In this document: one piece after another, positions 1 to 64,000 of the stretch
How positions within the stretch are numbered: the stretch's first letter is position 1
Layout: every line of letters begins with the position of its first letter
NCBI GenBank assembly: GCA_963704645.1
Contig: OY969926.1
Span: forward strand, 448,001 to 512,000
DNA: 64,000 nt
From: an uncultured bacterium
GTDB lineage: Bacteria > Patescibacteriota > JACMRA01
Reading direction: 5' to 3'
Translations under genes and position numbers: made by a program
The notes under the pieces: model-generated
Seen by the model: only the letters and a program-made list of their open reading frames with translations
What the model was told of the DNA's origin: nothing
The model's database searches: none

Positions 1-123
1 TTCTCTATTAAGGCTGTTGAACTAATTTTAGACAACTTGGTAACTTCTTACAACGAAGGTGTTCAAGCTGGAATTAGCCAAGCTATTGCTGAAGAAAAGA
101 AGGAAGTTGCTGTTAAAAATTAA
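1..123 (+). CDS. rpsB: 30S ribosomal protein S2, C-terminal end (partial)
   Basis: Frame 1 reads FSIKAVELILDNLVTSYNEG...KN-TAA, resembling the S2 terminal helix; it lies directly upstream of r-protein genes. Confidence 0.65.
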   Translation, partial: FSIKAVELILDNLVTSYNEGVQAGISQAIAEEKKEVAVKN

Positions 124-131
124 ATATTATT

Positions 132-335
132 ATGGCTCAGAAGCAAAAAAATAAAATTTTACTAATTAACACCGAAGTAGATCCAAAAACTGGAAGAAAA
201 GTTACACATAGATATGTTGTAAATAAATCTTTAGGTAAGGGTAAGCCAAATGGTGGAAAAGGTAAATTAGAATTAAAAAAATACAATCCAATTCTTAGGA
301 AGCACGTTTTGTATACAGAAACCAAATATAAATAA
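132..335 (+). CDS. rpmG: 50S ribosomal protein L33
   Basis: KLELKKYNPILRKHVLYTE motif. Confidence 0.93.
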   Translation: MAQKQKNKILLINTEVDPKTGRKVTHRYVVNKSLGKGKPNGGKGKLELKKYNPILRKHVLYTETKYK

Positions 336-336
336 T

Positions 337-549
337 ATGGCTTTAAAAAAAATGCGTAGTAAAACTAAGAAAAGTGTTTCCAAAAGACTTAAAGTTACCA
401 ATGGTGGCGATTTGCTAAAAGGAAAGCTTATTTTAAACAAAGCTGGTGATAATCACTACAATACCAGAAAATCAAGAAGTAGAACTATCAAAGCTAAACG
501 CGATGTTATTGCTGATAAAATTCATAATAAATTAAAAGCTGTTATATAA
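337..549 (+). CDS. rpmI: 50S ribosomal protein L35
   Basis: KMRSKTKKSVSKRLKVT; directly upstream of rplT. Confidence 0.9.
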   Translation: MALKKMRSKTKKSVSKRLKVTNGGDLLKGKLILNKAGDNHYNTRKSRSRTIKAKRDVIADKIHNKLKAVI

Positions 550-550
550 T

Positions 551-904
551 ATGTCTAGAGTTAAAAAAGGCGTTGCCGCACACAAGCACAGAAAATATTT
601 GTTAGACCGAGCTAAAGGTTTTATAAATGGTGCAAATTCCAAATTTAGATTAGCTAAAGAAAGATTATTGAAAGCTGAATCTAATGCTTACAAATCACGT
701 AAACTAAGAAAGAGAGATTTTAGAAGTTTATGGATTGTAAGAATTAATGGAGCTTTAGATCAAATTGGTAGCGATGTAAATTACAGCACATTTATTCACA
801 AATTATCTAATTCTGACATAAAGTTAAACAGAAAAGCTATTTCAGAAATTGCTATTAAAGATATTAATGCTTTCAAAGAAATTGTTGATAAAGTTTTAGT
901 ATAG
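551..904 (+). CDS. rplT: 50S ribosomal protein L20
   Basis: MSRVKKG...RKRDFRSLWIVRIN...LNRK. Confidence 0.98.
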   Translation: MSRVKKGVAAHKHRKYLLDRAKGFINGANSKFRLAKERLLKAESNAYKSRKLRKRDFRSLWIVRINGALDQIGSDVNYSTFIHKLSNSDIKLNRKAISEIAIKDINAFKEIVDKVLV

Positions 905-915
905 TTGTTTGGTAC

Positions 916-1758
916 ATGAAGTTCATTCTTCCTAAAACAAAACAAGAAATTTTGGCCCTTATTGGGCCTGTTTCTGTGTCTGAACAATTTGAATATTTAA
1001 AGTTCCATGCTGTTCGCTATAAGTATCTATTAGAAGTTGTAGCAAAGTATTTTCCTGTAGAGAGATCAGTTAATAAACAAAATACTCCAGAATTATTAGA
1101 TAAAAAAACTTTTGATGGGCCTGCCAACAACTCAGAAAACTTGAAAGACAAATTAGGTTCTGCTAATAACTTTAACTATAATAATCCGCTAAAAATTTTG
1201 GATATAGGAACTGGCTTTGAAGTAGACTTACTTCGCCATGTTTTTAAAGTGCCTATTCACACGGCTGGTTTTTATCATGCCGGTTGGCCAGTTTTGGAAG
1301 GTGAAAAGTTTTACGAATTAGATTTAAATAATACTGAGTTATTAGATAATGTTGTTAATCAAAAATATCCAATTATAATTATGGCGGAGGTAATTGAGCA
1401 TGTTCACACTGCCCCAGAATTAGTTTTAGCTGAGGTTAAAAAATGGCTTGAACCAAACGGTGTTTTAATAATTCAAACTCCAAATGCTGTGTCTCTTCCA
1501 AAAAGACTGAAAATGTTACTGGGAATTCAACCGTTCGAAAAAATTAGGCCTAATAAATTAAATCCTGGGCATTTTAGAGAGTATACCTTGACGGAATTAC
1601 ATAATATCTTAGCAGAGGTTGGATTAGAGGTTTTATACAGCTCTAGAAAAAACTATTTTTCTCCGAATAACACACTTCTTCAATTTCTATATTCTTTAGA
1701 ATTTCTATGGCCGCCAAGTTTAAGAACTGGTATTACGGTGGTGGTTAAGGGAAAATAG
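916..1758 (+). CDS. Class I SAM-dependent methyltransferase
   Basis: ILDIGTG, EVIEHV, LEPNGVLIIQTPN and HFREYT motifs. Confidence 0.88.
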   Translation: MKFILPKTKQEILALIGPVSVSEQFEYLKFHAVRYKYLLEVVAKYFPVERSVNKQNTPELLDKKTFDGPANNSENLKDKLGSANNFNYNNPLKILDIGTGFEVDLLRHVFKVPIHTAGFYHAGWPVLEGEKFYELDLNNTELLDNVVNQKYPIIIMAEVIEHVHTAPELVLAEVKKWLEPNGVLIIQTPNAVSLPKRLKMLLGIQPFEKIRPNKLNPGHFREYTLTELHNILAEVGLEVLYSSRKNYFSPNNTLLQFLYSLEFLWPPSLRTGITVVVKGK

Positions 1759-1812
1759 TTTTGTTATACTCTCGACCTAAAGTATTACTAAAAACTGATA
1801 ATATTACTTTTT

Positions 1813-2217
1813 TTAATCAAATATATTTTTATTTATAACTAGTTTAGTTTCCCTACTATAGCCTTCAAAAACAGAGACTGATAAACATGCAATATCTTTT
1901 AATGTTTTATAGCCAGATTCTTTCAGATAATTAGGAAAATATTCTACAAAAAAATTGCATAAAGACTCGGTCGAACAAGATTTTTTAGAAAGCCTACTGT
2001 CAGTATTTAGTTTATCTGGTAAAGTTTCGACAAATCTTCCTAAGTATTTTTGAAATTCTACTGTATCAATACCGTATTCTGAAGTGTTAAAATGACTATT
2101 TATATTTCCCGAAAGTTCAAAATTGACTATAAACTCATGGGAATGATAATCATTTGTAAAAGGTGGGTTGTAATGTTTTCGTTCAAATATATATTTGATG
2201 TTGTAAGTGTAAGTCAT
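1813..2217 (-). CDS. QueD/6-pyruvoyl-tetrahydropterin synthase-like T-fold protein (divergent)
   Basis: H...HSH zinc motif, STESL, and terminal VSVFE. Confidence 0.6.
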   Translation of the reverse strand: MTYTYNIKYIFERKHYNPPFTNDYHSHEFIVNFELSGNINSHFNTSEYGIDTVEFQKYLGRFVETLPDKLNTDSRLSKKSCSTESLCNFFVEYFPNYLKESGYKTLKDIACLSVSVFEGYSRETKLVINKNIFD

Positions 2218-2220
2218 AAT

Positions 2221-3108
2221 TTATTTTTTGCATGATATTAACGGAACGGTTGGTTGAGTTTTATTATCTGAATCACTAAGTTTTAATTCTGGTGAGTTGC
2301 GTAAGTTAATGGGAAGTCTTGGGTCGGTTACACCAATTACTGGAAACTTATATTTTTTACAGGCTGCGTCTCCTATGGAAAGATATTGGGCTAAATTGTA
2401 AATTACTTTATTTCTTGCGCATTCCTCCAAACTAATTTCTTGACCAACAGCTAGCAGTCTGGAATGCAACATGGCAATCCTTTCCGATTCTATACCAACT
2501 GTGTATGCTATCATCCTATTTAGCTTATCTGAGTCAGAGTTCTTTAGCTCTAAATTAGATTCTATTTGCTCAATGTAGTTTTTCTCTAAAGCAGAGATAT
2601 CTTGCTTGCCGCAAAATTCACTCATGAAAGTGGTTATATTTATAGGAATTCCAGATAGGCTTGGATGATAGTTTAAATATTCTTCAAGGGCTTGTTTTGA
2701 CGACATAATATTACTTAAAAAAGTTATAGGAGTTTCGTTCATTGTATTAAGAATGTTTTCGTCACCTACTTCTTGGTCTGCTATAAGAATTTTTATTTGG
2801 AACGGTATTTCGGATTGAGCTAAGCCTTGTATAAATTCTGCTGTTCCATCGATAGTTTGTTTGGCCATTGTCGGAACGCCATTTTTCATAGATTTGTAAT
2901 CTGTTTTACCATTTGTCTCTGAGTACTCAGGGCAAGTTGGAATTAAATAAGTAATTGGCTCTTCTGGTGTAGCCTTAACAGCGTATTGATATAAAAGATT
3001 TTGATAAGTTCTAGAAATTTCGTGTAAATTTTCTGTTTTCTTCAAAAAGTCTATAAATTTTCTAGCTCTTAAAATTGTTGGGGTTTCGATAGTCGGTCTT
3101 TCAGACAT
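2221..3108 (-). CDS. Hypothetical enzyme with CPEY and ADQE motifs
   Basis: 295-aa ORF ending 3 nt before the QueD-like gene; family not recognised. Confidence 0.6.
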   Translation of the reverse strand: MSERPTIETPTILRARKFIDFLKKTENLHEISRTYQNLLYQYAVKATPEEPITYLIPTCPEYSETNGKTDYKSMKNGVPTMAKQTIDGTAEFIQGLAQSEIPFQIKILIADQEVGDENILNTMNETPITFLSNIMSSKQALEEYLNYHPSLSGIPINITTFMSEFCGKQDISALEKNYIEQIESNLELKNSDSDKLNRMIAYTVGIESERIAMLHSRLLAVGQEISLEECARNKVIYNLAQYLSIGDAACKKYKFPVIGVTDPRLPINLRNSPELKLSDSDNKTQPTVPLISCKK

Positions 3109-3157
3109 ATATTTTTGGTTAAATTGTTGTTAAATTATTTTTCAATAAATTTTGGGA

Positions 3158-3272
3158 ATAAAAAACACCTCCCAAAGGGAGGCAAATTAGCTTTTTAAAA
3201 AGTATTTAAACACTAAGAAATTCCTCCCGGGTTACGGAAGATTTGCCAAAGGTTTAATACTTTAAAAGCCAT
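3158..3272 (-). promoter_or_regulatory. Leader-peptide transcription attenuator
   Basis: 19-aa uORF at 3272-3213; terminator GCCTCCC-TTT-GGGAGGT plus U-run at 3183-3158; alternative partner GGGAGGAATTT inside the uORF. Confidence 0.7.
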
Positions 3273-3396
3273 AAATGCTGTAAAAGGTATATTTTTGGTT
3301 TTGTCAACAATAGCAACCTCTGGCTTAAAAGTGGTTTTGATCTTATTTTTTGACTGTACTGTCTATATTTGGCTACTTTAAATTAACACCAAATAT

Positions 3397-4257
3397 ATGA
3401 AAACAATATACATCTGTTCCCCTTCAGCACCTTTTACTTTAGATACCAACTTAATTGAACAAGGTAAAAATAATTTACAAAAACTGGGTTTTGAGGTAAT
3501 TTTTAGTTCTAATATTTTGGCCAATACTGGCAATACAGCAGGCACTATTGGGCAAAGAGTCGCCGATTTAGAAGAAGGTTTATTTAACTCAAAGGTAGAT
3601 ATTATTTTACCAACAAGGGGAGGGTTTAATTCGAACGAAATTCTTCCCCATTTAAATTTTTCTAAAATTAAAGAAGAATCGGGTAAGAAAATTTTTTGTG
3701 GTTATAGTGACAATACAACTTTGGTAAACAATTTATTTACTAAGGCAAATATGCAAACCATTTACGGTTTAAATTTTAAAGATGTATGTTTGTTAGAAAC
3801 ATCAGCCCTTGAACAGTGGCATAAAACAATAAACAATGTAGAAAATTTTTCTGGTTTTTACAGATCACTTGCGTCAAGCGTATTCAGGCCTGGAAAGGCT
3901 AAAGGCAAGTTAATTGGTGGCAATTTAGCTGTAATGTGTTGGTTAATTGGCACTCCATATGAAGTTGTAATTAACCAAGGTGATATTTTATTTTTAGAAG
4001 ATGACTTGGAAACCAACAGCTATTACTGGCAAATGTATTTAGTTCACTTAAAGCAGGCAGGCGCTTTCGACAAAATTTCTGGATTAATTTTTGGTAAGCT
4101 TTTGCCAGAAACCTATTTTCCTGAAGGCCAAACTTTTCTTGATATTTTGGAAGATGTTGTAGGCCAATACTCTTTCCCTGTTTGGCTGAATGCCGATTTT
4201 GGGCATATAGAAAACCCCATAAGCATTCCCCTTGGAATAAGTTTTACAATGAATTAG
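3397..4257 (+). CDS. LD-carboxypeptidase, peptidase S66 family
   Basis: RGG, GYSDNT, GGNL, ILFLED and FGH motifs. Confidence 0.92.
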   Translation: MKTIYICSPSAPFTLDTNLIEQGKNNLQKLGFEVIFSSNILANTGNTAGTIGQRVADLEEGLFNSKVDIILPTRGGFNSNEILPHLNFSKIKEESGKKIFCGYSDNTTLVNNLFTKANMQTIYGLNFKDVCLLETSALEQWHKTINNVENFSGFYRSLASSVFRPGKAKGKLIGGNLAVMCWLIGTPYEVVINQGDILFLEDDLETNSYYWQMYLVHLKQAGAFDKISGLIFGKLLPETYFPEGQTFLDILEDVVGQYSFPVWLNADFGHIENPISIPLGISFTMN

Positions 4258-4461
4258 TTAACTTATTAGATATTCTAATTCTTGCTCATTGTAAGATAGT
4301 TGAAGTTTAGTTATATTATTTAGCTGTAAATTTGCTATTTATACTATTTCGATCATATTTTACAAGTTATTTAATTCATAGGTATAAGGACAAGCTCTGA
4401 CATTCATTTTATACAGTTTACCTTGACAAACTAAGCCTAAAAAGACACTTTTTAATGGCAC

Positions 4462-4537
4462 GGATTCGTAGCTCAGTTGGTAGAGCAGAAGACTCTTAAT
4501 CTTTTGGTCGTGGGTTCGACTCCCACCGGATCCACCA
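4462..4537 (+). tRNA. tRNA-Lys(CTT)
   Basis: Cloverleaf; anticodon loop CTCTTAA; GTTCGAC; encoded CCA. Confidence 0.97.
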
Positions 4538-4637
4538 AACAAAAATATAATCGAGATAAATCTCATTTCAAAAGTAAAAAAAGATGTGGAGTGGCTTTAA
4601 CAGCTGGTTATTCAAACAATTAATTAAAATATTTTAT

Positions 4638-5351
4638 ATGTCAGTTGAACTTCATCGCCCACTCGTTTTACATTACGAAACAGCCGCAGAAATGTATAAG
4701 CAAGCAGAAGAAATGGCAGTAAGACAAATTTTAGATACCACTGCCGAAGTTGGTATTGCAAGAATTGCTTTAGCTGGAGGAACTACGCCTTTGCCATTGT
4801 ACGAATTAATGGCAGTCGACCCAATTTTTCCTTGGCATGAAGTTGAATTCTATCAAACCGATGAAAGATACACAGAACCAACCTCTGATAGTTCTAATCA
4901 ATTTAATATTAGAAAGGCTTTTGGACAAGAAACTTTAGATCTTGCACGTGCTTTTAGGCCATTCAATGTTTCTTTGACTCCAGAATTAGCTGTAAAATCT
5001 TACCATGAAGAACTAGACGATTTAGACGGTAAAATGTTCGATTTAGTTATTTTAGGCGTAGGCGATGATGGGCATATTGCTTCACTTTTCCCTGAAGGTA
5101 ATTATTTAAAACATCAGCCAAAACACACAATTTTAACTTCCGCTCCTGCTAGTTTGGTTGCAGAACAAAGACTTTCCTTAACAATAGAAGCAATTTTGAA
5201 TAGTGAAATGGTTTTAGTTTTACTAAAAGGTTCAGATAAGCGTGAAGTTGTAGCTGAAATGCTAGAAGGCAGAAAAAAAGGTTTCGAGTTCCCAGCTAAA
5301 TTTTTGTTAGCTCACCCTAACTTAAAAATTTTCCAGACATACGAAGATTAA
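4638..5351 (+). CDS. pgl: 6-phosphogluconolactonase
   Basis: ALAGGTTP, DERY and LGVGDDGHIASLFP; start moved to ATG 4638. Confidence 0.93.
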   Translation: MSVELHRPLVLHYETAAEMYKQAEEMAVRQILDTTAEVGIARIALAGGTTPLPLYELMAVDPIFPWHEVEFYQTDERYTEPTSDSSNQFNIRKAFGQETLDLARAFRPFNVSLTPELAVKSYHEELDDLDGKMFDLVILGVGDDGHIASLFPEGNYLKHQPKHTILTSAPASLVAEQRLSLTIEAILNSEMVLVLLKGSDKREVVAEMLEGRKKGFEFPAKFLLAHPNLKIFQTYED

Positions 5352-5428
5352 TTAAAAGTAAAGTTTTAGGCTTTACAAATATATTCAACTTGTTAATTAG
5401 TTAGTCTATTCCTTAGGGAAAATAAATA

Positions 5429-5836
5429 ATGGACATTCGTATATGGTTAGGCCCAGATTTTTGCGCTAACAATTCTTTTCGTTCCTTGCAATGTTGTACA
5501 AACCTCAATGCAGATTCTATTCTATTAGAAATGGTTTTGGAAATTCTAAATACGCAAGTTGTAGGACTAAATCTTGAAGGGATTTTAATTATAAACAATT
5601 TAGTTAAAATTAAATTTGGGAAAATTGATAACTGTAACTTAAATGATAGGGGTGTTGATATTATAGTTGGCGGTAAATATTTTTATAATGAAGAAAGGGA
5701 GAATTGGGTGTTTATTTCTAGCCAAATAATATTCAACAAAGACAAATTTGCCTTGGCAGAAGGTCTTGAAATTTCCGGGGTTAATTATCTAAAATACATT
5801 CTTCCTAACAACTTTTTTTTATTAGAAAATATTTAA
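5429..5836 (+). CDS. Hypothetical protein
   Basis: 135-aa ORF followed by a terminator. Confidence 0.55.
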   Translation: MDIRIWLGPDFCANNSFRSLQCCTNLNADSILLEMVLEILNTQVVGLNLEGILIINNLVKIKFGKIDNCNLNDRGVDIIVGGKYFYNEERENWVFISSQIIFNKDKFALAEGLEISGVNYLKYILPNNFFLLENI

Positions 5837-5847
5837 TTATTTTAAAT

Positions 5848-5882
5848 TGATAACAGGTAGCCATCCCTGTTTTTTTATTGGG
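5848..5882 (+). terminator. Intrinsic terminator, near-duplicated at about 6310-6342
   Basis: GATAACAGGTA-loop-CCCTGTTTTTTTATTGGG occurs after two consecutive ORFs. Confidence 0.7.
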
Positions 5883-5955
5883 GGGATTTTTTGACCATCT
5901 CAGTATTTTGTGCTTGAATTAGTTTATTCAGATTCAATATTGCAGGTAAAAATTA

Positions 5956-6300
5956 ATGGTTAAAGTTTTGTTTATTGGTGGAAACGAGTTAACAAAAAAT
6001 AAATTTTCAGAGGCTTCCAAGCTAAATAACTTAGCTTTTATTCCATTTCCAACTAGCTCACCAATTGATCCGATGCTGGTTTACTTAGAAAGTGATTGGA
6101 TTTTGGTTGCGCCCTATGCCGCTCATGATGAGTTATATACTCAGATGCGCCTAAGGAATATACCTATTCCCGCTGGATTCTTTGTTCAGTACGAAGGAAA
6201 CACTGAAATAACTACTTCTCTTGAATTTCTTTCAATGCAAAAAGACGCGAGCTTAGTGCAAACAGCCCTGCAACTTTGCGAAGTAGCTCGAGCAGCTTAG
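5956..6300 (+). CDS. Hypothetical protein, possibly a degenerate receiver-like fold
   Basis: Starts VKVLFIGGN; has its own TTGACC upstream and a terminator. Confidence 0.55.
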   Translation: MVKVLFIGGNELTKNKFSEASKLNNLAFIPFPTSSPIDPMLVYLESDWILVAPYAAHDELYTQMRLRNIPIPAGFFVQYEGNTEITTSLEFLSMQKDASLVQTALQLCEVARAA

Positions 6301-6462
6301 ATTCTATAGATAACAGGTATTCAGCCCTGTTTTTTTATTGGGTAAGTTTTAACAACTGGAATTACTAATCCAAAATTAGAATAGGCTTTGACAAAAGCTT
6401 GTTTTTAGGAAAATAATTTAGAGTTGGGTTTCATTTTTACATTTAATTTAGAGGCAGAAATG

Positions 6463-6882
6463 CAGTGTTATGTATTTTGTTTACTAGTGGAAGATACAAT
6501 TAAAAACAACCTTTTAGTTAAATTTTTTAAAGAGTTGTCGGTTAAAGTTAGAAGGTCAACAGACACTTCACTTCCTGAAAATTTTAATATTCATTATGCT
6601 GATGATATTGATCATCTTTTGCAGCAGTTAAAAAAAATTGATTGCGACAGCGAAATTACCATTGTTCATAATTGGTATTTTTCTGAAAATTTGATTAATT
6701 TAAGAAATCAGGGTTGGTTGGGAGACAAATGTTATTTAGTTCAACTTATGTTCCATAGAAATGAAGGTGATAGTGGAATATTTTATTCTGCTGACATCCG
6801 TAAAGCACATAAAGATGATGAGCTTAGTCCAATCGCAAAAAAAATTGTCTCACTCAACACGTCAACATTCAGCGACATTTAG
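6463..6882 (+). CDS. Hypothetical protein, possibly a degenerate receiver-like fold
   Basis: CLLVED first strand; GAGG precedes ATG 6463. Confidence 0.55.
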   Translation, partial: QCYVFCLLVEDTIKNNLLVKFFKELSVKVRRSTDTSLPENFNIHYADDIDHLLQQLKKIDCDSEITIVHNWYFSENLINLRNQGWLGDKCYLVQLMFHRNEGDSGIFYSADIRKAHKDDELSPIAKKIVSLNTSTFSDI

Positions 6883-6946
6883 TTTTTGACAATATTCATT
6901 GTTCTTCACTTCCTAGAAATAGGAAGTTTATTTTTGGAGTAAAATT

Positions 6947-7405
6947 GTGGTGGGAGCAGATGTTAAAATTATTGTGTTTTCTGAAAATACATTTTTAAAA
7001 GATAGTATTGATTCATTTTTGGCTTTGAAAAGTAGCAACTATGACTGTGGTATTTCGTCTGTTTTCTTTAAAAAAGGGTTCTCCTTTTCTGACGCTACTT
7101 ATGCATTTCAATCATATCCAAATTCAAAAACTGGGTTTATTGTTTTTATAGATTTAACTTTGGCAAAAACTGATTTCGATATAAATGTACTTGTTGAATT
7201 TTTTCAAAAAAGTAGCTTGCTTTTTGCTCCAATTTTTATTGTAGAAAGCGCTGAAGATGCACTAAGTTTGACTAAGTTTAGCTGGATGATTAGCCCACGC
7301 TGTAACTTAATTGCCAGTACCTTGAAAGACGAAATTAATTTTGCTGGCTTTAGTTTTTTTGCTCAGCTAAATTCTAATATTAATAGCTTGCTGAGTATTT
7401 TGTAG
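6947..7405 (+). CDS. Hypothetical protein, possibly a degenerate receiver-like fold
   Basis: KIIVFSEN, IVFIDL and APIFIV strand pattern; GGAG upstream. Confidence 0.55.
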   Translation: MVGADVKIIVFSENTFLKDSIDSFLALKSSNYDCGISSVFFKKGFSFSDATYAFQSYPNSKTGFIVFIDLTLAKTDFDINVLVEFFQKSSLLFAPIFIVESAEDALSLTKFSWMISPRCNLIASTLKDEINFAGFSFFAQLNSNINSLLSIL

Positions 7406-7533
7406 TTAGTGGAAATTTTTCTATGCGCCTCTGTTTTTACGGAGGCTTTTATTTATTTCTAAAGAATTTATTTATTTTAAACTTGAACACAAAAAACTTG
7501 ACAATCATCAACCAAAATAGCAATTTTAAGTAT

Positions 7534-9606
7534 ATGTCAGATAACTACGGAGCAGATCAGATTACGGTTTTAGAAGGTTTAGAGGCGGTTAGAAAAAGAC
7601 CAGGAATGTATATTGGAAATACAGGAAAAGACGGGCTTCACCGCTGTATAGATGAAATTGTAGCAAACTCTGTAGATGAATACATGGCCAACCATGGTTC
7701 TAAAATTAAGCTGGTAATTACTAAAGATCAGGGTATTTACGTAGCCGATGACGGGCGTGGAATTCCAACTGATATTCACAGTAAAACTGGTAAAAGTGCT
7801 TTGGAAACAATTTTAACCGTGCTTCACGCTGGTGGTAAATTTGATCAAAAGAATTACCGTTTTTCTGGGGGTTTGCATGGTGTAGGTGCTTCTGTTGTAA
7901 ACGCATTGTCTTCAATTATGAGAGTTTGGGTTTTGAGAAATGAAATGGTGCACTTTATGGAATTTAGCAAAGGTAAAACAGTTATAGATATTACCTTAAT
8001 GAGTCAGAAAGAGTTTGAGGAAAAATACCCAGAAGTTGCTGTTCACCAAGTTTGGGATAAAACAGGAACAATAACTTTCTTTCAACCTGATAAAACAATT
8101 TTTGAAACAACAATTTTTGATATTAAAGAAATTTCCACTAATTTTAGACAAACTGCTTATTTGAATAAGGGGTTACATTTAACCCTAGAAGACCAAACTG
8201 TTGAACCATATACTGTAGAAGTTTTTGATTTCCCTAATGGAATTTATACCTACTTAGAACATTTAACAGAGGGTGAAGCTTTAAATACTCCAATTATTAT
8301 GTTAGAAGGTGAGCTAGATAATTTCCAGTTTGAAGCTGCATTAGCTTATGGTCCAGACTACTCAGAAAAAATGTTTGCTTTTACTAATGGTATTATTAAC
8401 CCAGAGCATGGAGCCCACGTTACAGGTTTTAAAACTGCCTTAACCAAGCTTGTTAACAGTCATGCTATAAATAAGAATGTCTTTAAAAAAGATGAAAGAT
8501 TTTCTAGCGACGATTTAAAAGAAGGTATGCGCGTTGTAATTTCTATTAAAATGGCAGACCCGCAATTTACTTCTCAAAGCAAGGTGAAACTTGGTTCAAC
8601 CATTGCTAGAACTTTAGTAGATAAAATTTTCAGCGACCGTTTTGGAACATATTTAGAAGAAAACCCAAATATTGCCATGGCCATTATTCAAAAGGCAAGT
8701 TTGGCAATGAGAGCAAGGTTGGCGGCCAAGGCAGCAAGGGAAAACGTTTTAAGAAAAGGTGTTTTAGAAAGTACTTCTTTGCCAGGTAAGTTAGCAGATT
8801 GTTCCGATAAAGATCCTTCCAAATGTGAAATATTTATTGTAGAAGGAGACTCGGCTGGAGGTTCGGCTAAACAAGGAAGAGATAGACATACCCAGGCAAT
8901 TTTACCGCTTCGTGGAAAAGTTTTGAACACAGAAAAAGCTACTTTAGATAAAATTTTGAATTACGAAGGTATTAAGAACATGATTATTGCTTTTGGTTGT
9001 GGCATTGGTGAAAAATTTGATATTACCAAAATTAGATATCACAAAATAGTATTAATGGCCGATGCGGACGTTGACGGTGCTCACATTGCTACATTGCTTT
9101 TAACTTTCCTTTACCGCTACATGCCAGCCTTAATAGAGGAAGGTTACATTTACATGGCTAGACCACCACTTTACCGTGTAAGTTGGGGTAAGCAGTTAGA
9201 ATACGTTTATTCTGATATAGAAAAAGACGCTGTTGTTTCCAGAATATTAGCCGCAGGGGGAAAGCTTCCTAAGGCTGATGAAGTTGTTGATGATGAAAAC
9301 GTTTCTGAAAACAATGAAACCGATTTAGCTTCTGGTTTAGATATTACCACAGATGCAGCGCCAGTGAAAGCTAAAAAAGCACCTAAAATTGAAATCCAGC
9401 GTTATAAAGGGTTGGGTGAAATGAGCGCAACACAATTATGGGATACAACTATGGATCCTGAAAAGCGTATGTTATGGCAAGTAACAGTGGGTGAAGCAGC
9501 TATAGCTAACCAAGTTTTTGAAGATTTAATGGGAAGTGACGTTGAGCCAAGACGTAAATTTATTCAAGAAAACGCCGTCTTCGTAGAAATTGACGACATC
9601 GGGTAG
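7534..9606 (+). CDS. gyrB: DNA gyrase subunit B
   Basis: EAVRKRPGMYIG, DDGRGIP, GGLHGVG, EGDSAGG, PLRGK, DADVDG and RYKGLGEM; start ATG 7534. Confidence 0.95.
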   Translation: MSDNYGADQITVLEGLEAVRKRPGMYIGNTGKDGLHRCIDEIVANSVDEYMANHGSKIKLVITKDQGIYVADDGRGIPTDIHSKTGKSALETILTVLHAGGKFDQKNYRFSGGLHGVGASVVNALSSIMRVWVLRNEMVHFMEFSKGKTVIDITLMSQKEFEEKYPEVAVHQVWDKTGTITFFQPDKTIFETTIFDIKEISTNFRQTAYLNKGLHLTLEDQTVEPYTVEVFDFPNGIYTYLEHLTEGEALNTPIIMLEGELDNFQFEAALAYGPDYSEKMFAFTNGIINPEHGAHVTGFKTALTKLVNSHAINKNVFKKDERFSSDDLKEGMRVVISIKMADPQFTSQSKVKLGSTIARTLVDKIFSDRFGTYLEENPNIAMAIIQKASLAMRARLAAKAARENVLRKGVLESTSLPGKLADCSDKDPSKCEIFIVEGDSAGGSAKQGRDRHTQAILPLRGKVLNTEKATLDKILNYEGIKNMIIAFGCGIGEKFDITKIRYHKIVLMADADVDGAHIATLLLTFLYRYMPALIEEGYIYMARPPLYRVSWGKQLEYVYSDIEKDAVVSRILAAGGKLPKADEVVDDENVSENNETDLASGLDITTDAAPVKAKKAPKIEIQRYKGLGEMSATQLWDTTMDPEKRMLWQVTVGEAAIANQVFEDLMGSDVEPRRKFIQENAVFVEIDDIG

Positions 9607-9709
9607 GGTGAATCTTATAATTTGATGTGGCGGCGAAGTTTACGAGCCATAAACCTTGAATATAAATCAGCTTGTTTAACAAAATTATCTTAAACTAAAA
9701 TTAAATTCA

Positions 9710-10723
9710 ATGGAAACGATTGAATTTCTAAGAATGTGTCTCGCAAGCTTCGCCGCTACAGGTAATAATTGCGTAAGTTCTAAAAACAATATGCCATTCA
9801 ATATTTTAAATTTCCTTGTTTCGCCAATTTTTACAGATTGGACTAATAGGCAGCAAGTGCTTAATTCGGTACAGTTTGGGTTAACTTCTTTGCTTACTTT
9901 TTTAATTCCGCTATTGGTTATTTTGTTTGAAAAAAGAGATGAATTTAATTCGTTGGATAAAAAGTTAATTGAAAAAATTTCTAAAATAAGGCTAATTTTT
10001 TTGGCTATAATTATATTTGTATTAATTACTGTTTTCTCTTCTGAAATTTATGTTTGGACTGCTATAGTTTACCTTATAACTTCAGGCTTTTTGGTTTATA
10101 GAACAGTGGAAATTATTAATTTTATATTGAACCGAGATAAATATAGACAACGTGAAATTTTAAACTCTACGGATGAAGAAACTTTAGACTATTTTGAAGA
10201 GTTTTTCTTAGGTGGAAATAGTAAAAGTTCTAATGGAATTTCAAGTAGAAGTTATTTAAAAGTTTTTAGTAAAGAGCAACTAATGATAAGTTTATTCGTT
10301 CAGAACCTAGACAAAAAAATTTCTCATTTTCCAAAGTTAAAGCCAGAAGAAACTGATTTTATAAATAAAATGCTAGATACTCTTTCCTCTGGTCTCAATA
10401 ATATTGATATATCTAATTTAACTGAATATAAAAGCAATAAAATGGATATATCTCTGTTTGAAAATTTATTAAAATGGCATTTAAAAGTTTGGAAACTAAG
10501 AAATAAACTTAGAGGAGATAAAAATGATCAACGTTGGATGATTGTTGAAAGTCATCTTAATGGCTTAATTCAAGATATTCACAAGCTAGGAGAAAAGTTA
10601 GGTGTTGAAATTGTACAAAAATTACTAGACTTAAATGCTCAAAAAACAAAACAAGAAAGAGAAGACGGCTACAGGATAATATTTTTTACAATAAAAAAAG
10701 CCCTTAAAAAGGGTGGGGCTTAA
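9710..10723 (+). CDS. Hypothetical membrane protein
   Basis: About 3 TM segments followed by a helical soluble region; start uncertain. Confidence 0.65.
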   Translation: METIEFLRMCLASFAATGNNCVSSKNNMPFNILNFLVSPIFTDWTNRQQVLNSVQFGLTSLLTFLIPLLVILFEKRDEFNSLDKKLIEKISKIRLIFLAIIIFVLITVFSSEIYVWTAIVYLITSGFLVYRTVEIINFILNRDKYRQREILNSTDEETLDYFEEFFLGGNSKSSNGISSRSYLKVFSKEQLMISLFVQNLDKKISHFPKLKPEETDFINKMLDTLSSGLNNIDISNLTEYKSNKMDISLFENLLKWHLKVWKLRNKLRGDKNDQRWMIVESHLNGLIQDIHKLGEKLGVEIVQKLLDLNAQKTKQEREDGYRIIFFTIKKALKKGGA

Positions 10724-10738
10724 TTATGTTATTTTGCT

Positions 10739-11533
10739 CTATAGATAACTTAGAATTAATTCAAAATCTGGATAGGAATGGGTAAATTTATTTTGCTCTA
10801 TAAATTTTTTATCGGAAGACTTGAAATATTCAAACAACTTTTTACTTTCTTCAAAAGGAATGGTTGTATCTCCTGTGTATCCAAACTGTCTTACTTTAAT
10901 GGTAACTTTCTCAGCGTTTTTACTGGAGTTAAATATTTCACTAGTAAAACCACATAAAATAGAATAGCTTCTAAAGCACATACTTTGAATACTGCTGAAG
11001 GTATTTACTACTATTAATTGTTTGGCATTTGGTTTTTGTGAGGCCAAGTAAACAGCTGTTGAGCCTCCTAGAGAATGTCCAAAAATTGTAATTTTATTTT
11101 CAGGAACTTTTTTTGTTTCTACTAGCCAATTGTATGTTACGGTTGCTGTTTCATAAGCATTTTCCATTGTTGGAGCTCCCTCAGATTCACTGTAACCAGG
11201 ATATGCCGGAGAAATAACATTGCCTTTTTTTACCAATTCAGGGAAAAAGTGAACTAATCTACCAGCGTTTCCATGTAAGTAAATTATATACTCATCACTG
11301 TTTTTATTTTCAAACTCCCAAATTGATATGTATTTGTTTTGATTATTTTTTATAAATTCAGTTTTTTGCCCAAATTCTGGTACAGAGGCCCAACTAACCT
11401 TGTTATCGAATACCAAGCTTCCTGCCTGCCCAGTTAAATATAGTGAACCTAGTAACCAAACAACAATTATAATAACAAAAGAAGTTAAAAGATACTTTAA
11501 AATCTTGTATGTTTTAAAAAAGGTTGTATTCAT
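10739..11533 (-). CDS. Alpha/beta hydrolase with N-terminal TM segment
   Basis: LHGNAG, YPGY and GHSLGG nucleophile motif. Confidence 0.9.
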   Translation of the reverse strand: MNTTFFKTYKILKYLLTSFVIIIVVWLLGSLYLTGQAGSLVFDNKVSWASVPEFGQKTEFIKNNQNKYISIWEFENKNSDEYIIYLHGNAGRLVHFFPELVKKGNVISPAYPGYSESEGAPTMENAYETATVTYNWLVETKKVPENKITIFGHSLGGSTAVYLASQKPNAKQLIVVNTFSSIQSMCFRSYSILCGFTSEIFNSSKNAEKVTIKVRQFGYTGDTTIPFEESKKLFEYFKSSDKKFIEQNKFTHSYPDFELILSYL

Positions 11534-11539
11534 AATAAC

Positions 11540-12025
11540 TTAGGCTTTAATACTGCCTTCTTTCTCTTCTAACTCGGAATTATATTTATTAATATTTACA
11601 CAGTAAAAAATATGGCTTATAAGGAAAACAAAACTTGGGAAAAACCATAAAATAATAAAAGGGAATTCCTGTACAAATTTATTAGAAGAGAATATTGCGG
11701 TACCAAAAATATTAAGTAGTGTAGGTAATATATAATAAAAAACAGCAAGTATCATAATTACATTATTACTAGAAACCTTCTTTAATTTCTTAATAGAAGC
11801 TGGCACTCCTCCCATTATTGCAATTAAAAATATACCCAGTGTTAAACCTAGTAGTGAGCCAAGTGTGTCAAAAAACCAAACTCCTGTTGCCTCATTGCCT
11901 TGTGAAGCAAATGTACTGTAACGATATATTACATTGAAGAAATTAATCACACCCCAACCAATTACCCAAGTGTTAAAGAATTGGCGAAAAACAGACTCGT
12001 ACCTGTTACTAAATGTTTCAAACAT
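11540..12025 (-). CDS. Hypothetical 4-TM membrane protein
   Basis: Four hydrophobic segments. Confidence 0.65.
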   Translation of the reverse strand: MFETFSNRYESVFRQFFNTWVIGWGVINFFNVIYRYSTFASQGNEATGVWFFDTLGSLLGLTLGIFLIAIMGGVPASIKKLKKVSSNNVIMILAVFYYILPTLLNIFGTAIFSSNKFVQEFPFIILWFFPSFVFLISHIFYCVNINKYNSELEEKEGSIKA

Positions 12026-12085
12026 AAAATTTTAATTTTAATTATTATTAGTCTTAAAATATAAATATATGTCAATAAATATATC

Positions 12086-13027
12086 GAACCTGTCGCCAAT
12101 CTCCAAACAAAAGACACTAGACAAAAATACCTACCAGATACTGTTTTGTAGGCTGTTATGACATACAGTACAGATTTATCTGATAGGCAGTTTAAATACT
12201 TAGAAAAATATCTCCCTTCGTCCAGAAAAACAAAACCATGTAAGTATAGTAAGCATCAATTCATTAATGGAATATTGTATTTACTTAAAACTGGTTGTCA
12301 GTGGAGACTACTTCCAAAAGAATATCCTCCCTTTAGAACAGTACATAAATACTTTAGAAAACTTTCTGGAATTGGTTGTATGGAAAAAATATTATTCTAT
12401 GTTAACACAGACGTTATGAAACAAAGAAAAAAGTATAGAGATAATAATACTTTAAGATTAATCATTGATTCTAAGAGTATAGATTCATCAGAATTATTAT
12501 TATCTAAGTATTCAGGTTTCGATGGCCATAAGAAAGTTAAAGGACTCAAACTGTTTGAATTAATAGATTGTAACAATCTTTGTTGGAGAAGTGCTGTTAT
12601 GCCAGCTAATACTTCTGAGATACAAGGAGCTAAAACAATTATTACTAGAACTTTTGAAAGTAGAAAGTATCCAATTACAAAACAAATACTAGGAGACAAA
12701 GCTTTTAATGGAACTGACTTTGAAAAGTATATTTACAGAAAGTATGGAATAACTGTATTGGGCTTAGAGAAAAGAAGTAACAGAAAGTTTAATCTTCCTG
12801 AAGATATACAAAGACAAGAACAAAGGAAACAAGAAAAGGCTAGTATAATTAAACCTTTTAGATACAAAGTAGAACAGAACTTTGCTCACTTAGTCAGAGC
12901 TAGGAGATTAACAAGAATATGGGAAGTAAAAGCTAAAAGTTATGAGACTTTAGTCAAATTAAGACACTTAGTTCTTGCTTTAGGGAAATTAGACCTATAT
13001 TAGGGTTTGGAGATTGGCGACAGGCTC
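12086..13027 (+). mobile_element. IS5-family insertion sequence, 942 bp
   Basis: 23-bp TIRs GA(A/G)CCTGTCGCCAATCTCCAAAC (22/23 match); ATC duplicated on both flanks. Confidence 0.93.
12158..13003 (+). CDS. IS5-family transposase
   Basis: YSTDLSD, TGCQWRLLP, IIDS, GDKAF and RYKVEQNFA. Confidence 0.95.
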   Translation: MTYSTDLSDRQFKYLEKYLPSSRKTKPCKYSKHQFINGILYLLKTGCQWRLLPKEYPPFRTVHKYFRKLSGIGCMEKILFYVNTDVMKQRKKYRDNNTLRLIIDSKSIDSSELLLSKYSGFDGHKKVKGLKLFELIDCNNLCWRSAVMPANTSEIQGAKTIITRTFESRKYPITKQILGDKAFNGTDFEKYIYRKYGITVLGLEKRSNRKFNLPEDIQRQEQRKQEKASIIKPFRYKVEQNFAHLVRARRLTRIWEVKAKSYETLVKLRHLVLALGKLDLY

Positions 13028-13081
13028 ATCTTACATTCCAATCTCTAGTGCAACACTTAACCCTATAGTATTTTGTAAAAA

Positions 13082-13627
13082 TTAACTCGCTTTGGGTTTA
13101 ATAGTGGCAAAGCTACTGTCTCCCAATAATTTAGCTTCTGCTTCAAAAATATGTTCAAAAGTTATTAAAGAAAGAAAAGTTTTCATTGTTTCTTCAGCAA
13201 CTTCAGGGTGAGATTTTTCTCTTCCACGCATTTGAACTTGCAACTTAACTTTCATACCTTTTTCCAAAAATTCATCAGCCTTTTTAGCCCTAACTTGTAA
13301 ATCGTTAATGCTAACTCTAACTGAAACACGTAAAGTTTTGGTTTCATTTTTGTTGCTAGTAGATTTAGGTTTAGATTTACTTTGTTGATAAGCAAATTTG
13401 TTGTAATCAATAATTTTAACAACTGGTGGTTCAGATTTAGGGTTAATTTCTACTACGTCACAATTTTTTTCTATAGCTAAAGCAATGGCTTCGCTTAGAT
13501 GCATAATTCCCATCATTTGGTTTTCCTCATCTAACACTCTAACTTCGCTTGGTGGAATTTCTTTATTAACCCTGTATTGCTTGGCAACTTCCTTTGGCTG
13601 AGTTCGCTTTCTGCGATAGTTTGTCAT
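13082..13627 (-). CDS. infC: Translation initiation factor IF-3
   Basis: PPVVKIIDYNKF and MRGREKSHPE. Confidence 0.96.
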   Translation of the reverse strand: MTNYRRKRTQPKEVAKQYRVNKEIPPSEVRVLDEENQMMGIMHLSEAIALAIEKNCDVVEINPKSEPPVVKIIDYNKFAYQQSKSKPKSTSNKNETKTLRVSVRVSINDLQVRAKKADEFLEKGMKVKLQVQMRGREKSHPEVAEETMKTFLSLITFEHIFEAEAKLLGDSSFATIKPKAS

Positions 13628-13701
13628 ACCTTATATATGGCTGGCCTCCTCAAGTTTGTCAAGATATTGACATTTACAGGTCAAAATGCTACCTTTTACT
13701 T

Positions 13702-14937
13702 ATGTATATTATAGATTTAGCCTGGTCGTTTTTGTGGGTGTTTTTGCTGGGTGGGTTTTACGCTTTAATTTTTCAAATTTGGGAATGGTGGGATGGTAGA
13801 ATTTTAGATAAAACTATTGGTGGATGGATGGGAAAGCAAAATTATTTGTTGGTAAAATTAATTCCACCTGCAGAAAACTTAAGGTCTATGTCTGAAATGG
13901 AAAACTTTTTCATTAACCTTTCTTCAATTTATGCAGGAAAAAGCAAAAAAGATATTTATGTTGAAGGAAAAACATACGAAAACTTTACATTTGAAGTGCA
14001 TTCTAAGGGTGGAGAAATTAGTATTTATTGTTGGTTAAACCGAAACTTCCTACCATTACTTAGAAGCTCGGTTCTGGCTCATTATCCTGGTACAAATATT
14101 ACAGAAGTTGAAGACCCTTATGCTAAATGGCCTAAAGAATGGAACGGTGGTTTTGATGATTATAGATACATGTATGCCACAGACATTGTATTTGGAAACA
14201 AAAGCGATTTATACCCACTTAAAAGCTGGAAGTCTTTTCAAACTGGCAATTTAAACCCAACCAGTGACCCTTTTGCAACTTTAATTTCTGCTTTAGAACA
14301 TGTTGAAGAAAATGATTATGCTATTTTTCAATTAATTATTAGGCCCTTTTTGGACGTAGAAAAAAAGAAATCTTGGAAGAAAGAGCTGGATACATTAAAG
14401 AAAGATTTAGCAACCAATTCTGTTAGTGAAGTTGGTCCAGGTGGAACGGTTAAACTTTTAACCGAACAGGAAAAATCTTTGTTGAATACGGTTAATTATA
14501 AAATTAGTAGCGAGAATTTTAAATTTAAAATTAAAGTTGCATTCTTTTCTGCAAAAAAAGGCCCTGTTAGAATGCTTGGCCCAATGATGAGCTTCTTTAA
14601 GCAATTAGGTTCTGACCCGCAATTTTTAATGCCAAGTGGAGATACTAAAACTAATCGTGGTGCTGAAGGTGCTATTTTCGGCCCCTTAGAAGATAAGTGG
14701 TATTGGGCAAGGGAAGCTTTGTTTAGAGAAAAGAAAATGTATCTAAGTATTATTAAAAGAAGTTTGGGTAGGGGAACCGCACCTAAGTTTATTGACGTAG
14801 AAAGTTTAACAGCGCTATTTCATTTCCCAATGACTTTCAACTTTGACATTGGTATGATTAACAGAATTTCAAGTAATAACGATAGCAACCAGTCTTCATC
14901 ATCTTTTGGTCAACCGCCTAGTAATTTGCCTACTTAA
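13702..14937 (+). CDS. Membrane-anchored protein resembling the N-terminal domain of the ATPase at 59042
   Basis: FTFEV, YP, Q-L-I-I-R-P and LFHFP motifs shared with the 59042 protein; start ATG 13702. Confidence 0.65.
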   Translation: MYIIDLAWSFLWVFLLGGFYALIFQIWEWWDGRILDKTIGGWMGKQNYLLVKLIPPAENLRSMSEMENFFINLSSIYAGKSKKDIYVEGKTYENFTFEVHSKGGEISIYCWLNRNFLPLLRSSVLAHYPGTNITEVEDPYAKWPKEWNGGFDDYRYMYATDIVFGNKSDLYPLKSWKSFQTGNLNPTSDPFATLISALEHVEENDYAIFQLIIRPFLDVEKKKSWKKELDTLKKDLATNSVSEVGPGGTVKLLTEQEKSLLNTVNYKISSENFKFKIKVAFFSAKKGPVRMLGPMMSFFKQLGSDPQFLMPSGDTKTNRGAEGAIFGPLEDKWYWAREALFREKKMYLSIIKRSLGRGTAPKFIDVESLTALFHFPMTFNFDIGMINRISSNNDSNQSSSSFGQPPSNLPT

Positions 14938-15179
14938 TAAGTGGATTTAATATTTTGAACATTTATAGAATTGAGTCTTATTAACTTAAACTGTAAGTAT
15001 TTCGTAGTAATCAGTGTTGAACACTCAAATGTTGCAGCATAAATATTTTTTGCATATCTAGTAATCACGATTTTAAAGGAAAAGTATATAGGTGTGAAAT
15101 GGAAAAAGTTTAATTTGTGAAATAATCTCCGCAAAATTAAGTCTGTGGAGTTAAAGCTGCTGGATATTTGCCAGTTTTA

Positions 15180-15998
15180 CTAAATATCCAAACTAATTCC
15201 AACAGGACAATGATCACTTCCCATTACATCTTGCAAAATGAAAGCATCTTTTATTAAAGGTAGAAGTTTTTCATCGGCTAAAACGTAATCTATTCTCCAA
15301 CCTACGTTGCGTTCTCTGGCTCTGGTAATTTGATCCCAATAGGAATATTGACCTTCCAAAGTTGGATAGAAATGCCTGAATGTGTCTACAAAACCGTCTT
15401 TTAAAAACCAATCTAAAGCTTCTCTTTCTTCTGGTAAACAACCTGTAGTTTTTCTATTTTCTTTTGGTCTGGCTAAATCTATATCACCTACAGTTGTGTT
15501 AAAATCTCCACATAAAAATACATTTTCGCCTTCGCTTCTAAGTTTGTCAGCAAGTTTCTTTACTTCTTTATAAAACTTAATTTTGTACTCAATTCTGTGT
15601 GGACCACGTCCACCTTGTGGGTAGTAAGCGTTAATTAAAATAAAACTAGGCAATTTGGCACTATCTGTCTTATACTTTGTTAAAATTAATCTGCCTTCTA
15701 CATCAAAATCTTCTACTCCTAAACCAACTTGATTGCTTGTTACTTCTAGTAATTTACCATCCCAAGTATTTTTTTTAGAAAGTGTGGCAACGCCGCTATA
15801 CCCAGATTTCATGGTACAAGAATGAAAATTTAGATTATAGTTTGGATTGTCTAAAACCCCACTGTTCATAATATCAGCCCCAGCTTTAGTTTCTTGAACA
15901 CCTAAAACATCTGCTTGCAACAAATCTAATTTTTCCCAAAAACCCTTTTTAATTCCAGCTCTAATGCCATTAACATTCCAAGAAATAATACGAAACAT
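15180..15998 (-). CDS. xth: Exodeoxyribonuclease III / AP endonuclease
   Basis: SWNVNGIRA, QETK, GDFN, GWRIDY and GSDHCP. Confidence 0.96.
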   Translation of the reverse strand: MFRIISWNVNGIRAGIKKGFWEKLDLLQADVLGVQETKAGADIMNSGVLDNPNYNLNFHSCTMKSGYSGVATLSKKNTWDGKLLEVTSNQVGLGVEDFDVEGRLILTKYKTDSAKLPSFILINAYYPQGGRGPHRIEYKIKFYKEVKKLADKLRSEGENVFLCGDFNTTVGDIDLARPKENRKTTGCLPEEREALDWFLKDGFVDTFRHFYPTLEGQYSYWDQITRARERNVGWRIDYVLADEKLLPLIKDAFILQDVMGSDHCPVGISLDI

Positions 15999-16061
15999 AT
16001 ATGCCCAAACTGTTAAATTTATTTATTTTGTTGTAAATAGAACTGCTGTAAGGTGCTAAAA

Positions 16062-17200
16062 TGAACAAGTCCAAACACATATGATACCAAAGGGTGGTAG
16101 ATTAATAATCCTAAATCTACTATCATATGATCATGTCTTACACTTTGGAAGATAAATTTAAAATAATTGAATACTCATTTAAGCATGGTATTAATTCTAC
16201 ATTAGAAGCATTATCTCTAGATTCAAATCGTAAACTTTCCAGAATAACTTTAATTAGGTGGAGGAAGAAATGGAGAAAAAGTTGTGAACTTAATTATGGA
16301 GCTGGTAACAAATACGATTTAAAGGATAAAAGCAAAAGACCTAATAAATTTAGACAGTCAAATGTACAAGGGAGAATACTTGAGTTTATTCAACAAACTA
16401 GATTGCAATATCCTAATCTAGGTAAAGACAAACTTAAAGTATTGTTAGATGATTACTGTGCAGAACAAAATCTAAAAGAAACAAGTAAAACACTAAAAAC
16501 TATTTCAATTTCAACTATCGGCAGAATAATATCTACTTTTAAAGATCAAAGAATAATACCAGTCTACAAATACTCAAAGCAAGTCTATTTAGACGGTAGA
16601 ACAGGAAGTATTAAACAAAGACTACTAAAACCTAGGAAGCAAGTTAAAACCAGAAGAAAAGAATACCAGCCTAATAGCCCAGGAGATCTAATTCAATTAG
16701 ACGCAATAACCTTTTATCTTAATGGAGTAAAAAGATATTTAATCTGTGCTGTAGATCTAGTTAGTAGATATTCTTTCGTATATGCTTACAAAACATTAAG
16801 TAGTAATAGTACAAAAGACTTCTTCTTAAGAATGCAAGATGTATTCCCTTACCAGATTAAAAGAGTTCAGACAGACAATGGACAAGAAAATCATAAGAAC
16901 TTTGATGAACTGTTAAAATTTAAAGATATTACTCATTTCTGGAACTATCCTAAATCTCCTAAAATGAATGCTTACATAGAAAGATTCAATAGAAGTGTGG
17001 AAGAAGAGTTTGCTAATTATAATCTATGGATACTAAGAGATGATATACAAGCTTTTAATCTAAAATTAATCATGTACCTAGACTTCTACAATAACCAAAG
17101 ACCACATCTGGGTTTAAAAAGAGATATTGGACAATTTATACCACCAATGAAATACCTACAACAATACCATCCTAAGTATCATATGTAGTGAACGGGTACA
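16062..17200 (+). mobile_element. IS481-like insertion sequence
   Basis: Imperfect TIRs sharing ACATATGATAC; right end GTACA; TAAAA on both flanks. Confidence 0.8.
16127..17188 (+). CDS. DDE integrase-core transposase
   Basis: PGDLIQLD, QTDNGQE, PKMNAYIERFNR and YNNQRPH. Confidence 0.93.
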   Translation: MIMSYTLEDKFKIIEYSFKHGINSTLEALSLDSNRKLSRITLIRWRKKWRKSCELNYGAGNKYDLKDKSKRPNKFRQSNVQGRILEFIQQTRLQYPNLGKDKLKVLLDDYCAEQNLKETSKTLKTISISTIGRIISTFKDQRIIPVYKYSKQVYLDGRTGSIKQRLLKPRKQVKTRRKEYQPNSPGDLIQLDAITFYLNGVKRYLICAVDLVSRYSFVYAYKTLSSNSTKDFFLRMQDVFPYQIKRVQTDNGQENHKNFDELLKFKDITHFWNYPKSPKMNAYIERFNRSVEEEFANYNLWILRDDIQAFNLKLIMYLDFYNNQRPHLGLKRDIGQFIPPMKYLQQYHPKYHM

Positions 17201-17282
17201 TAAAATTGACACAAAAATGAAAATTATTTAGTATTAGAAAATAATCACCACTAGGTGCCAGCTCCTCTAACGAGGAGAAAAT

Positions 17283-17668
17283 TTATTTTAGGAGGCAAAT
17301 AATTTTGTTTTTAACGGTATGGAAATTATTGTCAGATAGCTTGCCAATTTTCCCTTCGAACCTTTTTGTATCAATTACTCTAACTTGAGAGGCTAGAGCT
17401 GAAATATCTTCAGACTGAAATTTGAAAATTATATAGTATGGATTTGTTTTAATTTTCGTACTGAGTGGCACCACCCAAGCTAAATTTCGATTAAATTTTT
17501 TAGCACAAGTACAGGCCTGTTGAAAGTTATACCTTTTCCATAGACTTCACCGCCAACGTTTTGGCCAATACTACACCAAAAAACTTCTCCTTCAATAAAG
17601 CTTCTACCAGAATTTTTATTGTTTATTTTATGTTTTAAATGTATCCATTCTAAAAACTGTTGCCACAT
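17283..17668 (-). pseudogene. PemK/MazF-family toxin with a frameshift
   Basis: IGQNVGGE...RPVLVLK and VPLST...SQVRVID halves rejoin if one A is added in the A6 run near 17496-17501. Confidence 0.8.
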
Positions 17669-17845
17669 TTAATAATTCCTACATAATTTGCTGCTTACAG
17701 CAAACTTAAATATACTCAAAGTTTGGACAATATAGTTGTGACTTGAACTTAAGGTAATGACTTAGTAATGATCTGGGCTAACTTACTCTAATTTTAATAG
17801 CCAATCACATTTCATTTATAGAATAGCTTTAATTCAAAAGTGCAA

Positions 17846-18694
17846 TTACTCCACTCCCAATTCCTCAAAAAAATAAGCAAGCCAAACTAAGCAGAACCAA
17901 GCTACTCCAACCCCTGTGGCGGATGAAGTTAAGTAAGCACTAGATTTTATATTAAAAGTTTTGACATCATGCTCCACATTTTCTAGCCAATTGGTAATTT
18001 TTTCTTTGAGGCTGTTTAATTCAAGCTTACTCTCCTCCAAAAGTTCAGGGTGATTTTCTAACCATGAAAAAGTTTTCCCAGATTCTTCCTTCAAATTATT
18101 TCTAAAAATATCCAATAATTCTGGGTTTCCAGCATAAATAGAATTTAGTCTTGGGTTAACTACACCTAAAGCTTCAGGAATTGTTCCAACTAGCTGATGA
18201 TGATCGGTAATAATTAGATCGGCAGTTTTAGTTTGATTCTCCAATTTTAATTTGTTAACCAAATCTGCCTCATCGCGTGAATTTATTCCACAATCTACAC
18301 TTATAATTAAATTAAATTTTTGGCTTAAATCTTGAATAGCGGCGGTGTTCATTCCGTAACCTTCGGTAAATCTGTCTGGGGCATAAAAACTAATATTATT
18401 TTTATCAAAACCAAGTTCAATTAAACCATGATACATTGTAGCTGTAGCAGTAACTGCATCGGTGTCATAATCGCTGTAAATGCATATTGTTTCTTTGGCT
18501 AAATAAGCCTGCAAAAGTCTTAAATTAAATATTTCTACTCCAAAAATATATGGTAAAATTTGGTGATAATCTGTTAAATTTAACTGAGTAAAAAAGTTTG
18601 GCCAATTAGGCTTTTCAAAACCTTCTGGGGCGAAGCGTCTGATGTACTTGTCAATTTTGGAATTTTCTTGAGAGTTGTTCGTTATTTCATTCAT
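17846..18694 (-). CDS. recJ: RecJ exonuclease, N-terminal DHH half
   Basis: DYDTDAVTA, PDRFTEGYG, SVDCG, TDHH, NPR and GVGVAW; ends before the GTVAD motif. Confidence 0.85.
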   Translation of the reverse strand: MNEITNNSQENSKIDKYIRRFAPEGFEKPNWPNFFTQLNLTDYHQILPYIFGVEIFNLRLLQAYLAKETICIYSDYDTDAVTATATMYHGLIELGFDKNNISFYAPDRFTEGYGMNTAAIQDLSQKFNLIISVDCGINSRDEADLVNKLKLENQTKTADLIITDHHQLVGTIPEALGVVNPRLNSIYAGNPELLDIFRNNLKEESGKTFSWLENHPELLEESKLELNSLKEKITNWLENVEHDVKTFNIKSSAYLTSSATGVGVAWFCLVWLAYFFEELGVE

Positions 18695-19015
18695 AATTAT
18701 AATTTCCTTTTATTTCCTTGAATATTAACTATTTAAAGGTGTTTTGAATAGTTTTAAGATTGTAACTAGTTTAATTAGTAGAATCCACTTTAATTAAAAC
18801 TAATTTCATAACCTGATACCAGTCAAAATAAATTTAGTTCATGTCCAAACTTAAATTCAATATTTCAAGTGCAAGATTGGCATTTCATTTAAACTTATGA
18901 ATTTAATTCGCAAAGTTACTTGCACCTGCACTGGCTCAAACACGTTTTGGAAAACAGATTGAGACGGCGTTGATACTTGACCAAGCCGAACATTTTAAAC
19001 TAGTATTAAAAAAAT

Positions 19016-20131
19016 ATGTCTACCCACATAAACCCAAATAGCTTTAATAATTCTAATGTTCAAGTTGTTGAAGTTAGGCCTAAAATGAAAGGATTCTTAT
19101 TTTCGTACATCCTTTTTTCTTTACCAGGTTTTTTAATTGGGCTGGCTTGGTTGGGTATTTCTATTCTAATTTTTATTACAGTTTTTACCGCAGTAATTTT
19201 TAGCTCTCCAAACTCTACGGACGATATAAAGTCTGGCACTTTAACTTTGGAATCTCTGGAAAAAGGTTCAGCCGAGGGAATCTTAATTTACGATTTATCT
19301 GGGGAAATTCAAACCGGCAATAAAAACTTACCAAACACAGCTAGAGATACAGGAATTTACACAGAAATTGTTGCCAAAGATTTCCAAAAAATTAAACAAG
19401 ATTCTAAAATTAAAAATATTGTTTTTCGTTTGAATACTCCAGGTGGATCGGTTTTTGCCTCTCAAGTTTTAGCAGATGAAATTAAAAGCTTGCTAGATTC
19501 TAAAGGTCAAACAGAAGCGGTTTTTTACTACGATCAAATTGCAGCCAGTGGTGGTTTATGGGCAACATATCAAAATAAAAACTATGTTGTAGGTTCAAAA
19601 TACGGCGAAACTGGTTCAATTGGAGTTGTTTTACAAGTAGCAAACTTCAAGAAACTAGCAGATAATATTGGATATTCTCAAACCACAATAAAATCTAGTC
19701 CTAGCAAGGATATTGGCAACCCACTACGCGATCTTTCTGCTGAAGAAGGTAAATTTTTACAGAAGCAAGTAGACACAGAATACGCTAAATTTATTAAAAT
19801 TGTAGCCGAAGGTAGAAATTTATCTGAAATTAAAGTTAAAGAGTTTGCTAATGGTTATGTTTATTCAAATCAGGAAGCATTATCATTTGGGCTGTTAGAT
19901 GAAGTTGGAGGAATAGATAGAGCAATTAAAAGATCTGCTAAAAATGTGAACTTAGTTTCTGGTTACAGTGTCTGGCAAATAAAATCTGAATTAGGTTTCA
20001 TAGATTCTTTGTTAAGCCAGTCTTCAATTTCTAGTTTGGTTAATACAACCACCCAAACTGCTCAGCAAATTAACAGTGCTACCGCTTTGGAAACCGGTGT
20101 AGTTTATGCTATAGAGCCTAGTAGAATGTAG
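19016..20131 (+). CDS. sppA: Signal peptide peptidase, S49 family
   Basis: NTPGGS, AASGG and TGSIGV. Confidence 0.9.
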   Translation: MSTHINPNSFNNSNVQVVEVRPKMKGFLFSYILFSLPGFLIGLAWLGISILIFITVFTAVIFSSPNSTDDIKSGTLTLESLEKGSAEGILIYDLSGEIQTGNKNLPNTARDTGIYTEIVAKDFQKIKQDSKIKNIVFRLNTPGGSVFASQVLADEIKSLLDSKGQTEAVFYYDQIAASGGLWATYQNKNYVVGSKYGETGSIGVVLQVANFKKLADNIGYSQTTIKSSPSKDIGNPLRDLSAEEGKFLQKQVDTEYAKFIKIVAEGRNLSEIKVKEFANGYVYSNQEALSFGLLDEVGGIDRAIKRSAKNVNLVSGYSVWQIKSELGFIDSLLSQSSISSLVNTTTQTAQQINSATALETGVVYAIEPSRM

Positions 20132-20343
20132 TTATAAAAAGGCTTGATTTCCTAAGATTAAATAATATCTATTTGGAGTATTAACTAAAAGATTTTGCCT
20201 TGAACTTGAAGTGTAATGTTTTTAAATTAACAAAAAAATTGCAATCCTTACTTAGATCACTTTTTAAACACTGGAACATTGTTCATACGCAATTCTCTGT
20301 AATGTTAAAAACTAGCATAACCTACTTAAAATAAAACCAAAAG

Positions 20344-20832
20344 ATGAACTTTAACTATTCAGATTCTAAAATTGTAATTGGTATAGATCCAGGTACTGCT
20401 ACTGTGGGTTATGGAATATCAACTGGTAGCAAAAAATTACCAGTAATTTTAGATTACGGAGTTCTACACACCGACGCTCTTCCTAAAGAAAAAATGCCAT
20501 TTAGACTTGCTGAAATTGGTAGAGATTTAGATCAATTATTAGATAAATATAATCCAACCCATGCAATTATTGAAGATCTGTTCTTTTTTAAAAACCAAAG
20601 TACTGCAATTAGTGTAGCCCAAAGTAGGGGGGTGCTTTTGTATCTTTTAGCCAAGCGAAATATTTCTATTTTATCTTTAACTCCACTAGAAATTAAGCAA
20701 GGAATTTGTGGGTACGGAAGAGCTACAAAAAAACAGGTACAAACTATGGTCCAAAAAGTATTTCAACTACCAAGTCCACCTAAACCAGATGACGCAGCAG
20801 ACGCTTTGGCCATGAGCTGGTTGGGTTTATAA
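20344..20832 (+). CDS. ruvC: Holliday junction resolvase
   Basis: GIDPGTATVGYG and PDDAADALA. Confidence 0.97.
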   Translation: MNFNYSDSKIVIGIDPGTATVGYGISTGSKKLPVILDYGVLHTDALPKEKMPFRLAEIGRDLDQLLDKYNPTHAIIEDLFFFKNQSTAISVAQSRGVLLYLLAKRNISILSLTPLEIKQGICGYGRATKKQVQTMVQKVFQLPSPPKPDDAADALAMSWLGL

Positions 20833-20893
20833 AAAGCTGTAAACTACAAATCAATACTTAACTATTTCGCTCAATTTGAGCTTCTAAATCATT

Positions 20894-22114
20894 CTATGAA
20901 TCGGCAATTTCAACACCGGCTTCACGTAGAATTGAAGTTAAAAGTATTTCTGTGAATTGGGGAATTGTATCTATGTTTAAATACTCATCTACAGTATTTT
21001 GGTTAGCTCCAGTTAAACATTGGGCAAAAGCTGTTGGAATATTTTTTTGCTGAATGTAATACAATGGATCTAAATAGTAATCGTTCGAGTGATAAACTTC
21101 TAGGTCTAATTTATTTTTAATTTCTTCTGCGAAAATATCTTTGAATTTAGTATCTTCTAGTTGCACTGGTGGAACGTCGTATATTACTTCAAATTCAAAC
21201 TTAACTGGTGCATCTGCGCTAAGTTTAGTAGCTACACTATCTGCAATTTGTAAATATTCTTTACTAGTTAATGTAAACGCAGAAAGTAAACTAATAGAAG
21301 CTGTTAAATAATTAGGTGATAAACCAAAACCTGTTCCTCCGTGAATTTCATAAACTACTTGGTCACTTCCAACATTAGGTGGAAAGCTAGGGTCAGCAGG
21401 GTAAAGTTTAATTTGCTCTTTCATTTCTTCCCAGAACTTAGTAAAGTAATCTATTGGGTTGTAGTCAGCTCTATTTTTTTGCCATACTTTAGTTGTTAAA
21501 TTGGGAACAACTCTGGTTATATTTACTTTTAAACGTAATACTCCACGGCAACCTGTGCATACAAAAGCTTTATCACCATTAAAAAGTAATACTCCTCCTA
21601 CTAAAGCTAATCTGCCTTGTAAACCTTGGTCTAAAATCATTTTAATACCATTGTAAACCTTAGTTCCAATACTATTTGTGTAAACACATTTCATTAAATG
21701 ACCGTAGCCTAAATCGTTTAAGATTTTCTTAACATGCATTGAAAGTCCAACGGTTCCTTTCATTTTCCAAGCCCCACTTCCAAATAGTTTATTATCTTGA
21801 ACAAAAGGTGTGAATGGGTCGTAAGTTGCGTGGTAATGTTCACCTAAATCAACAGTACCGTATCCAGAAAAAACTATAGTACCTTCTTTTTTATCAAAGT
21901 TTTCTCCAATAAACACAGCTCTCTCTTCATCGCCGTCAGAATATATTGTGGCGTCTAAATCTAATTGTTTAGCTAATTTAACAATCTTTTTAGTAATTGG
22001 TTCTTGGCTGTCAATAACTGCAACAGACGGTGTTTTAATTAACTCCTTTATTGTTTCAATAATTTTAGGAGCAGCTTCCTTAGAAATATCATGGATTTGA
22101 GTTTTAGTAAGCAT
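20894..22114 (-). CDS. M20/ArgE/DapE-fold protein with degenerate metal ligands
   Basis: ELIKTPS, LFGSGAWKMKG, GCRG and TVDEY give the family layout. Confidence 0.7.
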   Translation of the reverse strand: MLTKTQIHDISKEAAPKIIETIKELIKTPSVAVIDSQEPITKKIVKLAKQLDLDATIYSDGDEERAVFIGENFDKKEGTIVFSGYGTVDLGEHYHATYDPFTPFVQDNKLFGSGAWKMKGTVGLSMHVKKILNDLGYGHLMKCVYTNSIGTKVYNGIKMILDQGLQGRLALVGGVLLFNGDKAFVCTGCRGVLRLKVNITRVVPNLTTKVWQKNRADYNPIDYFTKFWEEMKEQIKLYPADPSFPPNVGSDQVVYEIHGGTGFGLSPNYLTASISLLSAFTLTSKEYLQIADSVATKLSADAPVKFEFEVIYDVPPVQLEDTKFKDIFAEEIKNKLDLEVYHSNDYYLDPLYYIQQKNIPTAFAQCLTGANQNTVDEYLNIDTIPQFTEILLTSILREAGVEIADS

Positions 22115-22239
22115 AATTTATGTGCTCTAATACTAGTAAATTTTGTGGAGATGTCAACTATTTATCGTAATATTTTACTAAATATGGTAATTACTTATGG
22201 TAATTGACAAAAGGCTAGGGGGTGTTCAAAATTTCAATA

Positions 22240-23493
22240 GTGAAACCTTTTTCAAGTAGACAGTTTATTAGTAAGTTCAGCCAAACAGGAAATAGTTACG
22301 ATTGGTGGCTGGTTGCTATTGTAGCTACATTACTAGTTTTAGGCCTAGCTTTTTTAGCCAGCGCTTTAGCTACAACTGGAATTTTTAGTTTTCAAAGTGA
22401 GTTTTTAAAACAGTTAGTATTTGGGGTTTGGCTTGGTACAGTACTAGCTTTTGTTCTAGCAAAAATAGATTATCATTTTTGGTTTCAGCACAAAAATAAA
22501 TTACTTTTAGGAACATTGTTACTGCTTGGTTTTATTGCAGTATTCATTTTAACGGCAGACTTCTTAAAAATTCCCCGCGAAACTTTTATAACACAGTTGC
22601 AATTCTTGCCCGTATTGCCATATTCCGCTAATGGCGCTGTGCGTTGGATTTCGGTAAGCTTTTTGCCTAACTTTCAGCCAAGCGAACTGGCCAAGCTAAC
22701 TATTTTAATTTACTTTGCATCTTTTTTAAATAATTTGAAATCTGAAGAAATTAGCTGGATGAAGTTAAAAAAACCAGTTTATGCTTTTGCTTTAGTTTCC
22801 ATCTTGATTCTAATTCAACCAGATTTAGGTACTGTAATTTTATTGGCATTAATTATTTTATCTGGAATGTGGATAGTAAAAGTTCCAATTAAAATGTTAG
22901 CTATTTTGGCTGTTGTTGTGGTTATTGCTGGCGCCGTTCTAACTTTAAGTTATGGTTATAGGCGAAACCGTTTTGAGGCTGTTTTTAACCCAAATTCTTC
23001 TGTAGGCTCGCAGATTTCTTTAGGTCAATTAGCTGTGCAAAAAGGTGGTTTGTGGGGGCTTGGTTATGGTAACAGCGAAAGTAAGCAACAAGGTTTAATT
23101 TACGAAGGTTCCACCGATTTAATTATTACTATTATTGCAGAAGAGATGGGATTTTTGTTTACACTTTTATTCTTGTCTTTATATCTCCTATTACTGTTTA
23201 GAAGTTTACAAATAGCTAAAAATGCTCCAGATGCTGGAGGTAGCGCCGTGGCTATAGGTATTGGTATTTGGTTAAGTACACAGGCCTTTTTGAACTTAGC
23301 TGGGGTTTTGGGTCTACTACCGCTTAAAGGTTTTCCACTACCTTTTGTTAGCGAAGGGGGTTCTTCTATGGTTTTAAACTTAATGGCCATAGGGGTTTTA
23401 CTTAATATATCTAGCCAAAGCCAGAACAAAGATAGACTAAAAGTATTACCAATTGCAGGCTACAAATCACCTGCGAAAAGTTACGGAAGGTAG
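22240..23493 (+). CDS. ftsW: SEDS family peptidoglycan polymerase (FtsW/RodA)
   Basis: GAVRW, FQPSELAK, QPDLG, AEEMG and LPFVSEGGSS; GTG 22240 is the likely start. Confidence 0.9.
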   Translation: MKPFSSRQFISKFSQTGNSYDWWLVAIVATLLVLGLAFLASALATTGIFSFQSEFLKQLVFGVWLGTVLAFVLAKIDYHFWFQHKNKLLLGTLLLLGFIAVFILTADFLKIPRETFITQLQFLPVLPYSANGAVRWISVSFLPNFQPSELAKLTILIYFASFLNNLKSEEISWMKLKKPVYAFALVSILILIQPDLGTVILLALIILSGMWIVKVPIKMLAILAVVVVIAGAVLTLSYGYRRNRFEAVFNPNSSVGSQISLGQLAVQKGGLWGLGYGNSESKQQGLIYEGSTDLIITIIAEEMGFLFTLLFLSLYLLLLFRSLQIAKNAPDAGGSAVAIGIGIWLSTQAFLNLAGVLGLLPLKGFPLPFVSEGGSSMVLNLMAIGVLLNISSQSQNKDRLKVLPIAGYKSPAKSYGR

Positions 23494-23632
23494 TATATTA
23501 GTAATTATTGGAAACCGATGCTTTAATTTTGTTTCACAATCTAAACCGTAGGAAAACAATAAAAGTTAACAAAAGGTTGATAAATTAAATTTGAACCTGC
23601 AAAGACACATAATTAAAAAATGTCAATTTGGT

Positions 23633-23660
23633 TTGACAAAATAGGCATATTACCTATAAT
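23633..23660 (+). promoter_or_regulatory. Sigma70 promoter of rpoC
   Basis: TTGACA-16 nt-TATAAT. Confidence 0.8.
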
Positions 23661-23757
23661 TAGAAAAGAAGCTTTGCCCCGTGATGTGCATTTTGAATTA
23701 AATTAGTACTAACTCTCCCTCACGTAGGGCATTTCGCCGTCTCAAAACCTTTTATTT

Positions 23758-26700
23758 ATGTCGTACGTAGCTATTCCTAGTAACCTTAAAAATGTAGATT
23801 CAATTAGTCTCGAATTAATGAGCCCTGAAGAGATGTTGAACATGAGTTATGGAGAAGTTTTAACAGCTGAAACCATTAACTACAGAACTGGAATTCCTCA
23901 AACTAACGGTCTTTTTTGTCAGGCTATTTTTGGTCCTGTGCAAGATTGGGAGTGTCAGTGTGGAAAATATAAAAGGTACAGATACGCAGGTGTAATTTGT
24001 GATAAATGTGGTGTAATGGTTACTCACGCTTCTGTTAGGCGTGAAAGAATGGGGCATATTACTTTAGCTGTTCCATGCGTTCACCCTTGGATGTTAAGAA
24101 TTATTCCTTCTAGAATTGCTTTAATTTTAGACATGAAAGCTGCAGAAATTTCCAGAGTTGCTTATTTTTCTGCTTACGTTATTACCGAAATTCATGAAGA
24201 AATTAGATCTGAATACATTTCTAAACTAGAAGCCGAAGGACAATTAAGAATTAAGAATACCAAAGCAGATTTTGACCTTAAATTTGAAGCCCTTTCCAAG
24301 CAATATCAAATTGATAAATCTTCTGGTAATTTTGAAGTTGAAGCCTTAAAAGCCAAATATGAAGTAGATAAAGAAATTTTGAAAACTCAACAAGCTGAAA
24401 CAATTTCTAGAATTGAAACTATTGCTGAAGTAGCAAAAAAGGAAATTATGCTTTTGGAATACAAGAGCGTTATTACTGAAGTTGTTTACCAAGAATTATC
24501 CCAAAAGTTTGGTCCTGTATTTAAAGCAAGCATTGGTGCTGAAGCCATTGAACAACTTCTTAAAAATATTAATTTAGAAAAAGAAATTGATTTCTTAAAA
24601 GACAAATTAACAACTGCCCGCGGTGCTACTAAGCAGAAATTGGCTAAAAGAATGAAGCTAATTAAAGCCTTCCAAAGAAACAATACACGTCCAGATTGGA
24701 TGGTTCTTAGAAGGGTAATGGTTCTTCCTCCAGAATTGCGTCCTATGTTGCAATTAGACGGTGGTAGAATGGCAGCTTCAGATTTAAACGAATTGTACAG
24801 AAGATTAATTAACAGAAACAACCGTTTAAGAAAATTAATTCAAATTGGAGCTCCTGAAATTATTCTTCGTAACGAAAAAAGAATGTTACAAGAAGCTGTA
24901 GAAGCATTAATAGATAACTCTGCTAGAGGTGGAAGACAGGTTATGGCCAGCACTGGTGTAAAGCGTGCTTTAAAATCTTTAACCGATGTTTTGAAGGGTA
25001 AAGGCGGACGTTTCAGACAGAACTTGTTAGGAAAAAGAGTAGATTATTCTGGTAGATCTGTAATTATTGTTGGTCCATCTTTGAAGTTGAATCAGTGTGG
25101 CTTACCGAAGGAAATGGCTTTGGAATTGTTTAAGCCGTTCATGATTGGTAAAATTATCCAAAAATCTGAACTTGGTTTAATGGCTGACGAAGGATCTGCT
25201 TACAACGTTCACTCTGCTAGAAGGTTAATTGAAACTAGAAAGCCTGTTGTTTACGATATTTTAGATGAAGTAATTAAAGACAAATATGTTTTGTTGAACC
25301 GTGCTCCAACTTTGCACCGTTTAGGTTTCTTGGCTTTCCAGCCAGTTTTAGTAGAAGGCAAAGCTATTCGTTTGCATCCTTTGGTATGTCCTGCTTTTAA
25401 TGCAGATTTTGATGGAGATCAAATGGCTGTTCACTTGCCTATTACTATTAAAGGACAAGAAGAAGCTCGTGATTTAATGGTGGCAACTAAGAACTTACTT
25501 CGCCCTGCCAACGGTGAAATTATCATGCAAGGTCACCAAGATATTTTGCTTGGTATTTACTACTTAACAAGTTTGGGTGAACCAACAGAAAAGATTAAGC
25601 GTTTTAGCTCCACATCTTTAGTTCTACGTGCTTTAGCTGATAAAGAAATTGAAACCTCCGAGTTAGTACGTGTAAAACTTCCTAAAGAAAAAGGTGGTGA
25701 AACTGTAGAAACCACAGCTGGAAGAATTTTGTTCAACCGATGTTTCCCAGATGCTTTTAAGTATGTAAATCAAGAGCTAAACAAGAAAAACTATGGTGCA
25801 TTAATTACCGAAAGTTACCATTTCTTAGGTCAAGATGCTATGGCCAAAGTTTTGGATACAATTAAAGACACGGCTTTTAAATATGTAACCTCCGCTGGTA
25901 TTACTTTGTCCTACAAAGATTTTACAAGTCCTGATGGAAAGCATGAATTATTAGCTGAAACTAGAGGCAAAGTTAAACAGTTGGGTCAATACTTTGACCT
26001 TGGTTTAATGACAGACAAGGAAAGACACAGACAAGTTATTAGTCAATGGAGAGTAACTTCTGATGATATTTCTAAGTTAACTGAGCAGGCAATGGATAAG
26101 CGTGGAAACGTTGGTATGATTATCAATTCTGGAGCTAGAGGAAACGTAACAGCCTTGAACCAAATTGTAGGTATGAAAGGTTTGCTTATGACTGCTTCTG
26201 GGGAAATTGTGGAACTTCCTATTCAAAGTAGTTATCTTGAAGGTTTAACTGGTTTGGAATACTTTATTTCCATGAGAGGACAAAGAAAAGCTTTAGCTGA
26301 TATTGCTTTGAAAACTGCTGATGCTGGTTACTTGACTAGAAAAATGGTAGATGTATCTCAAAACTTAGTTGCCATGTCCGATGACTGCAATACAAAGTTG
26401 GGTGTACGTATCACAGTAGATTCTAGTAAGGCTATGAACAAATCTATTTGGGATATTGTTTATGGAAGATTCCTATTGAAAGATTTGAAAGATTCTGCCG
26501 GAAATGTTTTGGTTAAAGCTGGAGAATTCCTAGATTACGCTACAGTTAACTCTTTGAGAGATAAAGATGTGCAAGAAGTTTGGGCAAGATCTAGTGTGAA
26601 ATGCCAATTGCCAAGAGGTGTTTGTAGAAAGTGTTATGGTGTAGATTTTAGCACTCATCAACCAGTTAAATTGGGTTCTGCTATTGGTATTATTGCTGCT

Positions 26701-27726
26701 CAAAGTTTAGGAGAGCCAAGTACTCAATTGTCTTTGCGTTCCAAGCACTTTGGAGGTGTAGCTATGAAAGCAGACATTAACTCTGGTTTGGCTAGAGTGG
26801 AGGAAGTTCTAGAGGCAAGAGTTCCTAAATATGTTGCTCCAATGGCAATTTTAGATGGAGTTGTAGAAAAAGTAGAGGGAAGTATTGATGAAGGCTTCAA
26901 AATTACAGTAGTAAGTCATCCAAGCGCCCATAAGTTAGAAAAAGATACAACCGATATGATGCTTCTAGGAAACGGAAGTTCAGTTAGTGCTACAGACGAT
27001 TTGTTTGTTCACGCAACTGGTGAAGTAATGAAGGCAGGTCATAACGGAACCGTTGAAACAGATGGTAATATTATTGTTATTAAACAAGAAGCTCCTGAAG
27101 TTTCCGAATATCAAACTGTTCCAGGTTTAGTGTCTTTGGTAAGAGTGGGTGATAAGGTTTTCAGAGGTCAAGCTTTGGCAGACGGTCCTCTGAATTTGCA
27201 GGAAATTATGGAATCAATTGGAGTTGATGCTGTGTACCAGTATATTGTTACACAACTAAACGAAATTTATTCTTCAAATGGTATTACAGTTAACATTAAA
27301 CATATTGATGTAATTGTACGCCAAATGTGTAACCGTGTATCTGTAATTGATGCGGGTGAAAGTGAATTATCTTTGGGTGATTTGGTTAGCCAATCTTTGG
27401 TGCAAAGCGTAAACCTTAAATTAGCTGCCGAAGGTAAGAAAATTGTAATTTTCAAGAGAATTGTAATTGGTATATCCAGAGCATCTTTGGCTACAGAAAG
27501 TTGGTTGTCTGCTGCGTCCTTCCAAGAAACAGCCAAAGTTTTGGTTGAAGCAGTTATTAGTGGAAGAAAAGATCAGCTTTTAGGTTTGAAAGAAAACGTA
27601 ATTTTGGGTCAATTAATTCCTGCTGGAACTGGTTTTGATGGTGTAAAAGCAATTACTACAGAAATTCAAGAAGAGTTCGAAGAAGAAATATCTCCAGATT
27701 TGGAAGAAAGTATCGTTGAGGTCTAA
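23758..27726 (+). CDS. rpoC: RNA polymerase beta-prime subunit
   Basis: NADFDGDQMAVH, zinc finger CQCGKYK...CDKC, and SAASFQET. Confidence 0.99.
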   Translation: MSYVAIPSNLKNVDSISLELMSPEEMLNMSYGEVLTAETINYRTGIPQTNGLFCQAIFGPVQDWECQCGKYKRYRYAGVICDKCGVMVTHASVRRERMGHITLAVPCVHPWMLRIIPSRIALILDMKAAEISRVAYFSAYVITEIHEEIRSEYISKLEAEGQLRIKNTKADFDLKFEALSKQYQIDKSSGNFEVEALKAKYEVDKEILKTQQAETISRIETIAEVAKKEIMLLEYKSVITEVVYQELSQKFGPVFKASIGAEAIEQLLKNINLEKEIDFLKDKLTTARGATKQKLAKRMKLIKAFQRNNTRPDWMVLRRVMVLPPELRPMLQLDGGRMAASDLNELYRRLINRNNRLRKLIQIGAPEIILRNEKRMLQEAVEALIDNSARGGRQVMASTGVKRALKSLTDVLKGKGGRFRQNLLGKRVDYSGRSVIIVGPSLKLNQCGLPKEMALELFKPFMIGKIIQKSELGLMADEGSAYNVHSARRLIETRKPVVYDILDEVIKDKYVLLNRAPTLHRLGFLAFQPVLVEGKAIRLHPLVCPAFNADFDGDQMAVHLPITIKGQEEARDLMVATKNLLRPANGEIIMQGHQDILLGIYYLTSLGEPTEKIKRFSSTSLVLRALADKEIETSELVRVKLPKEKGGETVETTAGRILFNRCFPDAFKYVNQELNKKNYGALITESYHFLGQDAMAKVLDTIKDTAFKYVTSAGITLSYKDFTSPDGKHELLAETRGKVKQLGQYFDLGLMTDKERHRQVISQWRVTSDDISKLTEQAMDKRGNVGMIINSGARGNVTALNQIVGMKGLLMTASGEIVELPIQSSYLEGLTGLEYFISMRGQRKALADIALKTADAGYLTRKMVDVSQNLVAMSDDCNTKLGVRITVDSSKAMNKSIWDIVYGRFLLKDLKDSAGNVLVKAGEFLDYATVNSLRDKDVQEVWARSSVKCQLPRGVCRKCYGVDFSTHQPVKLGSAIGIIAAQSLGEPSTQLSLRSKHFGGVAMKADINSGLARVEEVLEARVPKYVAPMAILDGVVEKVEGSIDEGFKITVVSHPSAHKLEKDTTDMMLLGNGSSVSATDDLFVHATGEVMKAGHNGTVETDGNIIVIKQEAPEVSEYQTVPGLVSLVRVGDKVFRGQALADGPLNLQEIMESIGVDAVYQYIVTQLNEIYSSNGITVNIKHIDVIVRQMCNRVSVIDAGESELSLGDLVSQSLVQSVNLKLAAEGKKIVIFKRIVIGISRASLATESWLSAASFQETAKVLVEAVISGRKDQLLGLKENVILGQLIPAGTGFDGVKAITTEIQEEFEEEISPDLEESIVEV

Positions 27727-27753
27727 ATTGATTATTAATAAAAACATAAAATT

Positions 27754-27779
27754 GGAGGGGAAACCCTCCTTAAATTTTT
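27754..27779 (+). terminator. Hairpin terminator after rpoC
   Basis: GGAGGG-GAAA-CCCTCC followed by a T-rich tract. Confidence 0.65.
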
Positions 27780-28181
27780 GCCTAATAAATTTCTACAAAC
27801 TTCAAGGCTATTGAAAAGTGAGCTGGCAATTTGGCTACATGGTGTAGGGAAGATGTTTACCATCTTCCATGGAAGGCGAAGGAAAAAGGGGTAGTACACA
27901 AACAAATCCCCGCGCATTCACCCCGATGAATTTATCATTACACTTACTCTAGGTACTTTTTATTGCGAGTTATACTTTTAACCAATCTTTTGCCCAAACC
28001 AAAAAAACAAAATACACTACAACACATAAGCAGAAATTCCATTCTGTCTGTAGTTTAAAGTATATTTAAAAATTAATGGTGTAACCATTAAAAACAAAAC
28101 AAATTGTAGAGGCGAGCCTGTCTCGCCATTAAACGTTAAAACCAGGAATAACAAATTCCAAAAAAACAAAAACAATAAAAT

Positions 28182-31100
28182 ATGTCCCAACCAGGTCAAA
28201 TTAATAATTCTAAAATAAAAAAAGAAGAATCTAAATTAGATAACTCTAAGTTAACAGTATCTAATACAGATAACCATCAAATAGTTAAAAACAATAAACC
28301 TACTATAGCAGAGTATCTTCAATCAAAAAAAGGTAAATATTCTTTAATCTCTCTTCTAGTTCTTTCTGTACTTCTTATCTCAGGATTATTTACATATAAC
28401 CTATTAAAACAAGATTCTGATACAGCCAAAGCAGCAAATACAACAGCAACAGCTTTTAACCCTTCAGACTGTGCAACTTATACATCTAATGGAGGTTACA
28501 GTCAGGCTGGAATTTGCTCTGTAAGATTATATGAAAAAAATGGTCAATTATTTAAACAACTAGATGTTTCAATTGGGGAAATAGTTAATAGTAGACTATA
28601 TTACAACAACACTAGCGCTTCTTCTGCAACTAATGTAAACTTAACAGACTCAAAACCTAATTTCCCTTTGGTAGGAGCAATAACTAACAACTATGTAGAT
28701 GCTGCCCCTGTAACTTTAAACCCTAATATTTTTAACGGAAATACATTTTCTATTGCTCCAGGTGCTGGTTACTTTGGTTATGCAGCAGACAACACAGCAA
28801 CTTCTTCTAACCTAGAGATGGGGAAGAAGAAGTATATTAATGGGGTTGGTTGTGCATATGTTAATGGAGGAGGAAGCTCAGGTTACAATGGATACTCCTT
28901 ATTACAAGGATCGAACAGCCCTCTAACAACAGGTAGCTGTGGAGCTGCAGCTAGTGGATATACACTTAGTTCAAGTTCAGTAGATAGTATAGATATTACA
29001 GGAAAAAGATATTTAAACAGTAAATACTGTCAGTATGATGCTAGCGATGGTAGCTACCGATACACTTACTTTAAAATGTATTCTGCAACTAATGCTACAG
29101 GGGTAACTATGCCTGTATGCGCAAATCCTACAAATGGATATTCTCAAACTGGCGAAATTGCTTACAACGGAGACTTACTTGGAAACAAATTTGTAAATGG
29201 AAAAGAATGTGTAAGTACAAGTACTACTCAAGGTTATAGTACATACCAAATGTTTGCTCCAAGCAATGCAACTGGTGTAGACGGAGCTTGTATTGCTACT
29301 ATTCCTAATTATACTATTAGTGCAGGGTATCTTAATAACGTTGACCTCTCCGACACCTCTCGTGGTTACGGTTACATTGCATACAGTATGCAAGTACCTA
29401 GCGATGCAACACCAGGCACAATTTTTACTTCAACTGCGAGTATCAGTTACGATAATACCTCTGGTGGAATTGACCCATTTCATAGTGGAAATAATACAAT
29501 CACACTAGTTTCAACCCCAACTCCAAACATAACCTACATAAAACTATACTCTGTAGACGGAGGAAGTACATGGAGCCCTACAGTATCTGCTAACCCAGGA
29601 CAATCTGTTTTAGTAAGACTATGGAATGAAAATACAGGAGGATTATCTGCAGCAAGTGCTAACATTAAAGATTCTCTTCCAAATACTTTCACATATGTAG
29701 CAGGATCTGCTAAAAACTGTTTAAACCCAAGTACTACAAACCCAACAACTCCAGACAATACAGAACTAGTTTGTGATACTGGAACAGCTGCAAACAAAGA
29801 TACTTTATTCCAAACATTAACTAATGCTTCTGGTGTTTCACCATCTGCAGGTCTTTATGATGCTGCTGGAACCAGTGTGGCAACAGGAGGCACTGCCTTT
29901 AATGCTACTAGTGGAACTAAGGATATTGGGAAGATGAGGTATCTACATGGTATCAACTGTAGAAATGCACAGCTAGAAGCTCAAACCGTAGATATTGCTG
30001 CTAACAATACATCAACTGCATTTACTAGCTATGATTGTGGGCCAGGTACAAGCGTAGGCTATGTATTCCAATATGATACTGTTCAAAGTGGTAATGGAGA
30101 TATGTTAGGTAAAAGATACTTACATGGTATCAACTGTAGAAATGCACAGCTAGAAGCTCAAACCGTAGATATTGCTGCTAACAATACATCAACTGCATTT
30201 ACTAGCTATGATTGTGGGCCAGGTACAAGCGTAGGCTATGTATTCCAATATGATACTGTTCAAAGTGGTAATGGAGATATGTTAGGTAAAAGATACTTAC
30301 ATGGTATCAACTGTAGAAATGCACAGCTAGAAGCTCAAACCGTAGATATTGCTGCTAACAATACATCAACTGCATTTACTAGCTATGATTGTGGGCCAGG
30401 TACAAGCGTAGGCTATGTATTCCAATATGATACTGTTCAAAGTGGTAATGGAGACCTTCTAGACGCCACCCGCTCTAAATCCTACATCCAATACGAAATG
30501 ATTATTCCAGCAGGCACCGCAGGGGGAAACTATGGAACTCAATCTACAATAGCTTCTACAGCCACAACTCCAGAATTTACATCAGTAAACAGTGGAACTA
30601 ATGGAAGCGGAATTACAGTAACAGGAGATCCAGCCTTTAGTGTTAAAAAGTTATTAGCTCTTCCTACTTCAGGAACTGGAGCATCTGCAGTATGTCCAAC
30701 ATCTACTTCAAGTTATTCAACTACATTATCTAATACACCAGCAGGTTCTACAATATGTGTAAGACTTGCTTACCAGAATAAAACTAGTGGAGCAGTAAGT
30801 AATGCAGCTATTACAGATACACTATCATCAGGATTTACTTACATTAATAATACAACTTCTAATTGTTTAACTCCAGCTACAGGAAATGAACTATGTGCTT
30901 CTGATGCTTCTCAAGCTAATACAGCTTGGACAGGAAATAATGGTTGGACAGGTTCTAACTTTGCTCTTGCTCCTCATGCAGGACTTTATGGTCAACCAAG
31001 CACAGGTGCTAGTAGTGTTATGGAAATGGGGAAGAAGAGGTATGCTTGGACACAAAGTTGCACTCAACAGCCATCTAGCAGTAATCAAGAAGTCTTCATA

Positions 31101-32417
31101 CAAGGATTTACAAATGATAACACCAGTATTCAAGATACATGTTTAAGTACTTTAGGAGGATTTTCAACCAGAACTTCTACAGTAGCTATTCCTACTCTAG
31201 GTAATAGATATTATTGGAGCCAATCATGTATTCAACCAACATCATCTCTTCAAGAGTTATTCATCCAAGGAATAATTAATAGCAATGTTAGTATTACTGA
31301 CACATGTGCCACAACTTTAGGTGCTGGTTCAACAAGAAATTCAAGCGTAGCAATTGATGGATTAGGACAAAGATACTTCTGGACAGAAAGCTGTACTCAA
31401 CCAACATCTTCTCAGTTAGAAATATTTGATCAAGGCTTTACCAACACCCCAGCAGGAATTGCAGATACTTGTGTTTCTACTTTAGGTGCTGGCTCAGTAA
31501 GACAGCTTTCTTTACCATTTGACCTCCTAGACCCAAACAACGGAACAGGCTACATTCAATACAAAATGCTAACCCCAACCAGTCCAACAACAACTTCTGT
31601 AACCCTACCAAACGTAAGCCTAAGCGGAGACAACCAAACAACATCAACTTCGCCTGCTACAATAAACTTTGCCACCTCCCCCCTAACAACAGCAGACATC
31701 CCAGGGTTAACAGTAATCTGTGGAGTAGGAGGAACTCCTGGAACAGTAAGAGTAAACACTACAACAACTTGTACCTTCACTCTTCCTACAAACAAAACAT
31801 TACCAAATAACTTCAAACTAGGAATAGGTAATGCAACCCCTGCAGGAACTTGTACTGTAGGAACAGGAATAAACTCTAGTCTAGTAACTTGTATTAACGT
31901 ACCAACAGGAACACTTCTTGGAACACAACCTATCAACGGACAAATTGGAACTGAAACAATAACACCTACAGGAGAAACAGTAAATGTAATAGATTCACTA
32001 TGTTCCACAACTAACCCATGTGCCCTATTCGAAACAGCACTAACCTACAGCCCAACCCAAGCCCTAGCCAAAAGATATGGAGCTTCTGGTTCTACAAACT
32101 CAGATAACCTAATACTAACTCTAAAAGATACAAGATTAGAACAATCTGGATTTACTACAACATGTTCCATAAAATATAAATTCAGAACAGATACAAGCTA
32201 CAGAACATTAACAACAAACTCTACCTACAATAATACTACAGGATGTACAGGAAACCTTCTTAAAGCAAATCAACTATTATTCAATGTAGACTTTGAAATA
32301 ACTGCAATAACTACAAATACAACTACAAACACTACAAAGAACTATCTAATCTATTCCAACTACGATTTCAAAGCTGGTTCTATTGGAGTTACTTCTATTG
32401 GTGGAAGTGGGTTGTAG
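28182..32417 (+). CDS. Large Cys/Thr-rich surface protein with three DUF11-like modules
   Basis: N-terminal TM; three modules with I(T/K)D(S/T)-type motifs, each holding three GK(K/R)Y..C..C repeats; C-terminus shared with the 36538 gene. Confidence 0.85.
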   Translation: MSQPGQINNSKIKKEESKLDNSKLTVSNTDNHQIVKNNKPTIAEYLQSKKGKYSLISLLVLSVLLISGLFTYNLLKQDSDTAKAANTTATAFNPSDCATYTSNGGYSQAGICSVRLYEKNGQLFKQLDVSIGEIVNSRLYYNNTSASSATNVNLTDSKPNFPLVGAITNNYVDAAPVTLNPNIFNGNTFSIAPGAGYFGYAADNTATSSNLEMGKKKYINGVGCAYVNGGGSSGYNGYSLLQGSNSPLTTGSCGAAASGYTLSSSSVDSIDITGKRYLNSKYCQYDASDGSYRYTYFKMYSATNATGVTMPVCANPTNGYSQTGEIAYNGDLLGNKFVNGKECVSTSTTQGYSTYQMFAPSNATGVDGACIATIPNYTISAGYLNNVDLSDTSRGYGYIAYSMQVPSDATPGTIFTSTASISYDNTSGGIDPFHSGNNTITLVSTPTPNITYIKLYSVDGGSTWSPTVSANPGQSVLVRLWNENTGGLSAASANIKDSLPNTFTYVAGSAKNCLNPSTTNPTTPDNTELVCDTGTAANKDTLFQTLTNASGVSPSAGLYDAAGTSVATGGTAFNATSGTKDIGKMRYLHGINCRNAQLEAQTVDIAANNTSTAFTSYDCGPGTSVGYVFQYDTVQSGNGDMLGKRYLHGINCRNAQLEAQTVDIAANNTSTAFTSYDCGPGTSVGYVFQYDTVQSGNGDMLGKRYLHGINCRNAQLEAQTVDIAANNTSTAFTSYDCGPGTSVGYVFQYDTVQSGNGDLLDATRSKSYIQYEMIIPAGTAGGNYGTQSTIASTATTPEFTSVNSGTNGSGITVTGDPAFSVKKLLALPTSGTGASAVCPTSTSSYSTTLSNTPAGSTICVRLAYQNKTSGAVSNAAITDTLSSGFTYINNTTSNCLTPATGNELCASDASQANTAWTGNNGWTGSNFALAPHAGLYGQPSTGASSVMEMGKKRYAWTQSCTQQPSSSNQEVFIQGFTNDNTSIQDTCLSTLGGFSTRTSTVAIPTLGNRYYWSQSCIQPTSSLQELFIQGIINSNVSITDTCATTLGAGSTRNSSVAIDGLGQRYFWTESCTQPTSSQLEIFDQGFTNTPAGIADTCVSTLGAGSVRQLSLPFDLLDPNNGTGYIQYKMLTPTSPTTTSVTLPNVSLSGDNQTTSTSPATINFATSPLTTADIPGLTVICGVGGTPGTVRVNTTTTCTFTLPTNKTLPNNFKLGIGNATPAGTCTVGTGINSSLVTCINVPTGTLLGTQPINGQIGTETITPTGETVNVIDSLCSTTNPCALFETALTYSPTQALAKRYGASGSTNSDNLILTLKDTRLEQSGFTTTCSIKYKFRTDTSYRTLTTNSTYNNTTGCTGNLLKANQLLFNVDFEITAITTNTTTNTTKNYLIYSNYDFKAGSIGVTSIGGSGL
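29944..30454 (+). repeat. 177-bp coding tandem repeat, about 2.9 identical copies
   Basis: Copies start at 29944, 30121 and 30298. Confidence 0.97.
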
Positions 32418-32446
32418 GGGTTAATCATTGAAATTCACAACACTAT

Positions 32447-32556
32447 GTAGGGGAGATGCTTGTCATCTCCCAGGGGTAAGGGGATGGGGAGTGGACTTTA
32501 GTATGGGAATACTTTAACTCAACAACACCAAGTAGGGGAGATGCTTGTCGCCTCCC
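32447..32556 (+). repeat. Pair of GTAG-type REP-like palindromes
   Basis: GTAG-GGGAGATG-cttgt-CATCTCCC and a variant; also at 38976 and 39061, with relatives at 27844 and 28106. Confidence 0.65.
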
Positions 32557-32649
32557 ACTTGGGGTGTGACAAGGAAATAGAGAAAAACAAAATCAAATAC
32601 ATAAAGTCTTAATCCCGCATTCCAAAACTACCCTCAAACCTTGCGGCGC

Positions 32650-32736
32650 TACCCCCAAGCCTTTGGCTTGACCCCTTCGGGCAAACATGTCGGTTGAAAC
32701 AAGTTCAACCTGCGCCAGTTTACTTACCAGGGGTAC
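32650..32736 (+). repeat. Structured element of about 85 nt
   Basis: Hairpins CAAGC/GCTTG and GGTTGAA/TTCAACC; identical at 39179-39265 and diverged at 36308-36387. Confidence 0.75.
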
Positions 32737-32917
32737 TTTCAGCCAAGTTTACTCTAATTGTGTTATACTTCTAACCAAACACAGCTCCCTTTATTGGGGG
32801 TTTTGGTTTGTCTTTTTTATACAAATCTTTTGTCTTAACTTTTGAAACAAAGAAATTAATGGTGAAATTAAGCAAATTATCTTTGACAACCAAACCAACT
32901 GAGCTAAAAGTTTAGTA

Positions 32918-34375
32918 ATGGAAAAGAATAGCCAAAATTCTATAAAAGTACCAAAAGCTAAATCTAAAATTGTAGGTCAAATTGAAAATAATGTTAAGCA
33001 GGAAATTATTCCCGTATCGCAAAGTTTGGTAATTGGAGATGTTGGCAGCGGTAAAACTGCTGTGGCTTTTATGGTTGGTTTAAACTACTTACTTGGCCTT
33101 CCTGGTGCCGAAGTTGCTTTGTTGGCGCCAACTGAAGTACTGGCATTTCAGCATTACAATAATTTAGTTGAGTGGGTAGAGAGAATGGGATTAGTTAGTA
33201 ATGCCAATTTTGATAAAGAAGCGAAAGATAAACCTCCTTCCAAAAATGAAAAAAATATTCTTCAGGCAAATAGTTTAAAGAATGAAAGTAATTACATAAC
33301 AACAGTTTTTGCTTCGGCTAAAGACATTCGCATTAATAATGTAAAAGTTAGTAAAAAACAGTTAGACTTGGAAATTAAAAATTACAGTAAAATTTTTTGG
33401 GTTGGAACCCATGCTTTGTTGTTTAAAAATTCTATCAAGCCAGACTTGGTTATGGTTGATGAACAGCACCGATTTGGAGTAAGTCAACGTCAATCTTTAA
33501 ATTCTAAAAATAAAAATGGAAGCCTTGAAGAAAAAAATTTAACTGGTAAAAACAACGAAAATTTGGCCAGCCATTTTGTTTCCTTTACAGCAACTCCAAT
33601 TCCCAGAACGCTATCTTTAACTTTACTAGATACACTTCAGCCACATTTCTTGCAACCAATTCGTGCTAAGCAAATTACAACCACTGTTCTACCCTTCGAA
33701 AATTTCGACGAAAAAATTGTACCAGCAATAACTTCTCATTTGGTTAAAAATAGAAAGGTTTTTTTAATCGTTCCAAAAATTGAGGAAGACGAAACTGATC
33801 AGCTTTGGAATGTTTCCAAATTAAATACCTGGGCTGAAAAATATTTTCCCCAAAAGGTAATGCAAGTACATGGAAAAGTTAAAGACAAAAGTGCAGTGTT
33901 GAAAGAATTTGCTAGTTCCAATCAGTTCCAAATTTTGGTTTCAACTACGGTTATTGAAGTTGGGGTAGACATTGTTGAAGCTTCTTTGATGGTTGTTTTT
34001 AATTCAGAGCGGTTTGGATTGGCTGCATTGCATCAGTTGCGTGGGCGTGTAGGGAGAAATAAATATACCGATAATCAATGTATTTTACTTACTAATAATT
34101 ATTCGGTAAATAAGCCGCGTTTGCAGTTTCTAACAACCAGCTTAGATGGTTATGAAATAGCCGAAAAAGATTTACAACTTCGTGGCAGCGGTGATATAAT
34201 TGGTAAGCAACAATCTGGTTTTTTAGATGAAATTGAAGATGTGGTTGGTTTAGACACATCTATTTATGAAGATATGAAAAATTTTGTAGATGACTTAGAC
34301 TGGCCAGATTTAAAATCTCTTCCACGTTTAAAAAACTATTTAGAAAAAACAGTACAAGAAATCTGGCAAGAGTAG
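32918..34375 (+). CDS. recG: RecG helicase core lacking the N-terminal wedge region
   Basis: GDVGSGKT, DEQHRFGV, TATPIPRTL, LHQLRGRVGR and DLQLRGSGD. Confidence 0.88.
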   Translation: MEKNSQNSIKVPKAKSKIVGQIENNVKQEIIPVSQSLVIGDVGSGKTAVAFMVGLNYLLGLPGAEVALLAPTEVLAFQHYNNLVEWVERMGLVSNANFDKEAKDKPPSKNEKNILQANSLKNESNYITTVFASAKDIRINNVKVSKKQLDLEIKNYSKIFWVGTHALLFKNSIKPDLVMVDEQHRFGVSQRQSLNSKNKNGSLEEKNLTGKNNENLASHFVSFTATPIPRTLSLTLLDTLQPHFLQPIRAKQITTTVLPFENFDEKIVPAITSHLVKNRKVFLIVPKIEEDETDQLWNVSKLNTWAEKYFPQKVMQVHGKVKDKSAVLKEFASSNQFQILVSTTVIEVGVDIVEASLMVVFNSERFGLAALHQLRGRVGRNKYTDNQCILLTNNYSVNKPRLQFLTTSLDGYEIAEKDLQLRGSGDIIGKQQSGFLDEIEDVVGLDTSIYEDMKNFVDDLDWPDLKSLPRLKNYLEKTVQEIWQE

Positions 34376-34726
34376 AGTATATTTCAGATTAATATTTTAA
34401 TTACAAACTAAGTCTAAATGTTTTTGCATTTAATTTCTAGGTATGCTAAACACAATTTGTGAGTTAATGAACGAAAACTAAGAGATAAAATAATCTGTTT
34501 AGATTTTTGTGTTTGTGGTGTATAATATTTTAACTTTAAAACAATTTTAGAAACTATGTGTTCATATTTTGTACTTAAATTAGAGTATTTTTTACGTTAA
34601 AATGTGTATCTATTGTACATTCAGAATAATTTGTACATTAAAATTGGCAAAGTAATAAATAATTTTAAGATTAAATAATACTTAGTAATTTACTAAGTTA
34701 CAAACCAGTATAATTTGGAGAAACAG

Positions 34727-35233
34727 ATGTCTAAATCAATTATTATTGTAGAAGACAATCTAGAATATGTAGAAGCCCTGAAAGCCACATTGGAAAACTA
34801 TGGCACTATATTTACACCTAGAATTTTATCAGGTTATGCTGCTGCTGTAGAATTTTTGGCTGAAATTTGTGAAATCGTTGACAGGGCAATTGAACATAAT
34901 TTTGAGACAATTATTTTATTGGATCATTTTCTGTTTGGGCAAAGCCAACATCCATACTGCGGAGGTCAGATTCACCGCTGGGTTATGTGGCATTTTGGAA
35001 GGACGAATCCAGAATACGGAATAAAATTCATATCAATTTCGTCTGCAACCCAAATGGCTCAGCTTAATTATATGAATATGGATGGTCTTGAACCGAACGT
35101 AAACTATTCATCAATCCCGCATTTCTCTGAAAAAGCAAACTTATGTTCTTACTTTGGTATACTTGAAGAAGGCGATCCTGAGTTGGAAAAACATAATTCA
35201 GCTTTAAAAAAGATTGTTAGCTTGTTCAATTAG
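34727..35233 (+). CDS. Stand-alone receiver-domain-like protein
   Basis: IIIVEDN, ILLDH and ISISS; GGAG precedes ATG 34727. Confidence 0.6.
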   Translation: MSKSIIIVEDNLEYVEALKATLENYGTIFTPRILSGYAAAVEFLAEICEIVDRAIEHNFETIILLDHFLFGQSQHPYCGGQIHRWVMWHFGRTNPEYGIKFISISSATQMAQLNYMNMDGLEPNVNYSSIPHFSEKANLCSYFGILEEGDPELEKHNSALKKIVSLFN

Positions 35234-35357
35234 GCATTAGTCTATAGCTCTAAGCTAAACCCAACCCCACCTTGGCCTTCCTTGGTGGTTTATTTTTGTA
35301 AAATGAAGCCTTGTTAACATTCTTCATAATCTGTTTTTTGAATAGTTAAAAACCAAA

Positions 35358-36113
35358 TTACCTACTATTCCAAACCATTATAAATACACCTTTTAAAAAT
35401 TCTGCCATGGTTTTGTTTCGTATTTCAAAAGCTCTTGTATTAACCGTGTCCCATAAAATTATAACATCATTTATAATCCAAAAAGAACCCATTTTGTTAA
35501 ACTCCACTGGCAAAAATCTCCAATCTCTTAAATATTCTTCTTTAATATTATTTATGTTAAAATATGAATTATTGTGGGTTGCTAAAATAAGCGATGAAAT
35601 ATTCTTCTTAATTCTTTTTGGTAGCCAAATATTTGACCAATAGTTGATATCTATAATTTCTATAAAATCGTTGCCCTCGCCAAAACTGTGTATAGTTGAG
35701 TTTGGTGTTGTTGTTTCTAATATACTATTAAACAAAAGCAAAAACTTATCCTTGCCAGTGTAGGTTTTAAACACGGGCTCATTGTATCCATACCAGTTGG
35801 TTAATATTTCTGGTAAAAATTCTTGAAAATCTGAAACAGCTTTGTTACTTTGATATTGTTTTTGTTGAAGCAGGCTTAGTACAATATTTGGATTAGTTAT
35901 TAAAAAACCTTCTTTGTTCCTTTCAACAGATTCTAGCAAACCCAACTTGGCTAATTGATCTAAAGTTCTATAAACAAAAATTCTATTTGTACCTAATTTT
36001 CGGCAAATTTCTGAAATTGTAATTCTTTTATCTAGTAAAATAGTTTCGTAAACTTGTGCTTGTTTTTGATTTAAATTTAGTTCTAATAATATTTTAGAAA
36101 ATTGTGTGTTCAT
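35358..36113 (-). CDS. TrmB-family HTH transcriptional regulator
   Basis: N-terminal wHTH (VYRTLDQLAKLGL); C-terminal RIKKNI...IINDVI effector-like domain. Confidence 0.85.
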   Translation of the reverse strand: MNTQFSKILLELNLNQKQAQVYETILLDKRITISEICRKLGTNRIFVYRTLDQLAKLGLLESVERNKEGFLITNPNIVLSLLQQKQYQSNKAVSDFQEFLPEILTNWYGYNEPVFKTYTGKDKFLLLFNSILETTTPNSTIHSFGEGNDFIEIIDINYWSNIWLPKRIKKNISSLILATHNNSYFNINNIKEEYLRDWRFLPVEFNKMGSFWIINDVIILWDTVNTRAFEIRNKTMAEFLKGVFIMVWNSR

Positions 36114-36307
36114 ATTCCGTACAGATTGTAACTATAAAAAACTCTTACTGTAAATAATTTTAAGAATAGTATAACAAATTACGAACACCAAAATTGTTTA
36201 GGTTAAAAGTTCACCCTTTGGGTTTGTATATTTTTTATTTTATCTTGAAATTTTCTATCTAAAACATCGGTGGCTAAAACTGGACTAGAGTTTGCATATG
36301 TTTCTAA

Positions 36308-36387
36308 CCCCAAGCATTCGGCTTGACCCCTTCTGGCGAACATGTTGGTTGAAACAAGTTTAACCTGCACTAGTTTAATTGCCAGGT
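36308..36387 (+). repeat. Diverged copy of the structured 85-nt element
   Basis: CCCCAAGCattcGGCTTGACCCCTTC...GGTTGAAACAAGTTtAACCTGC. Confidence 0.75.
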
Positions 36388-36537
36388 ATGCTCAATCATA
36401 TCTCCTACAATTTAGTTAGACTTTTACCTTATTTAATATGGTTTTTGGTTTATTTATACTTCCCATAAATCAATATCCAATCCCCTTTGCCTAAACCTAA
36501 AAAACAAAATACAATAGAACAAAACCAAAACAAAAAT

Positions 36538-38946
36538 ATGAATCAAAAACCATCTTTAATAAAAGGTAATATTCTAAAATCATTCCTTCAATCTAAAAAA
36601 GGACAATATTCTTTATTCTCTTTATTAACACTTTCTGTATTATTAATATCTGGATTATATACATTTAGTTTATTAAAACAAAATAATATAGACACAGCCT
36701 TAGCAGGTTTAAATTGTCCTGCTAATTTTACTTTGGTAAATGGTAATTGCCAATATAATGCCACACCTAACACTTCACTGTCTTGTCCGCAAGGTGGAAC
36801 TGTAAATGGTACAAATTGTACATACAATGCTGTTCAAGGATCTGGTCAGTATTCTTGCCCACAAGGAGGGGCTTTAAATGGTCAGCAGTGTAGCTACAAT
36901 GCTACGCCTCAAGCTATAGGAGGCACTTGTCCGCAAGGAGGTGTGATTGTAGACTCATCTCCTGGTTCAAATATATATACAATCTTTTCACAGTATATCA
37001 ATGGTCCTTTTGGAGGGGCGATAAATATTCAAGGATCTCAAGCTTGTCTTGTTGATCGGGGACAGACATTCTCTAGTGATCCTTGTGTTGGCTATAACAA
37101 CTCATCAGTTAATGGCTTTGCGTGGGTTGCAGTTAGTAATAGATTCTGTTATTCTTCTCCATTTCCATCAAGCGCATCTTTCACTTGCGATAAGGGCGGT
37201 ATTTTAGGTACAGATAATAATTGCTATGCTTATAGTTCTGGGGCACCATATTCAAATACTTGGTGTCCATCAGGGTGGTCGAACTACAATACTAACGTTG
37301 CATTCGCAGGGTGTATAAAAAGCCCGAGTCAAACCCCATCAAATCAAGTAACCCAAACTTGTCCATCTGGTGGCTCTGCTGTTGGTTCAATATGCTATTA
37401 CAATGCAACCTTAAGCCCAGGAGCATATAGTTGTCCACTAGGAGGAAGCTTGTCTGGAACGACTTGTTCTTACCCAGCCACTTCAACTACATCTAGCTAT
37501 TTTTGTCCAAATGGAGGCAATGTTAGCGGCACTGTTTGTTTAGCCAATTCAGGCACAACCTACACCCCAGAACCAGGCCAAATCACAGGTCTAACCTGTA
37601 CACCTTCTAGCGTTGTAGCCTCAGGAACAGTAAACTGTAGCGGACAAGCCACAGGAGCACCAAGTGGAGTACCTTATGCAGGAAACATTACAGTAACAAT
37701 AGACAACGGAGGAGGAAGTATAACAACTACAATAAACCCAGACGGAACTTTCACAGCTTCTTCAGTACCAGTAGGAACAACCACAGGAACTAAAGCAGCT
37801 ACAACTAACTTAGGAGGAACAACTTCTATTACAGTTACAGCAGCTTCTATCACAGTAGACCCAGACCTAGCTTCAGGCCCAGGAAGTTTATCTAACTCTA
37901 CAGATTGTACAAGTGCAAAGAACGTAACTATTGGAACTGTCTACACTTGTTCTTTCCCAATCAACGGAACAGGCCCATTTGTATTACCAGCAGGAGGAAT
38001 ACAAGCTAGAACCAATCAAAGTGCAAACAACTCTACCCCAGTAAACACATGTACCATTGCAGCTTCAGTATTAACCTGTACAGGAATAACAACAGTAGGA
38101 ACACCAAGTACATTAATAGCAGGAACTGGTAATGTACAATTAGGTAAGGGAACAACTCCAGCTACTTGGAACACTAAGGGAGTAGTTACCTTGGTAGCTG
38201 CCACCTCCCCCCTAACCACAACCGACATCCCTTCCCTTACAGTAACATGTGGAGTAGGAGGAACTCCTGGAACAGTAAGAGTAAACACTACAACAACTTG
38301 TACCTTCACTCTTCCTACAAACAAAACATTACCAAATAACTTCAAACTAGGAATAGGTAATGCAACCCCTGCAGGAACTTGTACTGTAGGAACAGGAATA
38401 AACTCTAGTCTAGTAACTTGTATTAACGTACCAACAGGAACACTTCTTGGAACACAACCTATTAACGGACAAATAGGAACTGAAACAATAACACCTACAG
38501 GAGAAACAGTAAATGTAATAGATTCACTATGTTCCACAACTAACCCATGTGCCCTATTCGAAACAGCACTAACCTACAGCCCAACCCAAGCCCTAGCCAA
38601 AAGATATGGAGCTTCTGGTTCTACAAACTCAGATAACCTAATACTAACTCTAAAAGATACAAGATTAGAACAATCTGGATTTACTACAACATGTTCCATA
38701 AAATATAAATTCAGAACAGATACAAGCTACAGAACATTAACAACAAACTCTACCTACAATAATACTACAGGATGTACAGGAAACCTTCTTAAAGCAAATC
38801 AACTATTATTCAATGTAGACTTTGAAATAACTGCAATAACTACAAATACAACTACAAACACTACAAAGAACTATCTAATCTATTCCAACTACGATTTCAA
38901 AGCTGGTTCTATTGGAGTTACTTCTATTGGTGGAAGTGGGTTGTAG
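36538..38946 (+). CDS. Cys-rich surface protein with CPxGG repeats
   Basis: Leader similar to the 28182 gene; CPxGG..C.Y.A repeats; last 232 aa identical to the 28182 gene; ORF is open from TTG 36487. Confidence 0.85.
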   Translation: MNQKPSLIKGNILKSFLQSKKGQYSLFSLLTLSVLLISGLYTFSLLKQNNIDTALAGLNCPANFTLVNGNCQYNATPNTSLSCPQGGTVNGTNCTYNAVQGSGQYSCPQGGALNGQQCSYNATPQAIGGTCPQGGVIVDSSPGSNIYTIFSQYINGPFGGAINIQGSQACLVDRGQTFSSDPCVGYNNSSVNGFAWVAVSNRFCYSSPFPSSASFTCDKGGILGTDNNCYAYSSGAPYSNTWCPSGWSNYNTNVAFAGCIKSPSQTPSNQVTQTCPSGGSAVGSICYYNATLSPGAYSCPLGGSLSGTTCSYPATSTTSSYFCPNGGNVSGTVCLANSGTTYTPEPGQITGLTCTPSSVVASGTVNCSGQATGAPSGVPYAGNITVTIDNGGGSITTTINPDGTFTASSVPVGTTTGTKAATTNLGGTTSITVTAASITVDPDLASGPGSLSNSTDCTSAKNVTIGTVYTCSFPINGTGPFVLPAGGIQARTNQSANNSTPVNTCTIAASVLTCTGITTVGTPSTLIAGTGNVQLGKGTTPATWNTKGVVTLVAATSPLTTTDIPSLTVTCGVGGTPGTVRVNTTTTCTFTLPTNKTLPNNFKLGIGNATPAGTCTVGTGINSSLVTCINVPTGTLLGTQPINGQIGTETITPTGETVNVIDSLCSTTNPCALFETALTYSPTQALAKRYGASGSTNSDNLILTLKDTRLEQSGFTTTCSIKYKFRTDTSYRTLTTNSTYNNTTGCTGNLLKANQLLFNVDFEITAITTNTTTNTTKNYLIYSNYDFKAGSIGVTSIGGSGL

Positions 38947-39272
38947 GGGTTAATCATTGAAATTCACAACACTATGTAGGGGAGATGCTTGTCATCTCCC
39001 AGGGGTAAGGGGATGGGGAGTGGACTTTAGTATGGGAATACTTTAACTCAACAACACCAAGTAGGGGAGATGCTTGTCGCCTCCCACTTGGGGTGTGACA
39101 AGGAAATAGAGAAAAACAAAATCAAATACATAAAGTCTTAATCCCGCATTCCAAAACTACCCTCAAACCTTGCGGCGCTACCCCCAAGCCTTTGGCTTGA
39201 CCCCTTCGGGCAAACATGTCGGTTGAAACAAGTTCAACCTGCGCCAGTTTACTTACCAGGGGTACTTTCAGC
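38248..39272 (+). repeat. 1025-bp direct repeat, copy 2
   Basis: Offset 6529 bp from copy 1. Confidence 0.97.
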
Positions 39273-39406
39273 AGTTTGTCTCAAGAAGAAGGTGCTTTAC
39301 TTTCTTAAAAATAAGGAGGAAAAGAAATCAACTTGCCTTAAAACTAGAATCAAAATATAAGCTTACTTATTCCACCTTCCCACAATAAAAATAAGGAAAA
39401 TTAAAT

Positions 39407-39871
39407 ATGCCACAAATACTTTATTTATCAGCTGATCATGCTGGATTTAGACTAAAGGAAGACTTGAAAGCAGCTTTATTATCTTCCAATAACAATCTTT
39501 TTAAAAATTTAGAAATTATAGATCTAAGTCCTAAATTTATTAATGGCGATGACTATCCTTTGGTCGCTAAAAACTTGACTGCCCACATACTTGCTAGCCC
39601 AACATCTTTAGGTATTGCATTTTGTGGCAGCGGTCAGGGAATATGTATTGCATTGAACAGATTTAAAGGTATTAGGGCAGGGCTAGCTGATTCCCAAAAA
39701 GAAGCCAAACTACTAAAAGAACATAATCATGCCCAAATACTTTGTATGTCTGGCTTTTCATACAACTTAAATAAAAAGCTTGGTGTTTTAAAATCATTTC
39801 TTCAAGCAAAACAAAGTCCAGAACTTAGACATGTCACAAGAGTAGTCCAACTTGATAACTTGACTAGCTAG
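39407..39871 (+). CDS. rpiB: Ribose-5-phosphate isomerase B
   Basis: ADHAG, DDYP, CGSGQG and HNHA. Confidence 0.93.
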   Translation: MPQILYLSADHAGFRLKEDLKAALLSSNNNLFKNLEIIDLSPKFINGDDYPLVAKNLTAHILASPTSLGIAFCGSGQGICIALNRFKGIRAGLADSQKEAKLLKEHNHAQILCMSGFSYNLNKKLGVLKSFLQAKQSPELRHVTRVVQLDNLTS

Positions 39872-39897
39872 AATAGTAGTATTTATAATACGTAAAA

Positions 39898-39972
39898 GGC
39901 GCTATCGTCTAATGGTTAGGACACAGGATTCTCATTCCTGTAACCGGGGTTCAATTCCCCGTAGCGCTACCA
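39898..39972 (+). tRNA. tRNA-Glu(CTC)
   Basis: Cloverleaf; anticodon loop TTCTCAT; encoded CCA. Confidence 0.96.
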
Positions 39973-40072
39973 AAAATACACAAATATAAAATTTTTAATA
40001 AAATTAAGCAAAATATCTTGACTTTACTTAACCTTAAGTGGCACAATAGCCAGAACCATTTTTTCTATCAAT

Positions 40073-41992
40073 ATGATTGTTTTAACTAATGAAATTAGTA
40101 AAGCCGAATTCCTTAAACAATTATCTAACGAAGTTGGTTACCCAGGAGTTCTAAATATTCAAGCTGATGTTTTACCTAGCTTCCTAGACAACCAAGTTGC
40201 CCTAACAATTTTTTCTTACCAACTTAGTAATTATCCTCGTGAAATTGTTTGGTCATCCAGTAATCCTATAATTTTACAGCTTTTAAGAGATTCTCAGTTA
40301 AATATTTCTGAAAATTATTTAAAGCCACATTTTCCCAGTGAAGAAATTAGTGAAGTTGTACCTACAAATTCCAACTTGGAATTACCTTCAGACGCAGATT
40401 ATGAGGTAATTGAAAACTGGTCTGATATGGCTATTGATACTAGCTATTTAGCCAAAACCGGATTTTTTCAGAATAATGCTTTGGAAGTAATTCCAAATTT
40501 GAATTTAGAATCTAATTTTTCTTCTAAAATTCCTACTACTTTGGTAAAACCACAGTCTGAACAACACTATGTGAACGGCATGGATAAGGAACTTTCATTT
40601 TCCCCTAGCTCTGGTAATACTTTGAATACAATAAGTTTAGCTGGTTTACTGACTCAAGAAAAATATCAGCCAAGCAGTGTTATTAAATTAAGCCAAGAAG
40701 ATATACTTGAAGAAGAATTACAAGGTGAAAAGGTAAGTTTGCCAGAAGCAGGTAGTTTAGATAGTTGGTTAGAAAAAATTGAAGCTACACGTGAAGCGTT
40801 GAACAGTTTAAGAAAAGAGAAGGAGGCTGTAAACGAAAATTTATTTAATAATCTGCCAAACTTTGCCAGACCTAGAACAAGAAGCAAATGGTTTTACACA
40901 ATTACTGCAAGCTCAATTATATCTTTGTTAATTGTTAGTTTTTTAATTTTCTTCCCAACCCAAGCCTATACTTTGGAAGTTTATCCAGACTATCAAGATG
41001 GGACATTTATTTTGGAATCTAGCAAATCTGACCTTAGCAAAAAAGATATTCTTTTAGAAAGCAAGCAAACAATACCAACTCAAAATAAAGAAAAAACAGA
41101 AACCGAAAGAGCTGTTGGAACAATTAAATTAATTAACGAAGGGGGTAAAGATGTGGTTTTAGACAACGCTAAATTCCAATTAGTAAAAGACGGTTTTAGA
41201 TATTCACCAATTTACAACAGTACTCTACCAACCACTTTTTCTATTACTGCTCAGAACAATAAAACAGACAATGCTCCACAGTTCACTATTCAATCAATTC
41301 CCCAAATTGGAGTAGCTGGTAGTACTTTTAATCAAGCTGTGGGCACTAGGCTAAAAATTATAAATTTGCAGGATCAAAGCCCTTGCAGCAGTTGTTATGC
41401 CGTAGTAACAGCTGATATAACCAATAAAAATGGTGAAGGAAACAAAATTGTAACAGAAGCAGATTACGATAGTTTGAAAAATGTGGTGGAACAAGAGCTG
41501 CAAAAAAGTAGGAATGAGAAAATTCAATCTATACGTGCAGATAAAGTATTTATTGGTAAAAATTGGTACAAAGATGTGCAGAACAGCTATGTATTTAGTG
41601 CTAAAGTAGGGGAAAAAGCCGAAAATATTTCACTTGCAGCTTCTATAAATTCTGAAGTTTATTACACATTAAGAAGTGCAGTTGAAGACAAAATTCGCCA
41701 AGAAAATCCTGAAATTGATAAAATTAAAGATATGGCTTTATTGGGAAGTGAGGGTAGCTTAGATAGTCAAGGGGGAATTAAGTCCAACTTTTATTATACA
41801 TTTAGTAAGAAAGTTAAAGTTGATAGTTCTGAAGTTTCTAATATGCTGGCAGCTAAAGAATTCGATCAAGCAAGAAGTGATATCACTAAAGAATACCCTT
41901 CTGTTAAAAGAATTGAAAAGCAAGATCTTGGCATTAAGCTTCCTGGGCTTACACCTAGAACTGACATTAAAATTATAGAGAAAGATAGTTAA
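40073..41992 (+). CDS. Single-TM protein with a large external domain, possibly baseplate-J-like
   Basis: Central TM, then AVGTIKLIN...VTEADYD pattern. Confidence 0.55.
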   Translation: MIVLTNEISKAEFLKQLSNEVGYPGVLNIQADVLPSFLDNQVALTIFSYQLSNYPREIVWSSSNPIILQLLRDSQLNISENYLKPHFPSEEISEVVPTNSNLELPSDADYEVIENWSDMAIDTSYLAKTGFFQNNALEVIPNLNLESNFSSKIPTTLVKPQSEQHYVNGMDKELSFSPSSGNTLNTISLAGLLTQEKYQPSSVIKLSQEDILEEELQGEKVSLPEAGSLDSWLEKIEATREALNSLRKEKEAVNENLFNNLPNFARPRTRSKWFYTITASSIISLLIVSFLIFFPTQAYTLEVYPDYQDGTFILESSKSDLSKKDILLESKQTIPTQNKEKTETERAVGTIKLINEGGKDVVLDNAKFQLVKDGFRYSPIYNSTLPTTFSITAQNNKTDNAPQFTIQSIPQIGVAGSTFNQAVGTRLKIINLQDQSPCSSCYAVVTADITNKNGEGNKIVTEADYDSLKNVVEQELQKSRNEKIQSIRADKVFIGKNWYKDVQNSYVFSAKVGEKAENISLAASINSEVYYTLRSAVEDKIRQENPEIDKIKDMALLGSEGSLDSQGGIKSNFYYTFSKKVKVDSSEVSNMLAAKEFDQARSDITKEYPSVKRIEKQDLGIKLPGLTPRTDIKIIEKDS

Positions 41993-42106
41993 ACTCGGTC
42001 AATACTTACACCAATACACTCACTTTTTTTCTTAGCAGGAAAATCAAAAAGTTGTCTTTAACTAAAAAGATTTGTAATAAGCTTTAAATCAAAGTATATT
42101 TTACTT

Positions 42107-42781
42107 ATGCAGAAATTAAGAGTTCAGCCTTCGCTACTAGAATATTCCATTGAAAGCTTAAAAAATAAATTGGATAATATTATTCTTAAAGAGTCAAAAT
42201 TTATACAGCTTAGCAATCAAAATACTATTTGTTTGCATTTAGATTTGGTAATGAAATATTTCGCAAGGGAAAGATCAATCTTAGCCAGTTTATCTTTTTC
42301 TTCAGTTTGGGAAATTATTTTTACAAAACTATCTGATAAAAACTTAAATTTAAGTATTCATTTTATGGGCATTGAAGAAGATATTGCTAATATTTACAAT
42401 TTCTTAGAGCAAATTAAAATACCCAAGAGTTGGAATGTAATAATGTATCTTCCAACAAAATATGCAACAAGCTATCAGCCAATTTTAGCTAGAAATAATT
42501 TACAAATTGGAGAATGGTACAATTTAGATCAACTAAAAAACTTTGAATCTAAAGATAGTATAAATGAATATTTACTACTTACCGTTGATGCAGGTAAATC
42601 TGGGCAGAAAAAAACAGCTTGGGCTAATAAAATATCTAGAAATGTTGTAAAAAACAACCCGAATAAAAACTTTTTATTAGACGGTGGCTGGAAAATTGGA
42701 AGTAAAGGTCAGCAAAATAGCCAAATGGTTAGCTATAGCAGTTTCTGGAAGCTTTTCGACGAAAATCAGCAGAGGATATAA
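42107..42781 (+). CDS. rpe: Ribulose-phosphate 3-epimerase-like protein (divergent)
   Basis: PSLL, HLD, IHFM, TVDAGKSGQ and DGG. Confidence 0.75.
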   Translation: MQKLRVQPSLLEYSIESLKNKLDNIILKESKFIQLSNQNTICLHLDLVMKYFARERSILASLSFSSVWEIIFTKLSDKNLNLSIHFMGIEEDIANIYNFLEQIKIPKSWNVIMYLPTKYATSYQPILARNNLQIGEWYNLDQLKNFESKDSINEYLLLTVDAGKSGQKKTAWANKISRNVVKNNPNKNFLLDGGWKIGSKGQQNSQMVSYSSFWKLFDENQQRI

Positions 42782-42788
42782 TAAAAAC

Positions 42789-42989
42789 TTAATCCTGATT
42801 TCCAAGGTCAATTAACTTATTTTCCATTTCAGATAGTTCTTTTTCTATCTCTTTTTTAAGTTTTAAAGCTTCCTCTAATAAAGGCATGCTTTCACTTAAA
42901 CTTATTTTCTTCTCTCTTAATAAAGTTTGTATTTCCTGAAGTCTAAGTAGCTTTTGCTCTAAGTTTAATTTATTTAAGGTACTCATCAA
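42789..42989 (-). CDS. xseB: Exodeoxyribonuclease VII small subunit
   Basis: LEQKLLRLQEI...SLSESMPLLEEALKL. Confidence 0.85.
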   Translation of the reverse strand: MMSTLNKLNLEQKLLRLQEIQTLLREKKISLSESMPLLEEALKLKKEIEKELSEMENKLIDLGNQD

Positions 42990-43716
42990 GCTTAGCTTTA
43001 ACTTGTGTAATGTCTGCTCTACCGCTCCACCAGTCTACAATTTTACCATCTTTAATTAAAACAGTGGTTGGCGTTCCGCCAAGTTCACCTACAGCCTTTT
43101 CTTGTCCGCTAAGTGTACTTTTAGGAAATTGTGATTCATTGAAATCGGCTTGATCAATTTGAACTTCTCTTTCAGCTAATCTACTGCCTCTATCTTTATC
43201 AAACTTCTCTATATCAATATTTAATTCCTTAGCCCAAACAGAAAAATTAGAAGGTGAGAAACCATTAGTTTGTCTGCTAAGTAAAATGTCTCCAAACTCA
43301 AAAGCTTTGTCTTGTCTGGCAGCTGCCTGAATAGCTTTTGCTGCAGATTCAGCGTAAACGTGAGCACTTACAATTGGGTAGTGTTTATATACAAATTGAA
43401 TTTTATCTTTGTACTCAGTTTTTAACTGTGTCATGTTTTCTTGGTTAGCAGCACAAACAGGGCATTGATAATCTACAAAATATACTAATTTTAAACTTGC
43501 ATCTGCTTTACCTAAGGTTGGGTTAAAAGTTCTAACTAAAGGTATGCTAGTTTTGGTGGTTTCCTTTAAATTGTCATTGGTAACTCCAGATAAATTTATA
43601 TTTACAAGGTTAAATATCACTAAGCCAATTCCTAAAACTGACAAAAATTTAAGTATTCCTGGAAGAAAATGCCATAATGTTTGGCCTAAGTTTTCTTCGC
43701 TGTAAGATTTATTCAT
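42970..43716 (-). CDS. DsbA-like thioredoxin-fold oxidoreductase
   Basis: DYQCPVC, YKHYP and GTPT; N-terminal TM. Confidence 0.9.
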   Translation of the reverse strand: MNKSYSEENLGQTLWHFLPGILKFLSVLGIGLVIFNLVNINLSGVTNDNLKETTKTSIPLVRTFNPTLGKADASLKLVYFVDYQCPVCAANQENMTQLKTEYKDKIQFVYKHYPIVSAHVYAESAAKAIQAAARQDKAFEFGDILLSRQTNGFSPSNFSVWAKELNIDIEKFDKDRGSRLAEREVQIDQADFNESQFPKSTLSGQEKAVGELGGTPTTVLIKDGKIVDWWSGRADITQVKAKLDEYLK

Positions 43717-43805
43717 AATAAAGTTTTTGGTACTAATTTTTTAAGCTGTCAAGATTTTAAGTGCCATAGATTGACAATAAAACCTTGTAAAAACAAAGTT
43801 AAACA

Positions 43806-44891
43806 GTGATTAAAACCAGTTTTCAAGAAGATCAAAGTGGTAACAATTTTAAAAAAACTCAAGGCAATGAGGAATTAATTACCGATCAGAAAAGGCCCGT
43901 TAAAACTCAGCCTTGGTGGGAAAATGAAGAAGAAAGTTTAGAACTTCGCCCACAAGCCCTATCTCACTATATAGGGCAGGAAAAACTGCGTCGTCAGTTG
44001 CAGCTTATTTTAGATTCGGCCAAAATCAGAGAAACCTTACCAGAGCATATTTTGTTTTTTGGGCCGCCAGGACTAGGTAAAACCACCCTTTCCAATTTAA
44101 TTTCTAAAGAATTAGAAGTAGGTTTTAAAATGGTTACTGCTCCCAGTCTGCAAAAAATTGGCGATGTAGTTAGCTTATTAGTAAATTTAGAGCCAAATTC
44201 GGTTTTATTTATAGATGAAATTCATAGGTTAAAAGCACCTTTAGAAGAAATTTTGTACATGGCTATGGAAGACAGAAAAGTAGATTTAATGATTGGAAAA
44301 GGGCAGGGTTCTACCGTAACCCAGCTAGATTTACCACCGTTTGTGCTAGTTGGAGCAACAACTCAATTGGGTAAGTTGTCTAAACCTTTGAAAGATAGAT
44401 TCCCTAATATTTTTCAGCTAGAACCATATAATCAGGAAGAAATTTTAGGTATTTTAGAACGTTCGGCTAATATTTTAAAAGTAGATATTCAGCCCGAAGC
44501 CATGTTTTTACTGGCCAAAAGAAGTAGGGGTGTGCCAAGAATTGCTAATCATATTTTAAAAAGATTCAGAGATCTAAAAGTTGTAAAATCGGCCCAAATT
44601 GTTGATATTGGTGTTGCCAAAGTGTTTTTAGAAGAAGTTGGAATTCACGAATTTGGTCTAACTAATTCCGATTTAAAATACCTAGAAAGTTTATTAGATG
44701 GGAGCTTGGCCTTAAAAACTTTGTCAGGCAAATTGGTAGAAGAAATAGAAACCTTAGAAATGGTTACAGAACCATATTTAATATTCCTAGGCTTCTTAGA
44801 TAAAGATTCTGCAGGAAGGAAGCTAACACCCAAAGGCAGAGAGTTTATTACCAGGTTTTTAGCAGGGAAGGAAGTGGGGGCGGGGAATTAA
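43806..44891 (+). CDS. ruvB: Holliday junction branch-migration ATPase
   Basis: LRP, GPPGLGKTT, FIDEIHRL and SRGVPRIA. Confidence 0.97.
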   Translation: MIKTSFQEDQSGNNFKKTQGNEELITDQKRPVKTQPWWENEEESLELRPQALSHYIGQEKLRRQLQLILDSAKIRETLPEHILFFGPPGLGKTTLSNLISKELEVGFKMVTAPSLQKIGDVVSLLVNLEPNSVLFIDEIHRLKAPLEEILYMAMEDRKVDLMIGKGQGSTVTQLDLPPFVLVGATTQLGKLSKPLKDRFPNIFQLEPYNQEEILGILERSANILKVDIQPEAMFLLAKRSRGVPRIANHILKRFRDLKVVKSAQIVDIGVAKVFLEEVGIHEFGLTNSDLKYLESLLDGSLALKTLSGKLVEEIETLEMVTEPYLIFLGFLDKDSAGRKLTPKGREFITRFLAGKEVGAGN

Positions 44892-45078
44892 GAGAATAAT
44901 TTATGTCACTATTTAACAAGTGGAAATAGTTGGAAAAAGATTTTTAGATTTTGGTTTAATGTTGAGTGTTAAAAAAAGTAGTAAGTTTTATTTAGAATAT
45001 TCAGAATCATAGATGTAAATGATACTCGAGGAATTAGAAAATATAATTAACTATAAAAGTGATTACTAAATTAAATTT

Positions 45079-45525
45079 ATGACCAAGCAACAATTAAGAG
45101 TACTTAAACTCCTTTATAAGACAAATATAGAACAACCAGATATTATATCTAAATTAACAATTGTATTTGATAACGAATTTATCGGATCGGTTGCTATTCA
45201 AAATGGTGAAACTGGAAAAAAACTTGAGAGAAATATGATGAAAATTTGTTCAAATAATCAACAAAAATTGTCAGAAACTTTAAATTATCTTAGAAACCAA
45301 AACTATATTACTTTAAAATTAAATGAAGAAAGATTTTCGTTAAATATGTATATGTGGATTGGTGGAATAAGTTTTTCCTCTAAAGCAATAGATCTGGTAA
45401 ACAAAAAAACAGATTTTTTGAATGTTATAACTTTTCTACTAAAGCATTTGTGGGAGTTTTTACTTGCCTTGCTTTCAGGAGGTGTGCTGGTTGCTTTTTT
45501 AAATGATCAAATGAAATTATTCTAA
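45079..45525 (+). CDS. Hypothetical protein with C-terminal TM segment
   Basis: 148-aa ORF. Confidence 0.55.
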   Translation: MTKQQLRVLKLLYKTNIEQPDIISKLTIVFDNEFIGSVAIQNGETGKKLERNMMKICSNNQQKLSETLNYLRNQNYITLKLNEERFSLNMYMWIGGISFSSKAIDLVNKKTDFLNVITFLLKHLWEFLLALLSGGVLVAFLNDQMKLF

Positions 45526-45693
45526 TATTTATTTATTTGGAGGCTTATAAAAAACGATCTGGCAATTAAGGTGGTTTAAGGTGTAAAATTCGCAGTATTT
45601 AATTTTTTTAAAATTAACTTTTAGAAGTAGCTAATTGAATTTCCTCATTGTGCATCTTGACAAAACTAGGCTGGAAAGGCTTTTTTAAAGAAC

Positions 45694-47136
45694 ATGGCCA
45701 GTGCTACTAATCAGAAATTTGAAACAGACATTTTATACATTTTAGACTATCTTATTCCTAAAGATGAATATCAAACTTGGAAAAAACGATTAACTAACCA
45801 ATTGCTTTCCACCGTAGAAGTTCCAGGTTTCAGAAAAGGTAAAGCCCCAGAACATTTAGCTAAGAAATATATTAATGAGCAAGCTTTTGTTCAAACTATC
45901 TTAAGCGAAACTGTAGATAAATATTCCAAGGAGGGTGTAGCCCTAATTCAAGAAAAAATGAAGGAAGATGGAAGAGTTGTTCTACGTTTAGAAATTGACC
46001 CTAATCCAGAATTATTTGGTGAAAAAGATGATGCTTTCCAGTTTAGAATTAATGCTCATTTATTACCAAACATAGATTTATCTTCAATTGAAACATTAAA
46101 GATAGAAATGCCAGCTGCAAACACTCTTGTTGGCAGACCAACTTTTGATGAATTTAAAAAACAAGAAAAGAGCAGGCTTTTCGCTAATTCCAACGTTTAT
46201 ACAGTTTGCGATGAGGAAGCCAAAGATAATTATCAAGTTATGGCTGATTTAGCAGGAAAAGTAGATGGAGTTCCAGATCCTAAACTAGATGCAATTGGAA
46301 CTAAAATTACTTTAGGCATGGGAAACTATTTACCAGATTTTGAGAAGGGTATGAAAGGTGTTAAGGCAGGTGAGAAAAAAGAATTTAAGGTAAAATTCCC
46401 TGCAGATTATTTTGAAACATTGTTAGCAAATAAAACAGCTGAATTTAAAGTAACTATTCATGAAGTTAGTAAGCCACAATTCGATTCTATTTCTCAAATT
46501 ATTGAAGATAATCAAGAATTAAAAACTCAATTTAAAGATGAAGCAGGTTTTGATAACTTTTTAGAAAAGTTTTACGCAGACGACACAGCTAGATTAACCG
46601 AAGAGGCCTGGCAAAAATCTATTGTGAAGAAAGTTGTGCAAATTGTTCCAGACTTCCAACTAGATAATGATGGTGTTGAAGCTGAGACAAACAGAATTTT
46701 TAATGCTTTAGCAGTTGATGCTGAAAAAGAAAAGGTAACTTTAGGTGAAATGCTTATAAAAGCTGGAATTCCAGTGGAAAACGAAAGTAAAGTAAAAAGC
46801 TTAGATTCCATTCAAGTTAAGAAAGAAGTAGAGAAATATGTTAGAAATGAATTTAAATTAAGTAATATTTTAACTGCAGCTAACGAATTAAAAGTTTTAA
46901 ACAAGCCTTCTAACCAAGAAATTGACACCACAGTAAACGATGCAATAAGAAACCCTGATAAGTACAATTTACAAAGCGGACAAAATGAAGATGAAATAAG
47001 AACAACCATAATTGACAGAATTATACGTCAAGCTGGTGCAAAATGGATTTTTGATACCGTTCGCAAAAATTTAAAACAAGATTCAATAATGGAAACTATT
47101 AAAGATATAGCTTCCACGCCTAAAACCAAAAAGTAG
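45694..47136 (+). CDS. tig: Trigger factor
   Basis: VPGFRKGKAP signature and FKBP domain. Confidence 0.95.
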   Translation: MASATNQKFETDILYILDYLIPKDEYQTWKKRLTNQLLSTVEVPGFRKGKAPEHLAKKYINEQAFVQTILSETVDKYSKEGVALIQEKMKEDGRVVLRLEIDPNPELFGEKDDAFQFRINAHLLPNIDLSSIETLKIEMPAANTLVGRPTFDEFKKQEKSRLFANSNVYTVCDEEAKDNYQVMADLAGKVDGVPDPKLDAIGTKITLGMGNYLPDFEKGMKGVKAGEKKEFKVKFPADYFETLLANKTAEFKVTIHEVSKPQFDSISQIIEDNQELKTQFKDEAGFDNFLEKFYADDTARLTEEAWQKSIVKKVVQIVPDFQLDNDGVEAETNRIFNALAVDAEKEKVTLGEMLIKAGIPVENESKVKSLDSIQVKKEVEKYVRNEFKLSNILTAANELKVLNKPSNQEIDTTVNDAIRNPDKYNLQSGQNEDEIRTTIIDRIIRQAGAKWIFDTVRKNLKQDSIMETIKDIASTPKTKK

Positions 47137-47251
47137 AAAGCCCCAACACCTTCACTTAAGTTTTGCCCTGTTACCCACAGGGTTTTATTTATTTTTGCCA
47201 AAACTAAAATGATATTGTATAATTGAATAAATATAAAAACAAAAATAAAAT

Positions 47252-48586
47252 ATGTTTAATTCTCCAAAAAACTTTTTGAAAGTCCCTTTCTATTCTATAG
47301 TGATTTTCACATTAGGTATTCTTTCACTTTTTACTCTAACACCTGAAGTTAACGCTCAATCCCAAGTATCTCTGTATCCTGGGCAAGTAGGGGTTTTCAC
47401 TTTGAAATATATTAACGCTGGAGACAGTGATGCAATAGCAAGCGCAGTAACTACAGTTTCACTTAACGATAAGTTAGAATACGTTCCTGGGTTTTTAACT
47501 GAAACTTTTGGTGGAGGTGCTACCAACTGTATTGCTGACGCTGTAGGAGGAGGAATTATAACTACTAGCGGATCTGCAACTAATATTTCTTATAGACCAA
47601 GGTCTGCAACTACTACAGCCGCCCCTTGTGGTGGTTCTGGAAGTGCTGGCGCGTCTACAATCACTGCAGCTCCTGAAGCTACTCCTGGAGATCAAGCTAC
47701 ATGGCCAGCCGCAAAGACAGGTGTAATTACATTTAGAGCTAGATTGAAAGACAACCAAAACTTAAATGCAGGAGATGTAGTAAATTTCGCAATTATCGGT
47801 GAAACCACTTTAGATGGAGGATCGGGTGGAGCAGCCTCTTTAAGAATAGGAGTTTTAGCAGTGCCAACTACTCCATTAGTTACAGCAGACATTCTTGGTT
47901 TAACCGTTACTTGCGCTTCCGCTCAAATTAATTCAACTACAACTTGTAATTTTACTCTACCTGATGGCAAAACTCTTCCTTCAGATATGACTTTTAGTAT
48001 TGGAAACTCTACAACCCAGGGTAATGCTTGTACAGCTAGTGGTGCAGCAGTTACTTGTACAGGGGTCCCAACCGGGTCTTTACCAGGTCAACAAATTATA
48101 TTCGGTAAAATTGGCTCTGACGCTAAAACAGATACAGGTGAAAAAGTAAACATTTTAACAGTTCCTCTTACTCCATTAGTTACAGTAGACATTCCTGGTT
48201 TAACCGTAACTTGCGCATCCGCTCAAATTAATTCAACTACAACTTGTAACTTTACTTTACCTGATGGGAAAAGCCTTCCTTCAGATATGACTTTTAGTGT
48301 AGGAAATTCTACAACACAAAGTAATCCTTGTACAGCAAATGGTACTGCAGTTACTTGTACTGGTGTGCCAACTGGATCTTTACCAGGTCAACAAATTATA
48401 TTTGGTAAAATTGGCTCTGACGCTAAAACAGATACAGGTGAAAAAGTAAACATTTTAACAGTTCCTGTTGTTCTTCCAAGAACTGGTGGTGAAGGATATA
48501 TATTACTTGGAGTAATAGGTATTTCTGGTCTTATTGCTGGTAGTTTATTTGCAATCTCAAGAAAGAAGAAAGTTAAAGTAAATTAA
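47252..48586 (+). CDS. Surface protein with LPxTG sorting signal
   Basis: Signal peptide; two 100-aa Cys repeats (300-bp period, 47870-48466); LPRTG, TM and RKKK tail. Confidence 0.85.
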   Translation: MFNSPKNFLKVPFYSIVIFTLGILSLFTLTPEVNAQSQVSLYPGQVGVFTLKYINAGDSDAIASAVTTVSLNDKLEYVPGFLTETFGGGATNCIADAVGGGIITTSGSATNISYRPRSATTTAAPCGGSGSAGASTITAAPEATPGDQATWPAAKTGVITFRARLKDNQNLNAGDVVNFAIIGETTLDGGSGGAASLRIGVLAVPTTPLVTADILGLTVTCASAQINSTTTCNFTLPDGKTLPSDMTFSIGNSTTQGNACTASGAAVTCTGVPTGSLPGQQIIFGKIGSDAKTDTGEKVNILTVPLTPLVTVDIPGLTVTCASAQINSTTTCNFTLPDGKSLPSDMTFSVGNSTTQSNPCTANGTAVTCTGVPTGSLPGQQIIFGKIGSDAKTDTGEKVNILTVPVVLPRTGGEGYILLGVIGISGLIAGSLFAISRKKKVKVN

Positions 48587-48605
48587 ACTAAGCTCATTGA
48601 ATAAC

Positions 48606-49322
48606 TTAGTTGGTAGCAACAAAAGTTTGCTTATATTCTTCAATTTGCTGTTTTAAATTATCGTTTAAATTGCTGTAAGTGTATTTTGGTAATTCAAAAG
48701 TATTAATTTTGTTAATTGGCCAATATTTAATATTTTCTTGTCCAAAAATTGAATAGACTGGAAAAGCTCCCACTTTCCTTGAATCAGTACTATTTGTACG
48801 GTTATCCCCCAATAAGAAATATGTATCAGGTAAAATTTTGGTTTTAGGATAATAAAATTTAGTTAAGTCTTCACTAATTTTAATTTCAGGTGCTATGTAA
48901 TCTTCTGAGATAGAAACACCGTTTGGAAATTCTTGATTGTAAATTATAATTTTGCTTCCAACCATTTCAATTTCCTCTCCAGGTAATCCTATAACTCTTT
49001 TTAGAAAAAATACGGTTTTAGGGTCAAACCTGGTAAAATAGTTTGCAGTTTTGGCAATATCTTTGTCCTCATATACAGCTACTACTTGGCCTCTTTTAAA
49101 GTTTTTATCAATTTGGTTTATTAACAACATGTCTTTATCGTAATAATTAGGTTGCATGCTTGCACCTTGTACACTAACTTGTTGGTAAACAAAAACTCTA
49201 AGTATTAGCAAAACTATAACAATTAACCACATAACGCTCCAAAAGCCATCAGATATTTTAATTATTTTAGTACCTATGGAGGTTTTATTTTGATTGTTAC
49301 TATTGTTATCCATATTGTTCAT
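48606..49322 (-). CDS. lepB: Signal peptidase I
   Basis: GASMQP, KRVIGLPG and GDNRTNSTDSR. Confidence 0.95.
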   Translation of the reverse strand: MNNMDNNSNNQNKTSIGTKIIKISDGFWSVMWLIVIVLLILRVFVYQQVSVQGASMQPNYYDKDMLLINQIDKNFKRGQVVAVYEDKDIAKTANYFTRFDPKTVFFLKRVIGLPGEEIEMVGSKIIIYNQEFPNGVSISEDYIAPEIKISEDLTKFYYPKTKILPDTYFLLGDNRTNSTDSRKVGAFPVYSIFGQENIKYWPINKINTFELPKYTYSNLNDNLKQQIEEYKQTFVATN

Positions 49323-49420
49323 ACTAATGAAAATATTTTTCACAGTATCTTTTGTCAATTTACTAAGCTTTACAAAAATAATTATAAGTTAGAATAATAT
49401 ATATTATGTTTAAATGGTTT

Positions 49421-49511
49421 GGAAAAGTGCCAGAGTGGTTGAACGGGACGTTCTCGAAAAACGTTGTACCTTTAAAAAGTACCGAGGGTTCGAATCCCTC
49501 CTTTTCCGCCA
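49421..49511 (+). tRNA. tRNA-Ser(CGA)
   Basis: Long variable arm; anticodon loop CTCGAAA; encoded CCA. Confidence 0.96.
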
Positions 49512-49549
49512 ACAACAAAAATAAAAAATTTAATGATAATCTTATTTTG

Positions 49550-50401
49550 ATGTTATCATTCTTTGATAAAAATCGCCATTGGTGGGTTTCAATTGTAGTT
49601 ACCATTTTCACAGTATTTTTCTTTCTAACAATTAATTCTCCACAACTATTTTTGCAATTTGAGTTTTTTAATCAAAGATGGCTTGGTTTAACAATTTTGT
49701 CAGTGTCACTGGTTTTTATATGGTTTACTAGTAGAACTAAGTTTTGGAGTACTTGGCGTTCTTTTTCAATTTGGTTTCAAGCTTCTTCTTTGCTTGTTTT
49801 TAGTTTTATATATTATATTAGACTTAATCAAAGCCAGGTGGGTATTGCTGGTTTGAATTTAAATACAAATATAGTATTTATACCTTTAACTGTACTAGTT
49901 TTTATTGTGGTTTACCAGTTATATAACCAGCCAAATTTATCTAGAGTCGTTTTATTATCTACAGTTGGCCTTTATTTTCTACAAACATTTTCAATTATAT
50001 CTTTTGTGATGTTTGATAGAACTAGTTTAAGATTTTTCAATCAAGATTGGATAAGTAAATTTTTTGAAATTAATCCTTTATTTTTAATTTTAATTGTTAG
50101 TACAATTATAGGTTTGGTTTCTACAATTAATTTAAATCTTAAAAAGAATCAGTCTAGAATTTTGGCATGCATTATTTTCAGCAGTATTATTTTCTCTACA
50201 ACTTTAGTTATTCAAGGACTTCCTTTTACTTATTGGTATAAAGTTTTGTTGTCATTGGTTTTATGGGATTTTCTATTCAGACCAATGCACCAAGTTTTTG
50301 AAGGTTTAACAGACCCTAAGTTTTCCGACAAATTATTTGTTTCTTCTGTATACCATGGTCTTTTAAGTATAGTAATAATAATTACAGCATTAATTGCATA
50401 G
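49550..50401 (+). CDS. Polytopic membrane protein
   Basis: About 9 TM segments; start placed after the tRNA. Confidence 0.7.
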   Translation: MLSFFDKNRHWWVSIVVTIFTVFFFLTINSPQLFLQFEFFNQRWLGLTILSVSLVFIWFTSRTKFWSTWRSFSIWFQASSLLVFSFIYYIRLNQSQVGIAGLNLNTNIVFIPLTVLVFIVVYQLYNQPNLSRVVLLSTVGLYFLQTFSIISFVMFDRTSLRFFNQDWISKFFEINPLFLILIVSTIIGLVSTINLNLKKNQSRILACIIFSSIIFSTTLVIQGLPFTYWYKVLLSLVLWDFLFRPMHQVFEGLTDPKFSDKLFVSSVYHGLLSIVIIITALIA

Positions 50402-50406
50402 TTAAA

Positions 50407-51483
50407 ATGATCAGTAAAATTACCAAATTAAATAAACTTCTACCTTTTGTTGCAATTGGTACCGTTGCAGACTGCCAAAGTGTTTTAGAGCCAACAAACC
50501 GCTTGTTAATAAAGTCTGGTCTACAGGTTTTAAATAAATCTAAACTTTATGATGGTTTAGAAAATCTTATTTCTAACTTAGACTTTAGAGCTAAAATTAA
50601 TTTTGGCTATGCCTTAGATTCTCAAGATCTTGGGTATGTTTTATCTCCTATTCTAAACGCTTCGGGCAGAATATCTCATGCTGAACTGTCCATTAAAACT
50701 TTAATAGGTGCAGATGAAAAAAATGCTACAGACTTAATTGATATAAATACACAAAGGAAAAACATTGTTAAAAGCTATATGGAAGAAATTAATTTAGAAG
50801 TGCTTAATCAAGTTAAATTAAAACAGAAGTTTATATTTTTAATGGGAAGCTGGAATAAAGGAATAGTTGGCTTACTTGCTTCCCGTATTCAAAATCAAAC
50901 AGGCTTGCCCGTAGCTATAGTGTCTTTAGACGAAACCGAAGCTACTGGAAGTTTTCGCGCTCCAGAATCTTATAATTTGCCGTTAATACTTGCTGAATGT
51001 GATCAATTCTTAAAAAAGTTTGGAGGGCATCCCCAAGCTGCTGGCTTTACACTAGACCTAAAGAATTTAGAGGTATTTAAAGAAAAGCTTTATTCAGTAA
51101 TTGATCAAATTAATATTAAAGATATTCCTGTTGATCCAAATTTTAAAAAAATAATTAAACTAAATTATAATGAAGTTAACAGCACTTTGATAAAATCAAT
51201 TTTAAGTTTAGATCCATTTGGACAAGACTTCCCAAGTCCAATAGTTACTATTGCTCAAAACGAAATGAAAGATATGAAATTTGTAGAAATGTCTGGTGGG
51301 AAACATTTAAAAACTAAAATTAACGATGTAGATGTTGCGTTTTTTAATTTAAACGATGAAGTGAGGAGTATTATCAATAACAATCGTACAGGTAATGCAA
51401 ACTTTCAATTTAGTGTAGGTAAAAATTTTTGGAACAAGCAGTATACTTATCAATTAATATTTCAAAACATAAGCATGGTGTAG
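50407..51483 (+). CDS. recJ: RecJ exonuclease, C-terminal DHHA1/OB half
   Basis: AIGTVAD, PILNASGR, GIVGLLASR, GSFR, GGHPQAAG and PFGQDFP. Confidence 0.85.
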   Translation: MISKITKLNKLLPFVAIGTVADCQSVLEPTNRLLIKSGLQVLNKSKLYDGLENLISNLDFRAKINFGYALDSQDLGYVLSPILNASGRISHAELSIKTLIGADEKNATDLIDINTQRKNIVKSYMEEINLEVLNQVKLKQKFIFLMGSWNKGIVGLLASRIQNQTGLPVAIVSLDETEATGSFRAPESYNLPLILAECDQFLKKFGGHPQAAGFTLDLKNLEVFKEKLYSVIDQINIKDIPVDPNFKKIIKLNYNEVNSTLIKSILSLDPFGQDFPSPIVTIAQNEMKDMKFVEMSGGKHLKTKINDVDVAFFNLNDEVRSIINNNRTGNANFQFSVGKNFWNKQYTYQLIFQNISMV

Positions 51484-51487
51484 TATT

Positions 51488-51844
51488 ATGAAAAAAATAT
51501 CAAACAAGTATTTTTCATTTTATATACCATTGTTCCTAATACTTTTATTTACTTGGTCTATTTTCGGATATGTCCAAGTTGAACTAAACACATATCTTTT
51601 TGCAAAAAATATTCCAACAGTAGAAAAACTTTGCAAAGATAACTCTCTAGAAGCTGATGCAGAGTTCAGATACTTTAAAATATTATTTTATAATAAAGGC
51701 TTAGAAACATCATCTGTATATTGCATATTTACTAACTCTGACCTAAATTTACGTCTAGATATAAATAAAAACAAAGAATGGAGAGTGGTTTTTACAAGCC
51801 AACTAAATAAGGATCGTAGTTGGTATTGGCCATTATATTTTTAA
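51488..51844 (+). CDS. Hypothetical protein with N-terminal TM segment
   Basis: 118-aa ORF 4 nt after the recJ C-half. Confidence 0.6.
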   Translation: MKKISNKYFSFYIPLFLILLFTWSIFGYVQVELNTYLFAKNIPTVEKLCKDNSLEADAEFRYFKILFYNKGLETSSVYCIFTNSDLNLRLDINKNKEWRVVFTSQLNKDRSWYWPLYF

Positions 51845-51845
51845 A

Positions 51846-52112
51846 CTAAAACAAATTACTATTTGTGTTGCTATTATCTGGTTTTTGGGTATTGTCTAAA
51901 TTAATTTGACTATTAAAATTGGCAATTGTCCTATTTAAAGCGTCAACAGTAATAATTCCATTTACTAAAAATAAACTAAATAATAGTAATATTACAATTA
52001 GGCTGTTTCTTGGTTTATAGCTTTTGCTATATATATTGAATAAAGCTATGCCAAGTATTATTGCTCCGCAAATCCCAAAAAATAAAAATATATATTTTAA
52101 GAAGTCTAACAT
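51846..52112 (-). CDS. Small 2-TM hypothetical protein
   Basis: 88-aa ORF downstream of trxA. Confidence 0.55.
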   Translation of the reverse strand: MLDFLKYIFLFFGICGAIILGIALFNIYSKSYKPRNSLIVILLLFSLFLVNGIITVDALNRTIANFNSQINLDNTQKPDNSNTNSNLF

Positions 52113-52129
52113 TAATTATTATTTAATTA

Positions 52130-52477
52130 TTATAAATGCTTCAAAATACCATCTTTCAAGTTTTCGTAGCTTGTTACTCCAGTAAAATTTACTAGCTTTT
52201 CAATTTCACCACCCGAAATTTTTACTAAGAACATTGATGGTATGCTGCGAACACCAAATTCAGCAGACCTATCTGAATCTTGGTCAACGTTAATTTTACC
52301 AATTCTTAAATCTGAAAGCTTAGGATCAGTTTCTTCGCTAACTAACTTAAGTAAAGTTGGCTCCATTTTTACACAAGGTCCGCACCAAGGTGCCCAAAAA
52401 TCAAGCAAAAATAAACCATCTACTTCTTTAAAGCTTTTGTTTGATAAATCAATAATTTTTGGGTTGGCATCAGACAT
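52130..52477 (-). CDS. trxA: Thioredoxin
   Basis: DFWAPWCGPC; start ATG 52477, downstream of the tRNA. Confidence 0.93.
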   Translation of the reverse strand: MSDANPKIIDLSNKSFKEVDGLFLLDFWAPWCGPCVKMEPTLLKLVSEETDPKLSDLRIGKINVDQDSDRSAEFGVRSIPSMFLVKISGGEIEKLVNFTGVTSYENLKDGILKHL

Positions 52478-52491
52478 AAAATTTTTTAAAT

Positions 52492-52566
52492 TGGTGGGTG
52501 ATAGAGGATTCGAACCTCTGACCTTTGCCGTGTAAAGGCACTGCGCTACCGCTGCGCCAATCACCC
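52492..52566 (-). tRNA. tRNA-Val(TAC)
   Basis: Cloverleaf; anticodon loop TTTACAC; encoded CCA. Confidence 0.96.
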
Positions 52567-52653
52567 AATTCTCTATTATGTAAAGGATTAGCTTTGTGTT
52601 GTCAAACAATTTTGACATATATTCAATACTCAGATAGATTATAAGTATTCAAT

Positions 52654-53130
52654 ATGGATATAAAAACCAAAGTATTTAGTTTAATAGTTTTACTTTTACT
52701 AGCTCTGCCAATAGTTTTAGGTACACAAAATTCTGGCGGGCAAGTACTTGGAGCTTCTGAAAATAACCAAACGGGATCTATTTCTGCAGCAAACACAAAT
52801 CAAAGCACTGCTATTCCCATACAAGGTAGAATTGGTGAAATTGCTAGTGGAGCCAGTGAAGTTGTAAGTGCAGATACGGCTGAGGCTTCAAAAGTTTTTA
52901 AGGGTAGGGTAATATGGGAAGACAATGCTAAATGGAAGGTTGTTTCAGATAAATTTCCAAAAGGATCTGGTATTGAAGTTAAATTTAATGGTAAGGCTTT
53001 TCCGTTGGTTGTAGAAGAGACAAGAATACTTTCTAGCGATACAACATTGGTTGTTAACAAAGAAACCTTCATTAAGTTAGGTGGAGATCCAGAAACAAGT
53101 TCATATATTGAAGTTGAAGTAATTAGTTAA
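52654..53130 (+). CDS. Secreted hypothetical protein, possible RlpA-like barrel
   Basis: Signal/TM, QVLGA, then FPKGSGIEV...ETFIKLG pattern. Confidence 0.55.
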   Translation: MDIKTKVFSLIVLLLLALPIVLGTQNSGGQVLGASENNQTGSISAANTNQSTAIPIQGRIGEIASGASEVVSADTAEASKVFKGRVIWEDNAKWKVVSDKFPKGSGIEVKFNGKAFPLVVEETRILSSDTTLVVNKETFIKLGGDPETSSYIEVEVIS

Positions 53131-53136
53131 TTCTGT

Positions 53137-53631
53137 ATGCAAAATCAAAAAGTACTGCTATGGTCGTTAACCATTATGTTAATTATTAGCATGTCTGGTT
53201 TGCTATTTGTACTATTTTTATACAGACAGCAAGAAACAAATTTTCAACAAGAAAGACTTGCTTTGCAAAATAGCATATCTAACCAAAAGCGTGACAAAGA
53301 TACAATATCAATAATATGGGAAGAGCAGGCAGCTCAAAATGATATATTAGTAAACAGACAAACTGCTTTGCTGGATCAGGTAAATTTATATTTGAGTAAT
53401 GTTTCCAAGTCTATTCGGTTCGTGAATACTGTTCCGCAGTTTACCCCTGATGCTAACGAAACAAGTTTCAAGCTTCAGCTTAGCAATTTGCAAACAGCAA
53501 TAAACAATTTGAATACAGCAACTTCTACGAATAATTTAAAAAAGGAAGAATATAAATTAAAAATAGAAACTATATATCAACAGTCTGGGGAAGATTTAAA
53601 AAATAGGGCCAACCCTGACGGAATTAAATAA
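53137..53631 (+). CDS. TM-anchored coiled-coil protein
   Basis: N-terminal TM followed by Q/N-rich helices. Confidence 0.6.
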   Translation: MQNQKVLLWSLTIMLIISMSGLLFVLFLYRQQETNFQQERLALQNSISNQKRDKDTISIIWEEQAAQNDILVNRQTALLDQVNLYLSNVSKSIRFVNTVPQFTPDANETSFKLQLSNLQTAINNLNTATSTNNLKKEEYKLKIETIYQQSGEDLKNRANPDGIK

Positions 53632-53734
53632 TCTTTTAAAGTTTAGTATTGTAAAAGTGAACTATTACGGGTTGTCGTAAATGCTGATTTGACTAAAACT
53701 AATTTAATGGTAACTTTAAATTAAGCATAATAGT

Positions 53735-54172
53735 ATGTACAATAATAATAGTAACCCTTCTGGCTCATATAACAATGGTGGCCAGTATAATGATAGAAAT
53801 AATGATAGAAATTCCGGCTCATACGGTTCTAATTCTGGATCTTACGGTTCAAATAGAAACAATGGCGGTAGCCAAGGAACTCCTCACGTTGAGTTATACA
53901 GCACCAAAATTTTAGCAGGAACAAGAACATACTTTTTAAACTTGAAAGAGGATAGAAAAGGAAATAAGTACTTGGTAATAAAAGAATCCAAAAGAACTCA
54001 GGATGGAACTTTTGAAAAACATCAAATAATTATTTATCAGGAAGATTTCGCCAAATTAACTACTGGTTTGAATGATGTATTTACTTTCTTACAAAGTGGT
54101 AATAACTCACAAGAATCTAACGAACAGCAACAGCCTGAAGCTACTTCTTCTGAAGAAGCCGAAATGAGTTAA
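53735..54172 (+). CDS. PUR-family (DUF3276) single-stranded nucleic-acid-binding protein
   Basis: ELYSTKILAGTRTYFLNLKE...YLVIKESKR...IIIYQED. Confidence 0.85.
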   Translation: MYNNNSNPSGSYNNGGQYNDRNNDRNSGSYGSNSGSYGSNRNNGGSQGTPHVELYSTKILAGTRTYFLNLKEDRKGNKYLVIKESKRTQDGTFEKHQIIIYQEDFAKLTTGLNDVFTFLQSGNNSQESNEQQQPEATSSEEAEMS

Positions 54173-54199
54173 TTTATATCATTCGTTTAAGAATAAAGA

Positions 54200-54228
54200 T
54201 AATTCCCCGAAAGGGGGTTATTTTTTTG
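54200..54228 (+). terminator. Intrinsic terminator
   Basis: TAATTCCCC-GAAA-GGGGGTTA plus T7. Confidence 0.8.
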
Positions 54229-54490
54229 GAAATAAATATTCTTTAAGGTTAATAATTAAATGCCAAGTGTAAAATAACAATTTCCTGTTTAAATTGTTTA
54301 ATTAATCTGAGCTGTAGAAATTTTTGTAGCTTTTTTATTGCATATGTTTAATTAACGGCTCTTGATAATAATTTATGTAATAAAGTTTATTCTCTAAATA
54401 ACAGTGTTATACCCTTCACTTTTTAATTTATACTTATAAAATGTCTTTCTAGTTTAATTTTTTTTGCAACATTTTTTATTTTTGGAAAAC

Positions 54491-54515
54491 AAAAATCTCC
54501 CCTTTAGGGAGAGAT
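54491..54515 (-). terminator. Terminator after the 5S rRNA
   Basis: ATCTC(T)CCC-loop-GGGAGAT hairpin plus U-run. Confidence 0.7.
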
Positions 54516-54520
54516 CAATG

Positions 54521-54639
54521 ACACCGGTTTTGGCCTATTTTCCCCAGTCTCTGCAGACTAGTATCATCAGCGTAAATGCGTTTCAAGACTCTGTTCGGAA
54601 TGTGAAGAGTTGGTGCCACACCACTTGAAAAACCGATGT
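54521..54639 (-). rRNA. rrf: 5S rRNA, stand-alone
   Basis: 119 nt; terminal helix ACATCGGTTTT/AAAACCGGTGT; CATTCCGAAC loop C; GATGATACT...GGGAAAATAGG loop E. Confidence 0.9.
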
Positions 54640-54675
54640 TTAATTTGTGTAATTATTTTTGATGTTTGTCAAATA

Positions 54676-55719
54676 TTACCTTAAATTAATCTTTTTTACA
54701 GACTTTCTGCTATTGTACCATAGCAATGTACCTGTACTAGCTATTAATGCGATTATGATTCCAGTTATTACTGCAGGCCCACCTGTTCTTGGCGTAGTTG
54801 TTGACCCTGTGGTTGAAGCAGTTCCGGTTGTAGTGGTAGCTCCTGTGGTTCCAGTTGTAGAAGTAGTAGCTCCTGTAGTTGTTGTGCCAGTTGTAGCTGT
54901 TGCCCCAGTTGTTCCAGTTGTGCTTGTTGCTCCTGTGGTTGAAGTCGCTCCGGTTGTAGTGGTAGCGCCAGTAGTAGTTGTCGCACCTGTTGAAGTAGTC
55001 CCAGTAGTTGCTGTAGCTCCGGTTGTAGTGGTAGCTCCAGTTGTTCCTGTGGTTGAAGTAGTAGTTCCAGTTGTTGTATTAGTAGGGGCTGCAACAGAAA
55101 AATTGTATATTCTTCTTCCTGGTCTTCTTGTTTCTTGGTAATCTGGAGATAGTAATGAATCTTCATCAAAAGTTAAAGTTGCTGTTTGTCCAGCAGTTGC
55201 ACCAGATGCTACGCTAACCAAAATTCTTATACATCCTGTAGCTTTTTCACGTAAACCAGATTCTCCAGTAGGAAGTATTCCTGCTGTGCTTGTGCCGCCA
55301 GCGGAAGTTGTGCTTCTAGAGGTTTGCAAACCGTATGTTAAGCTTGTAGTTGTAGCTAAACCGGCACTAATGCCATAAACTGGACCAGAGTAAGCTGTAC
55401 AAATTGCCTCCTGAGGTGGGTTTTCTCCATCTGTTCTAAGTGGAGATCCATAATAACTGTCTTGGAAGTCAGCTGTGTTAAACACAAACCCTGAACCAGC
55501 GAGGTTTGCAGTGGCAACGGCATTTCTGATATCTAAATCTGAGTTTACACTTCCGTAAGGAATAAGTAATGTAGTTGGGGCGGTGCTATCTGCAGGTATT
55601 GGATTAATTGTTGTGGTAATATCTGCAAGTCTAGCTTGAGCTGTAATTGAAGAGGTAAGGCCAACAATTGATAGTACAAATAAACTTATAGCTATAATAT
55701 TGTTAATTTTGTAGTTCAT
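54676..55719 (-). CDS. Surface protein with Thr-rich stalk and TPRTG sorting signal
   Basis: Signal peptide; TTGATT-like repeats; TPRTGG, TM and basic tail. Confidence 0.85.
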   Translation of the reverse strand: MNYKINNIIAISLFVLSIVGLTSSITAQARLADITTTINPIPADSTAPTTLLIPYGSVNSDLDIRNAVATANLAGSGFVFNTADFQDSYYGSPLRTDGENPPQEAICTAYSGPVYGISAGLATTTSLTYGLQTSRSTTSAGGTSTAGILPTGESGLREKATGCIRILVSVASGATAGQTATLTFDEDSLLSPDYQETRRPGRRIYNFSVAAPTNTTTGTTTSTTGTTGATTTTGATATTGTTSTGATTTTGATTTTGATSTTGATSTTGTTGATATTGTTTTGATTSTTGTTGATTTTGTASTTGSTTTPRTGGPAVITGIIIALIASTGTLLWYNSRKSVKKINLR

Positions 55720-55754
55720 ATTTTTGTTTTATTTTTTGTATTTATTTAAATTAA

Positions 55755-57530
55755 TTATCCACCAACATAGAAATTTAAGTTATATGAGTCTCTTAACAAA
55801 GTGTTACCTGAAGTTGCAGTTGCAATTACATTGTAGTAATTGACGGTTTGATCTACTGCTGCAAGAGTAGTTTCGCACGCACCATTTGTGATATTTGATG
55901 TATATGTTCTTAGAATATTTGCTGGAATGTATGGTCTAGGGAATCTAATAAATTCAAAAGTGCAGGTTCCAGTTGTAAGAGTTACTCCGTTTGAATCTTT
56001 CAATTCGTCATATACAATTTTCATTGTTCCATCTTTAAATTTCTGTGTTGTATTACAGTTGGTGTTTTCTCTAGTCACTAAGTCGAAGTTTACAGTTGTG
56101 TTGCTTAAACCTACACAGTAAAGTCTTCCAGATCTTACAGCAACAATTGCTGGGGCTAAAGTAATATTTCCACTATCAACTGGTGTTCCAGCGTCGTTGT
56201 ATTGTAATAAAACATTTCTATCTCCAGCAGTTCCTCCAGTTGTTGGAATTGGACAGACAAGTGATGCAGCAGCAGTTCCATTTCCAGTAATTGTACAGTC
56301 AGTACCGTAACCGCCAGAAACAGGAGTCAAATCTGTAGCTGCATTTCCGTTTTGACTTGTAGTTCCATTAATACCATTGGTAGGTGCGGCATAGTTATTA
56401 GCAGCGTCTCCTGTTAAAGGAAATACACAAGATGAAGAAGTTCCAATTGGGGTTGGGTTTGGAGTGCATACACCAGTTCCAACATTTGCAGGGGCTATTA
56501 CTGTTGGAGGGATGGTCGCGGCTTGCAAAGTTACATTTCCTTTATCTGCAGGACTTCCTGTTCCACCATATTGTAGTAAAACATTTCTATCTCCAGGTGT
56601 TCCTCCAGTTGTTGGAATAGTTGTACAACTTAATGCTGCAGATGCAGTTCCATTGCCAGTAATAGTACAAGCAGGGCTATAACCACCAGAAACAGGGGTT
56701 AAATCTGTGGCTGCATTTCCATTTTGACTTGTTGAACCTGCAATTCCACCAGAAGGTAGAACATAGTTATTTTGTGCGTTTCCTGTAAGTGGGAAAGTGC
56801 AGTTATAAGTTGTGTTAACAGTGGTAGATGATGGAGTACATGTTCCATTGCTTGTGTTAGCAGCAGCAATAGTTGTTGGGGAAGATGCAACTACACTAAT
56901 ATTTAAGGAAGCAGCTCCTCCGCTTGCACCATCCAAAGTTGTTTCAGCTATAATTGCAAAGTTAACTGTATTGCCGGCAACTAGACCTTGATCAGATCTA
57001 AGTGTTGCTCTGAAAGTAATGACACCAGTTTTAGCAGCTGGCCATGTGCCTGGGTCTGAAGGTGAGGCTTCAGGTGCTGAAGTTAAGGTTGCAGGGCCTG
57101 CAGTTGACTGACCATTACATGGTGCAGTTAAAGTGGTTGCAGATCTTGGTCTGTATGAAAGTGAAGTAGATCCGTCACCAGCTACCGTAACAATGCCTGA
57201 AGCGTCACTTACACAATACATAGGAGAGGTTGTTCCTCCAAATTGTTCTGTTAAAGAATTAGCTACGTAGGTTAATTTATTATTCAAAAATATTGTTGTT
57301 ACAGCGTTAGCTATAGAGTCACTATCTCCTGCGTTAATATACTGTATTGTAAATACACCAGTTTGCCCAGGTGATAAAGATACAACTGAAGCTGCCTGTG
57401 CAGTTTGATTATTTCTGTTTATTAAAGAATAACTTACTCCTAATATTGATATTAATAATATAGCTAAAGCAGCTATACTAATTTTGCCCATTCTAGATTT
57501 AAAAAAACTATTAATATTTTTTAGTGTCAT
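55755..57530 (-). CDS. Cys/Thr-rich surface protein
   Basis: N-terminal TM; first domain paralogous to the 47252 gene; two 124-aa repeats (372-bp period). Confidence 0.85.
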   Translation of the reverse strand: MTLKNINSFFKSRMGKISIAALAILLISILGVSYSLINRNNQTAQAASVVSLSPGQTGVFTIQYINAGDSDSIANAVTTIFLNNKLTYVANSLTEQFGGTTSPMYCVSDASGIVTVAGDGSTSLSYRPRSATTLTAPCNGQSTAGPATLTSAPEASPSDPGTWPAAKTGVITFRATLRSDQGLVAGNTVNFAIIAETTLDGASGGAASLNISVVASSPTTIAAANTSNGTCTPSSTTVNTTYNCTFPLTGNAQNNYVLPSGGIAGSTSQNGNAATDLTPVSGGYSPACTITGNGTASAALSCTTIPTTGGTPGDRNVLLQYGGTGSPADKGNVTLQAATIPPTVIAPANVGTGVCTPNPTPIGTSSSCVFPLTGDAANNYAAPTNGINGTTSQNGNAATDLTPVSGGYGTDCTITGNGTAAASLVCPIPTTGGTAGDRNVLLQYNDAGTPVDSGNITLAPAIVAVRSGRLYCVGLSNTTVNFDLVTRENTNCNTTQKFKDGTMKIVYDELKDSNGVTLTTGTCTFEFIRFPRPYIPANILRTYTSNITNGACETTLAAVDQTVNYYNVIATATSGNTLLRDSYNLNFYVGG

Positions 57531-57583
57531 ATTTATTTTTGTTTTACTTATCGTATTATATTTTATTGTATTGAAGTTGTAAA

Positions 57584-58327
57584 TTAATTTTTTGGTGTAA
57601 CTTCAAAAAACACTAAATCTATTTTACCTTTACTATCTCCTTCATCGCTAAGGTAAGAATAAATTCTACTGTTTTCTCCAACAGCTTTTGTGGTGGCCAT
57701 TTCTACATCAAAAATAATTTTACCTGCGTCACCTGCCATAACCTGACTAAAGTTTTTATCTGTGCTGCCAGGGCCATATTGAATTACGTTTTTAGTTGAA
57801 TCATACAAATTCGTATCATTAATATTAATTGCTTCTTTTCCAGAAATTTCTTCTTTCATAGAGTTTTTTACTAAAGAAAGACCATCTCCTAGTTTAATTA
57901 AGACACTTCCTTTTTTCATACTTTCGTCACCAATGTTTGAATAGTTTACAGTCATTCTGTACTTTTGACCTTGTCTAATTTTGAAAAGAGTGAATCTTTC
58001 GCTTGGCTTTTCAGTTTCTGGGTCGAATGGCTTACTATTAAAATCTGCAAGCGATATTTCTGCATTGTTTTTATCTTCGGCACTTAAACTTTGTAATGGT
58101 ACATTCTGTTTAGTATCCTGTAAGCTGGCTGTGTTACTTGGACTAGCTTGTGTTTGTTTATCATTAGCATTGCCTGAATTTTTGGTATTAAGAGTAAGTG
58201 TTAAAACTACTATAATAATTAGAAGTGTCGATGCTACACCCCCAATAACAAGTAGTGTTTTTTTGTTGTTTTCTTTTTTTGCATGCAAAGACTTTTTGTC
58301 CTTTTCGTGAATGTTTGTTTCTGTCAT
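57584..58327 (-). CDS. TM-anchored protein with a DUF11-like domain
   Basis: GQKYRMTVNYSNIGD...GLSLVKNS pattern; first gene of the surface-protein run. Confidence 0.65.
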   Translation of the reverse strand: MTETNIHEKDKKSLHAKKENNKKTLLVIGGVASTLLIIIVVLTLTLNTKNSGNANDKQTQASPSNTASLQDTKQNVPLQSLSAEDKNNAEISLADFNSKPFDPETEKPSERFTLFKIRQGQKYRMTVNYSNIGDESMKKGSVLIKLGDGLSLVKNSMKEEISGKEAININDTNLYDSTKNVIQYGPGSTDKNFSQVMAGDAGKIIFDVEMATTKAVGENSRIYSYLSDEGDSKGKIDLVFFEVTPKN

Positions 58328-58592
58328 ATTTATTTATGTTTTAAAGATAAACTTATTATACAGTAAGAATTACTTTTAATCAAAATAGGAGTGTTATTAA
58401 TTATAGAATCTATTTAAGGCATTATTAAAATTCTTAAGAATCAGCATCTTTAAAAGATAAGCCAATTCTCTCAATCATGAATCTTTCAATTAACTGAGTA
58501 TAAAGCTTGAGCCTTAGTTTATAATTTATTTTCTAAGATAGGACATCAAAAAAAGAGGGTTGCCCCTCTAATTCGTTAATATTTAAACTATA

Positions 58593-58940
58593 CTATTTAA
58601 TTTCTTCAGAAGCCTTTTCAAGTCTATCTTTAACTTCTCCTTTTACGCTTTCTTTAACTTCTTCTATCTTTTCTTTTACATTTTCTTTAACTTCCTCCTC
58701 CTTTTTTAATAAATTTTTTCCAGCAACTCTGGCTTTATTTAATAATTCTTCTTTAGTTTTATCTGCGTATTTTATTGCTTTAGCTGCCTCTGTGCTAATT
58801 TTATTTCTATTTTCTAAGCCAGTTTTTGGATTGAAAAAGTGAGAAACGAAAAATCCGGTAATACCAGAAAAGATGCCAGTGAATAATGTAGCTGCAAATA
58901 TTTTGCGCTGTCTTTGTTTGTTGAATTTTTGGAAGAACAT
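58593..58940 (-). CDS. YtxH-like protein
   Basis: TM followed by PKTGLENR and charged helical repeats. Confidence 0.7.
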   Translation of the reverse strand: MFFQKFNKQRQRKIFAATLFTGIFSGITGFFVSHFFNPKTGLENRNKISTEAAKAIKYADKTKEELLNKARVAGKNLLKKEEEVKENVKEKIEEVKESVKGEVKDRLEKASEEIK

Positions 58941-59041
58941 ACTAAGCCCAAATTATTCTAAATAATAGGTACTGTCAAATAGTAAGGCTGAATGAATAAT
59001 TTTTGACATTAGGCTTTAAGCAAGGTATCATACTGGTAAAC

Positions 59042-61702
59042 ATGGATGATTTATATCAAAACAGTAATCAAAATAACCAAAGCGTTATATTAGCAACAAA
59101 CAACAGCAACAACACTACTTCTTTGTTTAGTGCTTTTGATGGTTTGGGGAGTTTTCTTTACACCAGTTTTATAGTCTTGTCTGTAATTTTGGCTCTGGCA
59201 GTATTGGCTAAAGTTGCTGTAAATTTGTATAGGAAAAATTATTATAATAAGAAAAAGCTTTCTGACTGGAAAGAAACTGTCTTTCTAGAAATTACTGTTC
59301 CACAAGAGTCAGCAGAGCAAGTTCAAAAAGATCAGGGCAGTAAAAAAGAAGATAAAGATAGTATTGCGGTGGGCGAGCAAATGTTTTTAGTTATGAATGA
59401 ATTTGCCAAGACAAAGTGGAAAAATTATTTTTTTGGCACAGAGCGTTTCAGTTTAGAAATAGTTAATATAGATTCTGAAATTAGATTTTGGATGGCGTGT
59501 AGTAAAAAAACTGTGGGATTGTTAGAGAGGCAAATAGTTTCAGTTTACCCTAAAGCCTCTATTAATAAATTAGATAATGTGGATTTTTTTAAGGAAGGAA
59601 GTGTAGCTTACAGTCAGGAACTAGATTTAGCTAATAGGTTTGAACTGCCTTTCAGAACTTATAGAATGATGGAAACTGATGCCTTAAATTCGCTTACCAA
59701 TGTAATGAGTAATTTAGGTAAACAGGAATCTGCTGCTATTCAGCTAATTTTAACGCCTGTTAAAAACTCTTGGCAGAAAAAGCCTGGTGTTTTAGCTTCT
59801 AGAATTCAACAAGGTCAAAATCCTAATGAAGTTTTAAATCCTAAAAAAGATAGAACTAAAATTATTAAAGGTATATTTAAATTTTTATTTGATAGTTTTA
59901 AACCCGATAAAAAAGATAATCACAATAATCAAGATAAAAAAGAAAGAAAAATAGATTTATCAGGAAAAGAAATGGAATTAAGATTAACTCCGCAACAACA
60001 GGAAATAATTAAGAAACTTGAAGAAAAAGCATCTAGACCTGGGTTTAATTTTACTCTAAGAGTTGTTGCTTCTGCAGAAAATGATATTAGAGCTAAGCAA
60101 ATTGTAGATCAAATTGTTCCTGCTTTCCAAACTTTTGAAATAAATCCGTTCAACGGTTTTAAAAGGGTTAAATCTGATTCTAAAGAAAGTGTGCTTAACT
60201 TTTTAATGCGAGCACCTAACTTCAATAGTAAGAATATTATTAATACAGAAGAAGTTAACAGTTTGTGGCATTTACCTAATTTTCTGGTTCAAACCCCTGA
60301 TATTAGATGGCTGCTTGCAAGAAAACCAGCAATACCATTAATTGTTCCTGGCCCTGGCCCTGGAAATGTAATGTTGGGAACAGCTAAGGCTCGTGGGCAG
60401 TCTAAAGACATTTATATGAAGATGGAAGATAGGTTTAGACACATTTACGCTTTGGGAGGGTCTGGTTCTGGAAAAACTTATTTAATGGCCAATGTAATTG
60501 CCCAAGATATGCAGCTTGGTAACGGAGTTTGTGTTGTAGATCCGCATGGTGAACTTATTGATGATATTTTGAAAAGGGTTCCACCAGAAAGAGCTGATGA
60601 TGTAATAGTTTTCTCTCCTGCTTACACCGATAGACCTCTGGGCTTAAACATGTTGCAAACTGATCCGCTGAAGCCAACACAAAAAACTTTAGTAATAGAA
60701 ACTTTGTTTAATATTTGGGACAAACTATACGATTTGAAGAAAACTGGCGGTCCGATGTTTGAAAGCTACATGAAAAATTCAATGCGTTTGGTAATGAGTC
60801 ATGTTGAAAGTGGATCAACTTTGATGGAAATTCCTAAAGTTCTTTCCGATGAAGATTTTAGAACCTTCAAGTTAGCAATGTGCGATGATCAGGAAGTGGT
60901 AGATTTTTGGGAAAAGGAAGCCACAAAAGCAGGGGGTGAGGCCAGTCTTGAAAATATGGTTCCTTATATTACTTCTAAACTTGCACCTTTTACAACTAAC
61001 GACTTTTTAAGGCCTATGATTGGGCAGCAAAATAGCTGTATTAATTTTAGAGAAGCAATGGATAATAAGAAAATTATTTTGGTTAGTCTTGCTAAGGGTT
61101 TGATTGGCGAAAATTCTGCTTACTTGGTGGGTATGGTTATGATTGGAGGTTTGTTGATGGCAGGAATGGGTAGAAATGATGGTTTGAAGTATAATTTAGA
61201 TGGAACCACAACTGAAATTGAAAGTAAAGATAGAACTCCATTTTTCGTGTATATCGATGAAATGCAGAACTTTTTGTTTGACTCTATTCCAAAAGCTTTA
61301 GAAGAAATTCGTAAGTATAAAGTAGGATTTTATTTAGCTCATCAATTTGTAAAACAATTGGTTGTAGATGGTAATGAGAGAATTAAAGATTCCATAATGG
61401 CTAACTGTGCCACCAAGTTTATATACAGAGTAGGTGCAGATGACGCTGGCTATTTAGAAAAAGAATTTGGCCCAACATTAACAGCCCCAGATTTAATTAA
61501 CCCTGAAGCCAGAACCGCTAATGCTATATTATTGGTTGATGGCCAAAAAACTACACCCTTCAACTTTTTACCTAGTAAGTGGCCTGAAGGAAATAACCAG
61601 GAGCTTAGAAGACAAATTATTGAAAATACCAAACAAAAATACGGCAAGCCTAAAGAAGAAGTAGAAAAAGAAATTAGAGATAGAGCTAAGCTTTTGTTTT
61701 AG
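59042..61702 (+). CDS. VirD4/TraG-like (HerA/FtsK superfamily) membrane ATPase
   Basis: DRFRH, GGSGSGKT, DPHG, YIDEMQNF, EIRKY and AHQF. Confidence 0.88.
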   Translation: MDDLYQNSNQNNQSVILATNNSNNTTSLFSAFDGLGSFLYTSFIVLSVILALAVLAKVAVNLYRKNYYNKKKLSDWKETVFLEITVPQESAEQVQKDQGSKKEDKDSIAVGEQMFLVMNEFAKTKWKNYFFGTERFSLEIVNIDSEIRFWMACSKKTVGLLERQIVSVYPKASINKLDNVDFFKEGSVAYSQELDLANRFELPFRTYRMMETDALNSLTNVMSNLGKQESAAIQLILTPVKNSWQKKPGVLASRIQQGQNPNEVLNPKKDRTKIIKGIFKFLFDSFKPDKKDNHNNQDKKERKIDLSGKEMELRLTPQQQEIIKKLEEKASRPGFNFTLRVVASAENDIRAKQIVDQIVPAFQTFEINPFNGFKRVKSDSKESVLNFLMRAPNFNSKNIINTEEVNSLWHLPNFLVQTPDIRWLLARKPAIPLIVPGPGPGNVMLGTAKARGQSKDIYMKMEDRFRHIYALGGSGSGKTYLMANVIAQDMQLGNGVCVVDPHGELIDDILKRVPPERADDVIVFSPAYTDRPLGLNMLQTDPLKPTQKTLVIETLFNIWDKLYDLKKTGGPMFESYMKNSMRLVMSHVESGSTLMEIPKVLSDEDFRTFKLAMCDDQEVVDFWEKEATKAGGEASLENMVPYITSKLAPFTTNDFLRPMIGQQNSCINFREAMDNKKIILVSLAKGLIGENSAYLVGMVMIGGLLMAGMGRNDGLKYNLDGTTTEIESKDRTPFFVYIDEMQNFLFDSIPKALEEIRKYKVGFYLAHQFVKQLVVDGNERIKDSIMANCATKFIYRVGADDAGYLEKEFGPTLTAPDLINPEARTANAILLVDGQKTTPFNFLPSKWPEGNNQELRRQIIENTKQKYGKPKEEVEKEIRDRAKLLF

Positions 61703-61832
61703 TGGGAATTTATATAGATCAATATAAATCAATCATTTTCTAACTTTAATTATAGTTAGTTGGGTAAACTTAATTTATTTATTGACAATTTTATATTTTA
61801 TAAGCAATTAATGAGTAATTATTAATAGCCAA

Positions 61833-62468
61833 ATGTCTAATAACCCAAACAACAACGAAATATTTATGCCAGAAAACAAATCTAACAAAGCCAGTATTAT
61901 TGTTGCTATTGTAGCAATCTGCTTAATTTTAGGAGGTGTTTATTTAATTAACCAAGGTGTAAATTCTTCAAATAAGACTAAAGAAACTGCTCAGAACACA
62001 AACTCAAATAGTTCTAGTAGCAGTACTCCAACAACTTCTACTTCCACCAAGGCCACAACTAGCACAACAGAGCCAACTGAAACTACTACTCCAACAACTA
62101 ATACTGCTGCCACCACAACACCAACCACTGTAGATACAACAACTCCAGCTACTACAACTACTCCATCAACCAGTAGTACAACTACTCCTACTACAACTCC
62201 TACTACAACCACACCAGAGCCAGCTAAATTGGAAAATAATCAAATAGTAGCTAAAGCTTTATCAGTTTCGGATAGTGGAGAAACTAGATTTGAAATTAAA
62301 GAATGTGGAATACCTAACGCTACGGTTTGCAAGGCTGGAACTAAATTTACATTAACAGGCGTTAAATCTTCTGTAGATAAAACATATTTGGTTTCAGGTA
62401 ACATTACCGAAAGTAATGGAGCTTTAAGTTTGGAAAACATAATTGTAAAAGAATACACCGCAAGTTAA
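61833..62468 (+). CDS. TM-anchored protein with Thr/Pro-rich stalk
   Basis: N-terminal TM, PTTT repeats and a small Cys-pair domain. Confidence 0.75.
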   Translation: MSNNPNNNEIFMPENKSNKASIIVAIVAICLILGGVYLINQGVNSSNKTKETAQNTNSNSSSSSTPTTSTSTKATTSTTEPTETTTPTTNTAATTTPTTVDTTTPATTTTPSTSSTTTPTTTPTTTTPEPAKLENNQIVAKALSVSDSGETRFEIKECGIPNATVCKAGTKFTLTGVKSSVDKTYLVSGNITESNGALSLENIIVKEYTAS

Positions 62469-62473
62469 TTTTC

Positions 62474-62496
62474 AGCTCCGTAAGGGGCTTTTTTTA
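62474..62496 (+). terminator. Intrinsic terminator
   Basis: AGCTCC-GTAA-GGGGCT plus T-run. Confidence 0.75.
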
Positions 62497-62666
62497 TGCA
62501 TTAAATTATTCCTAAAGCTGTAGTTTCACTAAATTGAAGAAGCTTAAACGTTTTTAGATTTCAAAACAAAATGTTTATAAAGTAGTACTTTTATCTTTAT
62601 CACTGAAGTTCTTGTAATAGTTTCAATTCAAAAAGTTTAATCAAAATTGTAATTAATTTATTCAAA

Positions 62667-63503
62667 ATGATCTCTCACATTTATCCAAAAAATATTGGTA
62701 AGTATTTAAACAAGGAAGAGTTTTTTTATTCAAATCAAGTAAATAAAATTAAACTGCCAAAACATACAATCATTAGAGTTTATGGGTTATCGGGGGTAGG
62801 TAAGGGAAGGCTTTCCCAAAATTTATCTCATTCCTTAAATATTCCAAATATTGATACAGGCAAAGTTTTTAGGTCTGTTTGCTACGCTTATTTAAATTTA
62901 AATTTCAAGGAAGTAACACCTGAGAATACCGCAGAAGTTTTCAAAACTTTAAGATTCCAATTAAGCAATAATCAGTTACAGGTTTTCTTTAAGAAAAAAG
63001 AGCTTTCACAGTTGAATTTAAAAAGTGCTGAAATTGATTCAGTAATAACCATTTATTCTAAAAACATTAATTTAAGGCAGCAAACATACGATGTTATTTT
63101 AAATTTCATAACTAAAATTGATACAGCCTGTTTAACCGATGCACGGGGAGCAAGTGAAGATTATATTGATAAAGCCGAAGCTATGGGCTATAAAATAATT
63201 AGAATTTTAGTAGATGTAGACTTTGAAACAAAACTAGCCAGATACTATGAGCAAATTAAGGAGTCAGATGAGGGTAAAATTGGCCGTACTCTGCGCGCCC
63301 CAGAACGGGAGAAACTTTATAAGCATTTGTGGCAGGTTATGAAGCAGCGTGACGAAAAAGATTTAGCCATCTCCGCAAGTGGTCAGTGGAGCTTAATTAG
63401 CTCAGATTCAGCCATTATTGACACTGGAAAATATAACATTCAAGAAAGTTTCCAAATAGTTTTAGGTTATATTTATAGTTTGGTAGAGGGGGTAAATAGT
63501 TAA
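62667..63503 (+). CDS. cmk: Cytidylate kinase-like protein
   Basis: GLSGVGKG, IDTGKVFR, RDEKD and IIDT. Confidence 0.8.
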   Translation: MISHIYPKNIGKYLNKEEFFYSNQVNKIKLPKHTIIRVYGLSGVGKGRLSQNLSHSLNIPNIDTGKVFRSVCYAYLNLNFKEVTPENTAEVFKTLRFQLSNNQLQVFFKKKELSQLNLKSAEIDSVITIYSKNINLRQQTYDVILNFITKIDTACLTDARGASEDYIDKAEAMGYKIIRILVDVDFETKLARYYEQIKESDEGKIGRTLRAPEREKLYKHLWQVMKQRDEKDLAISASGQWSLISSDSAIIDTGKYNIQESFQIVLGYIYSLVEGVNS

Positions 63504-63874
63504 ACAAAATTGAAATAGTTTTTATATAAGTCTTTCATTTTCTCGTCTAAAGTAATTACATTTTTAATATTATTTTCTATGGCGCAAGCCAGTTGCAAGG
63601 CATCCTCAAAATCTTCGTCTTTGCAAATTTGTTTGGCAATTTCATAGGTTGTACTACCTTGGTTTAAAACTTTAAATCTAGATAAAATAAAGTTTAGCTC
63701 CCAGTCTTCCAACTTAATTTTTTTACCGAAGTAATAAACTATATGAACAGTTAGAAATGAAATGTATACCTGCTCATACTCATTTAGTTTTGGTAGCAAA
63801 ATTGGAACTTGCTGTCTTTTAAAAAGAAGCTCTAAAACCACGTTTGTATCAAGAAATAAAGTCTTCAATTTCAT
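63500..63874 (-). CDS. PIN-domain (VapC-like) toxin
   Basis: FLDTNV, DFEDALQ and ITLD. Confidence 0.9.
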   Translation of the reverse strand: MKLKTLFLDTNVVLELLFKRQQVPILLPKLNEYEQVYISFLTVHIVYYFGKKIKLEDWELNFILSRFKVLNQGSTTYEIAKQICKDEDFEDALQLACAIENNIKNVITLDEKMKDLYKNYFNFV

Positions 63875-64000
63875 AATATTTATCCATTAACTCTTTATAA
63901 TTTTTAACTTCCTGATATTTTTTTGGAATTCTATCTGCCGATATTATATTGAAAGCCTCGGAAATAGGGGGTTGCTGTTTTGTCTGATCTACTTTAGTTG
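63849..64000 (-). CDS. Probable antitoxin, C-terminal part (partial)
   Basis: Only open frame upstream of the PIN gene: ...KELMDKYYEIEDFIS-TGA, overlapping the toxin start. Confidence 0.5.
   Translation of the reverse strand, partial: TKVDQTKQQPPISEAFNIISADRIPKKYQEVKNYKELMDKYYEIEDFIS

What the first reader, a model, noticed from the sequence alone, without database searches (positions are those of the whole stretch)
1..64000. TGA appears unused: no TGA stop in 60 genes and no TGA sense codon
Seen: I read the stop codon of 60 credible CDSs and counted 35 TAA, 25 TAG and 0 TGA, including both IS transposases. These ORFs are full length under code 11, so TGA is not a common sense codon either. 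Known: RF2 is the only bacterial factor that reads UGA, and Gracilibacteria/Absconditabacteria recode UGA as Gly. Inference: this lineage may have lost or weakened RF2, leaving UGA nearly unassigned, the intermediate state predicted by codon capture. If TGA were 10% of stops, 0 of 60 has a probability of about 0.002. One possible exception is the partial antitoxin ending in TGA at 63851-63849, which has an in-frame TAA ten codons later.
Basis: partly seen in the sequence, partly recalled or inferred. Interest (0 to 1): 0.82.

Follow-up and report, generated by a model that had tools for sequence, protein, structure and literature searches.

The report
TGA: a rare but working stop
This small bacterial genome and its relatives almost never end genes with TGA, yet they keep an intact factor that reads TGA and still use it as a stop, so this is an extreme stop-codon preference and not a change in the genetic code.

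Summary
In the window, 0 of 54 non-overlapping ORFs of at least 100 aa end in TGA (30 TAA, 24 TAG). The window is typical of its 1.27 Mb, 33% GC genome: TGA ends 36 of 1030-1031 ORFs of at least 100 aa (3.5%) and 8 of 409 of at least 300 aa, so P(0 of 54) is 0.15. TGA makes up 20-24% of stop trinucleotides in intergenic and off-frame sequence, so the depletion is specific to stop sites.

The interpretation mostly fails. prfB is an intact single ORF with SPF and GGQ and no change at 64 near-invariant positions. It is intact in all 19 class members examined. No tRNA has a UCA anticodon and tRNA-Trp is ordinary. I found no credible in-frame TGA. TGA sits where orthologs have TAA.

The skew is class-wide (15 of 367 ORFs, TAG 33%) against 59 of 512 in 14 other low-GC genomes of the phylum, some equally low. 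RF2 diverges faster than RF1 between the two congeners (61% vs 84% identity), a hint of relaxed constraint.

Verdict: standard code with RF1-biased stop usage, a "primed" state already described elsewhere.

The parts
1..64000 (.). Whole window: 54 non-overlapping ORFs of at least 100 aa, 30 ending in TAA, 24 in TAG and none in TGA
   Evidence: Window = G000:C1:448001-512000.
63849..64000 (-). 3' part of an 87-aa ORF (runs on to 64112, beyond the window) that ends in TGA at 63849-63851. It is the only well-scoring TGA-ending ORF touching the window. 'Antitoxin' is inferred from its position upstream of a PIN gene.
   Evidence: frame-advantage score 0.94, next in-frame stop after 9 codons; no Pfam family.
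63500..63874 (-). PIN-domain toxin-like gene, 124 aa, ends in TAA. Its start overlaps the TGA-ending ORF by 26 nt.
   Evidence: PF01850, E = 1.1e-13, profile positions 2-119 of 120..
32687..32845 (+). 52-aa ORF ending in TGA, probably not a gene
   Evidence: frame-advantage score 0.02.
54464..54628 (+). 54-aa ORF ending in TGA, of doubtful coding status
   Evidence: frame-advantage score 0.30.
23758..27726 (+). rpoC, 1322 aa, ends in TAA. A core gene that is full length under code 11 with no in-frame TGA.
   Evidence: TIGR02386, 1200.4 bits, no stops inside..
7423..9606 (+). gyrB, 727 aa, ends in TAG. A core gene that is full length under code 11.
   Evidence: four GyrB Pfam domains, the C-terminal domain matched to residue 715.
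4462..4537 (+). tRNA-Lys(CUU), one of four tRNAs in the window (the others are Glu CUC at 39898-39972, Ser CGA at 49421-49511 and Val UAC at 52492-52566). None reads UGA.
   Evidence: Genome-wide there are 41 tRNAs and none has a UCA anticodon.

Best explanation
The organism uses the standard bacterial code. UGA is still a stop codon, read by an intact RF2, but selection acting at the stop position has purged it from almost all genes in this whole class. About 96-98% of genes end in codons that RF1 can read (TAA 59%, TAG 38%).

Shown here: prfA and prfB are both intact with their decoding and catalytic motifs. There is no UGA-decoding tRNA. No credible in-frame UGA was found. TGA occupies the same position as TAA in orthologs. 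The depletion is specific to stop sites and is strongest in genes with the best codon usage. It is shared by the class.

Inferred, not shown: UGA is the least reliable stop signal (established for E. coli; recalled). In this lineage RF2 supply or activity is probably low relative to RF1. prfB has no internal UGA frameshift sensor to tune RF2 levels. Genes ending in UGA would then terminate slowly or leakily and drift to TAA or TAG. The TGA ends that remain sit disproportionately in short, poorly adapted, accessory or broken ORFs.

The state matches what others have called 'primed' for reassignment, but nothing here shows that reassignment is under way.
For: Release factors. The prfB-like ORF scores 361.9 bits against TIGR00020, is a 367-aa open frame with no stop, and has SPF and GGQ. 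The prfA-like ORF scores 374.5 bits and has PAT and GGQ. RF2 was extracted as a single ORF of 358-385 aa in 19 of 19 class members; 18 of 19 have SPF, 1 has SPY, and 19 of 19 have GGQ. G000's RF2 differs at 0 of 64 near-invariant positions.

tRNAs. There are 41 tRNAs, none with a UCA anticodon. The single tRNA-Trp(CCA) has an anticodon stem of at least 5 bp and a canonical loop.

TGA is not a sense codon.. The two long same-frame stretches after a TGA are separate neighbouring genes.

TGA behaves as a stop. TatD's Pfam match runs to residue 306 of 307. Its TGA aligns with TAA in the G001 and G019 orthologs. In 8 of 228 ortholog pairs the relative has TGA within 0-21 codons of G000's TAA or TAG (7 of the 8 within 3 codons). 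The DegT-like gene's TGA lies 20 nt before a tRNA-Ser gene, which a readthrough product would have to cross.

Selection, not composition. TGA is 19.5% of stop trinucleotides in intergenic DNA and 23.5% in off-frames, but 3.5% at stops (p = 7e-53). TAG is 38% at stops against an expected 22-28%. G144, from the same phylum and at 30.8% GC, ends 55 of 224 ORFs in TGA. G007, in this class at 40% GC, ends 0 of 48 in TGA.

Gradient. The TGA share by codon-usage quartile is 7.8, 3.5, 1.6 and 1.2%. TGA-ending ORFs have lower codon scores (p = 4e-7) and are shorter.

Class-wide. 15 of 367 ORFs of at least 200 aa in 8 other class genomes end in TGA, against 59 of 512 in 14 other low-GC genomes of the phylum.

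No frameshift in prfB. Class prfB hits carry no internal stop, except G005 with 1 TAA.
Against: The causal step, low RF2 supply making UGA termination poor, has no direct evidence. No expression data were available.

A backup-stop signal that would indicate leakiness is weak. 13 of 36 TGA genes against 219 of 994 others have a TAA or TAG within 3 codons (one-sided p = 0.04). It is not significant at the other thresholds tested (0 and 8 codons) or by rank test (p = 0.35).

Ho and Hurst (PMC8789281; abstract and passages read) argue that release-factor ratios follow stop usage rather than drive it.

Low TGA is not unique to this class. Among ORFs of at least 200 aa, G042 has 0 of 35, G215 1 of 35, G216 1 of 25, G040 3 of 59 and G039 3 of 50. 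The class is the low end of a continuum.

My gene set is a home-made ORF filter, not a trained gene caller. At least one TGA 'stop' (rpoD) is created by a 1-nt indel, so the counts carry error.

Most TGA ends have a TAA or TAG within a few codons. For those genes the sequence alone cannot tell termination from readthrough.
Confidence: 0.72

Rival explanations
1. One reading: RF2 is functionally weakened or on its way to loss, so UGA is effectively unassigned. This would be the codon-capture or unassigned-codon intermediate.
For: TGA ends only 1.2% of ORFs in the best codon-usage quartile. Between the congeners G000 and G001, RF1 is 84.4% identical (above the 90th percentile of 70 orthologs) but RF2 is 61.4% identical (below the median of 66.5%). 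Three control genera give 74.0/73.5, 88.5/84.6 and 71.7/79.1 (RF1/RF2). G000's RF2 scores just under the NCBIfam cut-off, 361.9 against 370 bits. prfB lacks the frameshift autoregulation, as in the prfB-retaining Mycoplasmatota for which decay has been suggested (PMC12421855, passages read).
Against: RF2 is intact in 19 of 19 class members. The SPF loop region is strongly conserved and G000 has 0 changes at 64 near-invariant positions. The C-terminal 231 residues are 76% identical between G000 and G001. At deeper divergences RF2 and RF1 track each other in the family, with ratios of 0.97-1.21 in 9 of 10 pairs. RF1 and RpoB also score low against their models, so the low HMM scores reflect a long-branch lineage and not RF2 specifically. 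TGA stands at orthologous stop positions.
Confidence: 0.13
2. Neutral mutation bias: AT pressure converts TGA to TAA, and the skew carries no selective meaning.
For: The genome is 33% GC. TGA use falls with GC across bacteria (PMC8789281 and PMC12421855, passages read). Several other low-GC genomes of the phylum also have little TGA.
Against: TGA is not depleted in intergenic or off-frame sequence. TAG has the same base content as TGA but is enriched to 38%. G144 at 30.8% GC uses 25% TGA, while G007 at 40% GC uses 0 of 48. The gradient with codon adaptation is not expected under pure mutation bias.
Confidence: 0.08
3. UGA is reassigned or dual-use (table 4 or 25, selenocysteine, or tRNA-Trp near-cognate decoding).
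For: Recoded lineages exist in what is probably the same phylum (PMC13695967 and PMC13092985, passages and sections read). Most TGA ends are followed closely by TAA or TAG.
Against: RF2 is present. There is no tRNA with a UCA anticodon. The tRNA-Trp does not have a 4-bp anticodon stem. No credible in-frame TGA was found in coding sequence. rpoB and rpoC have no internal stops.
Confidence: 0.03
4. Artefact of ORF calling or of assembly errors.
For: My gene set is heuristic. One TGA end is created by a 1-nt indel in rpoD.
Against: Such errors create TGA ends and would not remove them. The skew appears at every length threshold and in 8 independent assemblies of the class.
Confidence: 0.02

Closest known systems
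prfB-retaining Mycoplasmatota (Acholeplasmataceae, phytoplasmas), as described in PMC12421855 (passages read)
   Same: Low GC, small genome, particularly low TGA stop use, and prfB retained without the programmed frameshift motif.
   Different: A different phylum. Those lineages sit beside relatives that recoded UGA to Trp. I found no recoded neighbour here: 0 of 8 RF2-poor genomes tested had an in-frame TGA in rpoB. TAG is unusually high here (38%). I have no figures for their TAG share.
Tapirivita (Eggerthellaceae), described as 'primed' for reassignment at about 9% UGA stops (PMC13462651, passages read)
   Same: Standard code, RF2 retained, low UGA stop use, interpreted as a pre-reassignment state.
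   Different: UGA use here is lower (about 2-4%). There is no nested position between recoded genera and no selenocysteine link. The trait spans a whole class of 27 species in the collection searched.
Flavobacterium johnsoniae, 7% RF2-specific stops, called 'unusually low' (PMC12421855, passage read)
   Same: A standard-code bacterium with RF2 and little TGA.
   Different: It keeps the prfB frameshift motif, which this class lacks. Its genome is large.
UGA-recoded Patescibacteriota: table 25 (JAEDAM01: Absconditabacterales and BD1-5) and table 4 (JAKLIH01, GCA-2747955) (PMC13695967, PMC13092985, PMC8629427)
   Same: Small, low-GC genomes, probably of the same phylum. Almost no TGA at gene ends.
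   Different: Those lineages lack prfB, mostly carry a tRNA(UCA) and have many in-frame UGAs. This genome has prfB, no tRNA(UCA) and no credible in-frame UGA.
RF2-bearing 'Gracilibacteria' for which Codetta inferred no meaning for UGA (PMC8629427, passage read)
   Same: RF2 present, no tRNA(UCA), and too few in-frame UGAs to infer a meaning, so they were read as standard code.
   Different: I could not establish whether this genome belongs to that group, because no lineage name was obtainable.

Membership tests
Standard bacterial code (NCBI table 11) | RF1 present with a PxT decoding motif and GGQ | tested here: met
   prfA-like ORF at genome 617874-618923 (-), 374.5 bits to TIGR00019, with PAT and GGQ.
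Standard bacterial code (NCBI table 11) | RF2 present with an SPF decoding motif and GGQ | tested here: met
   prfB-like ORF at genome 223682-224773 (+), 361.9 bits (cut-off 370), with SPF and GGQ. It differs at 0 of 64 near-invariant positions.
Standard bacterial code (NCBI table 11) | Genes are full length with TGA read as stop, and TGA is interchangeable with TAA or TAG at orthologous ends | tested here: met
   (full length). (TatD TGA against TAA in G001 and G019; TGA in relatives at 8 of 228 orthologous ends).
UGA reassignment (tables 4 and 25) | Loss of prfB | tested here: not met
   prfB is present and intact in 19 of 19 class members examined.
UGA reassignment (tables 4 and 25) | [quoted passage not shown] | tested here: not met
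   0 of 41 tRNAs have a UCA anticodon. The tRNA-Trp anticodon stem has at least 5 bp.
UGA reassignment (tables 4 and 25) | In-frame UGA within conserved coding sequence | tested here: not met
   No internal stops in rpoB or rpoC. Codetta itself was not run.
Unassigned-codon or codon-capture intermediate | The codon has vanished, or nearly so, from all coding use | tested here: inconclusive
   No credible sense use. As a stop, TGA ends 3.5% of ORFs of at least 100 aa, 2.0% of those of at least 300 aa, and 1.2% in the best codon-usage quartile. It is rare but has not vanished.
Unassigned-codon or codon-capture intermediate | The factor that reads the codon (RF2) is lost or non-functional | tested here: not met
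   By sequence RF2 is intact and conserved. Its activity cannot be tested with these tools.
'Primed' low-UGA lineages that retain RF2 (Acholeplasmataceae-like or Tapirivita-like) | Low GC, low TGA stop share, prfB retained | tested here: met
   33.4% GC, 2-3.5% TGA, prfB present.
'Primed' low-UGA lineages that retain RF2 (Acholeplasmataceae-like or Tapirivita-like) | prfB without the programmed +1 frameshift motif | tested here: met
   A single uninterrupted ORF in G000 and in 19 of 19 class sequences. Class prfB hits have no internal stop except G005 with 1 TAA.
'Primed' low-UGA lineages that retain RF2 (Acholeplasmataceae-like or Tapirivita-like) | Close relatives that have completed UGA reassignment | tested here: not met
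   All 27 species of the class have a release-factor hit, 24 at clear RF2 strength. 0 of 8 RF2-poor genomes of the phylum had an in-frame TGA in rpoB. This was a sample of 301 genomes, so the result is 'not found in those searched'.

The most novel reading that the evidence does not exclude
This class is an independent, natural pre-reassignment state in a lineage of small genomes. Demand for RF2-specific termination has fallen to about 1% among well-adapted genes. prfB has lost its UGA-sensing autoregulation. In the G000 branch RF2 has begun to evolve about 2.5 times faster than RF1. RF2 would then be close to dispensable, and some members, or undiscovered relatives, may already have lost it. 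That would make the class a living model for the first step of stop-codon capture.
Probability: 0.18. Interest if true: 0.6.

Novelty: new member of a known kind. Interest (0 to 1): 0.3.

Why it matters
Annotation. The genome should be annotated with table 11. The absence of TGA stops in a stretch of sequence must not be read as recoding.

Biology. The class adds a very TGA-poor (about 2-4%) and TAG-rich (33-38%) lineage that still carries RF2. Comparable cases I saw described in print are about 9% for Tapirivita and 7% for F. johnsoniae. Bacteria are said to hold TAG near 20% regardless of GC (PMC8789281, passage read).

Because the depletion is specific to stop sites and graded with codon adaptation, the class is a good test case for two open questions. 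One is whether release-factor supply drives stop-codon choice or follows it. The other is what the state just before RF2 loss looks like.

The result is useful but not surprising to specialists. Low-GC small genomes with little TGA, and the idea of 'primed' lineages, are already known.

Tried and rejected
Lineage name. The search for related loci with RF2 gave one unnamed MAG record. I therefore did not use the search for homologous proteins or the search of protein representatives. 'Patescibacteriota/CPR' is my inference from genome sizes of about 0.4-2.1 Mb in the 301 genomes sampled, not a result.

Recoded sister lineage. Eight genomes of the phylum with only RF1-strength hits were tested through rpoB, and none had an in-frame TGA.

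Backup stops after TGA. The trend is weak and depends on the threshold. I do not use it as evidence of leakiness.

Clustering of TGA-ending ORFs (islands of foreign DNA). My impression was wrong. Observed counts equal expected counts in all six permutation tests.

G144 as a 'TAG-less' genome. This was a small-sample artefact. With 420 kb sampled, TAG ends 16 of 224 ORFs.

rpoD frameshift in public reads. No RNA holder was listed. The three DNA runs hold small shares (0.06-0.11), and their contigs stop at 1489 and resume at 1505 of L156, so none bridges the site. The check is uninformative.

Synteny around prfB between G000 and G001. None of G000's neighbouring genes matched the 20 kb of the G001 contig I held on one side, so orthology rests on each genome having a single RF2.

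Other points.
- One search was a pointless placeholder fold of 10 bases.
- Literature searches for a prior description of this skew in the phylum found none. This covers only the held library.
They may already list comparable genomes.
- The phylum tally includes the unpublished genome G173. No other claim rests on it.

Full report
What the window is. The window is positions 448001-512000 of a single-contig genome of 1,272,640 bases at 33.4% GC. Its taxonomic class holds 27 species in the collection searched, in one order and two families, with genomes of about 0.8-1.6 Mb. The 301 genomes sampled from its phylum are all about 0.4-2.1 Mb. I read this as Patescibacteriota/CPR. That is an inference: no tool gave a name.

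The observation. I built a greedy non-overlapping ORF set filtered by a codon-usage frame test. In the window it contains 54 ORFs of at least 100 aa, of which 30 end in TAA, 24 in TAG and none in TGA. That ORF ends in TGA at 63849-63851 (-), with the next in-frame stop 9 codons on, and it overlaps the start of a PIN-domain gene. GyrB and RpoC are full length under table 11.

Genome-wide, the same set gives 604 TAA, 391 TAG and 36 TGA among 1031 ORFs of at least 100 aa, and 231/170/8 among 409 ORFs of at least 300 aa. Against that rate, 0 of 54 has P = 0.15. The window is ordinary for its genome. The genome is what is unusual.

TGA is not a sense codon. Treating TGA as a non-stop changes the number of ORFs of at least 300 aa from 411 to 420, and of at least 1000 aa from 36 to 36. 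I scanned for in-frame TGA flanked by coding signal on both sides. The scan found none at a strict threshold and two at a lax one. One of these lies antisense to a tRNA gene and the other is a 67-aa hydrophobic ORF with an unconvincing extension. Two places where a TGA is followed by hundreds of open codons are simply neighbouring genes in the same frame.

The machinery. prfB (genome 223682-224773) is one uninterrupted ORF with SPF and GGQ. prfA (617874-618923, minus strand) has PAT and GGQ. Both score a little under the NCBIfam cut-offs, and RpoB is also divergent, so this is a long-branch lineage and not a specifically decayed RF2. ARAGORN finds 41 tRNAs and none has a UCA anticodon. The single tRNA-Trp(CCA) has a normal anticodon stem, unlike the 4-bp-stem UGA readers described in PMC13092985 (abstract and sections 11 and 19 read).

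RF2 across the class. RF2 was recovered as a single ORF in 19 of 19 class members examined, at 42-61% identity to G000's RF2. GGQ is present in all 19, SPF in 18, and SPY in one. G000's RF2 differs at none of the 64 positions that are near-invariant across the other 22 aligned sequences. A gene kept intact over that much divergence is under purifying selection.

TGA behaves as a stop. TatD's Pfam match runs to residue 306 of 307. Its TGA aligns exactly with TAA in the G001 ortholog, and G019's TAA lies 2 codons further on. Across 228 ortholog pairs that reach the C-terminus, relatives have TGA where G000 has TAA or TAG in 8 cases, 7 of them within 3 codons.

What the TGA-ending ORFs are. Of the 20 longest, 13 have a Pfam hit. 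They include two aminotransferases, TatD, an HD_4 protein and a glycosyltransferase. They also include a serine recombinase overlapping a tRNA-Ala gene, a fragment of a Type ISP enzyme, a PIN toxin and an RNase H-like protein. One 'TGA stop' is not a stop at all. The rpoD-like sigma factor is split by a 1-nt insertion (CTT-A-GCC in G000 against CTA-GCT in G001), and the TGA is met out of frame.

Selection or composition. TGA accounts for 19.5% of stop trinucleotides in intergenic DNA and 23.5% in the two off-frames of genes, but 3.5% at stop sites. TAG is expected at 22-28% and observed at 38% (p values).

Within the genome, the TGA share falls from 7.8% in the lowest codon-usage quartile to 1.2% in the highest, while TAG stays at 34-41%. 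TGA-ending ORFs have lower codon scores (p = 4e-7) and are shorter.

GC alone does not explain the skew. G144, from the same phylum at 30.8% GC, ends 55 of 224 ORFs in TGA. G007, in this class at 40% GC, ends 0 of 48 in TGA.

How wide the trait is. Eight other genomes of the class give 231 TAA, 121 TAG and 15 TGA among 367 ORFs of at least 200 aa, so 4.1% TGA and 33% TAG. Fourteen genomes of other families with GC under 40% give 342/111/59 of 512, so 11.5% TGA and 22% TAG (Fisher p = 7e-5, but kin are not independent). Individual genomes of other families range from 0 of 35 to 5 of 17. The class is the low end of a continuum, not a category of its own.

Is RF2 weakening? Between the congeners G000 and G001, RF1 is 84.4% identical and RF2 61.4%. 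The median of 70 orthologs is 66.5% and the 90th percentile 83.3%. Same-genus pairs in three other families give RF1/RF2 identities of 74.0/73.5, 88.5/84.6 and 71.7/79.1. In the last of these, from a genome with 43% TGA, RF2 is the better conserved factor.

G000's RF2 is also 4-5 points further from other family members than G001's is, while its RF1 is not. The extra change lies outside the conserved core, and the C-terminal 231 residues are 76% identical. In the other 9 of 10 within-family pairs, RF2 and RF1 diverge about equally, with ratios of 0.97-1.21. This is a hint of relaxed constraint on one branch and no more.

Comparison with what is known.
- TGA share falls with GC, and TAG is described as about 20% regardless of GC (PMC8789281, abstract and passages).
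- PMC12421855 (abstract and passages)% TGA in F. johnsoniae unusually low. It also notes that prfB-retaining Mycoplasmatota combine low GC, low TGA and a prfB without the frameshift motif, and suggests RF2 may be decaying there. That is the closest match to what is seen here.
- PMC13462651 (passages) calls Tapirivita, with about 9% UGA stops, 'primed' for reassignment.
- Codetta's authors met RF2-bearing 'Gracilibacteria' with too few in-frame UGAs to infer a meaning and read them as standard code (PMC8629427, passage).
- Recoded Patescibacteriota lack prfB and mostly carry tRNA(UCA) (PMC13695967 and PMC13092985). This genome fails those tests.

Verdict. The reading 'RF2 lost or weakened, UGA nearly unassigned' is mostly not supported. 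This is the standard code with an extreme, class-wide, selection-shaped avoidance of TGA and a preference for RF1-readable stops. The cause I propose, poor UGA termination because RF2 supply is low, is inferred. The finding is a new and rather extreme member of a known kind.

Noticed in passing
Outside the window: G000:C1:1111590-1113300 (+), equal to L156:390-2100: The rpoD-like primary sigma factor is split by a single extra base near genome position 1112700. Regions 1.2 and 2 are in one frame, and regions 3 and 4 continue in the +1 frame. Four relatives encode it as one ORF of 739-749 aa. It could be an assembly error, a very recent mutation, or a +1 shift tolerated at a CTT-A-GCC site.
   Followed up: partly
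L182 (G028:C1:635325-636134) and L183 (G083:C1:98028-98834): In two closed genomes of family f5, the prfA match covers only model positions 67-351, in a 239-aa open frame with one TAA inside. RF1 there seems to lack domain 1 or to be split, yet TAG still ends about 23% of ORFs.
   Followed up: no
G144 (family f70), loci L130-L131, L190-L210: The assembly is rated 100% complete (30 contigs) but shows only one release factor. It is RF1-like, with a PKT motif in a 257-aa open frame, and no RF2-strength hit was found. Even so, 55 of 224 ORFs end in TGA. Either RF2 lies in an assembly gap or something odd reads UGA there.
   Followed up: partly
L051 (G009:C41), prfB: One class member has SPY instead of SPF in the RF2 decoding loop.
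   Followed up: no
L159 (G019:C9), prfB: In G019 the prfB gene itself ends in TGA, so RF2 would terminate its own synthesis.
   Followed up: no
Outside the window: G000:C1:1155868-1155945; also in G144: A tRNA-Ile with a UAU anticodon is present, which suggests AUA is read without lysidine modification. tilS was not checked.
   Followed up: no
Outside the window: G000:C1:73645-75231 (+) and tRNA-Ala at 75167-75242 (-): A 528-aa serine recombinase ORF ending in TGA overlaps a tRNA-Ala gene. This looks like the edge of an integrated element.
   Followed up: no
window:59003-61702 (+) and window:63500-64000 (-): An 899-aa protein resembling a type IV secretion coupling protein (TraG/TrwB-like) lies next to a PIN toxin pair. 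This may be part of a conjugative or integrative element in a very small genome.
   Followed up: no
window:28182-32417 (+), 36487-38946 (+), 40073-41992 (+), 55755-57530 (-): Four large ORFs (1411, 819, 639 and 591 aa) with good coding scores have no Pfam family at E of 0.001 or better.
   Followed up: no
prfB matches in other families of the phylum (table): Seven listed family f37 genomes and a few other genomes carry one TGA inside the prfB match, as expected for the classical frameshift site. Many other genomes show one TAA or TAG inside the match instead. I did not check whether those are real frameshift sites or alignment run-through.
   Followed up: no

Follow-up and report, generated by a model that had tools for sequence, protein, structure and literature searches.

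Dispersed paralogs for outer-surface proteins, homogenised by gene conversion between loci, are known from Neisseria (opa) and Helicobacter pylori (Hop, with babA-babB); there, the products are outer-membrane beta-barrels of diderm cells, with expression switched through simple repeats. A second arrangement, that of Neisseria pilE/pilS, Borrelia vlsE and Anaplasma msp2, has one expression site and needs silent, promoterless partial copies. The Mycoplasma families (vsp, vlp, vsa, Vpma, vlhA) encode lipoproteins, and either site-specific inversion beside a recombinase or promoter repeats do the switching. Finally, the Gram-positive MSCRAMM layout comprises a signal peptide, a variable region, Ig-like repeats and LPXTG. 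The family described here belongs to a Patescibacteria (CPR) bacterium that, judging from its genes, probably has a monoderm-type envelope with sortases: two sortases were found in the genome, and searches of it for Omp85 and LpxC gave no match. Relatives of its RpoC bear the labels Patescibacteria group or Gracilibacteria. A search of a limited body of literature listed no paper on such a family in this phylum.

The locus lies in a window of 64,000 nucleotides, the whole stretch of DNA that was analysed and the one to which coordinates refer; it contains two family genes on the plus strand, A (28182–32417, 1411 aa, with a class-1 head) and B (36538–38946, 802 aa from its ATG, with a class-2, Cys-rich head). 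Offset comparison confirmed that the two share a block of 1025 nt, so that window positions 31719–32743 (copy 1, plus strand) equal 38248–39272 (copy 2, plus strand) at an offset of 6529 nt with two mismatches; these, at 31934 and 31946, are both in third-codon positions and synonymous. The block consists of 696 coding nt, the stop codon and 326 nt 3' of the stop, and the C-terminal 232 residues of the two proteins show no differences; given its length and identity, a chance origin of the repeat is impossible. The sharp junction described in the sequence-only reading stood as regards a common 17-mer, GCCACCTCCCCCCTAAC, at 31671–31687 and 38200–38216; about 31 nt of patchy identity then precede the perfect block. 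Similarly, the leader LQSKKGxYSL...LLISGL...DTAxA is present in both A and B, and the constant 5' part proposed for them holds as protein-level likeness (~70% over 37–43 aa) but not as near-identical DNA.

The middles of the two genes are unrelated, as first read: the translations contain DUF11-type repeats in A and CPxGG repeats in B. The DUF11-type profile TIGR01451 matched A in three stretches (E 4.7e-8, 32.9 bits vs a cut-off of 24) and did not match B; a Pfam search of A matched nothing. The export leader of A (28323–28433, plus strand), with SKKG, a hydrophobic stretch and DTAKA, was judged by eye to be a signal peptide, and the same type of leader recurs in the LPXTG paralog J; farther on, a repeat search placed three tandem 177-nt repeats (29937–30467, plus strand) in the head. 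As for B, the TTG at 36487, earlier taken as its start, opens the first hexamer of a promoter-like motif; the likely start is the ATG at 36538, which gives 802 aa and agrees with the database gene call P0003. Profile searches bore out the two genes reported between A and B: a RecG-like helicase of 485 aa (32918–34375, plus strand), a bystander between the repeats, and a TrmB-family regulator (35358–36113, minus strand, E 3.2e-8), divergent from B. In a second genome of the same genus (G001), a RecG-like gene and an A-like gene are on one contig, 13 kb apart, their other neighbours being unmatched.

Rather than two copies only, the search of the genome, a single contig of 1.27 Mb, returned 13 dispersed family genes; they are located from 476 to 1131 kb, flanked by ordinary single-copy genes, and total 43,770 nt (3.4% of the genome). 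The A/B block matches 11 places in the genome at 84–100% identity over at least 450 nt. The reading frame is open in all 13 genes, though that of K may be split; all 13 heads are variable, nine members have the leader in common, and 12 have the same C-terminal domain (CTD). The thirteenth, J, combines the leader with Ig repeats and ends with LPRTGG, a TM helix and a basic tail. Members follow the MSCRAMM order of parts, and J truly ends in an LPXTG signal, as does a related 444-aa protein (47252–48586, plus strand) in which two Ig-like repeats are followed by an LPXTG sortase anchor replacing the CTD; the signal is confined to these two proteins. Unlike MSCRAMMs, A, B and ten others have the new CTD where the sortase signal would be, and A and B, ending in ...SIGGSGL and lacking a C-terminal helix, do not qualify as LPXTG sortase substrates. 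The proteins are presumably exported and placed at the cell surface. Regarding the heads, class-1 members A, E, H, I and L have several blocks in common at 82–97%, and the heads of classes 1, 2 and 3 are mutually unalignable; by sequence comparison, there are at least three old, otherwise unannotated classes. Pfam searches on eight other members gave sub-threshold matches only (CBM_14, SdrD_B, SpaA), and no strain of the same species is represented in the protein database, where the clusters to which family proteins belong have one member, from one contig.

Nine of the 13 genes are preceded by a promoter-like motif, TTGCCY-N17-TACAMT, with a spacer of 17 nt in all nine; on the plus strand, it reads TTGCCC and TACACT for A (27990–28018), and TTGCCT and TACAAT for B (36487–36515). 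Only its conservation within the family defines the motif; a generic promoter scan found 37 sites vs 37.5 expected, with no excess over chance. Past the stop codon, a family-specific hairpin (GGGGAGAT...ATCTCCC, repeat family D3) lies at 32447–32471 in A and 38976–39000 in B (both plus strand), and 12 of its 13 occurrences genome-wide are directly downstream of family genes; an imperfect second copy is within 32508–32557 of the A 3'UTR. D4, a structured non-coding element of 83 nt, lies at 32649–32731 (A) and 39178–39260 (B), with a further copy (87%) upstream of B at 36304–36386, all on the plus strand. Just past the A/B block is a terminator-like hairpin with a T run (32783–32802, plus strand), within a stretch common to A and copies I, K and L. 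Rfam, at the gathering threshold and over the whole window, matched tRNAs and 5S rRNA only, leaving the 3'UTR hairpins and the 83-nt element unmatched; the 3'UTR folded somewhat better than shuffled versions (z -2.6).

In A, an Ig-like beta-sandwich repeat (31674–31988, plus strand, modelled with a pLDDT of 85.5) precedes the CTD, which spans 142 aa (31989–32414, plus strand) as delimited by sequence comparison and models. The models of the tail are confident (pLDDT values of 85.5 and 79.6) except over the last ~12 residues; these are disordered, and the six aligned G001 copies do not differ in them. No relative of the CTD was found in Pfam, NCBIfam or solved structures, the best solved sequence having an E value of 0.29; the domain is rare: among 1.84 billion representatives, a search hit 110 clusters, of which 29 reach it (best match extending to query residue 219 or beyond). 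The module ends at most nine residues from the protein C-terminus in all 29, and many relatives have the Ig-like repeat alone. Assigning a function from the fold was tried and abandoned: Foldseek against the PDB returned generic Ig, FnIII and cytokine-receptor sandwiches (best CTD match E 8e-3, TM at most 0.42), with a WxL-interacting protein at rank 8 (TM 0.23), and no function was drawn from them; the ESM Atlas search gave no usable match.

Regarding oligomerisation, the tail was predicted as a homodimer with a score of 0.71, against 0.01 for the best of three controls; among proteins of solved structure, 20 of 30 one-chain pairs and one of 23 single chains attained the mark, counts that are approximate here since an alignment of our own was used. 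The runs agreed in at least 48% of contacts, with a partner pLDDT of at least 83, and the predicted interface involves the conserved stretches NPCALFE, NVDFE and YLIYSNYD; since the domain has no solved sequence relative, the prediction is unlikely to have passed through memorised structures. For the tail, predicted to homodimerise, the most likely role is that of a docking or pairing module common to the members and situated at the cell-proximal end of the protein.

CTD identity is 88–100% among 11 copies of this genome (G000) and 72–96% among six copies of G001, but 61–73% between the two; the four CTDs of G003, from another genus, are 32–53% identical to each other, so that homogenisation is no inherent property of this domain. 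G001 has heads of class 1, class 2 and the C type, at 34–54% identity to those of G000. The tails cluster by genome: a branch with 99/100 support parts the 11 G000 tails from those of G001, and C and L022 form the only pair grouping across genomes (99/95). C resembles its G001 counterpart from end to end (54%), but the two have different neighbours; with neighbours unmatched, orthology is based on similarity, not position. On these comparisons, the head classes predate the two species.

Several signs of recombination are seen in the family. Both the 5' and the 3' limits of the identical stretches vary by copy, reaching from 0 to ~460 nt beyond the stop codon, and in a 375-nt core with 14 variable sites, all four gametes occur at nine of the 36 site pairs that are informative. 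Gene L is a mosaic of I (1–597, 99.8%), an E-like part (93.6%) and I again (98.6%), a swapped middle cassette being the sole difference between I and L. B and G have 1513 nt in common at 99.7%; F and M have 3450 nt at 99.9%, and the 5' parts ahead of this stretch align in ~70% patches only. The constant-variable-constant family shaped by recombination thus survives from the sequence-only reading, with 13 members, differing breakpoints and the I/L swap; the case that would have refuted it, two static copies and no more, does not hold. The strongest signal is tail homogenisation across old head classes rather than heads moved onto one fixed base.

The reading that we prefer, with a probability of about three in four, is that of a 13-gene exported family whose tails are homogenised by repeated inter-locus gene conversion, that is, concerted evolution. 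A typical member would be made, in order, of a promoter-like motif, a Sec-type leader, a variable head, one or more Ig-like repeats, the 142-aa CTD (a predicted beta-sandwich whose flexible tail is conserved) and, last, a structured 3'UTR. Homologous recombination between loci, presumably dependent on RecA, which was found in the genome, would copy the 3' module among members, with the 1025-nt identity as a recent conversion tract; repeated copying would keep 11 tails 88–100% identical as the heads stay different, and the same conversion may occasionally replace head cassettes. Pairing of the tails, if real, would give a selection reason for interchangeable copies; a dimer or anchor role for the tail is putative, as are the adhesin function and the host attachment proposed in the sequence-only reading.

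Programmed high-frequency surface variation, by head shuffling or copy switching for attachment specificity or phage escape in the manner of classical antigenic variation, is an unlikely alternative that draws on some of the same observations: the mosaic structure with its clean I/L cassette swap, nine loci with one promoter-like motif and leader, and 3.4% of a 1.27-Mb genome devoted to the family, besides short A runs within or close to the leaders, namely an A8 at codons 3–5 of H, I and L and an A9 upstream of M, the latter among only seven A/T runs of at least 9 in the genome. However, blastn of the 13 genes against the genome detected no promoterless or partial cassettes outside the family ORFs, the exceptions being upstream extensions and an N-terminal piece of K. 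The window had been read as free of reverse transcriptase and recombinase, and this extends well past it: PF00078 (reverse transcriptase) has no match genome-wide, and only one tyrosine recombinase and one serine recombinase were matched, both far outside, at 884 kb and 74 kb, and neither beside family genes. A diversity-generating retroelement fails both for want of a reverse transcriptase and for a variable part that is not C-terminal, and a shufflon of the vsa/Vpma type finds neither an adjacent recombinase nor inverted sites in 26–42 kb, where no inverted repeats of at least 40 nt occur. Phase variation by simple repeats does not fit either: promoter spacers are all 17 nt, no homopolymer exceeds 9 nt, and the longest runs are A8 and A9 in a genome with 166 A/T runs of at least 8. 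Reads of one barely informative run contained no variants or joints.

An assembly artefact, in which the assembler or polisher collapsed or duplicated repeats or heads were put on wrong tails, is very improbable. Assembly is difficult for repeats of 1–3.4 kb at 99–100% identity, contigs of the short-read genome G001 terminate inside family genes, and some head-tail joins of the single-contig genome could be wrong; still, the ORFs are open (with K possibly split), single-base differences among the copies, some private and some shared, form a reticulate pattern, ordinary single-copy genes lie on either side, and the family is present in the independent assembly G001 and in G003 as well. The stretch occurs in one public DNA run (share 0.16) and in no RNA run; in that run (X1), a contig over the block had a depth of 10.6 vs 2.7–4.9 for unique pieces, and 42 small, low-depth contigs could be placed, 26 of them at at least 99%, with no joints. 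A loose end at 38251 resembles a sequencing adapter.

That the genes are simply young duplicates, through birth and death with no gene conversion, is likewise very improbable: the class-1 blocks of A, E, H, I and L at 82–97% could reflect recent expansion, and such duplication could explain part of the similarity, yet head classes that cannot be aligned, 1 and 2 of them also in the sister genome, bear tails 92–100% identical, each pair of copies has its own tract ends, the four-gamete test fails at nine of 36 site pairs, and it would itself take recombination to join a duplicated 3' end with an unrelated gene.

Among known systems, the concerted family resembles opa/Hop, with complete, scattered genes, nine of them under their own promoter-like motif, conserved ends, variable middles, mosaic blocks and phylogenetic signs of homologous exchange between loci. 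Unlike opa/Hop, it resides in a monoderm-like cell, its constant part is a soluble C-terminal beta-sandwich plus 3'UTR, and no switch repeat was found. With pilE/pilS, vlsE and msp2 it has in common mosaic surface proteins arising through gene conversion, but no silent copies were found outside the 13 full genes. Like the Mycoplasma families (papers on which include PMC2268961 and PMC6258824), it is a surface multigene family with a common leader that takes up a sizeable part of a reduced, host-dependent genome; their switching features were not found in it. The Trypanosoma cruzi MASP family (PMC2691823) is alike in layout only, being eukaryotic, unrelated in sequence and different in its constant ends.

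In conclusion, the family is a well-resolved bacterial case of concerted evolution limited to one module of a multidomain protein. It is conceivable, if unlikely, that a CPR episymbiont operates a surface-diversity system driven by recombination, in which thirteen expression-ready genes trade heads and the tails stay identical because they pair, allowing mixed dimers of different heads on a common dock; if true, host attachment or phage evasion could draw on a combinatorial repertoire despite the tiny genome. With its orphan heads and its tail, which is homogenised and probably pairs with itself, the family is a concrete candidate for what varies at the interface through which CPR/Patescibacteria recognise and hold their hosts.

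Genes A (28182-32417, 1411 aa) and B share a near-identical 3' block. Window positions 31719-32743 and 38248-39272, at an offset of 6529 nt, are the same over 1025 nt save for positions 31934 and 31946, both third-codon positions. The two proteins have identical last 232 residues, encoded by 696 nt of the block, which then runs through the stop codon and a further 326 nt. It is preceded by a 17-mer, GCCACCTCCCCCCTAAC, common to A (31671-31687) and B (38200-38216), and then by ~31 nt of patchy identity. The sequence-only reading had described this block as shared by two genes: the block is real, as were its two synonymous changes, but the family is much larger and has 13 members, A to M. The genome is a single contig of 1,272,640 nt, of which the window is bases 448001-512000, and the genome search for more copies that this reading had proposed matched the block at 11 places, each time over 450 nt or more and with 84-100% identity.

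A six-frame ORF search of the genome found 12 proteins ending in the same 142-aa C-terminal domain (CTD); the thirteenth member, J, shares the leader and the Ig-like repeats, but its C-terminus consists of LPRTGG, then a hydrophobic helix, then a basic tail. The 13 genes are spread over 476-1131 kb among ordinary housekeeping genes and total 43,770 nt, 3.4% of the genome; near-identical fragments of them were not found elsewhere in it. By their variable heads they group into A, E, H, I and L; B, D, G and J; F and M, more loosely with K; and C alone. Gene K (genome 971957-977687, minus strand) may be split, with a 179-aa leader-bearing ORF lying 115 nt upstream, in another frame, of a 1691-aa body.

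As for the two genes in the window, neither matched Pfam; the modules read as DUF11-like in A do match DUF11-type repeats, alongside three 177-nt tandem repeats, and the CPxGG repeats claimed for B are present in its translation. The start assigned to B, TTG at 36487, did not hold: it is the first hexamer of TTGCCY-17 nt-TACAMT, a promoter-like motif found ahead of nine of the 13 family genes, and B most likely starts at ATG 36538, which gives a protein of 802 aa, in agreement with the database gene call P0003. Between A and B lie a RecG-like helicase, a 172-aa ORF and a regulator divergent from B, which is of the TrmB family as had been proposed; rpoC is upstream of A. The RecG-like protein (32918-34375, plus strand) has only 485 aa, and Pfam recognised its helicase core and RecG C-terminal domain and not an N-terminal domain. 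Each family copy also has, antisense inside the constant block, an ORF of 150-173 aa (31556-32008 and 38016-38537, both minus strand); it is probably not a gene but a side effect of the repeat. Elsewhere in the window, an 899-aa protein (59003-61702, plus strand) carries domains of type IV secretion coupling proteins (T4SS-DNA_transf, TrwB, TraG-D_C), and a 5S rRNA gene (54522-54637, minus strand) appears unlinked from 23S and 16S, since neither was found in the 64 kb at the Rfam gathering threshold.

In the 326 nt downstream of the stop codon, a hairpin (GGGGAGAT-loop-ATCTCCC) occurs twice, the second time imperfectly, together with a structured 83-nt element. The hairpin occurs 13 times in the genome, 12 of them just downstream of family genes; the sole copy not adjoining one is at genome 1026692-1026716 (plus strand), outside the window. 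The 83-nt element, with two small hairpins within a closing helix, matched no Rfam family; its copies, some long and some short, mostly neighbour family genes, and 10 of the 13 strict matches to its core are within 250 nt of one. Its copies in the window are at 32649-32731, 39178-39260 and, upstream of B and with 87% identity, 36304-36386; others occur genome-wide. A terminator-like hairpin (32783-32802) lies just past the A/B block, in sequence still common to A, I, K and L. Because the shared stretch includes these 3' elements, the unit copied would be the tail together with its 3'UTR.

Regarding the history of the tails, the CTD was searched in 41 genomes, this one and 40 relatives: it matched 12 times here, eight times in the same-genus genome G001 and four times, at about 30% identity, in G003, a genome of another genus, and was not found in the other 38. 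Within this genome, 11 copies of the CTD are 88-100% identical to one another, and six G001 copies 72-96%, against 61-73% between the genomes. The heads have counterparts across the genomes: G001 has class-1 heads resembling A, E and H (34-36% identity) and class-2 heads resembling J and G (50-53%), besides a C-type gene with 54% identity over its full length. Both genomes carry the head classes, which are therefore older than the divergence of the two species. A 99/100 branch of the maximum-likelihood tree divides all 11 tails of this genome from those of G001, regardless of head class; the only cross-genome pair is C with its G001 counterpart L022 (99/95), and the CTD of C, 61-65% identical to its own paralogs, is closest to L022 (70%). 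Taken together, old head classes and tails divided by genome would require homogenisation within each genome. Since the four G003 tails are just 32-53% alike, homogenisation would be a property of this genus, not of the domain.

An alignment of 11 gene ends indicated that the tracts have varied limits. Near-identity begins at the 17-mer (B, D, G, H), at the CTD start (E, I, L, K) or ~40 nt further in (F, M), and it stops at the stop codon (D), after the first hairpin (E, K), ~160 nt on (F, G), 326 nt past (A/B) or ~400-460 nt past (A, I, L). A 375-nt core has 14 variable sites, 10 of them synonymous, and nine of its 36 informative site pairs have all four combinations. When each gene was painted by its best paralog, mosaicism was extensive. 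B has its closest relative overall in G, not in A; the two match at 99.7% across 1513 nt but have different middle cassettes. F and M have 3450 nt in common at 99.9%, with 5' parts that align in patches only, at ~70%. I and L agree at 99.8% across 597 nt and at 98.6% across their final 589 nt, around unrelated middles of ~500 nt, and the middle cassette of L is 93.6% identical to gene E. With mosaicism this extensive and tract ends this varied, the A/B block is one recent conversion tract among many.

As for the mechanism, none of the findings indicates a dedicated switch. The window has neither recombinase nor reverse transcriptase, as had been noted; in the whole genome no reverse transcriptase was found, and the single tyrosine and single serine recombinase matches are at 884 kb and 74 kb. 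In 26-42 kb of the window no inverted repeats of at least 40 nt flank the genes, the promoter spacer is 17 nt in all nine motif-bearing genes, and homopolymers are no longer than A8 and A9, A/T runs of at least 8 numbering 166 in the genome; the A9 tract, 21 nt upstream of gene M (region of genome 1125277), is one of seven A/T runs of at least 9. On these grounds, and with RecA encoded in the genome, ordinary homologous recombination, which would copy tracts between paralogs, is the most economical mechanism.

Regarding the cell envelope, the nearest named relatives of RpoC are annotated "Patescibacteria group bacterium", with a partial Gracilibacteria protein at 61% identity; the genome carries two sortases and, at an estimated completeness of 87%, has no match to Omp85 or LpxC, features that indicate a CPR bacterium and an envelope of the monoderm type. 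A 444-aa protein in the window (47252-48586, plus strand) has a signal-like N-terminus, two of the family Ig-like repeats (45-47% identity) and an LPXTG wall anchor (PF00746, E 3.2e-6), and is a sortase-anchored cousin of the family. In this protein and in J the sortase signal directly follows the same Ig repeat, and the class-2 leader of J has 89-97% DNA identity with D and G; this sharing of leader and repeat suggests that the leader acts as a cleaved signal peptide, with the CTD in the cell-proximal position held in J by the wall anchor.

A confident 248-aa model of the constant module (pLDDT 85.5) predicts two beta-sandwiches, and the CTD alone gave a pLDDT of 79.6 and a pTM of 0.74; its last ~12 residues are disordered in the model, yet identical in all six aligned G001 copies. 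Fold searches returned generic Ig/FnIII matches only, and no solved sequence relative of the CTD was found (best E 0.29). Among 1.84 billion representatives, 110 clusters match the module, mostly its Ig-like repeat alone; in 29 of them the best match reaches at least query residue 219, always ending within nine residues of the protein C-terminus. The predicted two-copy complex scored 0.71 (best of three controls, 0.01). Among proteins solved as pairs of one chain, 20 of 30 attained the mark, and among those solved as single chains, one of 23; the counts are rough because our own alignment was used. Agreement in contacts between runs is at least 48%, partner pLDDT is at least 83, and the predicted interface is formed by the conserved NPCALFE, NVDFE and YLIYSNYD stretches. 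This modelling supports, rather than shows, a symmetric CTD homodimer.

A tail obliged to pair with paralog tails, or to dock to one common partner, would account for conversion being tolerated or favoured there. With a constant domain undescribed so far, the family is a lineage-restricted case of a known kind, that of surface paralog families shaped by gene conversion.
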